64,000 nt of DNA from Amoebophrya sp. A120 (Eukaryota; Protista; Dinoflagellata), in assembly GCA_905178155.1 (NCBI GenBank), contig CAJINV010000012.1, forward strand, positions 2,519,407-2,583,406. Direction: 5' to 3'. The notes beneath the pieces were generated by a model. It was not told where the DNA came from. It made no database searches and worked only from the letters and a program-made list of their open reading frames with translations. Position numbers and translations under genes: made by a program. Numbering within the stretch: the stretch's first letter is position 1; the number at the start of each line of letters is the position of its first letter. Shown piece after piece: positions 1 through 64,000 of the stretch.

Positions 1-929
1 TCGAAGGACGTTTTGGAGGACGAACAAATCCAGCGTGTGTCATCGTCGTAGTTCGGGCGATATTTTTTATGAAGAGTCGTGACGAACATCTTCACCAATG
101 GTGCGGCTTGAAGTTGCACAAGACAATATTAAGCAATGTTGAGCGCATCTGCTCCTCGTCACTACACCAGAGAAGTCATGAATATCATGAGTACCACCTG
201 GAAACCAACAGACACACGAAAATTTTTACCCGAACCCGAGTCCAATCAGTTATGTCATGGGCTTCTCATGCCCTTTGTGCTTTCAGTCTTCAAATTCAAC
301 ATTTGTTACAACAGTATATGGTTTTTTCAGTAAAACAATTGGGTGTTGTGCCTGCTTGCCAATAAATCATACAAAGAATTTGGAAGTGGGGCGTGCTCGT
401 GTGTGAGGTTTATTAGGGTCTTGCTCCGATTGCGATTTCATCGAGTGTAGCACGCTACACCGGTTGACAGGCGAGCTCGTGTTGACCAATAGGCTTCAGA
501 GCTCGAAGAGAAAGAAGTTCAAAATCATATCATACAGGTGTTGGAAAAAGTCAGAGCTCAAAATAAATGTCATGCGGGCTTTGGGAAGTTTGAGAAAACT
601 ATAAAGCTTAAAATTATCTGCTGGCGTTGATGAAGAAGCATCATGCCCGGTGTTGTGCTAGTAGAAAGCAAAACGAAGTCCGGCGCCCACAAGTGAAGAG
701 GCTCCAACAGACATGAGTCAACTCGTCAAAACACCAACATCTGTCCAATAGGTACTTACTAGAGAACGTCGTGAAGATCAAGATCGTGAAGTTCATCCAT
801 GACAGGTGGAAAAATAACCAAAAACAAAAAATCATACATGTTGACATACAGAAGAGAATAAAGGTCATCTTTCCAAACGATGACATCTTCGAGGCAGGAG
901 GAGCACAACTCCTCACTCTATCTTCCATT

Positions 930-2207
930 TCAGACCATTTTCCACTCCTGCATGGAAATGGCCATATCCACAATAGCTTTCTTTTTGTCCCGGAAGTCTT
1001 TTTGTTCCATTTTCAACACCTTCGCCACGTTCCCCATGTCCACCTCGACCTCGTCAAAGCCCTGCAAATGCAGCATGTCCGCCACAGCCTCAATCTTCAA
1101 GTAGTCGCGCAGAAACCGGAGTAATCCCGCCGGAATCCGGAACCACGGGCGGGTGGTGGGGAAGATAGAAGTTGAAGTAGATGATGCTTGTTTATCATTA
1201 TTTCCACTACGACCTCCGCTACGTCCTCCGTTGCTCAACACCGCATTGGCCAACTGAATAAACTCGACCGCGTTGACGCCGCCGTTGCACGCTAAAAACC
1301 GGTGCCCAGCCGCCTCTTCGCTGTTCTCAATAGCGGCCACGTGCATGCGCGCGACATCCCGCACGTCGACAATCTGCACTCCGATGGGGGGCGCGAGCGG
1401 TGCTTTCGAGAACTGCTCTAACAGCGCCGTCGACTCGCAGGCCTTCGGCAACAGCAGTGGCCCGAACACGCCGGCCGGGCAAATGGTCGAGATTTTCAGG
1501 TTGTTTTTACTTTTCTTTTTGTAGTAGTCCCACGCAATTTTCTCGGCTTTCGTTTTCCCCAGCGGGTACGCGAAACGCTTTTTGCTGATGGATTCCAGTT
1601 CTGCTTCCTTGGTCCAGTGCTTGCTCGCGTTTATGGCAACCCCGGCGTTTACAAAATCCCGCTGAATGTCGTGGCCGGCAATCACGGCGGCCACGGAGCT
1701 GGTCACGACGCAATGCTCGACGTTTTCACAACAACACGCCTCCAAAACCTTTCGAGTGCCCTCAACCGCGGGTAGAATTAACTCCTTCTCCGGATCCACG
1801 GCTTTCTCCTGCGCAAAGTACGGCGACGCCACGTGCAACACATATTGGCACCCCTTCACAGCCTCCCGCCAATCCTCGAGGCTCGAAGCGACCAAGTCCA
1901 GGCCGCCGATGAGCTCTAGGCTTCCATCCGGCGCGACCTCATTCACCAGACGGTCACAGTCTTTGTTCCATTGTTCTGCCCGGATAGTGCCGACAATCTG
2001 GTACTTTTTCGTCAAATATAACTGCTGGGCGCAATGGGCTCCGATAAAACCCGTCACACCGGTGATTAGAACGCGGGGCTTGGTGGTGGTGGTAGGATCA
2101 ACATCTTCGGCGGCATTGGTCATCGGGTTCTTGATGTCCCCTTGCATGTCCATTTCCGCAGCTGCGGGGGCAGCCGGATTGATCAACTTTTTCACAGTGG
2201 GTGCCAT
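930..2207 (-). CDS. NAD-dependent epimerase/dehydratase (extended SDR, dihydroflavonol/aldehyde reductase-like), intronless
   Basis: VLITGVTGFIG Rossmann motif, VLHVASP, VVTSS, YPLGKTKAE (YxxxK), VDVRDVA. Likely ATG at 2207 (MAPTVKK); the ORF extension to 2567 is AT-rich and probably non-coding. Confidence 0.9.
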   Translation of the reverse strand: MAPTVKKLINPAAPAAAEMDMQGDIKNPMTNAAEDVDPTTTTKPRVLITGVTGFIGAHCAQQLYLTKKYQIVGTIRAEQWNKDCDRLVNEVAPDGSLELIGGLDLVASSLEDWREAVKGCQYVLHVASPYFAQEKAVDPEKELILPAVEGTRKVLEACCCENVEHCVVTSSVAAVIAGHDIQRDFVNAGVAINASKHWTKEAELESISKKRFAYPLGKTKAEKIAWDYYKKKSKNNLKISTICPAGVFGPLLLPKACESTALLEQFSKAPLAPPIGVQIVDVRDVARMHVAAIENSEEAAGHRFLACNGGVNAVEFIQLANAVLSNGGRSGGRSGNNDKQASSTSTSIFPTTRPWFRIPAGLLRFLRDYLKIEAVADMLHLQGFDEVEVDMGNVAKVLKMEQKDFRDKKKAIVDMAISMQEWKMV

Positions 2208-3224
2208 TTTTTTAGAAATTCGTTGTGTAGGAGGACAATAAAGCTCGGTTGAAAGGAGGGAGAAAGTGTAGTGTTTGAAGAAGCCGATAATTTTTTGCCC
2301 GCGAGCAAAAAAAATCGAAATTGAGAATCCAGATAAAGTTTCCTGATTCATAATTATTTGTTTTTGTAGTTTAACATTTTCATTTCGAAGATTCGAACCA
2401 TAGTTAGAAAGTTTTCGCGATGAAGTCGCACCGTTTGAAAAATTATGAGGGGATCGCCGTGGGAACGTCGGAAGAGCTGGGCTGATACAGATTGATCCGC
2501 AGTCTGGTGCCATTTTTGCAATTGCAGGCGTCGTTCTACTCATTTCTGAACAGCAACAGAACGACACCGCGGAAGTGTGATTTTGTCATAAGTCAGCTTC
2601 ATCTTGAAGAAGATCCTTGGGAGTCCTAATGGCTCCTATATCATTTTCCCCAGCAGAGATAACGATATACCATTACCATTTTGATTTTTACTACAACAGT
2701 TCTTATCAGTGCGAAGGGAAGAGCACTTAGCTCGCGCTAAGGTCGATGCAGATAAAGACGACGACCTGTGGCTGCTTCACTACAAAATAAAAATGAAAAA
2801 CTAATAGGCATAGGCTTGGTTTGATGCAGTGTGAGCATGAGGACCCTAAAAAGGCACCACCAACAAAAGGAGATAAAATCGATGTCTTGTTCAATAAAGT
2901 AAGTAAACTACAACATTAGGATGGAGTAAATTTTACGGGTAGAGAAGATAAACTAAACTGCGTAAATGTTCTTGTGAAATCTAAATCTCGTTCAGTCACC
3001 ACATAGATTGAGCCAGACGGAGAAAAACGAAAATTAGGAGTGCATGAAAAGTTGAAGACTTCTTTGAAACGACGACGACCCAGCAAAGTACGAAGAAATT
3101 TGGCACGACAGTTTATTTTCAAAAGGTTTATCATTTTGAAAACTACATTTGGATAAACTCAAACTTAAGCGCACGACCTCGACGTGGCTTTCTTCTGCTA
3201 CAACCTGCACATCCAACTGTACCC

Positions 3225-6200
3225 TCACTGCTCGCTCGCAGCAGTAGACTTGCGCTGTTGCATTTCCAGGCGGTAGGGCGACACCGAGACCCGGGAGAAG
3301 TAGCGACGGAAGTCGCCCAGCCGCATCCAGAACGCGCCATCGTCCGCCGCAACGAGCTTGACCTGGTTCGACGCTTCCTCGTTCCAGCAGCAGGAGGTGT
3401 CGGAAAAGGCGCCTTTCCACTCCCCAGTTCCCCACGGGTTGCGCAGCTTCACGATGCGGACTTCGCCGGACAGGGTCCCGGACCCGAGCCCGCAGCAACA
3501 CCCGACCGGCACGGTCGCCACGTCGAGAATGCTGTAGGCGTGGGTGGCGACGAGGCCGGTCATCTTCAGGTTCCACAGCATCGTGCAGATGGAGTAGCAG
3601 TCCCAGACGGGACAACAGACCAACGTGAAGAAGCAGTTCGCGGTCTCCTTCGCCACCGTGTACAGGCTGAAGAGGCAGTCAAAGCAGATGGGGACGCTCT
3701 TGCGACACACCGCGGCGCAGGGGTTCACGCACACAGACACTACCATGTTGTACACAATGGCCGGAAAGACAATGTTGGACAGAAACGGCAAGGATTCGAC
3801 GCTGGCGCACGCCATCCCGTTGTCGTTGTCCACAATGGTTCATCAAATGCAAAAATGTCTGGGTCTGGAAGGTTGGAACTTGTCATGCTGGATTTGGATT
3901 CCACAATAAATCTGTATTGCATGAACAGCTAAAGAGGTCCAGTTTTTGCCACGGCGAGAGGGCATTTCTCATGCAGTACAGGCATCAGGAAGCCCTCGCA
4001 ATAAAATCTGTGATGCTAGAGCATGCATCACAGACATCAGGAGTCATGCAAAATGTGCATGACAAACCTTGCACTCTTCCAGACCCAGACATTTTCGCAT
4101 TTGATATGGTTTCCTTCAGAATTTCGTACAAGTCGTCGTCGGTGAAGGTCCGGTATCGTGTGCAAAAGTATCGCATTGGTATAAATGTGAGTCTTGCATT
4201 ACAGATGTTTCTCTCAAGGTAAATCCACACTACGAATTTTATTTCTCATGCTGAGGAAATTTGTAATGCATTTATACGAGTACGATACTCTTGCAGTTCA
4301 TATCCGGGTGAGGCCGGAGGTGCTGACCAACCCCGTCTGCAACCCGGTGAGCGCATGCAGGACCTCGTACGGCTGGCCGCCCGAACCGAATTTGTCCCAG
4401 TCCCCGCCGAACTTCGCCTTGCAGTACGCCTTTTCCAGCAAAAGCGGCCACAGCTTCGAGGAGCCTTTGGAATTCGCAAACATTGGCTTGTTATGCGTTG
4501 CAAAAGTGTATCCTACTCGTATAAATGCATTACAATTATTTTCTCAGCATGACAAATAAAATTTCTAATGCGGATTTACCTTAAGAAGAAGATTTTTAAT
4601 GCGTGACTGCAATTACTACGAGTACAATACTTTTGCAGTTCATACTTGTTGGTTTCGTTGTTCACGTAAAATTGATCGTCCACCGTGTAGGTCTGCCACG
4701 TTCCGTCCTATGCATTGCAAATATGTCTGGGTCTGGAAGGATCCAAACTTGTTATCTTATGCTGTCTTTGGATTCTAAAAAAAATGTGTATTGCATGACC
4801 ACCAAGAGGAGCCCAGTTTGTGCAAGGCGGACGAGAGGGCATTTGTCATGCGGATTAGGAATCGGAAGCCTTCCAAAAATCTGTGATGCAGCTAAGTCGT
4901 GCACTACAGGCATCATGGGTCATGCAAAATATGCATGCCCGGTAATCTTCTAACTAGACCCAGACATTTTTGCAGTTGATACGTCGACGAACAGAACCAC
5001 GTTGTACTGTCCCGACGGGGTCATTTTCGAGTTGGCAAACAAGCTGGTGATATGGATTGCAAATATGTCTGGGTCCGGGAACTTGTAATGCTGGCTTTCC
5101 ATACCTAGAAAATCTGTATTGCAGAACCAACAAAAGTCGTAGCCTCTTTTGATGTGCATGCAAAAACGTAGTTTCTCATGTTGGTTTCCTACGAGAAAGC
5201 CTTCTGGAAAGTTGTCATGCCTGTCTGCATTCGGAACTCTTTCCATCATCCACATTTTAGCATCACAAGTTTCCAGACCCAGATATTTTTGCATTTGATA
5301 GGTGACCCGGTCCGGCTCTTCGGCCAGCGCGGACAGGGCGGCCATGAAATAGCAGTTGGCGATTTCGCCCTGTCCCAGGTCCAGCGGGGTCGGGCCTTGC
5401 TTGTTCTTCCACTTCTGGCCCCGTTGGTTGTTTTCCTCCATCTTTTGCTGCTCCACCGCCTGCAGGGCCACATCGTCCGGGGAGGCAGGAGCTTCTTCTT
5501 CTTGTTTTTCACTTTCCACCTTCGCCTGCGCAATGGATTCCCGGGACATGCCGCCGAACAGGGTCACACACTTCTTTCCCGTCATTCAGCGCCGGCATGA
5601 AGTCGCGCGCGCGGCGCCACTGGCCCCCGTGGGGGAGGTTTTTGTACACGCTGAGGTCCTCGGAAAAGGAGTCCAGCTGGTTTATCATTTGCAAAAACGT
5701 CCCCACACCAGAGTCAAGATGGGCAATCTGCTAGACAAACCAGCCAGCTTTGGTCGTTTGGCATGACAAATTTGTCCTCGTACTGTAGTCCTGTTTAGGT
5801 AGTTCAGCAGCATCACAGATCTAGTGCAACATGCTGACTATAGCATCACAAATTCCAAAACACGACTAGAACATGCGTCTCATGGCGCTCCACATAACAA
5901 AATTTTTTGGCATGCGAATTTGCATCACAACTATGGGATGGGGACGCTTTTACATATGATATGGTTCAGCGCGTCCGCACCCACGGCGTCCAGCTGCTGC
6001 CGCGCGGCCGCGCGCTGCCCTTCCTTCTCGGCATTCACCACGTCCGCAGTCTTGTCCTGGGCACACATGAACTTCTTCGCTTCCATATCAAGTGCAAAAG
6101 TGTCTGGGTCTGGAAGAATGCATGTTTGTCATGCTTGTCTGGCATGACTCTTAAATCTGTCATGCACGTTACCCAAGAGCTCCAATTTTCTGTGATGCAG

Positions 6201-6508
6201 GAACGCAGTTCGTCATGCAGAATAGGCAACACCTAGAAGCTCAGAAACTTGTCATGCTGAGCCAGCATTTGTGGCCTCATCATGAGACGCCACCCAGCAT
6301 CACAAGTTTCCAGACCCAGACATTATTTCACTAGATATTCCATGTCCGCGTCGTTCCGCTGGTGGTACTGCCGTCTTTTACAGCACGTCAAGGCCGCACA
6401 AAAAAAGGAGCAAATTACGTTGACCGTGACCGCAAGCATGTTCAGGAAAGCGGCAAAGCAATTGATGGTGCGCATCTGCACCGTCGCAACGCCGCCGCCG
6501 AAAGGCAT
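3225..6508 (-). CDS. Calpain-family cysteine protease (CysPc domain), 8 exons split by 7 introners
   Basis: After removing elements: QGEIANCYFMAALS (Cys), VDGTWQTYTVDDQF, LWPLLLEKAY, HAYSIL (His), LRNPWG (Asn), DDGAFWM. One apparent 1-nt frameshift near 5580. Confidence 0.9.
3841..4106. mobile_element. Introner, family A (TIR core TGCAAAAATGTCTGGGTCTGGAA)
   Basis: CATCAAATGC...GCATTTGATA; direct repeat TGGTT on both sides; removal gives ETI-VDN in frame. Confidence 0.92.
4154..4302. mobile_element. Introner, family B (TIR core GCAAAAGTATCGTACTCGTA)
   Basis: TAT...ATA ends, direct repeat TCCGG, frame restored (TRTFTDDD). Confidence 0.9.
4492..4644. mobile_element. Introner, family B (opposite orientation to 4154-4302)
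   Basis: Direct repeat CTTGT, frame restored (NKPMFA). Confidence 0.9.
4709..4981. mobile_element. Introner, family A
   Basis: Direct repeat CGTCC/CGTCG, frame restored (VDGTW). Confidence 0.9.
5051..5300. mobile_element. Introner, family A
   Basis: Direct repeat GGTGA, frame restored (RVTSLF). Confidence 0.9.
5683..5961. mobile_element. Introner, family G (TIR core AAAAACGTCCCCACACCA)
   Basis: Direct repeat TGGTT, frame restored (LNQLD). Confidence 0.88.
6086..6337. mobile_element. Introner, family A subfamily A1
   Basis: Direct repeat TTCCA; highly similar to 48720-48971 and to the reverse complements of 43733-43987 and 53962-54213. Confidence 0.9.
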
Positions 6509-8198
6509 TTTTTTTATTCTTGGTGTACTACAGGATGATAATTTCTAGTAGTTAGAATACTTCTAGGGAGGGTCGAGGTCGACCAGGAATTTTATGGGTG
6601 TCCTCTTTGTCATGTGGTTTGGGTTTGGAAGGTAATACTAGCGTCAGCCCATAAGTAATTTCCTGCAATCTTTAATGGTTTGCGTTTTGAAAATGATATC
6701 GTGGCGCTTTTCCTTTCGTAGAACTGCACGATAGATGAAAAGGTCATCAAACGCTTGGTCTTACGACGCGCTCGACTTGCATTCTCCCAATACGAAGATG
6801 CTGGTGATGCAAGACCACAACGATGAAGAACGAGAACCCCAATGAATAAGAACCGACAAGGACTTGGTGTGTAGTACGATAGTGAATACGTCGCTGGTGG
6901 TGCACGACCAAATGAAAGAAGGACGAACCGACCACTGATATCTTTTGCACGACCGATGAGCCAAACGAAACTAACGAACTATCCTAAATTCAATACAGAT
7001 AAATTCATCGTATTCATCCGCTGATATACAAGCAACAGAGTAGTTAACTCGACCACCGAGCTGGCGCTGGCACGTGGTCTAGTTAATCTTTCTGTTCCTT
7101 CGAACAAGGCTCTAAAGGAAATTCTTTTTCGTTTCCCCTCTACTGCGTACTTTGCAAGAGTGATAAGTAAAAATGGATCGTATGATTATGATCCCCGCCG
7201 ACGAGCACGACCGCGAAGAGGAAGATGGCAATGTATGTATAATTGCAATGCCAAATCAAAACTACTGACATAGGCCGACTTTTCAAGAACACAAAGCCCT
7301 AACTTTTGTGAATATTCGACGCAGCGAAGAACAAAGGTCGTGGCTCGCTTTGGAAGATTTCACTTGCAGTAAATGGAGGTGATAAAAAGCTGCAGTTCTT
7401 GCGCTATTTTTCCACAGCCAATCATGGGTGTTACGAATCGGAGTTCCACAATTTTTACACACGATTGCAAGATGAGTTCTTGCTTCTACTGTCGTCAGAC
7501 GGTGGTCTTCGTCCAAGTTCTCCTTTGTGTTGCATCAGTCGTAGTCGCCGACCAGAGCCATCTTCAGTTGCATCTGATTATTGCGGGTTCATCTTGAAAG
7601 TCCACCGCCTTATTCAAAAGCAGACCGCATTCTATTGCAGCTAGCTTCTCTTGGAGCTTTGTACTTTTTGCATCTTTAATATTTTCGGAAACGATACAAT
7701 ACTGAGGCATCAGCCTATCTAGTACGACGTCAGAAACGCAATCATAAGCAAGATAGAAACCAGCGCACGTCGCTGAAAATTACTGAGTGTTAACGTAAGT
7801 AGTTGCAAGACGTAATTTGGTCGTAACACGGATCGACGACCGAAGAGAATGAATGAATTATTGCTGCACGAAGATGAAATGATCGAGACGCTTTTTCTTG
7901 TCTTGCTTCAGTTTCTTTCGTGAATCTGTCTGACAAAAAACGTTGCAGGATCACCCACGACTAAAACGACATCGACACGTTCGCATCCATTTCCATTGTT
8001 GAGCCTCAAGCATCTTCATCTGTGGTGACGAAAAAGAAGGAATTAGAAAAGAAAAGTTCGTGTTCGGTTTAATGTTAGATATTTGTGAATTTGAATACCA
8101 ATACTTTTGTTCTGCAAATTGGTCACGAATATTGAATATTCTGGTGCCCCTCGCTCCCCCCTGTAGAAGCCCCTGCAGTGCTTTCTTAGTACGACCCA

Positions 8199-11100
8199 CT
8201 ACTCCACCTCCACCCCGAAGGTTTTCAGCGCTTTGCAGACGTATTCACACGCCTCACTGCTTTCCAACTTCAACACCAGAGTCCCCTTCGCTTTCCCGAA
8301 CGAGAAACAGACCACCAAATTCTCCTCCTCCGGCAGCTTCACGTGCTTTTCCAAATTCGGGAGATCGATTTGCTTCTTCGAATTTTCGCTTTTCACCAAC
8401 CCCTTAGTCACCTTCTGCAAGTCGGAAAGAGAAAACTCGATAGGCGGGGATATGGATTTTTGCGATTCTTGTGGTTCACCCGTAGAGGCAGAGCTCGTCG
8501 TCGTCGTATTTCGCATCTCTAGTTTGAATTCCGTTTTGGAAGATGTTGTTGTGGTTGTATTTTTCGAGTTCGATTTCTTCTTCGATTTACTCTTGCTGTT
8601 CACAGCGTTTTTACTTGTAGTTGCAACGACGCGGATGTTGGTTGACTCCAATTCCCCGGCACTGTTGAAGACCTTCGTGCCGACTCCGATGGTGGACAGA
8701 AGTTGCTCCCGCATTTTTTCAACCGTGATTTTTTTTTGGGACGAGGTTGTAGTCGTCGTACTCGTAGTCCCGGCACCTTTTTCAACAGCACTTTCCACAC
8801 TGATCATCTTCACGTGTTCGCTGATATTCCCAAAAGACGGCGGCAACAGGGACGAGCTACCGATGCTACTCGCAGGCGTGCTGACCCTCGGGGTGATGCC
8901 GTTTTGTACGAAACCCGAGCTATCCGGAGGGGCAGATCCGCGGACGACCTTGATGTGGAGAGGCGAGTCATGCATTGCCAGAAGCAAACACACAAAAAGT
9001 GATGATAGAAGATGAAGAAATCTTCACTTTTGCATATTTTTCATAGTTTATAGGTTTTTGCAGCATTTACTAGAAACGAATGACTAGCACGCAAGAGTTC
9101 ATCTTCATCAATACCTCTGTCCACCGCTGACGCAGTGCCCGGACCAGTACCTCCACTTTCGGATTCTTCTGGTAAGTTTTGTACTTTTGCGTGAAAACCC
9201 CGATTTTCGTCTCCCGCAATACCGCGACCGTCATGTTTTGAATCTGCGAAATTTCTTCAAAACAGCTGTAAACCGACGCGTTGCCGAAGGGGGAAAAAGC
9301 TTCACCCCCGTCTCCGCTCTCTGTAGACGTGATCATCTCACTCGCCGTCTCTTCCAGTAGCAAAATTTTTCCCATCAACTGCCGGATCTTTTCAATCACC
9401 TGCTGCTCCTCCGCCGAGGGGGTAGATGAACTACTGGTGCTAGTCGTGGTGCCACTACTCCCTCCAGCAGGGTGGACAGGAGTTTGCGCTTGGCTCCCCG
9501 CTGGAACGAGAAACTTCATCGGAGAACGGGTCGCTTGTACCGGAGGCGCTGGAGGGGGAAGATTTTCCTTGTTTGGGGACAGGAGAACCTCGGATTTGTT
9601 GCTGCCGGTGTTCATTTCGTCAACGCCGGTTGCAGAAGTCGCAGCTACTCCCGAAACAATTTTTGCGGCTGCAAAAGTACTAGATGCAGAAGATGCGTCA
9701 CCACTGCTTGCGTCCTCGGCACTACCTGCTGCTGATCCGCTCTGGTGCTGAAACAGGACCTGTTCGACCTGCTGTGCCAATCTGGAAGTTTTAACTTCCT
9801 GGGTTTTCTCGTAGTCGAGATTCACTTTCGGAGAGATCACCGGACTCTTTATTTTCTGCAGCCTGCTTTGCGGACTTACCGCTTGAACACCATTAAACGA
9901 CAATTTTGGACTGCTGTTGCTCGAGGTGGTATTCGCTGTTACGTTCGGAACCAGAGTAGAACTCGCCTGCTGCGGATGCTGCTGCGTTCCTACAACCACG
10001 CTGGTTTGCTGAATGCTTGGCCGGGTGGTTTGCTTCTTCACGAATTTCGTCGGGCTCGGAGTGTGCAGCGGTACCAAGTTGTGCAGTGTGTTTGGGGAAC
10101 TACGTTTTTTATTCGTGGTTGGACGATTGGGTCCGACGAGGACGTCCTGTGCGGCTGTTATTTTTTGTTCTTGTTGACCCCCGGGGATGATTTGCGCCGG
10201 CGGTGCTGGCGGAACTGTATTTGTCGCAGTGCTCGCCCCACTGGACACTCCTGTATGGAACTGTCAGGATTGAAATGGTCAAAGTTGAAATAACTTGCAA
10301 TGCATAAAATCGATACCAATTGAAAGCCCAATTTTTAAGCAGTGCATGACAAATTATCCGACCATCGGAAATCAATTTGTCATGCTGTTTGGGCACAGGC
10401 GACTGCTTTTGTCATGCTACTTTAGCAGCTCTATTTCAAACCCTAAACAGGCTCACAATCGGCCTCACTTGCCAACCCGGCAAGACAGGCACTTCATGCC
10501 TTGCATTTTATGCATCACAAACTATCTCAACTTTGACGATTTCAATCCTGACGCTTCCATATCCTGCAGCATGGTAGTAATTGAATTTCATCAAATTGTT
10601 GCTCGGGAGGTTCATTTCCTCGATAGAATTACTGGATTCTTTAGTCTGCTCCGTAACTGCACCAGGAGCTCCGTCAGCGCTAGAAGTGCCAGCACCGCCA
10701 TGCAAAATGAATGGCGATGATCCACCACCCCGTGTTAATGGAGACCCCGCCCGATTTTGATTCAGCTTGCTTCCCTGAATCAAGTAGCTCGGGGTCGGTG
10801 TTGGACTTGGGCTGCTGAATTCGGAATTCGAAGCCGAGGGGGAAGACCGTTGCGTGCGCGTCAGAAACGCCGGTGGGCTACTCAGCAAGTGCCCGGGTAA
10901 GAAACCCGGGGAGGAGGAAGCAGTAGCCTGGTGATTTATGGCGATGTTGTTGTAGTTGCTGGCGGCAGCTGCAGCACCAGCAGCTGAGTGGGGGCCACTG
11001 TAGTTGCTGTTGTGGTACAGCAACCCAGGTGGAACAGATTGTTGGTGCAGCTCCTGATGTTCTTGATAGTTCATGTTGATGCCATCGCTTGCGCCTCTAC

Positions 11101-13129
11101 TTCCTGTAATCATGCCGGCACTGTCATCCTGCCCCGTCCGAGCGGTAATCGACCACGGCTCCTTGCTGTTTTGGAACGAATATCCTGTGCAAAAGAAAAA
11201 GTTTCGTTGTCATGCAATACAAATCTCTTCTTTTACCGAAATCAGCATGAGAAATTCCATTTGTCATACTGACACTGAGCTAATTTGTATTGCAAGGACT
11301 GGTACAGGTACGATACTTCTTGCTTTTGCAATTCATAACGAAGCGGAAATGAAGTCGAAGTTTTCCTCCCCCGCAAAGCCCTCATTCGTCGGCACGAACT
11401 TTTCCAAATTGAACGCTTCACGGTTCAGTTTGTCCCGGGCGTGGTAGCAGTAGTGGGGGTAAAAAAAGTTGGAGTCGCTTTCGACACTTTCGCTCTCCTC
11501 GTCTTCGTTTGATGGTCCATCTCCGCGGTGGGAACTGTCGTCCTCGTCTTCTGGACGAAGATCATCTTCACGACGGGGATCGTTCGACTCTTCGTTCGCA
11601 CCAGACGAGGGTCGCTGTTGCTTGCGAAGATCTTCGTTTGTTCTCTTCTTCGGTATCTTCCTTCTGGCCGTGTACATCGCGCCTTGGTATCAAAGTGAAA
11701 GATCCCCCCTCCCCATATTGAAACGGAAATTTCTGTTGCTGGATTTGTGTACACAAATCAGCCCTGTCTTGCAGTGAGGCACTACAAGCAAAGCCTCAGC
11801 CTGCGTAGGGGTGTTTTGTTGACGGCGCTTAGCATGACAGAGGCCTGCCATGTACGTGCAACAGCATCACAAATCGCCTCCATAAGGCTGCGAATTCTTT
11901 GGATTTGCCTTCTTGCAAGAGAGACAGGATTTGTGGTCACAAATCAGCATCACAAATTTTTCGGAACATACGTTTTCAATATGGGAAGGGGGGATTTTTC
12001 CTCACGGTACTTGGGAAGCTCCTCCTCCACTCCCTCCGCTATCGAACACCACCGCACACAGCGCATCGCGGTCCAGGATGGCCTGCTGGATATGCATGGC
12101 AAAAGGATCTACTTCGCACTCGTACCCATTACAACTTTTATGCAGTAAGACAAACGATGACGATGTCGCTCATACATTCATAGGATGAAAAATCAGCACA
12201 ATTTACAAGCTTCACTTTCCATGCTCAGCAAATTTATTGATGTCATGCAATCGCTCCGAGTAATAAGGTAGGCACAACCAGAACTTTTGCAATGCATACT
12301 GCAAGCGGTTTGACATTTCCAGGTCCAGAATCATCATCATCTCCCGGACGTAGCAGCGAAGCTATCCCATGCAAATATGTCTGGGTCTGGCAGAATGCAA
12401 GTTTGTTATGCTTGTCTCACATGACTCTTGAACCTGTAATGCGTGAGCAGGAAAAGAGCCTCTTGCCTGTCATGCAAAAGTTTGTCATGCGGATAGCGAA
12501 ACACAAAGGAGCCCAGAAACTTGTCATGCGTGGCTGCCTATTCCATTGTCCATCCAATTCACAAAATAGCAACACAAGTTTCCAGACCCGGACGTATTTG
12601 CAATGCATAGAAACATGTCGAAGCTGATGTTTTCCACCGGAAGGAGGTTTATCAGTTTGTCCAAAGCGGACAAGGTGTTCTCCTCCCCGGCGTCAATCTG
12701 GTCCAGAAACTTCTGCGTACAGGTCAAGATGTCCGCACGGTTGATAAAGTTCTGCCGCTGCTGCGCCCGCATCTGGATCCAGAACACGCTGCACTCCTGC
12801 TTCAGGTTGTTCTCGTTCAGCATCACCTTCTATGACAGTGCACAGCTCCCCCTCCCCCTCATTTGCGTTGCATGAACAGCAATGCAAACACACCCACCTG
12901 TGGAGCCTGGGCATGACAAGTTCATGCGCCTAGTGTAGTACTGTTTGGGCTTCCGGCATCTGTCATGCAAACAGTACCACACAGCAGCGCTTGGATTTGG
13001 TATTTTGCATGACAAATGAGGGGGAGGGGGAGTTGTGCACTCTCATACCTTCGCGAATTTTTTCCGATACTCCGCAAGCTTCTCGATGCGGGCATCGGAC
13101 TCCTGCTCCCGAAACAGACAAAGACCCAT
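8199..13129 (-). CDS. Large low-complexity protein with TFIIS N-terminal-like (LW) domain; 6 intact introners plus 1 decayed intron
   Basis: ATG 13129 (MGLCLFREQ); all exons join in frame; LRETKIGVFTQKY...VRALRQRW resembles TFIIS-N/IWS1. The join to 8199-8969 relies on a decayed intron. Confidence 0.7.
8970..9094. other. Putative decayed introner-type intron
   Basis: Flanks GAGTC/GAGTT, left end ATGCATTGC; removal plus 5 nt gives MN-SPLH in frame. Confidence 0.5.
10254..10561. mobile_element. Introner, family C (TIR TATGGAA..GTCAGGATTGAAAT.GTCAAAGTTGA)
   Basis: Direct repeat TCCTG, frame restored (AAG-VSS). Confidence 0.92.
11181..11337. mobile_element. Introner, B-like, diverged
   Basis: Direct repeat ACGAA, frame restored. 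Confidence 0.8.
11688..12009. mobile_element. Introner, family H (TIR core AAAATCCCCCCTCCCCATA)
   Basis: Direct repeat CTTGG; right end GTA; frame restored (SQGAMY). Confidence 0.88.
12091..12298. mobile_element. Introner, B-like, diverged
   Basis: Direct repeat CTGGA/CTGCA, frame restored. Confidence 0.8.
12363..12609. mobile_element. Introner, family A
   Basis: Direct repeat GAAGC/GAAAC, frame restored. Confidence 0.88.
12831..13047. mobile_element. Introner, family D (TIR TATGA.AGTGCACA.CTCCCCCTCCCC)
   Basis: Direct repeat CCTTC, frame restored (FAKVML). Confidence 0.9.
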
Positions 13130-13922
13130 TTTGAAGATCGAATTCGAAAAAATGCAAATGTGACTCTTGATCTTGATGCTGAGCCGAACAAGAAGAGGTT
13201 GAGGTTATTTGAAGTAAGTTGTAGTTGACAAGATGAGCCAACTTCTTGTCGCGGTGGTACGCCGTCCTCCTGGCGTTCAACCTTGTTTCGGAGTTTCTAG
13301 ATTATATACAAGAAGAAGAACTTCGCTTCGTCTTCTACTAGCTGGAAAATGCAACTTGATGTTGAATGCTTTTTTCAAAGAAAATTGTTGCGAGCAGCGC
13401 CCTCACATTCACTGTAGAACTTAGTAGACCTCTATGTGTGCTGCAAGCTTAAGGCGTAGCAAGCACGAGCACCTCACTCAAGGTACTTGACATTACTGGC
13501 GATACTAAAGCTCGCGCGACCCCGACAGCCATGCTCTACGAGAAGTAGATTAAATGGATGAGAGAAGTACTTGTAGTTCATATGAAGGAGCGACGAGCCA
13601 ACTACAGGACCAGTCACTTTTGCTCTCATCACTCTCACGAATGACGAGGCGCCTTCACAACTCTCTAGTGATGCCGTCCACTCTGTTCGGTCGACGTCGG
13701 CCACGCAACGCTCCTCCACCTCTTCGCGCCTCGTTTTATTACCGGCGTATTTTGCCTAAAATCAAGTCACGAATGCTTTGCGCTTGGGAGAAAGACGAGG
13801 AGGTGAGCGAGGAATCATGGAAGAACATCCGTAGTTCAAGTTCATGAGGGAAACGAAAAGTAGTCCTCGCCCGCACTAAAAATCATAAAAGAAAAGAAGG
13901 CCATCTATTTTTGTCAACATCT

Positions 13923-15766
13923 TCACATGTCCACCCCGGGGTTCGCGAAATTTTCGAGCACAGCCGAAACATCCAGGTTGCTTCCGGGAATCCGCTATCA
14001 CATGCAAAAGTGTCTGGGTCTGGAAGAGTGTACACTTGTCATGCAGGTTTTCCAAGACCCATGAGGTCTGGAATGCGGGACCTAGCATGACAGACTCTGT
14101 CTCTGTGAGGTCTCTGTCATGCCTATCCTGCATGAGAAACTCCGTGCCAACGAACCTCGTCAAAAGTGGACACCTTTTGGCACTCATGAAACACAGATTT
14201 TTATTGATGCATGAAGATTCGGATTTAGCATGACAAGTCTGAATCTTCCAGACCCAGACATATTTGCAATCCATATCCGCATGTCCCCAGATTTCAACGC
14301 CTCGATCGTTTCTTCAAACGATGGCTCATTCGGCTCGTTTTTCCGATTCCGCACCGGGTGCTGCTATATCCACAGAAAAAAACCCATCCACGCCCATTTT
14401 TTGCATGACAAGCGCAGAGAGAACTTTATGTATGTTTTGCATGACAAATTGGATTTGAGTGGGTGTAGTTTTTTCCTGGATATGCCACGCGTCCATGATA
14501 TACGCCTTGTCTCTATCAAGCAAAAACGTGTTAACGTTAACGGCTTTGAGGCATTGCAGTCATGCATGACAAATTTTCGCTATCATGCATGCTATGCAAT
14601 ACAAATTTGGGCATCATTTCTCGTGCATTCCTGCATCACAAATTCCGTTAACGTTAACACTTTTTCTTGTGATAATCTCCGTGGACGCACCCTGGCACCA
14701 AAGGCCCCTCCGGGTTCTTCAGGTTTTTACTCGTGCCGAGCTTGGGCAGCAGTTGATGTCCCGAAGATGAGGTGGAGCCAGATTTTCTGCTTTTCTCCAC
14801 ACTAGGGGGCTGAAAACCTCTATCGGGGTGTCAGGATCGAAATCGACAAAATCGAAATAATCTGCAATGCATAAAATGCTACGCAAAAAGCGACTCTATT
14901 GCAGAGGATGCAAGGAAGGCGGATTGTAGTCCTGGTAAGGGTTAAGCGTTGGGCTACTGACTAGCATAACAAAAGCCAGCTCTTTTGCCATAAACCGCAT
15001 GACAGATTCGCTTCCAGGACGGGGGGAATTTGTCATGCGCGGACTACAAACTGAGGGTCTAACTGGCATCGATTTTGTGCATCACAAGTTTTTCGATTTT
15101 GTCAATTTCGATTCTGACACTTCCATAACCTCCGCGGAGGTGGAAGAAATCCCACTTCGAACGCGCTCCCGCCAGGTCGATGGCCCCGCCCGGCACCTTG
15201 TCAACGTCGTCGGCGTTTAGCTGCGGGTTAGCGAAGGCCGGGTCGCGTTCCTTGGCCTGGTCTATCAGCTGGTAAAACTTGGGATCGCCGTCGCGGTAGG
15301 GTTTCGGTTTCGGAACGGCCATCAACTCTCGGAGAAGCTTGTTTAAACCCTTGTCGTCCGGCGGGCCGGCGGGAATCAGGGTTCCAGGTGGGTAGTCCAC
15401 TGCGGTTTTGGGATTGGTGATGTTCACGGGGTAGTAGGGCGCGAGACTGGTGGCACCATCCATCGAGAAGAGAGCCGCGGGGTTGATGTTTATGACCTGC
15501 TCAAGCGTTACAAGAATCTCAAACGTTACAATAGAATCTGGAAATTTGTGATGCAAGAAGTGCATGATCATGATCTAGCCAAGTCTCATAGGACTGCGCA
15601 TGACAAGTTCCGGAGTCCCAAACCACACTACAATGCGCCGAAATTTGTGTTGCAGAAAGTGGAATGGTGTGCGAGTCTGTCATGCTCATTATGCAAGACA
15701 AATTCCAGATGCTATTGTATCGCTTGAGATTGTAACGTTTGTGCAGGTCATAATGTTGGGCGGCAT
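13923..15766 (-). CDS. Hypothetical Pro-rich protein, 5 introners
   Basis: ATG 15766 (MPPNINPAALF); exons join in frame except one apparent 1-nt frameshift near 14750; ends ...FANPGVDM*. Confidence 0.6.
13996..14275. mobile_element. Introner, family A
   Basis: Direct repeat TCCGC; similar to 60491-60752. Confidence 0.9.
14367..14482. mobile_element. Short introner, family K (116 bp)
   Basis: TATCCACAGAAAAAAACCCATCCAC ... GTGGGTGTAGTTTTTTCCTGGATA; direct repeat TGCTA/TGCCA. Confidence 0.8.
14514..14674. mobile_element. Introner, family J (TIR core GTGTTAACGTTAAC)
   Basis: Direct repeat GTCTC/ATCTC; related to 37412-37580. Confidence 0.85.
14821..15127. mobile_element. Introner, family C2 (GTGTCAGGATCGAAATCGACAAAATCGAAA)
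   Basis: Direct repeat ACCTC; related to 53593-53898. Confidence 0.9.
15491..15752. mobile_element. Introner, family L (TIR TATGACCTGC.CAA.CGTTACAA)
   Basis: Direct repeat ATGTT, frame restored (PNI-NP). Confidence 0.9.
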
Positions 15767-16024
15767 TTTCTTATATATTTCTGCTCGACGGGAGCAGGGA
15801 GTAATAGCTGTAACACCAGATGACAAACAAGGAGATTACAAGTGGTGCCCCTAGTGTAACCACCTACTTGCCTTTACATGAGAGACTGTTGAGACTGACT
15901 GAAAAACTGGAGGCACATGCAACGGCAACCACCAACACAACATAAGTTGAAGTACTGGGAAGCAGGCATGATCTGAATATAACAATGAATTACGCGGCTA
16001 GAAGTCGGAACAACCTAGTTGTAA

Positions 16025-19000
16025 ATGAGGAACATTTTTGCAGCTCTCCTCTTCTTATGTGACGATGCTCCACAGACAAGATGGGCGTCCGACGAATCTT
16101 CAGATGAGCTAATATGCACCATATATACAAAGCGACGAAATGCTCCGAGAGCTAAAACTTGTGCTACAGCGATTGATTACCGATCAGCAGGCGGTTAAGT
16201 ACATTCATCCTAACGACAGGTAATTTTCGAAATAACAAACAGCGAGCCTCGAAGATTGCGAAATCGAAAACGATAGCAACGCTACTTATTGCTTGTAGGC
16301 CTGAGAGAAAGCACAAATAAGGGAGAACGAAGCTCCGGGGAGGTTTTGAATTTATTCCGGAGACACTTTGCACTCACGACTGACGAAAGCGATAAACGAC
16401 GACGACGACACATTGATATCCTCAGCTCTAGTAGTTCTTGAACATTCGTCGGGAGACACAACGGCATGGCCATCTTCGAAGGAATTTCAATTTCTTTGAG
16501 CTGCTGCTGCCTATCCAGTTACCTGAACTCCAGGTCGTGCTGAATTTTTCTAGTAACTGCTGCTATCTGAGTTATCATCCTGTACCTGCTGCCTGAACTT
16601 CAGGCTGCACTAAATTATCCTGCTACCGGAGTTCTTTTAGTAGCTGCTGCTTACCCCGAAAGGAATAAAAAACGCAAAAACGGCGCTGCGTTCGTGGTTC
16701 GGTAGTGCGTGGTGCAGTTTTTTCGTGACCGGAAACAAATTGCGGAGAGCCGGGCAGACCTTTTTTGAACGTCGTTCTCCTTTTTCATCGTCGCGTTTTT
16801 TCGCTGCATCGCCCAAGACGAAAACGCTAGTAGTTCTCGATCAAGATCAAAAAAACCCTCCTTCATTCCGCACCACTTCACCGCCGGCTCCTCGCAAGCA
16901 TCTTCACTTTTTTCTTCTTTACAAGAAAACCGTAGGAGCTCCTTGCTACGGCTTGACCGTAGATAAACTTGCAAAGCTCTGCTTTGATGTCGCAGTGCTC
17001 TTTTGGATGTTGTGCGCAAAAAATTCTTCGAAAGAAGATGATCGTAGTACTTACAAGTAAAAGGCACGGCTTTATTTCTCGGGCCTACGCCTCCATGTCC
17101 ATACGTAAAAGTGCGGCAAGGGCAACCCCCCACTCTGGTGGGCCATGAGTTTGAGTCGAAGAAGTCTACATCTACTAGCGCCCTTTGTTCAACCATTTCT
17201 CCGCTGTCTTGATATCTTTCACCGTCATGGCCATATCGCTCCTCAGCTGCTTAAGCACAAGCTGTTCGAACTTAGATTTGCCTTCTGGTAGCGAGGCCTC
17301 GCCCACTATAGATTGAGATTGTCCACCTTTCCTATTGGCTCTGTAGAGAGGTTGTCCACCTTTCCTATTGATTCCGTGCCTGACACGGTTGTAATCGTTC
17401 TGATACTCCTCAGAAGCGTACTGGTCCGCAAAATCGTCGAGGGCTTTTTGGGACCAGCCCACCCGGGTCTCCGTTTTCAGCCCATCGAAGAAACCGAAGC
17501 CGCCGACGAGACCGAAAAAGCGGACGGGGCCGCCAGCCTCAACCCCCGACGCCATAGCTTCGAGGTCCTCTAAATGGCTGGCTGCAAGCGCTTGGGCGTC
17601 TTTCGCTCTTGCGAGACGCTCCAATGTTGCGCGACGCGAACACGCGAAATGCTCCTCAGACATGATATTATGCGCACCCGCAAGGCTCAACTCTTTTTCC
17701 ACCAATTCCGTTAGCTCTCTGAAGACCTGCGCAGGAGTGCGATTCTCTTCCGGGGCGGTGGCCCAGGCAGACTTCAAAGCGTCGCGAAACTCCCCGCCCA
17801 ACAAGCCGTAGGAATTACACAGGAACTGAAACAGCTCGTGGCTCGGGACGAACCGGCGTGGCCCCCGCGCGATTTCCTCGGCCTCGATGGCTTGCGCGTA
17901 TCGTCCGAGGAGCGCCATAATCGCATCGACGCTAATCTCGATCAGTTTGCTTTTGCGGATCGTCCCCGGAAACCCCTCCCAGCCCTCGGACCCGTTCAAA
18001 TTCCGCCAAGCAAAAACAAGGTTGACCACCTTGCGTTGGTGGGCTGGGTCTTTCTCCTTGCCGATGGCCGCAAGCGTGTGCCCAAGGTGCTCTTCCGCTT
18101 GCGTGCGCAGGTGCGCGAGATAGCCCTCGAGTTTAGCTCCCGACAGATTGTACTTCTTCCTAGCCACGGCGGCGTACCGATCCTCGTTCAAGTCCTCCGC
18201 GTTGATTCCCAAAGCCTCGCGGATCTGTCGCATTTGACTTGTTCTGAAGCTCCACTCACCGTCTACTTCAGGAATGCTCGAATGTTCGCCAGGCATCTCC
18301 TCAAGCAAGTACGGGCTTCCAGCGACTAACTGAATCTCCTCAATACCGGGCGGGAGGATAGTGCCCAACTTCTCGTTCCTCATACGACCCTGCAATAAAC
18401 TATCAACTGTTACCGTTTCGCATGTAGACGAGTTGCAGCCGTAAACGATCTTGTCCTTTGCTGGTACTAGCCCCGAAGCCCAGTGGTGCAGCTTTTGTGC
18501 CGCCGTAGAAGCGTCGAGGCTCCTAAGCAAGGTCTTTAGCTTACTTCCGCCAAGCCCAACATATACGCGGATCAGCTGCGGATCTTCAGAATTAGACGTC
18601 GAGCCGGCCGCACGCAACAAGCCGACGCCTTTCACAAAGCCGGGCGCTAAGTACCCGGCTCCCAACACGGCAAGGGCCGAGAACATGACCCCGCCAGGCA
18701 CCTTATTTCTCGTGGTAGCCAACATTTGATTTCCACTGGAACTAGAAGCGCAGACGCCAACGAAAACAAAAACTATCGATGGACTCAGAGTTTGAATTGG
18801 TGTCTTCCGTAGTACTAGTAGTAGTAGCAAGCCAGCGTTGCTTTTTTACAAAAAAATGATTTCGCTCTAGCGCGCCACTGACTTGGCCAGAAGAAAATTT
18901 GCAAGAAAAAGAATACTTAAGTACTCTGTGCGTTCGATCAGAGTCGCTGCCAATCAATGCAACACAATAAAAAAGCAGAACCAGGATGAGAGAGAGACTA

Positions 19001-19663
19001 GTTGTAGAAGGAAGGGCTATACCTATAGCTATTCAATCTGAGGATAATTTTAGGAATAGGATGTCTTATTTCGTTGTCAATCGTTCCTGATGGAGATGTT
19101 GGATTCTGCCTGTTCATCTATACTGATGCTTTGGCGTCCATGCTAGCTTGGTCGGCAGATGGCAAAGCCTTTGAATATACTCCCTCGCGCAGATCTATCG
19201 ACGATCGAGTTTATTTGCGAAGTGGATCCTTTTTCTTGCATGGGGTCCCCATGTGAAGAACTTTTTTGCCGATTTATGTGAAGATGAACTTTTTCATTTT
19301 TACCGATTTCTTCTTTGGTTTATACTATAACGAAAGCACACATTTGAGCCTGAAGATCCTGGATTGAACCGAAGAGCTGGCGCAATATCGGTGAATCGAG
19401 CAAAGATCTTCATTTGACAAACGTTTCAAACTGCTCCTAGTGTAATCAAATCACTTGTGCGAGACCGATTTTAACGAAAACGAAAGAAGCCAACCATCTT
19501 TTCTGATGACAATTGATATGAATTCAATACGCCAACCGCAGTGCTGATATCTGGGACCAAAACTTCCGTCTTTCTGCTTTTTGCCAACAAATGGGAGACA
19601 AACCACTGCAAGAGCAGTCGAATCCTGCTCATGCTCGCCATCAACGCGAGGATCGGGATCGCT
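16025..19663. repeat. Tandem segmental duplication, copy 1 (gene plus both flanks)
   Basis: Collinear with 19823-24497 from ATGAGG...GCAGCTCTCCTCTTC to CGCGAGGATCGGGATCGCT. Confidence 0.9.
17175..18686 (-). CDS. Hypothetical protein, possibly secreted, paralogue 1, intronless
   Basis: 551-aa ORF; probable start MFSALAVLGAG (hydrophobic N-terminus). The downstream ORF 16651-17196 is also conserved in copy 2, so a frameshifted extension is possible. Confidence 0.7.
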   Translation of the reverse strand: MFSALAVLGAGYLAPGFVKGVGLLRAAGSTSNSEDPQLIRVYVGLGGSKLKTLLRSLDASTAAQKLHHWASGLVPAKDKIVYGCNSSTCETVTVDSLLQGRMRNEKLGTILPPGIEEIQLVAGSPYLLEEMPGEHSSIPEVDGEWSFRTSQMRQIREALGINAEDLNEDRYAAVARKKYNLSGAKLEGYLAHLRTQAEEHLGHTLAAIGKEKDPAHQRKVVNLVFAWRNLNGSEGWEGFPGTIRKSKLIEISVDAIMALLGRYAQAIEAEEIARGPRRFVPSHELFQFLCNSYGLLGGEFRDALKSAWATAPEENRTPAQVFRELTELVEKELSLAGAHNIMSEEHFACSRRATLERLARAKDAQALAASHLEDLEAMASGVEAGGPVRFFGLVGGFGFFDGLKTETRVGWSQKALDDFADQYASEEYQNDYNRVRHGINRKGGQPLYRANRKGGQSQSIVGEASLPEGKSKFEQLVLKQLRSDMAMTVKDIKTAEKWLNKGR

Positions 19664-20860
19664 TGAAGCTTTAGCTTTTGCTTATTTTTTCTAGAAAGAC
19701 AAGGCGGACACAGCCTTCTTTGATAGTTCGGAGGAACAAGAGATGAAAAACTATCAGGCGAGCCAGAAACTGTCTATGTGTTCGTGTAACTCTGCGCGCG
19801 GTGTCAAATCAAAACGAAATCCATGAGGAGCATTGCAGCTCTCCTCTTCTGGTGTGACGATACTCCACAGAGAACATGGAGCTGGACATCCAACGAATCT
19901 TCAGATGAGCTTGCTAGTATGCACCAAAAGCGACGACATGAGCCGAGAGCTAAAACTTGCGCTACAGCGATTGATTACCGATCAGCAGGCGGTAGTTACA
20001 TTCATCCTAACCTCAGGTAATTTTCGAAATAGCAAGCGCGCCTCGAAGATTGCGAAAGCGAAAACGATAGCAACACTAGTTATTGCTTTTAGGCCTGAGA
20101 TGAAGCACAAAGGGGAGAAAGAAGCATCGGGGGGTTTTGAATGAACTTATACCGGAGATGCTTTGCACTCACTCACGAAAGCGATAAACAAACTACGACG
20201 ACGACGCATTGATATCCTTAGCTCTAGTAGATCTTGAACATCGCGACACGCAGCGGCATCTTCGAAGGAATTCTATATTTTTTTCGTAACTGCTGCTTAT
20301 CCTGTTGCCTGAACTCCAGGCTGCATTGAATTGTTTTAAGTAGCAAGTGCAGCCCCCTGAGTTATCCTGTACCTGCTGCCTGAACTTCTTCAGGCGCTGA
20401 ATTATCCTGCTAGTACCCGAGGCCGAGTTCTTGGAGTAGCTGCTGCTTAATTATCCCGAAGGAAAAAAACGCAAAAACGCCGCTGCGTTCGTGATTCGGT
20501 AGTGCGCGGTGCTGCTTCTTCGTGACTGGCAACAAATTGCGGAGAGCCGGGCACCACTTTATTTTTGAACGTCGTTCTTCTTTTTCATCGTCGCGCTTTT
20601 TCGCTGGTGCATCGCCCAAGACATAGTAATTCTCGATCAAGATCACAAAAATCCTTCTTGTTCTTCATACATTCGCCACCACTTCATCGCCGGCCCCTCG
20701 CAAACATCACTTTTTTCTTCTTTACAAGCAAACCGTATGAGCTTGCTACGATCTGACCGCAGATAAAAAACCTGCAAAGCTCTGCTTTGGCGCAGTGCTC
20801 TTTCGGTTGTTGTACGCAAATTCATCTTCGAAAGAAGATAACCGACGCAGTGCAAGTTGT

Positions 20861-23543
20861 TTAAAAGGTAGAGGTACGGCTTTCCTCGGGCCTACGCCTC
20901 CAAGGGTAAACGGCGCCTCCCCTGTTCTGACTTATGTGTGACTTTGAGTCGAAAAAGCAGTAAGGAAAGTATGAAAGCCTCAGGTTGGAAATCCTCAAAG
21001 TGGAAATAATAATAATTTGTGATGCAAAAAAACGACTCCAGTTGAAGCGGCATTAGTAGTCGGCGCATGACAAATTTCCCGGGCACTTAAAGCATGTCTG
21101 TCATGCAGGCTAAGGCAAAGGGGTGCCCTTCTGTCGTGCTAAGCAGCATTCCAATTCTTCAACCTTAGCAGGATAATAGTCGGCCTCCATTGCGTCCTCT
21201 GCAATACAGTCTTTTTTGCGTCGCATTCCATGCATCACAAATCATTTCCACTTTGAGGATTTCCATCCTGAGGCTTTCATAGAAAGAAATCGGCGGTGAT
21301 TGGCGTCCATCCTTCACACGGCGAGCAAGATATCCTGAGTAAAAACGTACCCACACCATAGTCAAGTTGGGGAATCGGCTAGACAAGTCCACAAGTTTTG
21401 GCTGTTTTGCATGACAAATTTGGATTCGTAGTGTAGTGCTGTTTGAGCTAGTTCAGCAGCATCACAGATCTAGCATACCATGCCGATTGGAGCATGACAA
21501 ATTGCAAAACACGATAGGAAAATGCTTCTCATGGGGCTCCGCATGAGAAACATTTTCAGCATGCAGATTTGCATTACAACTCTGGTGTGGGTACGTTTTT
21601 ACTCAGGATACAAGAAGTTAAGGGCTCATCCTTCAAACGGCCCTCAGCTGTCTTGATATTTTTCACCGTCGTTGCCAGATCGCTCTTCAGCTTCGCGAGC
21701 ACAAGCTGTCGGAACTTAGACTTGCCTTCTACTAGCACGATCTTACTTCCTCGTCCGCGGCGGTAGAACTGGTCTGCAAAATCGTCGAGGGCTTTTTGGG
21801 GCCAGCCCACCCGGGTCTCCGTTTTCAGCTCGCCAAAGGAATCGAAAAAGCGGACGGGGCCGCCAGCCTCAACCTTCGACGCCATAGCCTCGAGGTCCTG
21901 TAGATGGCTTGCTGCGATCGCTTGGTTAAATTTCACGGTTCGCAGCGTTACGTTCCGGCTACCTTGAACCACCGCACGCATGGTGTGATGGGTATGTGTC
22001 AACTCACGTTCCACCAAATACACCAGATCTTTGAAGACCTGCGCAGGAAGACGATTTTGCTCCGGTAACGGGGCGACCCAGGCAGACTTCAAAGCGTCGC
22101 GAAACTCCCCACCCAGCAAGCCGTAGTACCGGCACAAGAAGCTGTATGGAAGCGTCAGGATTGAAATCGTCAAAGTTGAATTGATTTGTCATGCATAAAG
22201 TGGATGCCAGTCGGAGGCCCAGTTATCAAGCGGCGCATGACAAATTTTCCGAGCACCGGAATACAATTTGTCATGCTGTTTAGGCACAGAAGACTGCTTT
22301 TGTCATGCTACTTTAGCAGCTCTATCTCAAACCCTAAACAGGCTGACGGTCGGCCTCACTTGCCATCCCGGCAAGACAGGCACTTCATGCCTTGCAATTT
22401 CTGCATTACAAGTTATTTCAACTTTGCCGATTTCAAACCTGACACTCCCATAAGCTGAACGCACGTGGGACGAACCGGCGTGGCCGGGCCATTTCGTCGC
22501 TGGTATGGAGTTCTCAAACGTTACATTCTCAACTGTTACATGGATTTGTCATGCAAAACTACCATCATCATCCACAAGATCAAGCTGCTGGGCATGACAA
22601 ATTTGCGAAGGGCTAAACAGCGCCTAAATTTGCGCGGGATTTGTAATGCAACTTTTGCAATCTTCCCCCCTTTGTTTTTGCCATTCTTGCATTACAGATT
22701 CATGTAACAGTTGAGAATGTAACGTTTGAGAACGCCATAGCTGGCTTGCGCATGTTCGACGAGCGCCGTAACCGCACTGACGCTAATCTGGATCAATTTG
22801 CTTTTGTCGATCTCCGGAAACCCCTCCCAGCCCTTGGGCCCGTTCAAATTCCGCCAAGCAAAAATAAGCTTGACCAACTTGCGCTGGTGGTCTAATTTGC
22901 GTCCTGGGTCATCTTTCTCGTCCTCATCCATTTTCTTGACTTCGTCCCCAATGGCCTCTTCCGCTTGCGTGCGCAGGTGCTCGAGATACTTGTCGAGTTT
23001 GGTTTTGTCCGGAGGCCTGTGCTTCTTTCTAGCCGCGGCGGCGTACCGATCCTCGATCAAATCGTCCGCGTTGATTCCCAAAGCCTTGCGGATTGACCCC
23101 ATTGCGTAGCTCCACTCACCGTCAGGAAATTTGGCACCTTCGACAGGCATCTCCTCAAACAAGTCCGGGCTTCCAGCGACTAACTGAATCTCCTCAATAC
23201 CGGACGGGAGGATAGCGCCCAACTCCTTGTTCCTCATACGACCCTGCACTAAACTATCAATTGTTACCGTTTCGCATGTAGAGCTGCAGCCGTAAACGAT
23301 CTTGTCCTTTGCTGGTACCAGCCCCGAAGCCCAGTCGTGCAGCATTTGTGCCGCCGTAGAACCGTCGAGGCTCCTAAGTAAGGTCTTTGGCTCCTTACTT
23401 CCGCCAAGTCCAACACGTACTCGGATCCACTCCTGTGGGTCTTCTGCATTAGACGTCGAGCCGGCCGGGCGCAAGCCGACGCCTTTCACAAAGCCGGGCG
23501 CAAAGTTGTACGCGGCTCCCAACACGGCCAGGGCCGAGAGCAT
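20861..23543 (-). CDS. Hypothetical protein, paralogue 2, 4 introners
   Basis: MLSALAVLGAA...; spliced product aligns with paralogue 1 (RRFVP..FLC..YGLLGGEFRDALKSAW); 3' end uncertain. Confidence 0.65.
20970..21281. mobile_element. Introner, family C variant
   Basis: TATGAAAGCCTCAGG TIR, direct repeat GAAAG. Confidence 0.9.
21331..21610. mobile_element. Introner, family G
   Basis: TIR TATCCTGAGTAAAAACGTACCCACACCA, direct repeat CAAGA. Confidence 0.92.
22145..22452. mobile_element. Introner, family C
   Basis: Direct repeat AGCTG; very similar to 10254-10561; absent from paralogue 1. Confidence 0.92.
22504..22739. mobile_element. Introner, family I (TIR TATGG.GTTCTCAAACGTTACATTCTCAACTGTTACATG)
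   Basis: Direct repeat GCTGG; absent from paralogue 1. Confidence 0.92.
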
Positions 23544-24628
23544 GACCCCGCCAGGCAACTTATTTCTCGTGGTAGCCACCATTCGACTTCCACTGTAACT
23601 AAAAGCGCAGACGGAGACGCCTCCGAAAACTATCGGTGGGTTCAGAGTTTGAATTGTAGTAGTAGTCCTTCGTAGTACTAGTAGCAAACAAAGTAGTCTT
23701 GCTTTTTTTACAAAAAAATGATTTGTTCGTTCCAGGCCAGAAGAAAATTAAAATTTGCATAGAATACTTATTCTGTGCGCTAGATCAGATTCGCTCCCAA
23801 TGCAACAAAATAAAGTAAAAAAGCAGAAGGATGAGAGACTTTGACTTGGTGGACGAAGGGTTTTACAACCCGGGGATAAGGATATCTCTCTTTTGATTAA
23901 TGGCGTCAATCGCTCCTGATGGAAATGAATTCTACTGCCTGTATTTCAACATCTATTTCTATACAGATGCTTGGGCACCCATGCTTGATCGAGGCAAGGC
24001 CTTCGAATAAGAGTATACTCGCACAATAGAATTATCGGCGATCGAATTTATTTCCGACGAGATGGATCCTTGGATTATGCAGTCGCCATTTGAAGAACTT
24101 TTATACCGATTTATGTGAAGAACTTTTTTCCCGTTTTCATCTTCCTTGGTCGTTTATACTTGAACGAAAGCAAACATTTGAGGCTGAAGATCCTGGATTG
24201 AAGTTGAACCGAAGAGCTGCAAGATCGATGAATCGAGCAAAGATCATCCTCATTTTATAAACGTTTCAAACTACTCGTGCAATCTGCAAATCACTTGTGC
24301 GAAACCGATCTGAACGAAAACGCTTCTTTCTAACGACAATTAATGACAATTAATATGAATTCAATACGCCAACCACAGCACTATCTGCGACCACGACTTC
24401 CGTCTTTCTGCTTTTTTCCAACAAAGGGGAGACGAACCACTGCAAGAGCGGTCGTATAATCCTTATGGTCGCCATCGACGCGAGGATCGGGATCGCTCCC
24501 AGATGTAGCTTCTCTGAAGAACTAACAGCACTGAGCGCGGTGTAATCAATATCAAGCGCACCGCTGTGTGGTCGCCAACCATAATATACGATTGTTCTAT
24601 CCCCAGAGAAAACAACGCTGTTGGAAGT

Positions 24629-27336
24629 TTATACTTTTCTTCCCTTCCCTTCACCTACATCCCCGGCTTGATGTTCCATTCCACGAAGCAACAGGTCCTC
24701 CATCACCGCCGACCAAGCGTGGTCCCGCCGGTTGACGCAAAAAATATCTTCCACCGCCGGCACTACCGGGACATTTTCCGGACAACTACTGTGGTCCTCT
24801 CGGTTTTTCATCTTATTAGTACCCTCATAACACGCATGCCAGCAGGGGCTCGGAGACAACGCGTAGACCCTCAGTTCTGGTTCTGCTGGGGACGTCGAAT
24901 GAGCAGGAGGAACATCATTATTTTCATCATCCTCCGACAAAGAAGTAGATACAACAGCTGCTCCTGCACTATCAACCACGTCCACAATGAAGCAGCGAAA
25001 TCTATGGGGTTCTCAAACGTTACACTCTCAACTGTTACATGAATTTGTCATGCAAAAACACCATCATCATCCTCACGATCGAGCTGCTCCGCATGACAAA
25101 TCTGCGAAGGGCTAAGCCGCGCCTAAATCTGCGCCAAACTTGTAATGCAGAAGGCGCAATCTTCCTCCTTTCACTTTTGCCTGTCTTGCATTATAAATTC
25201 ATGTAACAGTTGAGAATGTAACATTTGAGAACTCCATAAAATCCCGCCTCCTCCCACAAGAGTTTCGTTTCTCTTTCCAAGGTCGTGTATTCCCAGACGC
25301 CTCGCGTATGCTTCTCAAACACCAGGAAGCGGACCAGCTTTGTTAGCAGCCGGGTCTTGTCCTCCCGGAGGGATTGCAGCACAGCAGGGTCTATGCATAG
25401 CAAAAGTATCGTACTCGTATAAATGCATATACAAATTTCCCCAGCATAAGAAATACGGATTTACCTTAAGAAAAAAATTTGTAATGCATGATTGCAATAC
25501 GAGTACCATACAGATACTTTATTTGCAATTCATAGGGTCATACCCCTCGGTGTCAATGCGGAGGAGATCCACCGCAAATCCGTCCGACACAACCGCCGCT
25601 GTGTTTTTTGGTTTTTTTCCATCAACATGATCGCCCTCATCTCGTCCGGCTACAACTAGACTGTTTTCCACCTCATCTGTCCTCTCTTCTAATTTCCGCA
25701 TCCGCTTCAGCCTTTGGAGCATCTCCACGGCGGAGTGCGTCGGCACGCGATTGTGAGAAGCGCGCGCACAACTTTCGTACCGCTGGAGTGCTTATCAAAT
25801 GCAAAAATGTCTGGGTCTGGAAACTTGTGCTGCAAACCAGGGAATAGTGGGCACACTGTCATACGTGGCCAAGCATGACAAGTTTTTGAGCTGCTATGTG
25901 TAGCGTATTCCGCATGGCAGAGTGCGCTTTTTCATCTCAGACACATCGATTTTTTTGCATTGCACCCACGCATGACAGAGTTCCGCGTCATGTTAGACGA
26001 GCATGACAAATCTAGCAATCTTCCAGACTCGGACATATTTGCAATTCATAGCGCTTTCGGCGAGCGGGAACGAAAGTCGAGACAGGACCCGATATGCAGA
26101 TCCTGCTGCCCGGCGTACCGCGTGCTGTTGGGCCACTGGCTATCCACAGTAAATTTCCCGTACACGTACAGATGCGGTCTCCGCATGACAAATTTTGCCT
26201 TCGATCCTAATTTAGCATGACAAGTTTTACGCTCTAAATTGGTGAAATTTGTGATGCATCTTCGTACATGTACGGGAAATTTGTATTGCATACTGGCGCC
26301 AGATGCCGGACCCAGCTTCGTTGGAAACCGCCGCACGGAAAACGGAGAAGTTCAGGTTTTTTTTCCTCGTGGTCTCGCTCCAGCGAGCAGAGGGAGTTCT
26401 GCTAGTAGTTGCACCGTGTGAAGACGAGGAGGAGGAGGGCGACGAGGTGGAAGACGCAGCACCAGTTGCTTGTTTCCTGTTGTTCACTTCTTCCAGAAAC
26501 GCTGTTACGAACCGAGTATTGGAAGGCAAGGGCTCCACGCAAATTCCTTCGGGCTGCGGCTGCTCCTGCTGCATACCAGCAGTACTAGCGCGATTTATTT
26601 CATCTTTGTCTTCACCTTCCCCAACGTGTCTCGGAGATGAATTTGAATACCGGTCCAGAAACTCTGCCCCGGCTTCCAGCTCGTCCACCGAAGTTATCAC
26701 ATACGGAGAGCCAAGTTTTACAACTTCTTCGTCTTCAGGTGAACCACTGGTAGCTGTTTCATCCAGACCTTTTTCTTGATGGTGCTTCTTGCCGAATTCG
26801 ACGTATTTTTTCAGGATTTCAGGCAACGTGCTATCGTCACTAAGAGCCCGCATCGCCAATAGCACTTCCACACCCAGGTTGCAACCAATCTGGAGAACTC
26901 GAATCGGCCTCGTCGAAAGTGGTCGCTGCTTGTGGTTGTTGTGAAGGTGAGCGACCTGCGCCGGCGCGGTGGACGAGACGTCGAGCCCCGATTCATTTTT
27001 GTTGTTCATCTCCGCGCTACTTCTTTTGAGTTTTACCAGCAACAGAGATTCCGCGTGTCCCGACAGAGACTGCATGCGGGCAGTCTTCGACTTGGTCAGG
27101 GTGAGAGGAGCGCCGCAATTGATATCGTGATCGTGAAGAAGAAGTTGTTCTCCAAATGCTCCGGCGGTCGCGGCTGTCGCTGTGGCATTTGAGGTAGAGC
27201 TGTCGTCGACGTGTTGTTGGAGGCCCGGAACAACTTCTACAACGACTAGTAGTAGGCTGCAAAAGAAGCTGCGAGAACTTGTTCCCAGCAGTACAATCCT
27301 CCTGAGCGGCGCAAACGGCCTCGACAGGAAGAACAT
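24629..27336 (-). CDS. FkbM-type (Methyltransf_21) SAM-dependent methyltransferase with low-complexity inserts, 4 introners
   Basis: VLQIGCNLG, ICVEPLPSN, FRAAVSN, VDLLRIDTEGYDPAVL, FLVFE, GFRCF after in-frame joining. Confidence 0.75.
25003..25238. mobile_element. Introner, family I
   Basis: Direct repeat AAATC. Confidence 0.92.
25392..25534. mobile_element. Introner, family B
   Basis: Direct repeat GGGTC; frame restored (GYD-PAV). Confidence 0.9.
25793..26050. mobile_element. Introner, family A
   Basis: Direct repeat GTGCT/GCGCT. Confidence 0.88.
26141..26292. mobile_element. Introner, family E (TIR core AAATTTCCCGTACA.GTACA)
   Basis: Direct repeat CTGGC. Confidence 0.9.
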
Positions 27337-27700
27337 GATGCGCGACCACGCGGGTTTCGTTCAGGTTCACCTCAGAGGAACATGATGAATTTATTCTATT
27401 CGGCGCTTTCGCCTCAGAATATCCTTTTACGGCCCTGCATTCTCATTATCGCCTGGATTGGTACTCTGTCTGCTGCTGAGATCGATTGAAAAGATTGCGC
27501 TGCTGATGTAGAAGAAGAAGAAGAAGAGGACGACGATGATGACAAAGTAGAACTATTTCTGTAGTTGAAGCTGTTGCTGTCATTTGTGGTTTGGGAGGTA
27601 CTACATAGCTGCTGCTGATCTAGAAGTCGTGGTAGTAGTGGAAGATGATAAAGATGAAGACGATGACGAAGATGCAGAAGAGGCAGGGACTACTGATCCT

Positions 27701-28942
27701 GCGGCGCCGTAGCGCACTCCGCGCGTTATGTCTCTCCAGAGGATTCTATCCAGGCAGTCGCGAACTGTTGCCCTTTTCTTGATCAAATTTTTGTTGATCT
27801 CTGCTATCCACGTCGTCGTTGCGGCCTGGCCGCGTTGGGTCTTTTTTACTGTCGCGGAAAGCATTACTTTTGTCCACCTGTCATCTGGTGGGTAGCGCAC
27901 GACGTGGCCGAAGTAGCGCAGCCGGCGCTCGCGGATTTTTTCTGAGCGCGGGCGGCCGCTCTTGCAGTTTGGAATGGATTTTGCTTGTTTCTATGTGATC
28001 GGATTTTGTTACTCCCAAGCAATGCCGCAGCTTTTTATTCCGCCACGTGTTGAGCGCCAGCTCGTCGCTTTGTCGCAAAGTCCATGTCTCACACCCCCAG
28101 GCCACGACCGGGTATATGAAAGCGTTCAAAGTGCGGACCTTCAGTGCGAGCGGGCGCGAGGCTGCGGCTGTTGAAGACCTTCGACAGCTCGCCGGACTTC
28201 TTTTGCGCTAGTTGTATCCGCTGCTTTGTGTCCTTTTCGTCCAGGCCATCCTCGGAAATGAGCGAGCCCAAGTACGAGAACTCGGGGACCCGCTCGATTT
28301 TACTTCCTTCTACTTCTAAAACCGCTACGCTTTGGTCGTGCGGCGTGTTGAAACTCATGAGCTTCGCTTTTTTGAAGTTCACCTGCAGCCCGAAGCCCGC
28401 GGGTTTTTCGCAAAGGGTTTTTGTTGTGGCTTTCAGCTCATCTAGAGATTGCGAAAAAGCTGCAAGGTCGTCGGCGTACAGAAGATGGCCTAGCTGCATG
28501 GTGTGCAGGCTTTCGCTTGCGTCCAGGAGTCTGCCGCGCGTAAAGTGTAGCCCCTCCCCCAAGTCCACTCTATCTAAAACGTACTGGAGGCACAAGTTGA
28601 AAATCAACGGAGACAGCAGGCAGTCCTGTTTTGTGCCTGTTTTGGTTTCGGTTTTGCTGCTGTGCTCGCCCTCCCTTTTTACCGCGAAACTGTGCCCGTC
28701 GTACAGGGCCCAAAACCGGCCCCGCGTGTGTTGCGGCGTTTCGTAATGCTGCATCGCTTGCGCGATTAGCGTGCGCGGGACGGTATCGAACGCCTGCGCA
28801 AGGTCGATGAAAAGCGCGCGCATTTCCTTGCCCGCCTTTTTCTTTGTGGTTTTGGATCGCGATCCGTAGCGCCAGCGTATTATCTATCGCCCGCCGGTAA
28901 CTGCGAAAGCCTGCCTGGTTTTCTGACAAAATGCCATCAACC
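27701..28942 (-). mobile_element. 5'-truncated, frameshifted non-LTR retrotransposon (RTE-like reverse transcriptase)
   Basis: SENQAGFR, FIDLAQAFDTVPR, GTKQDCLLSP, LLYADDL, FSYLGS, WGCETWTL spread over several frames. Confidence 0.88.
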
Positions 28943-30624
28943 TCAGAGGAACATAGTCAAAAAATTATGGACACGATACCGCAATCCATGTTGACGGCGC
29001 TTGTGCAAAAACACACTCGCGACTACAACGAATTTCTGTAGAAGTTTTACTGTATTTATTGTTTACTCAGAAAGTTTTGCGCGCACAACCACGAGCCGAG
29101 AACCAGTTGTAGTGGACAAAAATATATGGTCCAACGTTCGTATAATGTAGTAGGTGGAGATCTTCAGAACTGTTGCGCCGGCCGCAACAGGTGTGCTCCT
29201 GCAGCAGCATGTTCTTGCACCTGGCGGAGTAGTTGAAGTTCCCCGTGTAGGTCAAGCCACTCGCACTCCATGAAGAAGCTACTTACGCGCTTCAACAACA
29301 CAAATTTCAATTTGCTGTTTTCAACAAGAATTCAGATTCATCTTCTGCGCATAGCTTCATTGCGCAAAGGGAAACACGACCGACACAGATGACTCACTCC
29401 GCGAGGTCTCCGGACCAACGACACCTAGCGTGGTCGTCGTACCTTGGCATTGTTAATACAACGATGACATCTTCACGTATCAACAACAAGACGAGCTGTG
29501 TAGTTTGCGAACAAGACGTAGAACCACTACAACAACAGAGCCGGGGCAAGCAGACCCAGAACCATCGACGAGCAATTTACGATTTTTTCCCGACAGATGA
29601 TTCAAAGAAATCGAACTACGAGCAGTCCTGCTTCTTGCAATGACGGAAAGAGCAGTGGTCGCATTTCCGTTTCTTTCAACTACCAACCATAAGCCTTTTA
29701 ATGTCCTTGCAAATGTACTTCGTCTAATACTGTTACTGTAACATCGCACACTTAGGGCGGTTAAACATAAACTAAATAGAGCTTTCTTGAAAACTAAAAA
29801 TGAGTGTGATACAAAAAAAAGCGTCTGCGTCGATCTACTACTACACGTACTCTACTTCTTGGTGTTCTCACAGGAACGTGGTGCTTTGTTGAGCAGTTCT
29901 AGTTGTACGGAGAGGGGAAGGAGGAAAATAAAACATGCTTTTATGCTATATCTGAAAGCGGATTGTAGTCGAATCAAGATGTTGAATCGCGGAGCTTGTA
30001 GTTTCCCCTTTCTGGATCATGGAGGTGCTTCTCGTTCTTCTCGCGCGGAAAACTTTACTTAAATATAGGACTAGCGGTGGCGCTGGCGCTCGATGAAACC
30101 ATGTTACATGATTTTATTTCAAATAACAATAAGAGCAGGGAAGAATGTTAAGCCTGATGGGGGCTTCAACGACGTGTGTCTGTGTACACTGAAATTCGCG
30201 AAAAACATGCGACTGTGCAGCACTGTCGACGTCCCTGCGAGCTGCGATAATCTAGACAGGTGAAGCTGCAAATTGTGATTTTCACTAGAAACACGACCTG
30301 CTCCTTCCGCCTCGTCCACATCAGTAGCAGCCCGCTCCTTTTGCTCTTCCTTGCATAGGAACCCCTGGTGTAGAAGAAGGCTCCGTCTAACAGGAGGTCG
30401 ACCCTGCTGGCGCAGCTCCTGATAGATACGACTACAATAGCAATAGGTAAAAAAGCAAGCACACTGCACTAGTACTGGTAGATAGAAGTTAGTAAAAGGG
30501 GGAACTTCGTCGATTTGATTGCAGTAGGCTGATCTCTATATCCGGGCCTTCTTCATCATGGGAGGTGTGAAGGAAAAGACCACGACGTCGACTGTCCTTT
30601 ACTTCGAAATAAATTTGTTGTTTC

Positions 30625-33600
30625 TCACACCAGCCCAAATTTTGCCTTTTCGGCGTCCGTGGCCCCGGGCGGGGCTTCTTCCATTTCCGCGAGCGCCTTT
30701 TCCCCCGTCTGGTAGTACTGCAGATGGTCGGTCCCGTAGCCCATGTAGGGAAATTGTCTTATCCACAGGGTTCTGTTCTGCATGATGAGCAGCGACCACT
30801 GCGCTATGCCGGAGAATTTCATACCCTTGTTTTGCGGCTTCTTGTCGGGCGGAAACCCGATCACGTTGTTCACCTGCTTCCACGCCGTCGGCCCCTCCAC
30901 GAGCGGAAACGCGCGCGAGCAGAACCAGGGCAGGTCCTTGCACTCCCTTTATCCACAGTAAATTTGTTCCCGTACACGTGCAAACGCGGTCGCTGCATGG
31001 CAACACTTGTCTTCTTTCCTAGTGTAGCATGACAAGTTTTATTACACTCCAAATGTGATGCATCTTGTACATGTACGGGAAATTTGTATTGCATATCCGC
31101 TTGAGAAAGACCATGGTTTTGAACAAGGCCTCCGCCTCCTCCTTTTTCAGGCCCGTGACCGCCTTGATTTTGGGGTCCCCCTTCTCCGGGACCTCCTCAG
31201 CGGGTTCCGGGAGGTCGGCGTGGGATTGCACGTATAATTTCCGCAACCCGCTGCACATGGGTTTGCGGCAGCAATTATGCAGTGCAAAAAGATCGTACTC
31301 GTACGCATGACAAATCTTGATCTTCTTCCTAAGGTAAAACAGCATTACAAATTCCATTTCTAATGCCGAGGGAATTATTTGATGTCATGCTATTACTATA
31401 CATTATATTCATGCGAAAAAAGAGGTAGACAGAGGGTCCCAGAGAGGTGGCCGAGAGGTAAAAAAGAGGTCGACAGAGGTAGAAAAGAGGTCGACAGAGG
31501 TGGAGAGGTGGCGCGGGACCCCGTTCGAGAGGGTGCGCGAGAGGGTGCGCGAATAAGGCCCGCAGTAAGCGCCCACCCTTAGGCGCCGCCTAAGTGGCAC
31601 AGAGGGTGCAGAGAGGTCAAAAAGAGGGGGCGCGAGAGGGGGACAGAGGTGGAGAGAGGTTGCGCGAATAAGGGGCGACCTCTCGCGGACCCTCTTGGCC
31701 ACCTCTCGGCCACCTCTGTCGACCTCTCCCCGCGAGTATAGCCGGACTATTAGCGGGGACCCCCAAAAGAGGTCAAAAAGAGGGTCTGCGAGAGGTCTGC
31801 GAGAGGGTAAAAACACAAAGAAGCGGGCGCGAATCCGCATGGTGCTACCCATATTTGGCATTGCAGGCCATTCGCGGACTTGTTTGGCTCGGCGCCTTTC
31901 CGCGCCACCCTCTCGCGCCACCCTCTCGCGCACCCTCTCGCGCACCCTCTCGCGCACCCTCTCGCGCCACCCTCTCGCGCCACCCTCTCGCGCCACCCTC
32001 TCGCGCCACCCTCTCGCGCCACCCTCTCGCGCACCCTCTCGCGCCACCCTCTCGCGCCACCCTCCCGCGCCACCCTCTCGCGCTACCCTCTCCCGTCGGG
32101 CGGCTTCTGTTCGCCCCCGTTGTTCTTTGCAGCTGCTCCCTGCGCAGAGCGCCTACAGGCGCGGGAAGCGCGCAAGTGGTCCTGAGGGTTGGCGCGGCGC
32201 AAACCGGGGGCAGGAATCCAGTATGTTTCGTTTTGCATAGGCCCGTGGGGTTGTGGTCCGATCGGCAAGCAGTCTTGCCCCGGCCCAACAGCCTTGCGCT
32301 CCGGCGGCAGCCGGAGCATGGCTGGTTTATACTAGTACGAAACTTTTGCAGTTCATAGCAGTCCGCCACGGCGGCGATGAATTGCAGGTACTCCGCCTCC
32401 GTGCAGGTTTTGGTTTTTCCGGTCACGTATGAACTGCAAAAGTGTCTGGGTCGGTAATGCTAAAAGTGAATGATAAACGCACTGCAATACGCAGCTATGC
32501 ATGACAAATTTTTTGGCTGCCATGTCTTACGTATTCCGCATGGCAAACTGCGTTTTTGCATGACAGGTAAGAGGGCCTTTTCGTGGCTATGCAACACAGA
32601 TTCTCGAGTCATGCCAGACAAGCATGACAAACTTGCACTCTTCCAGACCCAGACATTTTTACAGGTGATATCACGTCGGGCTTCACCAGGATCGCACAGT
32701 AGTTGGCGTCGCGCATGGTCGTCTGCACCTTCTCCACGTCCGTAATGTCGCCCTCGATGATTTCCAGGAGTTCCGGCATGGCCAGCATCCAATGCAAAAA
32801 ATGTTGTGTCCGGGTCGTCAGATTTGTGTTGCTGACCCTCGCATCACAGAGTTGTTGTACCCACCCGTACTACGGCATATAATCAGCATGAGAAGTTAGT
32901 TTCACCAGGCTTGTTGCAGATACAGATTCATTTGCAACCAATGCGAGAGACTGGCTTCGCATGACAAAAAACTGGCGTGGCTAATTATCGCACTCATGCA
33001 TCACAAATCCTTGCTGTCCTTCAAATTTCGCATCACAAATCCAGACCCAGATCGACATTTGTTGCAATGCATAGCCAGACAGTCCGGGGTGATTTTGTCC
33101 ACCACCGACCGGCTGCATATGGCGTTCTCAAGCGTCACGTTCTCAACTATTACATGAACTTGTAATGCAAGAACAGCAAGAACAACCGAAGAGGCTGAGG
33201 CAAGATGCTGCTTTCGCATCACAGATTTGGCACAGATTTACGTCCTGTTTAGCCCTTCCCAAATTTGTCATGCGAAGCAGGTTGATCATCTGCCGGCTTA
33301 AGGTACTTTTGCATGACAAATTCATGTAACAGTTGAGAAGGTAACCGATTTGAGAGTCCCATACTGCAATTCTGCGGGCGCTCCTCCTCTAAATGCGCTC
33401 CGAACAAGATGTATCCTGTACAAAAGTATCGTACTCGTATAATTGCAATCATGCATTACGAATCTTTTTGTCAAGGTAAATCTGCATTACAAATTTTATT
33501 TCTCATGCTGAGGAAATTTGTAATGCATTTGTACGAGTACGATACTTTTGCAGTTCATAAGATGTCGTCGAGCCCGGGCAACTGCGCACGGGTCTTCACC

Positions 33601-35129
33601 TTGGGCGGCTCGTAGCCCGGCGGCTTCTTGTCCAGCTCCTCCTGCTGCTGTTGTAGCTTGTCCTTGCTGCGGCAAAAGGCGCGGACCTATTCAGGTGATG
33701 AATTTTTACGGCTTGTTTCTTTGCTGCATGATCTTCTTGTTTCATGGAGAAGGAGATCGTGACAAGAACGAGAATCATGAAAAAAAAAAAACAAACTCAT
33801 TAATGTTGACTTTAACGGAGATAATGTAGTTTGGGCTGAGAGCGATGACAGCGGGACCGTTCGTTTTACAGTTCCTGCGCACTATTGAAGATTGCCCTTA
33901 GCTGTGGGTGTCACCCACAGCCCTTCTACATGAAGATTGTTCTACTTCACATTCATTTTTGCAACGCCAGGTGTCTTATTACCCTAAAAATCCCGGACTG
34001 CAGCGCGTTTCGGACCATCCACTGCCCCGTCCGGCTAGTGGCTCCGTAGATGACCAGCAACTGTTTCTCCAGTTTCCATGGTTCGTATGAGAGTGCACAA
34101 CTCCGCTCCCCCTGATTTGTCATGCAAAGTACCTAGCTTACGTCTTGCCTCTTGGCTCTATCTGCATGGCAAGTTCTGGCAGTCCAAATAGAACTACACT
34201 CCTGTCCAAATCTGTCATGCAAAACGTGTACTCTTGTTGACGCTTGTATTGCTCTTCATGCAATACAAATGAGGGGAAGCAGGGGGAGTTGTGCACTCTC
34301 ATAGTTCGTGCGGGGGTGGCTCCGCCGCGATGTCCGACCGGGGGGTCAAGTTGGGCGTGGGCGGCTGGTATCAAGTGCACATATGTCTGGGTCTGGACTG
34401 TCATGCACATTTTGCATGACCCCTGATGTCTGTGATGCATGCCCTAGCATCACAGATTCTGTGGGGGCTTCCTGATGCCTATACCGCGTGAGAAATGCCC
34501 ATTCGCCGTGGCAAAAACTGGACCTCTTTTGCTGTTTATGCAATACAGATTTATCTAGAGTCCAAATCCAGCATCACAAGTTGCATCCTTCCTTCCAGCC
34601 CTCCCAGACATATTTGCAATGCATAGCTGGTAGACCTTCGAAGAAAAATGCACCGGGGACTCGCCGTCAAAATCGTGCCCCTGCTTCGGGATGGTCTTCA
34701 CGCTTTGGGTGGATATCGTGAGGAAAAATCCCCCCTCCCCATACCAAAAAGGGGCACTCACACTTCTCAAAATTTGTGATGCTGATTTGTGGCCACAAGT
34801 CGTCTCTGTATTGCAAGAAGGCCAATCCGCCGGCTCCGGAGACTCCGCCACATTGTGCGGGCGGTTTGTGATGCTACGGGGCCTACAGAGTACAACATAT
34901 TTGCCATGCTACGAGCCTACGTCAAAACCCTTCTACTTAGGGTTAGGCTTGGTATGGGCCTGCAGTCCCCTACTGCGAGACAGACCTGATTTGTGTACGC
35001 AAATCCAGCATGAGATGAAACTTCCTTTTGATATGGGGAGGGGGGATTTTTCTTTTTCATAGTGGAGCCTCGCTTCTTGCTGGTCGTCAGGTCGTCCCCC
35101 TGCAACGGGTTCCCGTCCTGGTCCGCCAT
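30625..35129 (-). CDS. NAD(P)-binding protein (NAD_binding_10/flavin reductase-like), 9 introners plus 1 canonical intron
   Basis: ATG 35129; LLVIYGATSRTGQWMV..GIFR|VRAFCRSKDKL and LEIIEGDITD; all 10 junctions join in frame. Confidence 0.8.
30950..31095. mobile_element. Introner, family E
   Basis: TIRs clear; flanks diverged (CCCTT/TCCGC) but element plus 5 nt restores frame. Confidence 0.85.
31397..32331. mobile_element. Nested GC-rich foldback/minisatellite insertion
   Basis: Interrupts the B element; flanks CTATTAC/CTAGTAC; AGAGG-rich left arm complementary to CCTCT-rich right arm. Confidence 0.6.
31901..32092 (+). repeat. Minisatellite, ~15 x CGCG(C)CACCCTCT (12-13 bp)
   Basis: Directly visible tandem array. 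Confidence 0.95.
32428..32670. mobile_element. Introner, family A
   Basis: Direct repeat TCACG. Confidence 0.88.
32786..33073. mobile_element. Introner, A-like, diverged
   Basis: Direct repeat GCCAG; left end CAT. Confidence 0.8.
33118..33363. mobile_element. Introner, family I
   Basis: Direct repeat CTGCA. Confidence 0.88.
33412..33559. mobile_element. Introner, family B
   Basis: Direct repeat AGATG. Confidence 0.9.
33687..33982 (-). other. Canonical GT-AG intron
   Basis: AGG|GTAATA...GAATAG|GTC joins GIFR to VRAFCR. Confidence 0.8.
34086..34303. mobile_element. Introner, family D
   Basis: Direct repeat GTTCG. Confidence 0.9.
34369..34625. mobile_element. Introner, family A
   Basis: Direct repeat GCTGG; reverse-complement relative of 3841-4106. 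Confidence 0.88.
34714..35061. mobile_element. Introner, family H
   Basis: Direct repeat GTGGA; opposite orientation to 11688-12009. Confidence 0.9.
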
Positions 35130-37276
35130 AATATTGTGGTTTGCGACAAAAGACTATTGATGAAGAAGTCCTGATGTTTTTGTGAAAAAGTAAAAGTCCA
35201 AAGCTGGCAAAGAGGATAAAGAAGTACTAGAGGCGGAAAGTATAGACGGGTTGGGACTAGTTTTGTTTTGTTCTTTCACTTTTTATGTGGTCGAACAGCC
35301 ATGAAGTTGGAGTAGTTCTAATCGCACAGGAGTTCTTGTTGCATTTTGCGGCATGGTGCTTTGACAGATTGTTACAAGGAGTTATTCAATACGTGATAGA
35401 AAATAGAAGAAGAAGAACGACCTTCTTGATTAAAATAAGTAAGTAGGGGGTACAACTGGTGATATCGATCTTGAGCAGGGACTTGTAACCTGGAGCAGAC
35501 ATTGCAAAACGTATCGGACGATTCTATTTCACATGTGCCATCAGCTTCAGTGGACGATATTACCATATTACCAGACAATGTGCGTAGTAGAACGATGAGA
35601 CGAAGACGAAAATTGAGCTCAAGCTCTGGTCGCACGAAAATGTTGACAAATGACTCTAGTTTTTTTTTGGACGAATGACAACCGACACTGATTGTTGATT
35701 TGAGTTTTACTTACCTTTATTTTTAGACTCTATATCAAAGAGTCATTTTCTCTCGACATTCTAGCAAGTACCGACGTAATCAAGGCTCCTTAAGTAGTCC
35801 TTTTCGTTTGCACGTTAGAACGGACCGAAGAGTGATATCGCACTTTTATTTGCCCAAATTCAAGAAGTCCACAAACACAAGGACAGGCAATAAGGCAAGG
35901 GACTTCTTCTACATCGGCACATGACTTTCTCTGTACCAGCAGGAGGCAGTTGGTGACTGAGATCTGAAAAGTGTGACCGAATGGAAGTAAGGTTTTTTTT
36001 CGTCTTCTTCTAACTATATTTGAGTCTACATCGAGAACACGCAAGAACTTCTCTAGTGCAATACTCTGGGCAAGCTGCTCAAATGAGAAAAGCGGGGCTT
36101 GTTCGGTCGTCGTGCAGATCTACTTCATCAAGCCGCGTGGTATTGAGTTTGAGGCCATCGTCCTTTCTTGTTTTTCGAAGAAGTCGGATAATCTTCTGAA
36201 GGGCAATTCTACTATTTGAGAAAGTAGGTGAGTAAAATCGGAGAAGTCCAGAAAGAACTTCTTTGACTTTCCGCAGAGGAAACCCATCGTTAATTTGAGT
36301 TTGACAGCACGAGAAGTTCAACACTGCTCCAGATGATAATCGTAATCCATCAGACAAAAAGAACATAATCGACAGTCGTATCCACGATGAAAGATTTCTT
36401 TTCTACCTCCAACGCAACAGTAATGGAAATCCCAATCCGGCCGGCGTGCCGAAAAAGCTCGTGGTTAAAAATACAACTCGAGAAAAGTGAGAGATCGGCT
36501 GTAACCTCCTTTGATGGTCTCCGTCGCTATGGAGCGGCTGCGCTTGGAACCTAGCTCTACTGCACATCACGACGAGGTCCAGAGTTGGATGCGCCGGAGC
36601 AAGCTCTTTGATTTCGTCGACGTCCCCTAAAACATCACAATCATCCCCTGGTGCTGGTGTTATCTTCATCTGCGTGATCTCTTTACTCCCCGCATCCGCC
36701 CCGGCCATCTCCAGCACATAAGGAAAAGAGCTCATCATCTTCTTCGCCGAAGTAAAAGAAGAAATAAAGCAGTTTAGATGACTAAAACCAGCAGTAGAAC
36801 GGAGCAAGAGCCGCAGCCAGCTGCAACACAAGACGAGCCGGTCAGTTGAGATGATCCTCACACTGGTCGTGGTAGTAGTTGTCGCACATATTAAACTTTT
36901 CCGTCCTGCTGCGGAGGTTGTTCTTGCTCTTGTTCTTCCACGGTCGCAAACAGACTTGAAGATGTCGTCCAAAAGGGCAACAGCTAGTACCGCTCCGTCT
37001 AGCAGAACCGCCGGCGTCAGGAGGAGAAATTCAAGTCGTCAAAAAGCTGGTACGCGTAAACGATGACTTTCCTGCTCAACCCGAACGTACTCAGGTCAGA
37101 AAAAAAGAGGCTGACACTGTCGCTCCTTCTCGGCGAACCGTCGAGCTAGTTATGCAGACGGGCAAAAGAATCGTACTTCTCTACTAGCAGTAGTACAAAT
37201 TCAAATTCTCGCGTGACAAAGTTCTTCAGAATGTTGACTCGTGCGGCAGATTCAGGTCAAGAAACGTACTTACCTT

Positions 37277-40200
37277 TCAGACTTTCATGATGTCGCATGA
37301 CTGCGATTTGTACAAGCTGCTGTAATCGGACGATACTTGTCTTTTGCACCTGGGATAGTTTTCTCCGGTCAAAAATATTTTTCGCCCGTCGAGCAAGGTG
37401 ACTGGGTCGACTATCACAGGAAGAAGTGTTAACGTTGACGGAATTTGTGATACAGCAATGCATCACTAATTAAACGCGCCAAAATTTGTCATGCATAGCA
37501 GGCATATTGGGCTACATTTGTGATGCATGACTGCAATCTATGAAAACTGTTAACGTTTATTAACAGTTTTTCTTGTGATATCGACGAGAGAAAGCTCGGA
37601 GAGCGACCCGGCATCTTGATGTTGCAGCGCGGTTATGAACTGCAAAAGTATCGTACTCGTATAAATGCATGACAAATTTCCTCAGCATGAGAAAAAAAAG
37701 TTGTAATGCGGATTTAGCTTAAGTTCAAAATTTGTAATGCATGTTTGCAATTACTACGAGTACGATACTTTTGCAATTCATAGCGGTTTCGAAAAAACTC
37801 TGCGGGGCGGTATGACCTCGACAGGTGTTACAAGGAGCTCAAGCGTTACAATATATAACGTCCGGATTTTGTTTTGCACGAGCAGCATCAGAAACCCACA
37901 GATCATGAGGGCTCCGCTCTCTGCAAAAATGCAAAGTCATCTCATGCGGTTTGGAGCTCCGAAACTTGTCATGCGCAATCCTGTGGCAGTAACTAACAGT
38001 GAGCTACGCTAGAACTAGATAATGCACTTTTTGCATCACTACAAATTTTCATTTGTAGTGTGACGCTTGAGAAGATATTGCAACGCCTGTGCAGGTCATA
38101 AACGGCATCTTCCTGCGTTATTTCACCGGCTCGGTCGCACCTCGACCAGGAAAACCCGGAAATGCGGACGGAATCCTTGTCGAAAGCGGCCCGCAGTCGG
38201 AGATACAAGGTTTGCCCCCGCCGTAGTGGGATGGTCAGTCTGCCGCTCCGCGCGCTCAGCTCGATGGTGCCGGAGACGGGACGTGGAGTCTTGGACAGAT
38301 CGAACAAGGTCGAAGGGGTTGCTGTCGTAACATCAAGAGTTGTTTATTCAGAATCCCTCAAATTTCGCTCAAAGGTGATGAAGAATAGCGAGCATTTCTC
38401 TTTGTGATGCAAATGCGGTCAGTGCCTAGCTGTCGCATGCGTTATATCCAACTCGTGACATGAAGCGTTATCAAGTTTTCATCGGGAGTCAGCATCAACA
38501 CATGGCATCCGATGAAACTGAAAGCGACGGAAAAATAAAAATGGCAAAAATAGGAGGTTGTATCTTCTTTATCTCCAATATTCATGAACAAGTACCTTCC
38601 GCCCCATCGGGTGAAACTCCCACGTTCTTCATTTCCACCAGCCCGCCGAGTTTACTGGAGAGTACATGCGCCGGCACGTCGTCCAGCAGCGGGAGCAAGT
38701 CTCCCTTGCCCAAAAACGCCAGCTTCTTTGCAGTTTTCTCGGGGACGAGCAGCAACGCCGCCGCCTTCCAGGCTAGGGCCACAATGTCGGGGAAGTTAAC
38801 GAAGCACGTCTTCCCTTTGAACTCCGGGTAGTGGTCCCCCAGGATTTTCGAAATCGCCTTCACACCCTGGTCCACGGATCTGTCTTTGAAAATAACGGAT
38901 GCATTGCAAAAGTACCGTACTAGTTGTAGTAGAAATCGCATCACAACTTCGGTCAACATGCGTGATAAGCTGGCTAGCGTAGAAGTCACGACCCAGCATA
39001 ATATTTGCCATCAGTTGTACAACGACTAGGAGTACGATGGTACAAAAACTTTTGCACAGGATATAACAGGACAGTCCTTGTAGTCGTGAATTTGAAACAA
39101 CGTTTCCGCCTTGCCCCGCTGGAACGGCAACAGCCGCTTGACCTATGGGAGAGTCAGGATTGAAATCGTGGCCAGAGTTGAAATAGTTTGTCATGCATAT
39201 ATAAAATGCACCCCACAAAGTGCCTGTCTTGCAGAGTAGGCAAGTGAGGCAGAGGCATAGAATCGAGGCAAGCAAGCCTGTTGAGGTATAGAAACTGAGC
39301 TGCTCCCTAAGTTGCACGACAGCAGGCGTCTTCTTTACCCAAGCAGCATGATATATAAACTGGATTTCGGCTCTACCCAAATTTGTCATGCGCCACTTAG
39401 AAACTGGGTTACAAGTTTCATCCATTTTATGCATTACAAGTTATTTCAACTTTGTCGATTTCAATCCTGACGCATCCATATGATCGCTCGCTCCATTATG
39501 GCCACCCGGTACTTAACAAACAGGTCGGTGTTTCCGAACACTTTCTGCAAATCCATGTTTCCGAAGTGTGAGCTCAAAATCGGCCGCGGCTTCGCCTCGT
39601 CGTGCCGCATTATAGAGGACAAAAACAAAAAATGTGTTTTTTTCACCGCACGCAACTTGCGTGCTTTTTGTTTTCCTTCATAACGTCGCATTTATTCATC
39701 GCGAGCGTTCTTGGCCCCTAGCCAGCTCGATGCATTTTGATTTTTATTTTTCCTTTTGTGGTGCGCCGTCGTGTGCGGTGAAAATGAATTTGTGTTCTTG
39801 CGTACGAATACTGGCTCCACCAGTCGTGCCAGCGGGAGCAGCGGCACTTTCGCCTCCCACGGTGCTCGCCCCGGTGATGTCAAATCCATAGAAAATATCG
39901 TGGTTTAGAAACTATGCATTGCAAATAAACTAGTATCGTGCTCATGCTAAAACTAATATACAGTCCTGCATTGCATTTGCAAATCTCTATCTTATTTTTG
40001 AGGTAAATCCGCAGATTAAACAAATTTCATTTTTCAGGAGCATGCGGAGGAAATCGAAGAAAATTTACTAGAACTAGTAAGTACGATTTTTCTTTTGCAA
40101 TGCATAGAAACTGTTCCGGGAGATGCGCTTCCGCTAGACCGTCCACATCGTTTTCCACACGCCACTGCATCGTGTCCTTGAATCGCTGAAAGGATTTCTC

Positions 40201-40779
40201 CACCTGAAACTCCTCTGCCCGCAGGAACTTCAGGAAAATGATGTCACGGGAATCGGACTTTTCGCTCAAATCGCATTGTTATATGGAACATTCTAAAGAA
40301 CTCGGCATGTGGTCCTTCACTGAGTCTGCTGTGCTTGCGCAACACAAAGCGGCGAATACTAAATTAAAATTTCGTCCAGCTTGCGACTTTCTTCATGATG
40401 AGTACGATGGATTTGCAGCCTGTTGCAGCGAACCGAAATAGGAAATCGGAGCAAAACGCATCATGCTTGGCTTGTTTGCAAATGGCCGAATAGATGAAGT
40501 ACGTAACGAATGATTGCAGGAGAGGCTGTCAATTACAACCTTTTCCTTTTTCAGCCAGACCCAGCAGATTCCATACAGGTTTGGTTTGCGGTGGATATGC
40601 CACAGAATCGGCTTATTATTTGCTCCTCTTTCGCCACTCTTCGTCTTCTCCGAAGAGCCGTGTCCCCCGCAGCAAGAAGACAGCAACGTCCTGTCCGTCA
40701 AGACAAGCTCCTCAAATGCGGTTAGTGCCGCATTTTGCTCGGGCGACAGGTCGCCGAGAAAACCCGAAGACGAGGACAT
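37277..40779 (-). CDS. Sec14/CRAL-TRIO lipid-binding protein (patellin-like, possible GOLD-like C-terminus), 9 introner-type introns
   Basis: GFLGDLSPEQ..L..F, LWQCDL..SRDIIFLKFLRAEEF, MQWRVENDVD, DHYPEFKGKTCFVNFP, LGGL. A possible 1-nt frameshift near 38305; 3' end uncertain. Confidence 0.8.
37412..37580. mobile_element. Introner, family J
   Basis: Direct repeat TCGAC. Confidence 0.88.
37634..37782. mobile_element. Introner, family B
   Basis: Direct repeat GCGGT. Confidence 0.9.
37811..38100. mobile_element. Introner, family L
   Basis: TATGACCT...AGGTCATA; flanks GGCGG/AACGG. Confidence 0.85.
38331..38586. other. Putative decayed introner-type intron
   Basis: CAT...ATG ends, residual TGTGATGC motif, interrupts the CRAL-TRIO gene; boundaries uncertain. 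Confidence 0.45.
38898..39063. mobile_element. Introner, B-like
   Basis: Flanks TAACG/TAACA; left end GAT. Confidence 0.8.
39144..39480. mobile_element. Introner, family C
   Basis: Flanks TGACC/TGATC. Confidence 0.88.
39611..39804. mobile_element. Introner, family M (TIR core TTTTCACCGCAC)
   Basis: Flanks CGCAT/CGAAT; frame restored (SIRHDE). Confidence 0.7.
39913..40106. mobile_element. Introner, B-like, diverged
   Basis: TATGCATTGCAAA TIR, direct repeat GAAAC. Confidence 0.82.
40282..40597. other. Decayed introner-type intron
   Basis: TAT...ATA ends, flanks TGTTA/TGCCA; removal plus 5 nt gives ILW-QCDL in frame. Confidence 0.7.
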
Positions 40780-42779
40780 ATTTTTGATGGGGATCAGGCG
40801 TTTTAAAACTGCGTGATAGATTTTTTTTGGTGATAAAAAGAACCGGCTTAATAATAGAAGTTCGCAGAGATTTATTTTTACAACCGTAGCACAACCGATG
40901 AGCACCGTCCTTGCATAGACCACAGACAGCTCTGAGTTTACAACTATTATCACAGATTTATTTCCCCTCAACGGAGCGAGGCCGAGGCGCGGGTGGCAGC
41001 TCCGAGAGCCGCAAGAAAAATTATGTGGGAACTGACACCTGTACCTGAAAAGAAGTCGTCACCAGGAAGGGAGTTGGTTTTGCGCAGACACCGTTTCGAG
41101 AGTCAAATAAAGACAAAGTGAAAGTTTAGTTAGATCATCATGTAATTCTTCAATTTTTTTGGTGCCATGAACTCCATTTTTCAACAACATAATTGTTCTC
41201 GGCACAAGGCCATTGCAATTTGTCATCGTCCCGGTTGTAGGCCACTGTGACGAATGAACAACGTCCTCTCTACATTGTGGACACGACGTAGCACCAGCCA
41301 CAAACACACGACAACAGTTTCGCCGGCACTTTCTCCAACACACCCGCAGCAGCGAATGTTCGACGATTTTTCTATTTTCATCCAATCTTCGACCCCCCTC
41401 TGTGAGGAAAATCGTTGTAGGTGTACAGAGTAATTTTTGTAGTTGCAGGTTCGTTATTTTGCCTTATTTTTCTTATCAATTTTGTTCCGCGCTTTTCGTT
41501 TTGACTATTACATCGATACAGTTGCAGAGGCAGCTCTTCCGCTGCAATTATAATTTTGCTATTCGCTGCTGTAAAGTCAAACAAACATATTTTCTTTGTT
41601 CTATCTCGAAGATAGATGATCTTGGCGGTCTTTTATTTTGTACAAGTGCTAGCTTCATCGTTCGCTAAGTTTATTGTTATTTTCTGCCGTCGATTTTTCT
41701 TTCTTTCTTCGAATTAATTTTTCTGCTATTCATATTTTGATTTTCTAGTCTGTCTTGCTACAACTCGAGAAAGCGAATCTCTCGTGGTCAGCACCTGCGT
41801 TCTATCATCGTTGGTCCTACAACTTCTGGAGGTTGTAACAAGTACTAGCTGCAAAGATATCTCTTTCTTCTACTTCTTCTTTAACGAGTTGCGTGAAGAG
41901 GTAGGCAAGGCTGTGCCTTCTATCTATCGATTGCTTGTTGAAGTGTTCAAGTACCTCACGCGTGCAACCACTGCTAGAAGTTTGTTGCGTAGTTTGCTTT
42001 AATATTGAAGCTGGCGACACGTCATGAAGCAGATGAAAGCTTCATCGCTTAACTTGCGAAAAGTGGAAAATGAAGATCAAAACTTAATTTTTGTTTTCTT
42101 AGGAGCCGCGTTTTAGTTGTGAGAGAGTGAGAGTGTTATACAACGATACTAGCTCTCGTCGCGTATTGGTTTTTAGTTTTGTCAAAGTGGAGCTCCTACT
42201 ATACAGCGTGTTCAAGTTCAACCTTTTGATGTAGGTGTAGCTAGTAGTAGAAATATACTTAATTAATTTTTTTTCTATCGGGGTACTTAATCATACACAC
42301 GTTGCTGTTGTATTTAGCAGAGTCAGTTACGTTTTTTCAGTTCTTGAGTGAAGGGGCGGAATGCGAATTAATTTCTATTCATATTGAGTGATTTTTACGG
42401 CGGTGCTTCCTCGGTATTTTACTTACAAAATCAAAATGGAGCTCTGTCTCGACGACGTCGTGGCTTGTTGATACACAATGATAATTGTTAATTTAAAAGT
42501 CGTGCTTAAGTTATTCGTGAAACTGTAATAACGGTCAACAGATTGTGGATCAAAACATGAGAATGACGAGATGTCTTCACACAACGTTCTTAATTTTGTT
42601 TTCAATTTTAGGATTTTGTACGCTTTTTTATCTTCTTGTTCTTTATTTGTGCCAATTAGTTCTTTGCAGACGACAGTGTAAGTAAGTAGCACTATTAAGC
42701 GGTTTTTTGATGTATTCGTCTGTGATCGATGTATTCGTCTGTGATCGTGTTGAGTAATTCGTGTAAACAAGATTTGAAA

Positions 42780-45700
42780 TCAGAATACTAGCGATCCCGC
42801 TCCTTTTGTCGCCTCGTAGTGCAGATCGCCTCCAGTTTCATCCCCGTCCTCGCGGTCATCCCCATCGTTGCCAACGAAAGCCGCAGCGAAAAGCGGCTCG
42901 TTTCCAGTTATCTTCGTTGCGCCCATGCTGGCTAGTGTTCTTTCCGCCGGTCGTGTTGATTTTCCGTCCGCATCGAGGACGGAGCGCTTCGTAGTAGTTC
43001 CTGTGTGGCCAGCGTGCTGGTGTTTCAGTTTCTCCTCGTCTTCTTCTTGTTCTTGCCGGTAGAAGTTTATCTTCCGTGCATTGTTTCTCCACGAGATGAA
43101 GTTGCGGATTGCCACACCGCCCAGCAGGAGCAGAAAGAGGATGAGGAGCAAGATCATGGCCACGACCACGAAGTAGAGAAGATGTTGAGCACCCCCGGTT
43201 CGAGAAGATGCAAGTACCGTGCGGAAGTAGTCGAGAAGCGTGGCCGTTTTATTTCCCGCAATTGAAATGAGCGGCTCCACCTCTTCTTGCGGATGGTTTA
43301 GGTTTTTGAAGAAACTTGCGCTGCTGGTCCTCTCCACCTCCCCACCTTGTGCTTTTGTAGTTGTCGGGGGTTGCTCTTGCTCTCCACCATGATTTCCCCC
43401 CACGCGGGGGCCACCTTCTTGCCTGCTTCGCTGCTGTATCAAATGCAAATATGTCTGGATCTGGAAGGTTGGAACTTGTAATGCTAGCTTTCACCAACAA
43501 GAGTCCCAGCCTCTTTTGTACATGCAAGCACGCAGTTTCTCATGCGGATTACCTATGAGAAAGTGTTCTGGAAAGTTGTCATGCTAGGTGGCATTCGAAA
43601 CTGTTTCCATCATCCACATTTTAGCATCACAAGTCCCCAGACCCAGACATTTTTGCAATCCATATGCTGCCTCGCTGCCCAGGTGCCCCGGAAGGACGCG
43701 GTGAACGGTTTTTGTTGTTCTGCTGATGTGGTTATGCATTGCGAAAGTGTCTGGGTCTGGAAACTTGTGATGCTGCGTGGCGTATCATGGGGAGGCCACC
43801 AGTGCTGGCGCAGCATGACAAGTTTCTGAGCTTCATCTAGGTGTTGCCTACTCTGCATGACAGACTGCGTTTCTGCATGACAGAAAAGTGGGGCTCTTGG
43901 GTAACGTGCATGACAGATTTAAGAGTCATGCCAGAAAAGCATGACAAACATGCATTCTTCAAGACCCAGAAATTTTTGCATTTGATAGTGGTTCCACGAG
44001 GACCCATCTGGACACCTTCGCCGGCGGCCGACAAGACATCTCTACTTGTGCTCCTCGTCGATGATCCAGCCCCAGTTGATGTCCTTGCCTCGTCGATGTT
44101 GCCCGCAGGCGTGCTGTATGAATTGCAAAAGTATCGCACTCGTATAAAAATAGATGCATTTACAAATTTCCTCAGCATAAAATAATGCTGATGTACCTGA
44201 AGAACAAGATTAAAAGATTTGCATGACTGCAATTCCTACGAGCGCGATACTTTTGCACAGGATAATATGCTGCTTGTCGTACTTGTACCAGAGCTCCCGG
44301 GGGCAGTCCCCGGGAGTTCGTCGCCTCTGTGTTCGTCGGATGCAATACAAATAATTTCCCGTACATGTACACATCGCATCAGAAATTTCCCCAACCTAGA
44401 AGAAGCAACTTGTCATGCTGAAGACGTTTCAAGGAAAGGTTTGTGAACATGGAAGATCACGTTCACGCGTTACGTTTGTACAACATCGAGGGAAAGTTAC
44501 AACTTTGGATACGTCCTCGAGCTCCAGAAAAGAGTGCTTGTGCCGGCGGTGGTATGGAACTGTCAGGATTGAAATCGTCAAAGTTGAAATAGTTTGTGAT
44601 GCATAAAATGGATGCCAGTTGGAACCCAGTTTTCAACCGGCGCATGACAAATTTTGGTGATGCCTAAATCCAGGAGTTAGTCATGCTGTTTAGGCAAAGA
44701 TGACTGATTTTCTCATGCTACTTTAGCAGCTCGAGCTCTAACCCCAAACAGGCTTACAATCGGCCTCCCTTGCCTGCTCTGCAACACACGTATTTCGCGC
44801 TATGCATTTTATGCATCACAGATTATTTCAACTTTGGCGATTTCAAACATGACGCTTCCATAGCTGGTGCTCCCAGTCCCACTCGCCGTCGTTGTTATCG
44901 TGAGAAAAAAGTGTTACAGTTACACATTTGTTGGAGTTTCTGCATCACAAATTTTCTCTGTGTCGTGACAGAGAAAACTTGTAATGCGAAGATCATAAGG
45001 GAAAACAGGAAGGAAACGCGGCTCCTAAGCATTTCCTGCATGAGAAAGGTTGTCTGTGTTGCCGGTCTTGCAACACAATGTGTAACTGTAACACTTTTTT
45101 CTTGCGATAGTTGTCATAATCATGATACTGGTACACGTGGTACTCCCCGTCCACGTCGTCGTCGTCCTCGTCGTCAGCTCTCGCTCTGCTTTTTTTATCA
45201 GATGTAAAAATGTCTGGGTCTGGAAGAGTCCGAACTTGTGATGCTGCATTTGGATTCCAAAAAAATCTGCATAAGCAGCAAAGGGAATGCAAAAATTTTA
45301 GCTACGCGGTGAGGGCATTTGCCATGCGGAATACTTAGCCATCGCAGAGCCCTGAAAATGTCTGTGATGCTAGGGCATGCATCACAGACATCATGGCCCA
45401 TGCAAAACGTGCATGACAAGTCTCAGAATCTTCCAGACCCAGACATTTTTGCATTTTATATTTTTTCCCGCGCTTCGATTTCTTGCTCCTCGCGTTACCG
45501 CTACCACGTAAGGACTTCTTCTTTTCTATGACCATGAAAAATGCCCCCTCCCCAAAATATCAAAGCGGAAATCTGTGATGCAGATTTGTGGCCACAAATC
45601 AGCTTTGCGATGCTAGAAGGCAAAAGATGCGGACTGTAGGGCTGCCTAGCTGGGAAGAGCCTTGCAGCTCCAGGATGACAGGAGGCAACTGGAAGTGGGA

Positions 45701-47729
45701 AACAGCATGACAGATTACCTGCAATATAGGCCGCGGCGTCGTCTCTTGGACTTCTAGCAATACAAGTCGACTTGTGTACTCAAATACAGCATCACACATT
45801 CGCGCATGTTCCGTTTCCGATAAGGGGTGGGGGCTTTTTTCACTTTGATATTCTCCTTCTTGGTACTTTGCACCTGAGTGTCCACGTTTACCTCTTTTTT
45901 CAACGAAATTCAAGAATTCACTTTTGCGGCGGCGCGAGGCCGCCTTTATTCCTGCTACTGGGAACAAGACTGCTGCCCGAAACGTGGCGGAGTTCTTGCG
46001 ACTTCGCCCGTTAAATCAGGACACTTCATGCGCGACATGGCTTACACGGGGGAGTGCGTCATTGCGGGGATGGCTGCTCAAGAGTATTGAAGGCCTAACT
46101 CTCTTGCGTTTCTCATTCTTCACCACCTTTCTCTGGGCCTCTGAAGGAGATCAAAAAGGGCAACCCCGGAGTCCGGGCCGGACCTTCCTGTCCGGGGCTA
46201 GGGGGGGTCGCAAGCGCAACCAATGTTGGGCAAATGGTGGGGGTGCAGACAAATTTCTGGAGAAGCCAGAACCGCATTGGCATCTTCACCGTGTTTTTCA
46301 CGGTTTTTTCAATTTTCTCCTTGTAAAAGTTGATGTTTTTCATCATCACCGTCAAGCCGCTGCAGGAGCTCCTCTTCACGCGAAGATGCGCGCAAGTTTT
46401 ATTATTTCCTGTAGTTGTTTTACCATTCGTCCCGGCTTTTTTGTTCTTCCGTCTTCTGTTACTCTTACTTGTACAAAAACTTTGGCTGTGGATTGAGCAG
46501 CTGTCGCCAACATCAAGAAGTGGTGATGCCACGACCTGCAGTGCCGCCGGCGTTGTTGTTCTGGAGGATGGGGTAGTAGTTGTTTCAGCAGATGAAAAAT
46601 ATGTACTAGATCCAGAACAAGCAGTTGTTCCGGGTTCGTCTTGTGAGGACGGCGAAGCTGCTGGTGCTGTGTGGTCAGACACATCAACCGCGAGCCGATC
46701 CATGAGCATGACCTCCTGGGTTGATTTTATTCCCTCGTCGCCCAAAATAAGATCTGCAGTTGTGTTCTTCTTACCCGTTCCGGTTCCAGCAGGGAGCTTC
46801 TTTTGTTCTTCCTTGAGGTCGTTCACCTCCACCACGTAGTTCTCCTTTTGGTCCTGAACAGCAGACGAGGACACTGGCTCCACCTCCGGAAGCTGCGATG
46901 GTGATGCAGCGCGATCTAGATCTTTCATCTCTATGCCCCGCTTCTTTCCGTTCTTCTTCTTCTTCTTGCGCCAAAAGGTTTTGGTTTTCTTCGTCGTGGC
47001 CCCCGTCAGTCCAGTTGTCATCATCTCGGCTCTTGTTGGGAGATCATGATTATTATGGTCGTGTCCACTATGACCCTGCGAGTCGTGCTCATGGCCATCT
47101 TCGCTTGCGCTTGCTCCGCACATCAACACCCTCGGCGACCCTGCAACTTCCTGGGTTCGGGCGTCGTCCTCGGAGCGGGTGCGGGCATGTATTCTTTGCG
47201 GCTCTACTTGGGGGTTATTTCCCGCTTGTCGCTCCTGGTTGTCCTTGCCGCTGACAAACTTCTTCGTTAGGAGAACAAGTTCTGGCTTGTTTCCTCCAGC
47301 CTTTCCTTTCGACCACCACCACCAGCGGCTAGAAAGAGTGAACAACGGCCGCGCAAGAAGACCACGCACGCAGAGGGATGAACAAGAACTGGATACCACG
47401 ATCATGTCGGAGCATTTTTCGTAGCTTCGCTTGAAAATTGATCTTGTTCCGCCGTTGCAAGGACCACATCGCCGTTGGTGGATGTTGCAGCACCAGGCAG
47501 AAGTCTTCGTCGCTTTCTCCTTCTGCTTGGAGAGAAGGACTAAAGGGAGAGCGACAGGAAGACGCGAGATTTTCTCGGAAGACGCCCGGGGCGCAATAGC
47601 AGCAGTGAGATCTTCTCGCTGCTCCTCTTCGTCTTCACTTCGCTCAGATTCCCCTTGTTGCGCCCTCGGCCGCGCATTCATCCTGGTGTCAAAGATGCGC
47701 GGCATGCACATCATCTTCCTGCTGCGCAA
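42780..47729 (-). CDS. Hypothetical protein(s) with a predicted C-terminal transmembrane helix; 8 introners; exon structure only partly resolved
   Basis: ORFs 46113-47729 and 42780-43448 (LLYFVVVAMILLLILFLLLLGGVAI). Middle exons join in frame across several elements, but continuity at 45.9-46.1 kb and near 44.1 kb is unclear. Confidence 0.45.
43437..43664. mobile_element. Introner, family A
   Basis: Direct repeat TGCTG; similar to 5051-5300. Confidence 0.9.
43733..43987. mobile_element. Introner, subfamily A1 (reverse orientation)
   Basis: Direct repeat GTGGT. Confidence 0.9.
44117..44267. mobile_element. Introner, family B
   Basis: Direct repeat TGCTG; right end has a duplicated ATA. Confidence 0.85.
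44339..44511. mobile_element. Introner, family E (reverse orientation, diverged)
   Basis: Flanks CGTCG/CGTCC; left end GAT. Confidence 0.8.
44553..44862. mobile_element. Introner, family C
   Basis: Flanks GGTGG/GCTGG. Confidence 0.9.
44896..45109. mobile_element. Introner, family F (TIR core AAAAAAGTGTTACAGTTACACA)
   Basis: Direct repeat GTTGT. Confidence 0.9.
45196..45460. mobile_element. Introner, family A
   Basis: Direct repeat TTTTT. Confidence 0.88.
45527..45850. mobile_element. Introner, family H
   Basis: Flanks TTTTC/TTCTC. Confidence 0.85.
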
Positions 47730-48719
47730 CTCATTTTATTCATTTGCACTTGAGCTGGTTGAAGTTGAACGTGAACTCCAGCCGCTGCTGCATTAATCAG
47801 CATCGGAGGAGATGATGCTAGCATTGTAACTGTACCTACTGAAAAATCATACAAGATGTAGATAGGGCTAATTAGATTACCACCTCGTCTTCTGGTCGCA
47901 ACCAGAAACATCACGCTTCAATTATCAGGTTCTTTCTAATGGCACTCGCACCACGACGCTGCCGGTATGCGAACTATTTGCTTTCGAAACGACGAGACGA
48001 TATTACGAAACGGCTTCGACGATATAACTCTGGTCCGACCGAGGACGAAGTAAAAATGGCACCTCACTGTTGCTGGTGCTAGCTGCTTAATGCAAGATGA
48101 AACACGATTTTCCAATAGCATCGCTCAGCATGTTGTAGTACTACCCACATATTAGCGGTCGCTCCACTCTCCACGATTTCGAAGACTCTCACGATTACGA
48201 ACCGGGAAAAGATGATCATGATTTTCTTAATAAGCAAGTCCAAGATTCGAACTGCCACGACGATATTGAAGGGACATTATACTTTTCGATAATTTCGAGA
48301 ATGCTCCTACGTCGCGGATCCCAAAAACATAAAATCAATTATTGAAAATGACGCGAAATCGGAACAAAAGAAAGCACATCGAAGGCACCCATATTAGAGC
48401 AGCAGCAGAACGCGAGCGCTCCTACTTTCCTGCACTAGTAAACGAGTGCATCACCACATTTTATCTTTTTTCGCTTGAAGTCGTGTACAGGTAGAGAATT
48501 TTCGAGCGGTTTGAGAAAGAAGTTCTAACCTTCCCGCGAATCAACAGCAAAATAAAGATCGGGTCTTCGTAGTTCTCTACTGAGGCACCAAATGCAAATC
48601 GAGTCAAACTTTATTATCTTTTAGGTGCGGACTGGGGAGCATGTAGAGGTCGTCCGGCAGTTAATATTTTTGGCTCAAAAGCCGGGGCGCTCGATCTGCT
48701 TTGGTTGTAGCCGCGACCT

Positions 48720-48971
48720 TATCAAATGTAAAAATGTCTGGGTCTGCAAGAATTCATGTTTGACATGCTTGTCTGGCATGACTCTTAAATCTGTCATGCA
48801 CATTGCAGAAGAGCTCCGCTTTTCTGTGATGCAGACGCGCAGTTTGTCATGCAGAATAGGCAACACCTAGGAGCTCAGAAACGTGTCATGCTGAGCGAGC
48901 ATTTGTAGCCTCATCATGAGACGCCACCCAGCATCACAAGTTCCCAGACGCAGACATTTTTACTTTTGATA
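48720..48971. mobile_element. Introner, subfamily A1
   Basis: Direct repeat GACCT; host exon not confidently identified. Confidence 0.9.
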
Positions 48972-50402
48972 GACCTTTAGTAGATGCAGCTTCATCGCGA
49001 GAGAGATCACAACTTTAGGTTCATTTACAATAGCGGTATAAAAATTTTGTACTGTATTCCTAAATATTTACAAAACTACAGAATATTTTAGAAGTAGAGT
49101 GCTTTTTGCAAATTCATTATCAGAGTAGAGCTGACGATAATATCATGCTTAGTATAACTAGAAGCCCTGAATAATGCCTGTTAGCAAACCTCGTGGCGAT
49201 AGTGTCGTGACTTTTTACAGAGCGTTCTTTGGTCGGCTAGTTGTATTCTTTCTCTGTATGATTCTGTGCAAGTAAGATGAGACTGCGTTTCTTCATTTGT
49301 GCAGGAAAAATGCAGCTTCGGGTTCGGGATTTTCTTTTTGAGGCGAAAATAACAGTTCGCTATCGCAGCTGCATGCTGGTAGGCATGGGAGCTACAGTCA
49401 ATCATATTTGTATTTCGCCGCTTAAGCTCGGCTCCTAGCGTGGTAAAAAGAAGTCACGGTTTGCAACTAGTCCTGTTTTATTTCTACCTGCAGCTATGGG
49501 AAAGAGGTATCTAGTAACCCATTGTATTGCGTTCCTGCGCCCTGATCATATGTAATTTTTTTCGATACAGTTTGTTCGTTTTGGTGAAACACCACGAGAG
49601 TGAAGATCAACTTGAACTTGCATTTATTGTCAACATCTTCAGCCACAATTATGAGGTTGCTACTTCTGAAACTGGTGTTTTCGTAACTCAGTCGTGGAAA
49701 ATAATGATCCACTCCGACTGGATTACTAGTCTGATCTGCGAAACAAGTCTGATACTCTGCTGTGCAATTGATCTGCTGTAATAAATAGGAGGTCTGATAA
49801 CTGATAAAATAACTGTGACAATTAGTAGTAAATAAAACGATCTGTTAAATAAAGTGTCTGATAGTAAAACAACAATACGAAACTTTTGACAACAAATCTT
49901 GAAACATAAAATTGTCTTTCTTCCAGTCCATACAAAGCATTTTTACTTCGAGACTTCGAATGCGGTAGAATAGCTGTCAACATCGGCCTACAAGCTTATT
50001 CATACACACATCAATATCATTTCCTGTGTGATGGTCCGCAAAATCTAGGTGTGAAAACATTAAATCGGTTTTTCATAGTTAGAGACAGCCGAACTGCTCG
50101 TCTCTACTATTTATTCTGTGTGATTATTCTTGAAACTTGGATGATGTCTGATCCTTTCTTTTTTCCCGAAACTTTTTTCTTCTCCGATCAGAAAACCTGA
50201 GGCGTGTTTTGCGATCATTTCTCCACTTGGCAAGCACTTTCACTTGAAGAGGGGCGGCGCAACTAGAACAAGACACAGCATACGTCTGTATCTGTAATGC
50301 TGTCCTTGCATGACAACGATGTTGGGCTACCTACTTAAGCAACGACATGAATCAGAACCTTGTTGAACCGCATGACAAAATAAATCCGGAAACTGATACC
50401 GT

Positions 50403-51604
50403 TTAATCACAACCGATCTGCTCCTCGATTTCTTGGATGCGGCGCTGCAAGCCCAGGATTTGTTGCTGCACCAGTATGACGCGAAACTTGTGGAAACGAT
50501 CACTTCCTTTGCACATTTATTTCGCACGATAATGAAGACCATCACCATCTTCTCGCTTCTTTCAGCATAATTAAATGGTTGCTTTATCTGTGTGCTCTGG
50601 TAGCCGTAGCCCGTCGCAAGTTGTGGCATGCGTGCAATAAATTTCTGTGCGAAAATAAACTTCAGCATGGGAAATTAGCGTTTGTAAACAATTTCTTTTT
50701 TTCATAAGGGACGTCTTCTCGCCCTTCAGAGTGGTAATCTGCTGCTGCAGTCGGGCGTTGTCCTGGAAATTGGTGATTTTTTCGATAATTCAACAAATTT
50801 CAATTTAATTGTGATGCAACTTCCAGCATGAGAAACGATATTTCTATATGCGTCGTTCTGCATGACAAAGAACAATTGATACCGCGCGCTGCTGGGCGAA
50901 GTGGCGCTTGACCTCATCCTGCATCCGCTGGACATCGGCAACCATTGTCTTCTTCAGATGCTATGCAGCATTAAAAACGATTCAAAGTACTTCTACTACC
51001 ATGCAGCTACTTTCATCTTGCTACGCATGACAGTGAGTACATCTACAATCTGTCATGCGCAAGATGAGCCTTGCATGAGTAAAGCATCGAATCAACCTGT
51101 TCACTTGTGATAACTCCTGCAATTGGGCCTGGTAGTGCTGTTCGATGTTCTGCTTGTCGTTACCTGGAGATCATTTTTTAGGACAAAAGTCATAGATTGA
51201 TTTGTCATGCAAAAACAAGACAATAGATAGCCAGACAGCTTTGTCATGCGAAAGTACCATAAACCGAAAAAAACATCAAACTCTAATCTAGTAAGTACGC
51301 AGAGACTCGATTTCCTGTCGCTGGGCGGCGAGCTCCTCGTTTTGCATGGAAATGAAGTCTTCCAACGAAGCAAGCTTTCCCTTCAAACCCGTCAGTATGC
51401 AGTGCAAAAGTTTATTCGTGCTTGTCGTAGTTTTTGCATTACAAATTTTCTCAGCATGGCAAATGGGATAATTTGTCATGCTGAATGACCTAAGAAACTA
51501 GGTTTGTCATGCATTTTTGCAATTACTACGACAAGTAGAAGTACAACGTTGCTTTTGCAGTGCATAGTCGGCATCATGCTGTTAAAGCTCTCCGCCGTCG
51601 CCAT
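50403..51604 (-). CDS. Small coiled-coil protein (~125 aa), 5 introns at different stages of decay
   Basis: Reconstructed MATAESFNSMMPTGLKGKLASLEDFISMQNEELAAQRQEIESLRNDKQNIEQHYQAQLQELKKTMVADVQRMQDEVKRHFAQQRADNARLQQQITTLKGEKTSLQQQILGLQRRIQEIEEQIGCD*, with continuous heptad character. Confidence 0.75.
50475..50706. other. Decayed introner-type intron
   Basis: TAT...ATA kept, direct repeat lost; element plus 5 nt joins KTSL-QQQI. Confidence 0.65.
50763..50882 (-). other. GT-AG intron with introner remnants
   Basis: GCG|GTATCA...TTCCAG|GAC; contains TGTGATGC and GCATGACA. Confidence 0.7.
50962..51112. other. Decayed introner-type intron
   Basis: TATGCAG...TGTGATA; element plus 5 nt joins QE-LKK. 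Confidence 0.65.
51164..51298 (-). other. GT-AG intron with introner remnants
   Basis: C|GTACTT...CTCCAG|GT joins LR-NDKQ; two TTGTCATGC motifs inside. Confidence 0.6.
51396..51566. mobile_element. Introner, B-like
   Basis: Flanks GTCAG/GTCGG; frame restored (MPT-GLK). Confidence 0.82.
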
Positions 51605-53592
51605 TGGCGAGTTCTTGACCTTCGTTTTGATGTGTGTAGGGGTGTTTGCATCACAGTCTAAAATGGACGCGCTGATTATGCATGACAAAGTGAAAATGTT
51701 GCACGATCTCTACCAATTATGCTGATTATGCATGACAAAATGTCTCACCATGTTAATAACCAAGAACCACAAGTAGAATACCATCGGGCTCATGACAGAC
51801 TGGGCCATTTTTTGGGTTGGTGTTTTTTGCTTCAAAAAAAGATGAAGCAAAGGACTTTGTCTTTAAGTTTTGTCCGACGAAGACAATTGAACTTCGGTTT
51901 GTTCGTTGCTCGTGTAGTTTGTCGTGTAAACACAACCCCCTTCAAGAAAAAATCTCTCAGCTGTGATTTTTCAGTCAGATTTTCGAAAATTCAAGCGAAA
52001 GCAATTTTTATGAATCGGGATGGACAGGAGCTTGCTAGACCAGTGCGTTTTTCTTGAAGTATACAGCGCTATCTCTGACGTACTTCGACGATAATATGTT
52101 GACGAGAGAACGGACGGTTTTGTTTGTGTTAGTGTTCTTGGTGTGTAAAGTAAATGTTCCGAGTGCGTAAAAAAAACCATGCTCATCATGATGCGGAGAA
52201 ATGAGGTTGAGGGTTTGTTCTTTTCGTGTTGGGGGGAAGTGAAAGAAAAAGAATGATTATAGTCGCGGAAAATATATTGTGGTCGGGTTATACTTGTGCT
52301 ATTGATGTTGTGGTTGTGGACGAAATTCTACGTTTTTCTTGGCTCAATTCTCCGAGGATCTAAAGAGCAAACGCGACACATAGTTAACCCCGACGAGACG
52401 AAGATGATCCGCTCTCAAAAAACCAGCTGTTTCTATATTCGAACACGAAGTGAACACGTAGAAGACGCTGTTGCAGTTGACCACCAGACGTCATCTTCAC
52501 CAAATTGAAATTTCTTCACATACAAAGCAATATACGTCGCATGCTGGTGCTAAAATGTAGCTTGCTAATTCTAAAAATGGACCGATGCACGAACAAACTT
52601 TTTTCTAGTGCGACGATTCCATCTGTGCTCTAGAAGTACCTCTACTCCTGCACGTCGACGTCCTAGGCGAGGCATTGCGCCACAACGCTGTCGCAGCTGC
52701 ATAAGCGACTGCGACAATCGACGGTAGTATTTGTCGTGTGTCTGAGCCAGAAATACAAATCTAGCGCTACTGTCTTTCTAGGTACGTCGATCGTGTCTTT
52801 CTTTTGATGATGATCATGCCGAAAAAATGTGCTCCTGCCACCGCACCAAGAACTTCTTCTTTTTCCAAAACGATAATCCGACCATCTAGTGCCCCTTCTG
52901 ATTCTTAGTACTGCGATCCGGCAGGATATCCACGTTGCAGTTACCCTCCTTCCTTTTCCGCATGAAGAGATCCAGATCGGCTGTAAATATTTGTTGTCGG
53001 ATCATGCCTACCAACTATTTTTTGCAACGGCTCTCAAGCATCAGAAACGCAATAAACGACTTACCCTTTCTAGTTTTTGCAAGAGAAACACTTTATGCGG
53101 GTTTTTAAAAACCACACTGATATTACCTCCAAAACAGTTGCACTCCGCGCGGAAATACTGGTAGCGACACCTCGGATCCTCCTCTCCTAGTTCACGGGCG
53201 CAGCGGCAGAATTGCTGTTTTTGTTCTTGATTGCCTCTTCACGCGTAACAACCACAACCACCTGCAAAGAGAGAGAAACGCGATCACATATGACAAGTAA
53301 AAATCCAAAACCGTCACAGTCATGATATACCGAGAACCGGATGAGACAGCTGTTGACGTGGTTTTTCTGCGACATTGTCCGTGGATCATCGCTGTACGGA
53401 AAATAGGCGGTCACGTAGTCCCAACCCGCGGGAGAGCCCTGGTGTTGATTTATTTTTTCCAAGACTTATACAAGAACTTCCTTATGCTTAAGTCCTGTCT
53501 TTCTCCCATGCACACGAATCTCATCGTACTGATCAATCCTACTGCTGCCATGTGGTTCGCAAAATTCTTTACCAGCGCCTTCTCCAGTGAGT

Positions 53593-53898
53593 TATGGATG
53601 TGTCAGGATCGAAATCGACAAAATCGAAAAACTTGTGATGCATAAAATGTAGGGCACTGAAGGCCTGTCTTGGGGAGCATGCAAATGAGACCGATGGCAA
53701 GCCTGTTTAGGGGTATGCAATGTGCTGCCAGAATAGCATGACAGGGGCAGTCTTCTTTGTCTAAACAGCATGACAGACTGGATTTCGGTGCTCCCGAAAT
53801 TTGTGATGCGCCACTTGGAAACTGAGGCTCCAACTGGTATCGATTTTATGCATCACAAATTTTTCGATTTTGTCAATTTCGATTCTGACACTTCCATA
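53593..53898. mobile_element. Introner, family C2
   Basis: Flanks TGAGT/CGAGT; empty site in the duplicate near 54967. Confidence 0.9.
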
Positions 53899-53961
53899 CG
53901 AGTACCCCTTCGGGTAAAACCCCTCGGTGTGTATGGAAGCAAAATGCAGGAGTACTAGGTG

Positions 53962-54213
53962 TATCAAATGTAAAAATGTCTGGGTCTGGAGACTTGTGAT
54001 GCTGGGTGGCGTTTCATGATGAGGCTACAAATGCTGGCTCAACATGACAAGCTTCTGAGCTCCTAGGTGTTGCCTATTCTGCATGACAAACTGCGCTTCT
54101 GCATCACAGAAAAACGGAGCTCTTGGGTAACGTGCATGACAGATTTAAGAGTCTCGCTAGACAAGCATGACAAACATGAATTCTTCCAGACCCAGACATT
54201 TTTGCATTCGATA
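53962..54213. mobile_element. Introner, subfamily A1 (reverse orientation)
   Basis: Flanks AGGTG/AGGAG. Confidence 0.9.
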
Positions 54214-54999
54214 AGGAGTCACAGCGGGTACTATTCGTCGATGACTACTTCTTCGTTCCTAATATGCAAGAAACACATTTCTATTTTTCCACGTTCATAT
54301 GGATCATGCACAATTTTCTTTTTTTTCATCGTCATGATCTTCCTGCCATCGTCGTCCGAGGTTTTGCTGCACATTCCCGACTCGGCTTTTTCGTGTGATA
54401 CGCAGGGGCATCTTTGTTCGCGTCGGGAGTTGGTGTACTACAGCTCCGCCCGTGTCAATTTCAAACAACTAATTGTATTAACTCGTGCGATAAATTATAG
54501 CCAACTGCGATACTCTTGCTCGCTCATGGAAGAAGACGCCTAGAAAAACCTCTCTTACAACTCCGCTAATGGTTGTCGCTCGTATTTTCTCTCCGATGTT
54601 TGTGTTTTAAGTTGGACAAGAAGTATCACAGGGACATGTGCCGTCGTGCTCGTGGAATGGCCGCCAACACACCAGATTGGCGTGGAGTAGAAACACCGAA
54701 GTCATACGGAGAAACTCGAACCGTACACGGAACTACACGAGGACCACTTGCATACCGTTTCTTGGAAGATGAACGGGAGTCTAAATACCGAACACACCAA
54801 CGCGAAGTTAGGACCAGAAGCGATGCCGATGGGTCTGCTGTACTGCAACACACAATTACATCGGGACCACACAGTGTTTTTTCCGTATACAACAAGCTTT
54901 CTGTTAGCATGCAGGCGGTTAAGTTTTCCTTTTCTAAGCCATTCCGACATCCAGCGCCTTCTCCAGCGAGTACCCCTTCGGGTAAAACCCCTCGGTGTG

Positions 55000-55259
55000 T
55001 ATCAAATGCAAAAGTGTCTGGGTCTGGAAGAGTGAAACTTGTAATGCTGTCTGCGGATTCTAAAAATATCTGTGTTGCATGAGCAGCAAGAGGAGTCAGC
55101 TCTTGGCACGCGGAGAGGGCATTTGTCATGCGTAATTAGCATCAAGAAGCTCTCAAAAAATCTGTGATGCTAGCACCAGCATGACAGACCTGACAGGTCA
55201 TGCAAAATGTGCATGACAAGCCCCGACTCTTCCAGACCCAGACATTTTTGCATTTGATA
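55000..55259. mobile_element. Introner, family A (non-A1 interior)
   Basis: TIRs intact; left flank altered by a 30-bp deletion relative to the duplicate. Confidence 0.88.
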
Positions 55260-57042
55260 AGGTATCACAGCGGATAATATTCGTCGATGATTACTTCTGT
55301 CCCCATGCAAGACCACACATTTCCATTATTTCACGTTCTTCAGAAAATTAAAATTATATGCATCATGCATAATATTCTTTTTTGTGATGACGATCATCGT
55401 CATGAAGATCTTCCTGTCGTCGCCATCCGTGGTTTTGCTGCACATCCTCGACTCGCATTTTTGGTGCGATACGCAGGGGCATCTTTGTTCGCGTCGGAAG
55501 TCGGTGTACTACAGCTCCCACATCAATATCAAACAACTACTTCCTCGTGCGATGAATTATAGCCAACTGCGATACTCTTGCTCGCTCAGAGAAGAATATG
55601 CCTAGAAAAATCTCTCCTACAACTCTGCTACTAGTTGTCGCTCGTACTTTCTCTCCGAGTTTTGAAAGTAGAGAAGAACCGCAGGACTATGTGCCGTCGT
55701 GCTCGTGCAATGGCCGCCAACGCCAGGTTGGCGTTGAATAGAAAGACCGAAGTCCTACGGAGAAACCCGAATTATTGGCGGAACTCCTCCGCGAGGACCA
55801 CTTGCATACCTTCGCTGAGACGCGTTCCGATGAAATAGCCAAAAGCGGAATTTCGTGGAATTTTATGTCTCGAGATTTGTTTCAAAAGTCTTTCTCCCTT
55901 CATGCAGGTGGAGCTGACCCACTAAATGAACCTCCGTTATTTTCCCTTTCTCTGTTCTTTATTCATTTTTGCGTGGTTTCCTCTGTGTCGGCGCAAATTC
56001 TATTCCAAGCGGGACCATATTTGGTTGTGAGTCAAAAACCATAACCGAATGCTTTGGGTAGCGGCCAGTCTGGGTCTCATGCAAACATGCAAAAAGCTGA
56101 AAACGTAGCGGCATTAGAAGTTGTATGCGTTGTTTTTGCGAGGATGCGCATCCCCCCGCCATGCAAATAGTGGCGCTGTCTTCTGTTACGCCTCCCTACA
56201 AATTAGCCTCCCTTCAAATTATTCCCTATATTTTCTGAGTGGTTTACTGGATACTCCTATTGCTTTACTATATTTACTTTTCCTCGTTTCCCGAAATTGA
56301 GACGTTGACTGGAAGACTCCCTCTGGGGGCACTGGACTAACCACTGTGACCCCTATGACAAAAGTGATCCTTTATTAAGTTTTGCTATTCCCTGCGAAGC
56401 TTTGGTCTGATCTTGTCGGACATTCAAATACTAAATTTTTACAGTTAGGTTGGTGAGATTCTTGAATTTTTCATTAGATTTTCCCTCAATTCATCATACA
56501 GAAGAACGAAACCAAAACAATAGCAACGCGCTATTTCTTCACTTCAGACAAAATCTTCACTGTTGGTCGCGCAACAACCCCAGAGACAAGATGACCTGCT
56601 CAGAAGTCGTTCATGTCATCCGCCGGCCGCGGCGGCGGCGTCGGCGCGCCGTTGTTGTTCGCCTGGCCGATCTTTTCGATTCTCTGCACCACCGAAGTCC
56701 TACGGAGAAACCCGAATTATTGGCGGAACTCCTCCGCGAGGACCACTTGCATACCGTTTGGAAGATGAGCGGGAGTCTATACACAGAACACAACAACGCA
56801 AAGTTAGCACCAGAAGCGATGCGTGTGCTGTACCTGTACTGCAACGCACAGCTACAACAACGCACTGTGTTTTTTCCGTATGCAAGTTTTCAGTTTTGTG
56901 GTAGCACGCAGGCGGTTCAATTCTTCTTTTCTGAGTCACTCCATCCTCAATCTTACAGCACACACAGTTCTTTTTCAGCAGCAAACCGCCCTTGTTAGGA
57001 ACCGACAGCAGATGGCCAAGACTCTTTAAGATCCTAAGTTCT

Positions 57043-57196
57043 GTATCGCTAATGAAAAAAACAAGTTTAGTTTTGTCGCTAATGAAAAAAAGAAGTTTAA
57101 AAGTTGTCCGAGAAAGATCTTATGTCACAAAAAAATCGTAAAGAAGTATCGCTATCGCTAATGAAAAAAAGAAGTTTAAATAACGAAGAAGTTTAG
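57043..57196 (+). repeat. Three imperfect copies of TCGCTAATGAAAAAAA..AAGTTT
   Basis: Directly visible, intergenic. Confidence 0.75.
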
Positions 57197-57347
57197 TTCG
57201 TCAAGACCATCTCTGGTGTCGATCCAAATCGCCGTGGGCGCATTACGTGCTGGTGTGAAACGTGTCGGAATAGAAAATCTCCAATCGAAAGCGAAAGTGC
57301 TTGTTATATCTAAAACTCAGAGAAAACTGCACTTTACTCCATCTTCC

Positions 57348-60300
57348 TCACTGCGCCCCACTCAAGATGGCCATGGCTTGCTGGACGGCTTCGATCTCTT
57401 GCGTCATGGCTGCCTGCCTCTGGTATCCACAGTAAATTTCCCGCACACGTACAAATGCGGTCTCTGCATGACAAAACTCGGCTTCGATCCTACTTTAGCA
57501 TGACAAGTTTTACGCCCCAGATTGGTGAGCTTTGTGATGCATCTTGTACATGTACCACGGGAGATTTGTATTGCATATCTGGTCGAAGTTTTGCACGACA
57601 AAGTCGCACTCCATGTGCAGGGCCTTCAGCGCCTCCGCCAGTTCCTCGATCTTGGTCAGCGTGGACTTCAGGTCGGCCTTGCACTGGTGCAGGTCCCCCT
57701 CCGACTCGGCCTTGGACTCATATCCTGAGTAAAAATGTCCCCATACCAGAGTCAAGATGGGGATCTCGCAACAGAAATCGAGAAGTCTTGGGGGCCAAGC
57801 ATGGCAAGTTTCTCTCTGTATTGTAGTGCAGTGTAGCAGGTACAGCCGCAACACAAATCCAGCTACTCATCATCTTTCCAGCATTACAAAGTCCAAAACA
57901 CGATAGAAAACGCCTCTCATGGGGATGCGCATTACAAATCTTCCTGCAGCTGCAAATCTGCATGACAGCTATGGGGTGGGGACGTTTTTACTCAGGATAA
58001 CTCAATCGCGGTGTTCAGCTGCGCTTCCTTGTCGGCAAGGTCGTTTATCACACGAAAAAAGTGCTACAGTACACACTTTTGTGGTGAATTCTGCAACACA
58101 ACCATGCCTTTCCAGCACGAGAGAGGCCGTCTGGCTTGCTTGGTCTGCAACACATTATGTAACTGTAACACTTTTTTCGTTGCATATCTTTGGAAGAATC
58201 CGCAATGAACTTGTCGTAGGCGGTCTGGGCCTCCTGCTCTGCCAACTGCGACTTCCCGACGGTCTATGAACTGCAAAAGTATCGTACTCGTATAAATGCA
58301 GGTCTTGCATTACAAATTTCTTTGTCAAGGCAAATCAGCATTACAAATTTTATTTCTCATGCTGAGAAAATTTGCAATGCATTTATACGAGTACGATACT
58401 TTTGCAGTTCATACGGTCTGCTCGCTGTCGATGATGATCTCCTCAATCATGCCCATGATGCCCACGCCTATGCATTGCAAATATGTCTGGGTCTGGAAGA
58501 TACTGAACTTGTAATGCTGTCTCTCGATGCTAAGAAAATTTGCATTGCATCGCCAGCAAGAAGACTCCAGTTTGTGCTACGCGGAGAGGGTATTTCTCAT
58601 GCGGTGGAGGCAGCGCAAAGTCCTCTAGAAATCTGTGACGCTAGGGCATGCATCACAGACATCATGGGTCATTCAAAATATGCATGACGAGCCTGGCAAT
58701 CTTCCAGACCCAGACATTTTTGCAGTTGATAACGCCGTTTTTCTTTTTATATCCGCCAGCTTCCAGGCCAAGCGGGCCCCCGGGCTGCTGCAGGAATTCT
58801 TCGGAGTCCTTGTCGTAGAAAGACTTCAGCTTTTCCTTTGCCTGCTTCAAAATTTTCTGCGTGATCTTCTGGTCGGAGAAGATTTGTTGGTACTCGGCGT
58901 TTTCTTCTTTTCGGTTGTTGGTCGCAGACTGGATGTCAATGTGCAATTCGGAGATTTCCTTCTTGGTGTTGGCAATGTGGAATGCAAAAGTATCGCAGTA
59001 CTGGGAAGTGTAAACTATAGGACCACAAATTATGTCGGCCAGAACGAAGACAGAACTTGTAATGCTGTTGTAGGTCTGGAAAGAGTTTTGTCATGCATGA
59101 CTGCAAGAATTTATCCCGGGTACTTGCGATGCTTTTGCACTGCATACGCAATCGTGGCTTCTAATTCCGCGATCGTGTTTTCCAGCTTCGTCTTCTTTCC
59201 CGTCAAGTCCTCGGCTAAATATTTCATTTGCGTGGTCTCCTTATCGTTGCTGTCAAACCCGGCGAGGCAGTAGTCGCGCTTCTTCACCTCGTCCTTCATT
59301 TTTTGCTTCAGCTCGGTATCCACAGGAAATTTCCCGTACACGTACAAACGCAGTCTCTGCATGACAAACTTACTGGGCTTCGATCCTAGTTTAGCATGAA
59401 AAGTGTTACTTACAACGCTCCAGATTGAAATTGGTGAAACTGATTGTGATGCATCTTGTTCATGTACGGGAGTAAATTTGCATTGCATATTCCGCAACCA
59501 ACTCCGTGATCATCTTTTTCACTTCCTCAAACGCCGCCAGCTGCACCTTCGTGGCCATCAGCGACAGCTCCGGGGCGAGGAAGGCCTTCTGCCGGAGCAA
59601 ACTCGCGGCTTTCTGCTTCATGGAACTGAGCGTGTTTCTGGTTTTGAGCTTCGTTTGCAGGAACAGCGTCGGCTTCAAAGTTTTGTTAAACTGGTCCCGC
59701 GCCTCGTCAGAGGTCAAGATGTCCACAGTGGCTTGCAGCGCCTTCAACTCCTCGGTCTGGGCGGCCGTCCTGGCTTCCAGCTCCTTTTTGTCGGCTGCGG
59801 ATCTTTCGTTGACGTCCTTTAGAAACGCTTTGTCCGCCTCTAACGTGTCCTTGGCCTCCTTCAGCGCCTTTTTGCTGCGCGCCAGCTCCTCCAGACCCCT
59901 CGCGAGCGCCTCTTTGTTCTTGTGCAGCTCCGCCCTTCCCGCGGCGATCTCCTCGCGCTTGGCCCTTCGCAACGACTTATCAAATGCAAATATGTCTGGG
60001 TCTGGAAAAGTGCAACGTTTGTCTTTGTCATGCGCGTTTTGCATGACGCATCAGGTCTGCGAGGCATGCCCTGGCATCACAGATTACTTGAGATCTTTTC
60101 CATGCCTTTTCCGCATAAGAAACTGCCTCTCGGCTTGCTCAAAAGTGGACAGCTTTATTGGTATATCATGCAACACAGATTTTTGCATGATTCAGCTTTA
60201 GCATTACAAGACGCACTCTTCCAGACCCAGACATATTTCCTATGCATACGACTCGAAGGATTGCAAGTTGGACGCCTCGTCGTCCTGGGCCTTTTTTTAT

Positions 60301-62067
60301 GCATGGCAAATTTTTCCTGTACATGTACAAAATGCATGACAAATTTTACCAAGTCGGACTTGTCATGCTGAATAGGATTGGAAGAAAAGTTTGTCATGCA
60401 GAAATCACATTTGTACGTGTACGGGAAATTTATTTTGGATATTTTCAGCTCAGCGGACATGGTCTCCTTCATCTGCGACAAAATGCCGTATATCAAATGT
60501 AAAAGTGTCTGGGTCTGGAAGAGTGCCAGACTTGTCACGCAGGTTTTCCATGACCCGTGAGGTCTGGCATGTAGGACATAGCATGACAGATTCTGTGAGA
60601 GTTCTATCATGCCACTCCTGCATGAGAAACTGCATCTCGATTAGGTCTAAAGTGGACAGCGTTTGGTAATGATGCAACACAGATTTTTAAATGATTCAGA
60701 GTTAGCATGACAAGTTGCTTTGTTCCAGACCCAGACATTTTTGCATTTGATACCGTAGATCTCGCCGGACGCGCTGGCGTGTGCCGGCAAGCCGGAGTCC
60801 AGCAGGGATAAAGCGCCACGCAGGTCGTCTTTAGGAAGGTAGTCGCTGTTGTTTAGAAAAGTATTAAAAAATGAAAAATCGCTTGTCAAAACCTAAACGT
60901 AGGAATGGAAGATCGATCAAAGAAGTGGTGCACTCTACTTCATCGGCATGTTGATCAAGGTCATACCTGTTCAGCTCCAGTATTCTCCTGACCTCAAGGA
61001 ACGATTGGTGCTTCTTCAGAATCGTCAGCGCGCCGGTTAGTTGTTGGATGGCTTTGATCGTATCTTTCTGGTACTGGGTGAAAGATTATGCATCGGAAGA
61101 GCACCAGTCTCGCAGTGATAGTGTGTGATTGAAATACTACATGATAAACCGACATGATAAAAAATTTAAGATGTTGTATGAATCAGCATATGCAAAATCT
61201 GAATTAAAATCTTCCCACGACTTGGTACGTTTATATTGCCAATTCCACTAAATGATCTAAAAGACTGCACTTTTGCAATGGGTAAAGACGCAGCTTCCTT
61301 TTCCCTCTTTTTCTCGATGGTTTTTAGCTGCTGCTCGTCCTCGGCGAGGTCTGATTTAGATTTTCATGATTTAAATTCTGAAAATTGCATGACAACCTTC
61401 CCCTCAGCACGACACAAACAAAAACTCGCCCGTACTCGTCTACTTCTTGGTTGCATCCACTACAGATCTTCTTGCTCGAAGGTGTACTAGTCATGTAGAT
61501 CTACTACACCCAGCGACACAAAGTCAGAATTTGAAATGGAAACTTGTCATGCTAATACGCAATAGTCCTACCTTTGGTCAGCTTTTTCACCGTCACGTCC
61601 AGTGCTTTGGTTTCTGCAGTCAAATCTGTAATTTTTGCTTCCGTCTCTGCGATATGCATTGCAAAAGGTTATTGCGGCACTTGTACGGGTTGCAGTTTGC
61701 TTATGCGTTATAATTCAATTTTCTAAAGATGAATCAGCATAAGAAACTCCACTTTTCATGTCATACTCATGCTGAGCCACCTTACTAGTACAATAATGCA
61801 ATCCCTACGAATACGCTAGTACAACTTTTGCAACTCATACGCGATAAAGGCTTCCCCGGCTGCGATGGCGTCCTCCTTCTCCTTTCGATTGGTGGCCGCC
61901 CAGCACTGCAGTTTTTTGGAGATAGCGGCGTCAGATTCCATGTCCTTCTCAACCTCTGCCTGCATGGACTTCAGCAGGGCAAGTACCTTCGCTAAGGGCG
62001 ATCCTTCGGTGGCAGAAACATAAGTGACGGAGGCGGCGGTCGCGAGGACCGTCCTCCTTAGACGCAT
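57348..62067 (-). CDS. Probable secreted long coiled-coil protein of a type common in dinoflagellates; 12 introner-type plus 2 GT-AG introns
   Basis: Signal-like MRLRRTVLATAAS, SPLAKVLALLKSM...LQCWA, SGEIYGILSQMKE, AFEEVKKMI..L..EL...DEVKKRDYC, LHMECDFVVQNFDQRQ...AMAILSGAQ*. Confidence 0.8.
57424..57577. mobile_element. Introner, family E
   Basis: Direct repeat TCTGG. Confidence 0.9.
57721..57999. mobile_element. Introner, family G
   Basis: Direct repeat ACTCA. Confidence 0.9.
58046..58186. mobile_element. Introner, family F (short)
   Basis: Flanks TCGTT/TCTTT. Confidence 0.85.
58265..58413. mobile_element. Introner, family B
   Basis: Perfect TIR TATGAACTGCAAAAGTATCGTACTCGTATAAATGCA; direct repeat CGGTC. 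Confidence 0.93.
58469..58731. mobile_element. Introner, family A
   Basis: Direct repeat ACGCC. Confidence 0.9.
58976..59146. mobile_element. Introner, B-like
   Basis: Flanks GGCAA/CGCAA; left end TGT. Confidence 0.8.
59317..59489. mobile_element. Introner, family E
   Basis: Flanks CTCGG/TTCCG; frame restored (VAE-LKQ). Confidence 0.87.
59978..60248. mobile_element. Introner, family A
   Basis: Direct repeat CGACT. Confidence 0.9.
60298..60441. mobile_element. Introner, family E (reverse orientation)
   Basis: Flanks TTTTT/TTTTC. Confidence 0.87.
60491..60752. mobile_element. Introner, family A
   Basis: Direct repeat CCGTA; frame restored (EIYG-IL). Confidence 0.9.
60846..60966 (-). other. 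GT-AG intron, probably introner-derived
   Basis: AACAG|GTATGACCT...AACAG|C; flanks ACAGG/ACAGC. Confidence 0.65.
61087..61284. other. Decayed introner-type intron
   Basis: Flanks AAGAT/AAGAC; frame restored (AS-FTQ). Confidence 0.7.
61351..61571 (-). other. GT-AG intron with residual introner motifs
   Basis: AAAG|GTAGGA...AATCAG|AC joins LTK-DLA; GCATGACAA and TTGTCATGC inside. Confidence 0.7.
61653..61839. mobile_element. Introner, B-like, diverged
   Basis: Flanks TGCGA/CGCGA. Confidence 0.8.
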
Positions 62068-62940
62068 TTTACCTATCTGTATTCCCTATTCACACCTGCG
62101 CCTACATTTCAATTTCATTCACTTTTTATCGTGTCACGTGGTTGGGAACAGAAGTACATGTAGAGCCGAAGAAGTGAACCATAAAGAAACCAACACGGTT
62201 TGAGTTTCTACGACCATGCAATCGTGGTAGTTTTTGTTCAGTCAAATTGAATTCACCGAAGAGAGAAATCAGGACAAAAAAGCAGTGAAACGGATGTTGA
62301 GACCCAAAAGATGAACCGAGGAGAGAAACACTGGTCCGGATCTGTTGAGTCTGTCTTCTTTTGGAGAGGAGTTGAAGTCGCGTATTTAGATGAACCGACC
62401 ACTCACGAACACTGACGGATTTTCTTTCTTATCAACGACGCAACAAAACACGACCAACATGTGGAGATGTGAGAACCAAGTAGAGGTAGGTAAACTCGGT
62501 TCTTCGGGTGATGCTTTTGCAGCAAGCTATCTTAAAGAATCTAAAGGGTCCTCGGCTGACCGCGACAAATCCTGGCGATCGCGCTCCCCGGTACGACAAT
62601 TTTGAAAAATTCTTTGACCTAGCATGACATAGTGTAAGAGTTTTAAAGATCACCATCACGATCAGATAAATTGGAAAAACCCATCTGCAAGTGGTGCCTG
62701 TACTTCCAATTTCGAAATGGCTGTGCCATCAAAAACCACTCAAAGCGAGGAAACCATGTTCTGGCGCAAGGTGGTCCCGCCCAGTAGTATTTAATTTCAA
62801 ACTTATGCAAACTTCTTTGAAAAAGTTTCACACTCCTCGAAATTAGGACCACACCAACAACCACCGCCCGCCCCGTCAGGAGTGGTTGGCTTGTCGTCCT
62901 CAGCGGCCCGATCTACGTCTCGCTTTTCCGCGTCGTAAGG

Positions 62941-63948
62941 CTACTTAAGACCCTGTTTGTTCATCCCTGCTTGTTCTTTCCTTTTTTTGTGCAACGCCAG
63001 AGATTCCGCGACCACTTGGTCTCTCTGCTTCCTGAACCAGGGCTCAAAGTGCGGCGATTTTATGAACTTGGTGTACAGTTTCCTCACTTTTTGGATCGGC
63101 AATTGCTGAAAAACACCCTCCGGTTGCAGTCCATTTAAAAATTCCTGCGACACAAACGCCGGCAGCAGCGTGACGTGGACTTTTTTGGAAGAAGTGGTAG
63201 GCGCAACACCAGAAGCTCCTCCTGACCGGGCTGATGTTGAAGTAGTAGTACTGGGCGAAACAGTAGAAGTTGGATTTATTTTACTGCGGCATTGGCTGTG
63301 GTAGTCGTAGTTGCTGAGTGACAGGTGCAAGTTTTCCGCCTGTTGCTCCAGTATTTGCAAGGATGTACGACTCCCGCGGCCGCCTACGATTAAGTTCATT
63401 TGTCCTCGCGAGGACGATCTAAATTCATTAGCTTCCATCGTGGGTTGGAAGTCGTCTGCTTGTTCGCCGCTCATCTTCTGCAAAGATGTGGTCTCAACTT
63501 CCAAATTCGACTTCATTTTCATTTTTCGGTTTGCTCTAGGATCATCTCCTTTGCTGGTGGTGTTAACTTGTTCCAGCGGCGGCGAGGTGGAGGATGCAGC
63601 AGCAGCGCTACCTGTTCGTGTTCTGCGCACCGCATCTTCTCCTTCGTCGAGGTGGTCAACACCCGGTCTGGAATTTTCACTCTTCTTGCTGCTTTCGCCG
63701 ACTTCTCTTCTACTTAAACTCCTTCCGCCGCCCCCACCGGCATGAGAAGATAGTACGCCAACATTGCTGACCAAGTAGGGTAGAAACGGCTTCAGGAAAA
63801 CACAGGTTAGTTCGTAGAAGTACTGACACAACAAAAAGTTGTTGATCATGATTGCCGAGTGACTGGTGGGTGGCAGTAGTCTCGACAGCAACTCCTCATC
63901 CACTGGCACGATTCTGCTATCCACAAGAAATTCATTTTCCCACGACAC
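62941..63948 (-). CDS. 3' part of a DENND6/FAM116-like DENN protein (continues beyond the window)
   Basis: LLCQYFYELTCVFLKPF and LPAF..QEFL...LYTKFIKSPHFEPWF resemble the DENND6 C-terminal motifs. Confidence 0.6.
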   Translation of the reverse strand: MSWENEFLVDSRIVPVDEELLSRLLPPTSHSAIMINNFLLCQYFYELTCVFLKPFLPYLVSNVGVLSSHAGGGGGRSLSRREVGESSKKSENSRPGVDHLDEGEDAVRRTRTGSAAAASSTSPPLEQVNTTSKGDDPRANRKMKMKSNLEVETTSLQKMSGEQADDFQPTMEANEFRSSSRGQMNLIVGGRGSRTSLQILEQQAENLHLSLSNYDYHSQCRSKINPTSTVSPSTTTSTSARSGGASGVAPTTSSKKVHVTLLPAFVSQEFLNGLQPEGVFQQLPIQKVRKLYTKFIKSPHFEPWFRKQRDQVVAESLALHKKRKEQAGMNKQGLK

Positions 63949-64000
63949 GATAGTTCATCACGACGTACGTATCTATGCGGTTTCTGCATGGCCAAAAAAA

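Follow-up and report, generated by a model that had tools for sequence, protein, structure and literature searches.

The closest described system is that of the introner elements of Amoebophrya. In the text and legends accessible to us, Farhat et al. 2021 (PMC7789003) describe inverted repeats made of TAT, seven looser bases and an A run, direct repeats of 3-5 nt (the Fig. S19 legend gives 5 bp), RNA support for non-canonical introns and no internal transposase; moreover, U2, U4, U5, U6 and 83 of 89 spliceosome proteins were found, but U1 was not. The accessible part of Gozashti et al. 2025 (PMC12130899) reports 58 A120 introner families, with TIR DNA elements in most of 32 rows, and gives family 38 a '5-bp TSD, TA/TA termini' and Copia/Gypsy integrase-like homology. 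In Fritillaria borealis, the U2-type spliceosome removes non-GT-AG introns, and splicing is said to depend on a G-G or A-C pair of first and last bases (PMC13326754). Euglenid nonconventional introns have end pairing with overhangs, +4..6 with -8..-6 (PMC6221363), and leave as circles (review PMC11282704).

We analysed a window of 64,000 nt (the whole stretch of DNA), in which 68 inverted-repeat elements make up 25% of the sequence (Table 1), close to the about 70 given for 3841..61839 in the preliminary description; 67 were catalogued over 3841-61839 and 40282-40597 was added later as the 68th. The rule put forward there, i.e. a TAT start, an ATA end and a 5-bp flanking repeat, was borne out. 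The termini are exactly TAT...ATA in 61 of the 67 catalogued elements and off by one base in the remaining six, among them 3841-4106 with CAT as its + strand start; the 5-nt repeat is exact in 41, has one mismatch in 18 and 2-4 mismatches in eight. Candidates with an exact repeat and at least 14 of 20 paired end bases numbered 38 in the real sequence vs 0 in each of three shuffles, and a scan without the TAT requirement gave 37 candidates (33 of them TAT/ATA) vs 0 in two shuffles. Among 421 TAT...ATA elements of a second assembly, the exact repeat was 5 nt in 322 and 6-9 nt in none, with a detector biased toward 5-nt repeats so that this is not a blind test. From the ends inward, the elements show the profile TAT, seven looser bases and an A run, and the terminal sequence is TAT(C/G). 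Eleven families with at least three members and 14 unclustered copies are in line with the at least 12 TIR families counted before, and the data support one rule for all of them. Both orientations are about equally common (74:74; 24:31; other families similar). The end pattern was not found in viral contigs, and an Rfam search gave no match. Over 3000-22900, the raw RNA runs X10-X12, which are from another strain, contained only element-like sequence and no host exon, and none of the runs recorded as RNA contains this DNA.

Table 1. Elements and motif-bearing introns in the window
Feature	Positions	Gene strand	Remarks
7 elements, calpain gene	3841-4106, 4154-4302, 4492-4644, 4709-4981, 5051-5300, 5683-5961, 6086-6337	-	PF00648
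6 elements, 881-codon frame	10254-10561, 11181-11337, 11688-12009, 12091-12298, 12363-12609, 12831-13047		
5 elements, 253-codon frame	13996-14275, 14367-14482, 14514-14674, 14821-15127, 15491-15752		
4 elements, 576-codon frame	20970-21281, 21331-21610, 22145-22452, 22504-22739		
4 elements, 640-codon frame	25003-25238, 25392-25534, 25793-26050, 26141-26292		
6 elements, 292-codon frame	30950-31095, 31276-32357, 32428-32670, 32786-33073, 33118-33363, 33412-33559		
3 elements	34086-34303, 34369-34625, 34714-35061		
7 elements, CRAL-TRIO gene	37412-37580, 37634-37782, 37811-38100, 38898-39063, 39144-39480, 39913-40106, 40282-40597		PF00650
8 elements, 390-codon frame	43437-43664, 43733-43987, 44117-44264, 44339-44511, 44553-44862, 44896-45109, 45196-45460, 45527-45850		
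Element	48720-48971		Absent with 5 nt in contigs of 4/4 likely-RNA runs; GT-AG reachable within repeat
Old element	50475-50706		Repeat with 4 mismatches; removed with 5 nt; no GT-AG
Old element	50962-51112		Repeat with 3 mismatches; junction forced
Element	51396-51566		Removed with 5 nt; no GT-AG
Four GT-AG introns	50197-50399, 50763-50882, 51164-51298, 51620-51781	-	Carry the elements' internal motif; three start GTAT
Element	53593-53898		Missing in tandem paralog
Composite element	53932-54213		25-nt remnant of older end plus young copy 53962-54213
Element	55000-55259		Repeat with 3 mismatches; junction forced
First 5 of 10 elements, 495-codon coiled-coil frame	57424-57577, 57721-57999, 58046-58186, 58265-58413, 58469-58731		
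Other 5 elements, 495-codon coiled-coil frame	58976-59146, 59317-59489, 59978-60248, 60298-60441, 60491-60752		
Element	61653-61839		Repeat with 1 mismatch

A host protein of the window matches a gene model of Amoebophrya sp. A120 exactly. The elements are therefore A120 introners, already known and published by Farhat 2021 and Gozashti 2025, in agreement with the link to Amoebophrya introners drawn in the preliminary description. Window and published elements share the TAT termini, the direct repeat, non-canonical removal, transposase-free families and the host. The elements, the TAT start, the 5-nt repeats and the RNA support are thus in print; what we add is a shared 1+4 cut register, the orientation balance, a first T that is invariant on one side, and free end bases. 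The accessible text and legends of PMC7789003 give the borders as variable and not known (Fig. 3 legend) or as 1-5 nt (S23 legend), and contain neither the 1+4 register nor the orientation balance nor a 5'/3' asymmetry. Likewise, the accessible part of PMC12130899 contains no register or orientation analysis; its splice-site counts, taken from annotation, are mixed.

Elements interrupt most genes in the window. Removal of each element plus 5 nt gave open frames of 881, 640, 576, 495, 414, 390, 292 and 253 codons, all on the - strand and each spanning 4-10 elements. In a partly circular frame test of low weight, frames were open with +5 in 53 of 53 cases, with +4 or +6 in none and with the element retained in one. 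The earlier claim that removal rebuilds protein motifs held for calpain, for which three single exons match the Pfam profile in profile order, and for CRAL-TRIO, matched on a single exon; FkbM and Rossmann are motif-level labels, for which a Pfam scan of single exons gave no match. The exons around the elements of the CRAL-TRIO gene align one by one with the A120 gene model P0004, which is identical across the shared exons. Protein P0009 crosses 43437 and 43733 as in the reconstructed frame and ends short of 44117 and 44553, across which a search found no gene model. A25 orthologs of window proteins are 67-74% identical, and one of these, P0001 (74%), shows no alignment gap at any of the 10 junctions of the 495-codon frame. 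The calpain gene has a frame break near 5590, and two of its elements (4154-4302 and 4492-4644) belong to one family in opposite orientations.

In contigs of four likely-RNA runs, which come from one study and whose run type 'RNA' is the tool's guess, at least 12 elements were lost exactly, together with 5 nt; 15 of the 37 joints were listed. For 11 of these 12, GT-AG ends are out of reach, in agreement with the precise removal without GT-AG described before; as also stated there, 3841-4106, with the flank AACCA on the transcript, cannot be brought to GT-AG by sliding its borders. The contigs without elements also skip six GT-AG introns, all of which start with GTA and four with GTAT. Family 1 was removed in both orientations (51396, 58265). 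For the 495-codon frame, removal is listed at the first three elements, and at the next four it follows from arithmetic on the record, in which the expected 569 letters were found.

At the informative junctions, the removed intron reads N-TAT...ATA-NNNN on the transcript, a register that is forced at two junctions and compatible at seven. The removed pieces 50958-51113 (ends TT..AT) at 50962 and 54996-55260 (ends TT..CA) at 55000 both run from 1 base before TAT to 4 bases after ATA; both forced junctions belong to old copies with three repeat mismatches. Contigs allow a cut 0-1 bases before TAT at 50475, 0-2 at 58046, 0-3 at 51396 and 1-3 at 59317, and gene model P0004 allows 0-1 at 37811, 0-3 at 39144 and 0-2 at 40282. 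The junctions at 53593 and 53932 were left out of the informative set. At 53593, an apparent cut at 0 from a contig placed on the paralog was set aside, since an identical stretch of 45 bases cannot be spanned by two X3 contigs at a word length of 31 and X5 has a 28-base side, so that the contig likely differs at that base. At 14367, a cut taking 4-5 repeat bases from the 3' copy would create a stop codon. A genome-only codon-based test of the register gave 34/63, which is not significant. Single repeat mismatches were distributed 10/10/43 over codon positions 1/2/3, and their synonymous share (38/63) exceeded the 28-45% expected for one purely intronic copy (p ≤ 0.01). Thus, both repeat copies look coding-constrained, suggesting that the cut may wander, which counts against a strictly fixed cut. 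The 1+4 register is likely the majority outcome and not the sole one.

Constraint on the ends follows the transcript strand. Among 373 elements, the transcript 5' end shows no variant of the first T and eight of the third base, and the 3' end shows 14 and one, respectively (p = 1.2e-4 for the first T, p = 0.04 for the third base); since the two effects run in opposite directions (interaction p = 1.8e-5), a simple mutation bias of one strand is an unlikely cause. Given the inferred register, +2 is U in 373 of 373 elements and +3 is A in 372 and G in one; 372 elements also retain an A at -7. Both end bases of the intron are free (A19 C18 G15 T15 in 67 elements), an AG end occurs in 5 of 67, and we found no selection for +1 G or terminal AG. 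First and last bases did not covary (G-G plus A-C 66 seen vs 65.9 expected, 373 elements), and GT-AG in register occurs in 9 of 373, in the window only at 12831-13047. Thus, window-type elements have the +2 U and +3 purine of U2-type introns, given the inferred register, but not their GT-AG ends or G-G/A-C pair. In 45 of 66 copies, the predicted end pairing averaged a probability above 0.5; it was poor in 21, including the removed copies 50475, 50962, 57424 and 59317.

With slightly more belief than doubt, we propose that the elements are non-autonomous inverted-repeat transposons in coding exons, flanked by 5-nt target duplications, that are removed by a modified, U1-less major spliceosome via their paired ends. 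The cut would lie one base upstream of TAT and four bases downstream of ATA, a generalisation from the two forced and seven compatible junctions, and the mRNA would keep four repeat bases of the 5' copy and one of the 3' copy. The element's TAT would supply intron positions +2 to +4 (N-UAU), in the register of ordinary GUAU donors; a predicted end hairpin would bring both junctions together, the 3' site would be set by its distance from the hairpin instead of by an AG, and orientation would be irrelevant because the element ends are symmetric. Fritillaria resembles the window in its transposon-like inverted repeats with duplications and in that most of its introns escape GT-AG (PMC13326754; review PMC11282704); however, it keeps U1 and favours AG-AC and AG-AT ends, whereas in the window the end bases are free and in A120 U1 was not found. 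Against this proposal stand the poor predicted pairing of 21 of 66 copies, the free first and last bases without covariation and the lack of a strand-specific branch motif. The last two, together with orientation-blind removal and the U1 missing from the published survey, fit a non-spliceosomal RNA route, in which a structure-reading endonuclease with a ligase, or an end-bound protein, cuts 1 base before and 4 after the hairpin. We regard this route as a tentative and clearly weaker alternative. A route of this kind is suspected for euglenid nonconventional introns, which have paired ends, a short 5' and a longer 3' overhang and circular products and which share with the window junction repeats, unconserved borders and new insertion sites; their pairing, however, starts at +4/-6 vs +2/-5 here, they have a pyrimidine-purine junction bias that is missing in the window, and the lineages are unrelated (PMC6221363). 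Against such a route stand the invariant U at +2, the motif-bearing GT-AG introns in the same register, the poor predicted pairing of some removed copies and the fact that no such enzyme is known. It is possible, though doubtful, that a machine other than the spliceosome, reading the hairpin and one U, ignoring both end bases and blind to orientation, serves thousands of A120 introns; if so, nuclear pre-mRNA splicing would have a second chemistry, evolved in convergence with the euglenid one, and this would render nearly any exon insertion harmless. Of the dedicated excision system postulated before, the precise removal stands; because donor-like N-UAU ends lie in the register of ordinary GUAU donors in the same transcripts, a modified general spliceosome is at least an equally good fit.

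The preliminary description had left excision at the RNA or the DNA level open, and the data favour the former. The register, the orientation balance, the first T at the transcript 5' end and the free end bases favour end-guided removal from RNA over DNA excision, and end conservation and cut register track the transcript strand. If elements left the DNA in the stage that expresses the genes, as ciliate IES do, and RNA copied an edited genome, this would fit the symmetric ends, the orientation-blind removal, the symmetric internal motif resembling a DNA-binding site and the coding constraint on both repeat copies, as a join within the repeat could give. Ciliate-type eliminated sequences have element-free DNA junctions, whereas in the likely-DNA run X1, a single run of unrecorded life stage whose contigs lose rare forms, none of the eight listed contig ends adjoining elements was element-free: all eight extend 26-88 bases into the element, among them 3841 and 6086 of the calpain gene, at a depth of 26-29 like that of element-free contigs, without a fork to an empty form. 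Moreover, an unspliced X5 contig over 50475 at depth 5 beside a spliced one at depth 128 fits a precursor. To our knowledge, this parasite has no separate germline nucleus, and we consider DNA excision improbable. Still less credence goes to the notion that shifted borders disguise ordinary GT-AG introns or that the host genes are dead. GT-AG ends are reachable by border sliding in 3 of 67 window and 16 of 373 pooled copies, and the frame break in the calpain gene would suit a dead gene; yet the absence of a GT-AG option at 11 of the 12 removed elements and the gap-free alignment of the 74%-identical ortholog at 10 junctions speak against it, and for 43300-62300 it is refuted by the likely-RNA contigs.

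With the elements themselves published, their route out of the transcript is the question that register, orientation balance and invariant U sharpen. These three features point to a branch candidate (the A at -7, or none), to a base to mutate and to informative junctions, and either outcome matters, whether the spliceosome proves indifferent to both end bases or a distinct enzyme does the splicing. Annotators also gain a rule for placing the borders of these introns.

An integrase-like DDE transposase encoded elsewhere may spread the elements by a 5-nt staggered cut, with the motif GCAT(G/C/T)ACA, repeated near both element ends, as its putative binding site. As a strand-specific branch site this motif was rejected, since its conservation toward the 3' end was no better (109 vs 137, p = 0.085). 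Outside elements, 10 of 15 matches to it lie in the four GT-AG introns at 50197-51781, which are likely decayed elements. In line with the earlier statement, the 22 exons and ORFs scanned in the window contained no transposase, and only a reverse-transcriptase remnant was found at 28092-28883. Long copies with the same TIRs and an ORF, as envisaged before, did not turn up: none in the 64-kb window and a further 724 kb of loci is autonomous, and the longest end-matched copies measure 0.5-1.9 kb, with a longest stop-free stretch of 247 codons in repetitive cargo. Element 31276-32357 (1082 nt) has GC-rich cargo inside. Ginger DNA transposons (PMC2836005), with a Gypsy-integrase-like DDE transposase, share the long inverted repeats, their integrase-type cut resembles the one proposed here, and TDD-4 and TDD-5 make 5-bp duplications; most Ginger duplications, however, are 4 bp vs 5 bp in the window elements, and the termini are TGTNR vs TAT(C/G), TGT occurring at one end in 1 of 67. 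A paralog of the 576-codon frame at 17178-18845 (71% identity) is element-free, with a single-copy site that is clear for 22504 and approximate for 22145, the other two being unalignable. Moreover, the tandem paralog of the 53593-53898 locus carries the 5-nt site once, at 54967-54971, i.e. an empty site.

A scan of the window that did not require TAT returned 37 pairs of inverted repeats whose 5-nt flanking repeat was exact; 33 of these were TAT...ATA, and two shuffles of the sequence yielded no such pair. With relaxed and homology scans we catalogued 67 elements, and one more was added later (table), in keeping with the roughly 70 of the preliminary description; total element cover is 16,178 bases (25% of the window). 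TAT...ATA ends are exact in 61/67 and the 5-nt repeat in 41/67; its sequence is unrestricted, as previously described, and GT-AG boundaries are reachable in only 3/67. Every host frame lies on the - strand, and deleting each element plus 5 bases yields open frames of 253-881 codons, each spanning 4-10 elements. Of the motifs said to be rebuilt in this way, calpain and CRAL-TRIO were matched by Pfam on single exons, which gave no confirmation of FkbM or Rossmann. The calpain frame shifts by one base near 5590, outside any element, through an assembly slip or a real frameshift.

Additional features located in the window
Feature	Position	Strand	Remark
Reverse-transcriptase remnant (PF00078)	27604-28883	-	separate frames
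Additional element	40282-40597		found after the 67 catalogued

P0004, from Amoebophrya sp. A120 according to its source, is identical to the exons of the CRAL-TRIO gene and maps across the elements of this gene (37412-40597). The available parts of Farhat 2021 describe introner elements of A120 that have RNA support, inverted repeats with a TAT start and direct repeats of 3-5 nt; they give the border positions as unknown and report that U1 was not found (PMC7789003). Among 32 of the 58 A120 families of Gozashti 2025, family 38 is listed with '5-bp TSD, TA/TA termini' and integrase-like homology (PMC12130899). In total, the window elements are the already published A120 introner elements, as had been proposed; they are known, and their mechanism is now more testable. 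In the portions available, the literature including PMC12005148 and PMC11453091 held no statement on register, orientation balance or end asymmetry, parts of which Farhat 2021 Figures 3 and S19-S23, Henriet 2019, Roy 2023 and preprint supplements could hold. The termini do not match those of Ginger transposons, as far as PMC2836005 describes them, which speaks against membership in that group.

Elements insert in either orientation with a 5-nt duplication: a tandem paralog has an empty site, which identifies the repeat as a target duplication. An integrase-like transposase encoded elsewhere may perform the insertion. In the tandem paralogs at 53400-55800, the site common to both (53932/55000) is occupied by different subtypes of one family, which are inserted in opposite orientations; one of them is a young copy adjoining a 25-base remnant. 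The paralogous genes 17178-18845 (no elements) and 20864-23747 (four elements) are 71% identical.

Contigs from runs X3-X6 (two samples of one study), all four guessed to be RNA, were aligned to 43300-62300, and we read them as RNA because they skip ordinary introns. Among the 15 joints listed of 37, 7 lack one element and exactly 5 further bases, 6 correspond to - strand GT-AG introns and 2 result from misplacement among tandem paralogs. Record coordinates further reveal the junction at 55000 and give the spliced pieces 57715-59491 and 50194-51780 exactly the 569 and 396 letters expected, which adds removal at 58265, 58469, 58976 and 59317. Thus, at least 12 elements are removed exactly, 11/12 without any GT-AG option, which bears out the earlier claim of precise non-GT-AG removal. 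For the gene at 57-61 kb, the A25 ortholog (P0001; 74% identity over the query exon) aligns without gaps at 10/10 junctions.

The cut position is readable where the two repeat copies differ. At the forced junctions 50962 and 55000, the transcript is cut 1 base before TAT and 4 after ATA, placing TAT at intron +2 to +4. Four further RNA junctions allow 0-1, 0-2, 0-3 and 1-3 bases before TAT, and three P0004 junctions 0-1, 0-3 and 0-2 (the last read by eye); all include 1. A genome-only test leans toward cuts near the 5' end and is not significant. In these contigs the GT-AG introns start with GTA in 6/6 and with GTAT in 4/6; of the 15 internal motif copies (GCAT(G/C/T)ACA) found outside elements (184 lie inside), 10 are in four of these six introns, which are likely old elements turned ordinary introns in the same register. 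A likely GT-AG intron at 61350-61570, its joint absent among those listed, has two motif copies. In-register junction phase is skewed to phase 0 (156/66/86; n=308 framed, pooled elements).

A single metagenome contig scan yielded 145 loci of another assembly; they contain 451 distinct elements, which belong to the same families and reach up to 96% identity. A codon model, right for 64/67 window copies in a check not independent of its training, assigned a confident host strand to 306, and 145 were dropped. In the loci pooled with the window (n=373), neither orientation prevails (74:74 in the main family). The first T has 0 variants at the transcript 5' end versus 14 at the 3' end (0 versus 10 in the loci alone), and the third base 8 versus 1. 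The constraint on element ends therefore tracks the transcript rather than the element, pointing to their recognition on RNA.

This strand-linked constraint argues against excision from DNA, one of two routes proposed earlier. The run X1, whose kind is not on record, has even depth across genes and spacers, as a DNA run probably would, and it may be the source of the window itself. A frequent element-free form would fork its assembly at the repeat; all 8 contig ends listed beside elements (of 20,000 pieces) extend 26-88 bases into the element at normal depth, although assemblies drop rare forms. DNA excision, disfavoured on both grounds, is thus very improbable.

We lean towards removal by a U1-less spliceosome that would read N-UAU and measure the 3' site, for which the tunicate Fritillaria offers a precedent. 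A hairpin of the element ends may guide it, and the branch A could, at a guess, lie at -7; in Trichomonas the branch site is merged with the 3' site, according to the part of PMC12316389 available. The internal motif was rejected as branch site, being symmetric and not branch-like. That symmetry counts against our reading, as do weak end pairing in 21/66 models, including some removed copies, and the mismatches between repeats: among single mismatches in 63 framed elements, 43 fall at third codon positions and 38/63 are synonymous, above what one free copy allows. The cut may vary from one molecule to the next, or the repeats may be converted from empty alleles. Moreover, any base can stand first or last in the intron, with no covariation between the two, which tells against a spliceosome given the reliance of its chemistry on that pair stated in the accessible part of PMC13326754. 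Non-spliceosomal cutting, for which euglenids may offer an analogy since something similar is suspected there (PMC6221363 and PMC11282704, in part), is possible and seems to us the less likely route.

GC-rich repeated cargo of identical type occurs at 31392-31795 and at 1170-1572 of the metagenome locus L017 (82% over 406 bases), within two long elements whose ends belong to different families (31276-32357 and L017:505-1608); no transposase-like frame was seen. The reverse-transcriptase remnant likely derives from a non-LTR retrotransposon. The raw RNA runs X10-X12, from another strain, had no coverage of host exons in 3000-22900, and the RNA evidence for removal comes from 43300-62300. X10 and X12 have abundant reads on 3842-3889, 21175-21281 and 21330-21437, from parts of related elements with their own flanks. 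In X10, a sequence resembling a library adapter lies immediately before an internal element position, as would arise at a transcript start or where reverse transcription stopped.

Follow-up and report, generated by a model that had tools for sequence, protein, structure and literature searches.

Most introns of Amoebophrya sp. A120 are introners, and their mobilisation and splicing were stated as open questions when they were described (PMC7789003). In the sections of that paper cited here, they have inverted repeats that start with TAT, seven variable bases and AAA, direct repeats of 3-5 nt, a length of about 240 nt, NT-NN splice-site pairs (Table S4) and co-oriented host genes. The elements studied here are alike in these respects: the terminal profile of their TIRs begins TAT-N7-AAA, direct repeats lie at the exon borders, removal is of a non-GT-AG type, and the elements form repeated families. 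They differ in that these sections, figures aside, mention no internal motif common to different families, no spacing rule, no fixed cut register and no A at position -7. In the same sections Farhat et al. found no transposase in A120 and argued against general mobilisation by a transposase. A TIR-flanked, integrase-like introner family (family 38) is reported from A120 in the cited part of PMC12130899, the Dataset S2 of which contained neither the name Amoebophrya nor two TIR words.

According to the cited part of PMC1636448, it is established that transposase binds subterminal repeats of the Emigrant MITE, and there are reports of such binding in Sleeping Beauty, CACTA and hAT. As in the Emigrant/Lemi1 type, where short direct and inverted sites inside the TIR are partly TIR-like and their arrangement matters, we found a repeated motif inside the TIRs that is conserved above the spacers and has a set geometry. 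In contrast to that system, one code here extends over at least 17 families with different TIR bodies, its sites being candidate binding sites; they fill the element with a 31-32-bp step, and the elements are removed from transcripts. For integrase-related DNA transposons, the cited parts of PMC2836005 and PMC10045372 give ends of the types TGT, TNT..AYA or TA..TA and duplications of 4-6 bp. By ends and duplications alone, our elements resemble Ginger2/TDD, IS481EU and IS3EU/GingerRoot (T-N-T-like ends, 4-6-bp duplications, 5 bp in TDD-4/5). Their target duplication falls within the 4-5 bp of Ginger2/TDD, but they end in TAT[GC] and not in TGTNR as Ginger does, and IS3EU/GingerRoot duplications measure 6 bp. 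The euglenid nonconventional and Fritillaria non-canonical introns, as presented in the cited part of PMC11282704, are likewise TIR-bounded, MITE-derived and non-GT-AG. They have another end consensus, whereas here the U at +2 and the A at -7 are constrained on the transcript strand, which points to a spliceosome-like reading. Neither the motif nor its spacing nor the -7 A was described in the literature searched (subscription papers, theses and figure logos being outside its scope). The elements are thus already known, and the cross-family grammar and the tip code appear to be new.

The window, i.e. the whole stretch analysed, comprises 64,000 nt of the A120 assembly (CAJINV010000012.1:2519407-2583406). 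Together with 152 further loci it amounts to 666 kb, in which we detected 522 elements, 59 of them in the window, with 17 multi-member families. The loci, at least 152 and all from one assembly, were found by scanning 14 of 64 parts with the TIR of one family, which is over-represented in the sample. The elements themselves were detected by a TIR scan, which gave no candidates on three control sequences, and by a profile scan; several decayed window elements were missed. The elements mostly measure 110-350 bp and have TIRs with TAT[G/C] ends (TAT...ATA) and a 5-bp target duplication, all five bases of which matched in 378 of 514 elements and four in another 105, detection having favoured this feature. 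Families insert in both orientations, and the window genes lie almost all on the minus strand.

Several other structures were recorded in the window. A tandemly duplicated gene (15870-19800 and 19840-24500) carries three elements only in its second copy, the first copy thereby providing natural empty sites. Two duplicated gene regions (53932-54213 and 55000-55259) contain elements of different subfamilies at nearly the same site; one of these looks nested in an older TAT-ended remnant, and a contig joint goes back 594 bases there. A TIR element of the GTATCGTACTCG family at 31276-32357 has grown to 1082 bp through a tandem repeat of the CCCTCTCGCG type, and a stretch in loci L018/L019 is 78% similar to it. 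A 5'-truncated reverse-transcriptase element (27370-28954, minus strand, PF00078 at 28092-28883) is flanked on both sides by a 14-bp duplication and seems to lie within an intron.

The element at 6086..6337 has relatives at 48720, 43733 and 53962 and a 95% identical copy in locus L005. Record 1 of contig set X1 skips it, joining 6338 onward to a 119-nt exon at 5962-6080. Its features and the neighbouring calpain region are as follows.

3228..5585, minus strand: coding region of the host calpain (PF00648); removal of five elements with 5 nt each gives a 414-codon open frame
6081..6085, plus strand: left 5-bp target-site duplication, TTCCA
6082..6338, minus strand: predicted intron of 257 nt (one base, TAT...ATA, four bases), with the register taken from other joints
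6086..6337: introner, i.e. a non-autonomous TIR element, of 252 bp; TGTCTGGGTCTGG family, TAT...ATA ends
6086..6115, plus strand: left TIR, the first 14 bases of which resemble a degenerate half-site with TGC at offsets 7-9
6088, minus strand: candidate branch nucleotide, the A at -7 of the intron, where the TIR at the transcript 3' end has the third base of its TAT
6127..6134, plus strand: octamer TGTCATGC, offset 41 counted from the left end; it forms a dyad with 6142, of which it is the left half
6142..6149, minus strand: partner half-site GCATGACT with one mismatch, 15 bp from 6127, forming a TGC-N7-GCA dyad
6158..6165, plus strand: octamer TGTCATGC, 31 bp from 6127
6191..6198, plus strand: octamer TGTGATGC, 33 bp from 6158
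6211..6218, plus strand: CGTCATGC, exact in the paralogue at 48845, with a weak partner GCAACACC at 6226
6250..6257, plus strand: octamer TGTCATGC, with an inverted copy 47 bp away at 6297
6297..6304, minus strand: octamer TGTGATGC at offset 33 from the right end
6308..6337, minus strand: right TIR, which RNA fold prediction pairs with the left one (z -5.1)
6337, minus strand: U at +2 of the intron, where TAT begins at the transcript 5' end; unchanged in all 402 elements
6338..6342, plus strand: right 5-bp target-site duplication, TTCCA

The first-pass annotation had placed same-strand octamers at 6127, 6158, 6191, 6211 and 6250; four are exact, but 6211 has one mismatch. Its distances of the first motif from the terminus held for the elements at 5051 (33), 34086 (32), 3841 (40), 6086 (41) and 22504 (43), but the site near offset 42 in the element at 10254 is TGCAATGC and not an exact copy. 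At 5511-5586 on the minus strand, the calpain frame overlaps out of frame with an upstream 156-codon frame that spans the 6086 element; the contigs give the same letters there, so this is either a real frameshift or a separate upstream frame.

The octamer TGT[CGA]ATGC occurred 199 times on both strands of the window, compared with a mean of 7.5 and a maximum of 13 in 100 dinucleotide shuffles, and the most over-represented 8-mer of the window was GCATGACA. The full site is longer, GCAT[GCT]ACA followed by RATT, with the variants GCAATACA and GCATGAGA. The detected window elements contained 171 of the 199 copies (12.4/kb vs 0.56/kb outside), and the densities in the fetched loci were 11.6/kb within elements and 0.65/kb outside. 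The density in predicted coding DNA (0.14/kb) was at chance level, and no motif-rich class was noticed other than elements and introns. All 17 multi-member families carried the octamer, and exact copies were absent from only 26 of 514 elements (8 elements longer than 450 bp excluded). Thus, the enrichment of about 12/kb inside against 0.6/kb outside confirms that the octamer recurs in dissimilar families and is rare in exons and intergenic DNA, as had been noticed in the window at the outset.

Among 325 copies in 21 clusters, divergence from the cluster consensus was 3.4% at the seven fixed bases of the motif, 5.5% in TIR bodies, 14.3% in spacers and 17.4% at the free fifth base. The fixed bases are thus four times more conserved than the spacers, and from this constraint the motif is functional for something. 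The transcript strand had no effect on motif integrity (Mantel-Haenszel OR 0.94, P = 0.79).

Spacing was measured on 228 same-strand pairs, with one representative from each of 160 subfamilies. Pairs at 30-33 bp, mostly 31-32 bp, numbered 49 against 8.5 expected and were present in 19 of the 29 eligible families, whereas a single pair occurred at 9-12 bp (10.5 expected), and 15-17 and 23-29 bp were also depleted. The 20-22, 41-43 and 51-54 bp classes did not exceed the null level among these pairs, and the gaps of 20 and 39 bp quoted earlier for the 6086 element are not enriched spacings. Tandem duplication was rejected as the origin of the 31-bp step (spacer identity 0.27). Inward-facing pairs peaked at 15-16 and 47-48 bp and outward-facing pairs at 17 and 34-35 bp. 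The dyad TGC-N6-8-GCA, with TGC 6-8 bp upstream of GCA, was seen at 112 of 371 anchors, i.e. about 37 anchors per gap compared with about 7 at other gaps, its second half being often degenerate. The distance from the TAT end to the first inward copy was 32-36 or 40-45 bp and in no case below 26 bp. About a fifth of the ends (64 and 59 of 320 in two readings) fit a relaxed half-site in their terminal 14 bases, which places the nearer class of first copies 31 bp from a terminal half-site.

The 10.5-bp amplitude was significant in all three orientation classes, and 10.5 was also the best period for the distance of inward sites from the terminus (P = 0.004-0.017), the periodicity check proposed with the initial claim. 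When the main peaks (31-32 and 16/47 bp) were excluded, the signal mostly vanished for same-strand and inward-facing pairs and persisted for outward pairs with relaxed sites. The proposed phasing at about 10.5 bp therefore holds for the preferred spacings, which are helically in phase, but not as a continuous ladder of same-strand copies, which is absent; a few fixed geometries are found instead. Such helical phase is the behaviour expected of a protein that binds one face of duplex DNA. The central proposal of the first-pass annotation, a common code across dissimilar families that resembles a protein-binding one, is upheld: the motif is conserved, read on double-stranded DNA and arranged in helically in-phase geometry.

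We consider it probable, at roughly 60%, that the octamer forms the core of a repeated site bound by one shared, probably integrase-like transposase that would move all families. Dimers of this transposase would occupy sites on one helical face and bring both TAT ends into contact, and a staggered cut would give rise to the 5-bp duplication. Copies that lose the motif grammar would no longer multiply, so that the motif would look conserved among copies and yet decay like neutral DNA after insertion. Removal from RNA would be separate, with a relaxed spliceosome likely reading the TIR tip through an N-TAT[G/C] donor, the hairpin of the TIRs and an A located seven bases upstream of the 3' cut. 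None of 205 ORFs of at least 230 aa in about 0.67 Mb was a transposase, and the same sequence contained no TIR pair longer than 1.1 kb that could mark an autonomous element. The family TIR had 0 matches in viral contigs, and prokaryote genomes also gave 0 matches. A looser pattern gave one match in viral contigs, which was rejected as a chance match inside a phage ORF; its contig (L153, 1-5448) is perfectly palindromic, probably an amplification fold-back artefact. Two further observations speak against a transposase: the sites run through the whole element and not just near its ends, and four TIR-less introns of one gene keep exact copies.

These observations can also be read in favour of a host protein that recognises the code on double-stranded DNA and either helps the elements to transpose or labels the segment in chromatin, whereby splicing factors would be drawn in as it is transcribed, a possibility to which we give clearly less weight. 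Strand symmetry and helical phase are compatible with any DNA-binding protein, the sites fill the entire element, and no transposase was found among the 205 ORFs. The decay of the motif bears on this reading directly. Old singleton elements had 4.8 octamers/kb compared with 13.3/kb (duplication mismatch 0.195 vs 0.055), i.e. they retained 36% of the motif density, about the neutral expectation of 31-43% calculated from the decay of the duplications. Exact copies were missing from 16 of 43 singletons, and the octamers per element fell with duplication decay (2.99, 2.48, 2.32), both of which argue against a host role. Change rates were 3.4% for the motif, 3.0-3.5% for free terminal sites in all 402 strand-assigned elements and 5.5% per site for the duplications. 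Thus, motif decay after insertion seems roughly neutral. In a stratified old-minus-young contrast, spacers gained 1.7 points and the motif 0.8, the CI of the difference (-0.8 to +2.8) including zero. Single-copy changes were rarer in motifs (about 1.7%) than in spacers (about 3.1%), as a host protein would have it, and the rate for free terminal sites in clustered copies (2.0%) comes from 10 events, so that some constraint may act on the motif after insertion. Redundant copies would hide selection on single sites.

The persistence of the motif in introns that had lost their TIRs was originally taken to favour a host role. It was found in the following gene.

50197..51781, minus strand: gene stretch with four RNA-verified GT-AG introns without detectable TIRs (50197, 50763, 51164, 51620)

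Each of the four keeps 2-3 exact octamers, with both orientations represented, and one of them contains an exact 19-bp duplication (51671-51689 and 51721-51739) that includes, and regenerated, an octamer. The exact octamer was missing from 100 of 114 predicted TIR-less canonical introns, a selection from 273 predictions. The predictor was noisy: it found 1 of 7 verified canonical window introns exactly and passed over the motif-rich gene at 50-53 kb. Exact copies were also missing from 5 of 27 verified introns, namely three canonical and two non-canonical ones, and the latter two were nevertheless removed exactly. The 21 octamers in the predicted TIR-less introns were split into 10 sense and 11 antisense copies, and 4 of their 5 same-strand pairs were 32-35 bp apart, which counts in favour of a host protein. 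Persistence is real in that one gene, and the transposase reading does not fully account for its four introns, but the argument for a host role drawn from persistence is not supported. The chance-level density in coding DNA, with motif-rich DNA noticed only in elements and introns, also weighs against a host factor.

Contigs of runs X1-X4 were read as spliced RNA because the same contigs skip GT-AG introns, the runs being presumed to be RNA. Two raw-read runs, X8 and X9, yielded 2 and 3 reads, so that the joints are those of contigs. In all 18 element joints listed, the contigs lacked exactly the element plus 5 nt, and a GT-AG choice was possible at only 2 of the 18. One register fits all 18 listed joints, with one base before TAT and four after ATA; it was fixed by a single unambiguous joint and narrowed by two more. 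Three of the removed introns are given below.

50962..51112, minus strand: old element with mismatched duplications, where the RNA joint fixes the cut register (intron 50958-51113)
50475..50706, minus strand: old non-canonical intron without an exact octamer, removed exactly
58046..58186, minus strand: non-canonical TIR intron without an exact octamer but with two GCAACACA variants, removed exactly

The strand of each element was taken from a coding model, which contradicted the minus strand in 7 of 54 window assignments; later analyses used a stricter set of 402 elements. The tip strand-bias test concerned three positions of prior interest among 16 tabulated. The first T of TAT was changed in none of the 402 transcript 5' ends compared with 14 of the 3' ends (P = 0.0001), and the third T was changed in 12 of 402 at transcript 5' ends compared with 1 of 402 at 3' ends (P = 0.003). 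By the cut register, the first T is the U at +2, as in the GTAT, GTAC and GTAA donors of the seven verified canonical introns, and the strand-protected base at the other end is the A at -7, a candidate branch point. G-U wobble could explain part of the first-T asymmetry but not that of the third T. As the same elements served for both tests, the bias at the tips is a positive control for the strand-blind octamer. The splicing cues therefore likely lie at the element tips, apart from the octamer, and removal by a host reader of the octamer is disfavoured, since the motif is free of transcript-strand bias and decays much like the target duplications, whereas the TIR tip is strand-biased.

The verified canonical introns (8949-9114 and 50763-53330, minus strand) have an A at -8 in 6 of 7 cases. 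Predicted canonical introns had no evident fixed A at -7 or -8 (0.32 and 0.36). Some canonical introns start like G plus an element end, and this resemblance suggests descent from elements. An Rfam search of the window gave no match, and no snRNA was found in it.

A more speculative reading, which we regard as rather unlikely, separates two codes: a phased DNA grammar of dyads on a 31-32-bp step, through which one protein licenses dozens of families, and a splice code in the first three bases of the TIR. Whichever the orientation, the splice code would supply one end with a donor that has U at +2 and the other with a putative branch A at a distance of seven bases from the cut. In its boldest form, a domesticated host DNA-binding factor would hand the segment over to the spliceosome, introns being defined on DNA.

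The octamer could instead act in RNA, with GCAU-N-A-CA serving as a branch site (U-n-A-y) or a splicing enhancer that is present on both strands so that either orientation works. We find this improbable. The branch consensus is yUnAy, and the free position of the octamer coincides with its n; in addition, the first inward copy lies about 40-50 nt before the 3' cut, and intron 51164-51298 has sense copies only. However, 187 of 413 elements had a sense copy in the 60 nt next to the 3' end, compared with 218 of 413 that had the mirror copy at the 5' end, and an exact sense copy close to the 3' end is lacking in both the verified element 57424-57577 and intron 51620-51781. Together with motif integrity that is independent of orientation and the even split of copies in TIR-less introns, this led us to reject the octamer as a branch site, as its retention close to the 3' splice site does not favour the transcript strand. 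Pairing of opposite copies in an RNA stem was likewise rejected, as there was no covariation (75 of 194 concordant, 0.40 expected). Finally, that the octamer is a functionless relic of one ancestral repetitive element, the source of all families, is scarcely credible: the TAT ends and 5-bp duplication common to all families make common descent plausible, but the fourfold conservation over flanking spacers within clusters largely refutes the relic reading, and the geometry is kept in families without alignable interiors.

Under the preferred reading of a shared transposase, the common motif explains how families with different TIR bodies could use one enzyme. As a feature of all families, it provides a bait for the mobilising protein and a signature for the autonomous element. 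At the level of RNA, the N-TAT...ATA-N4 register with its A at -7 is a precise prediction for lariat sequencing.
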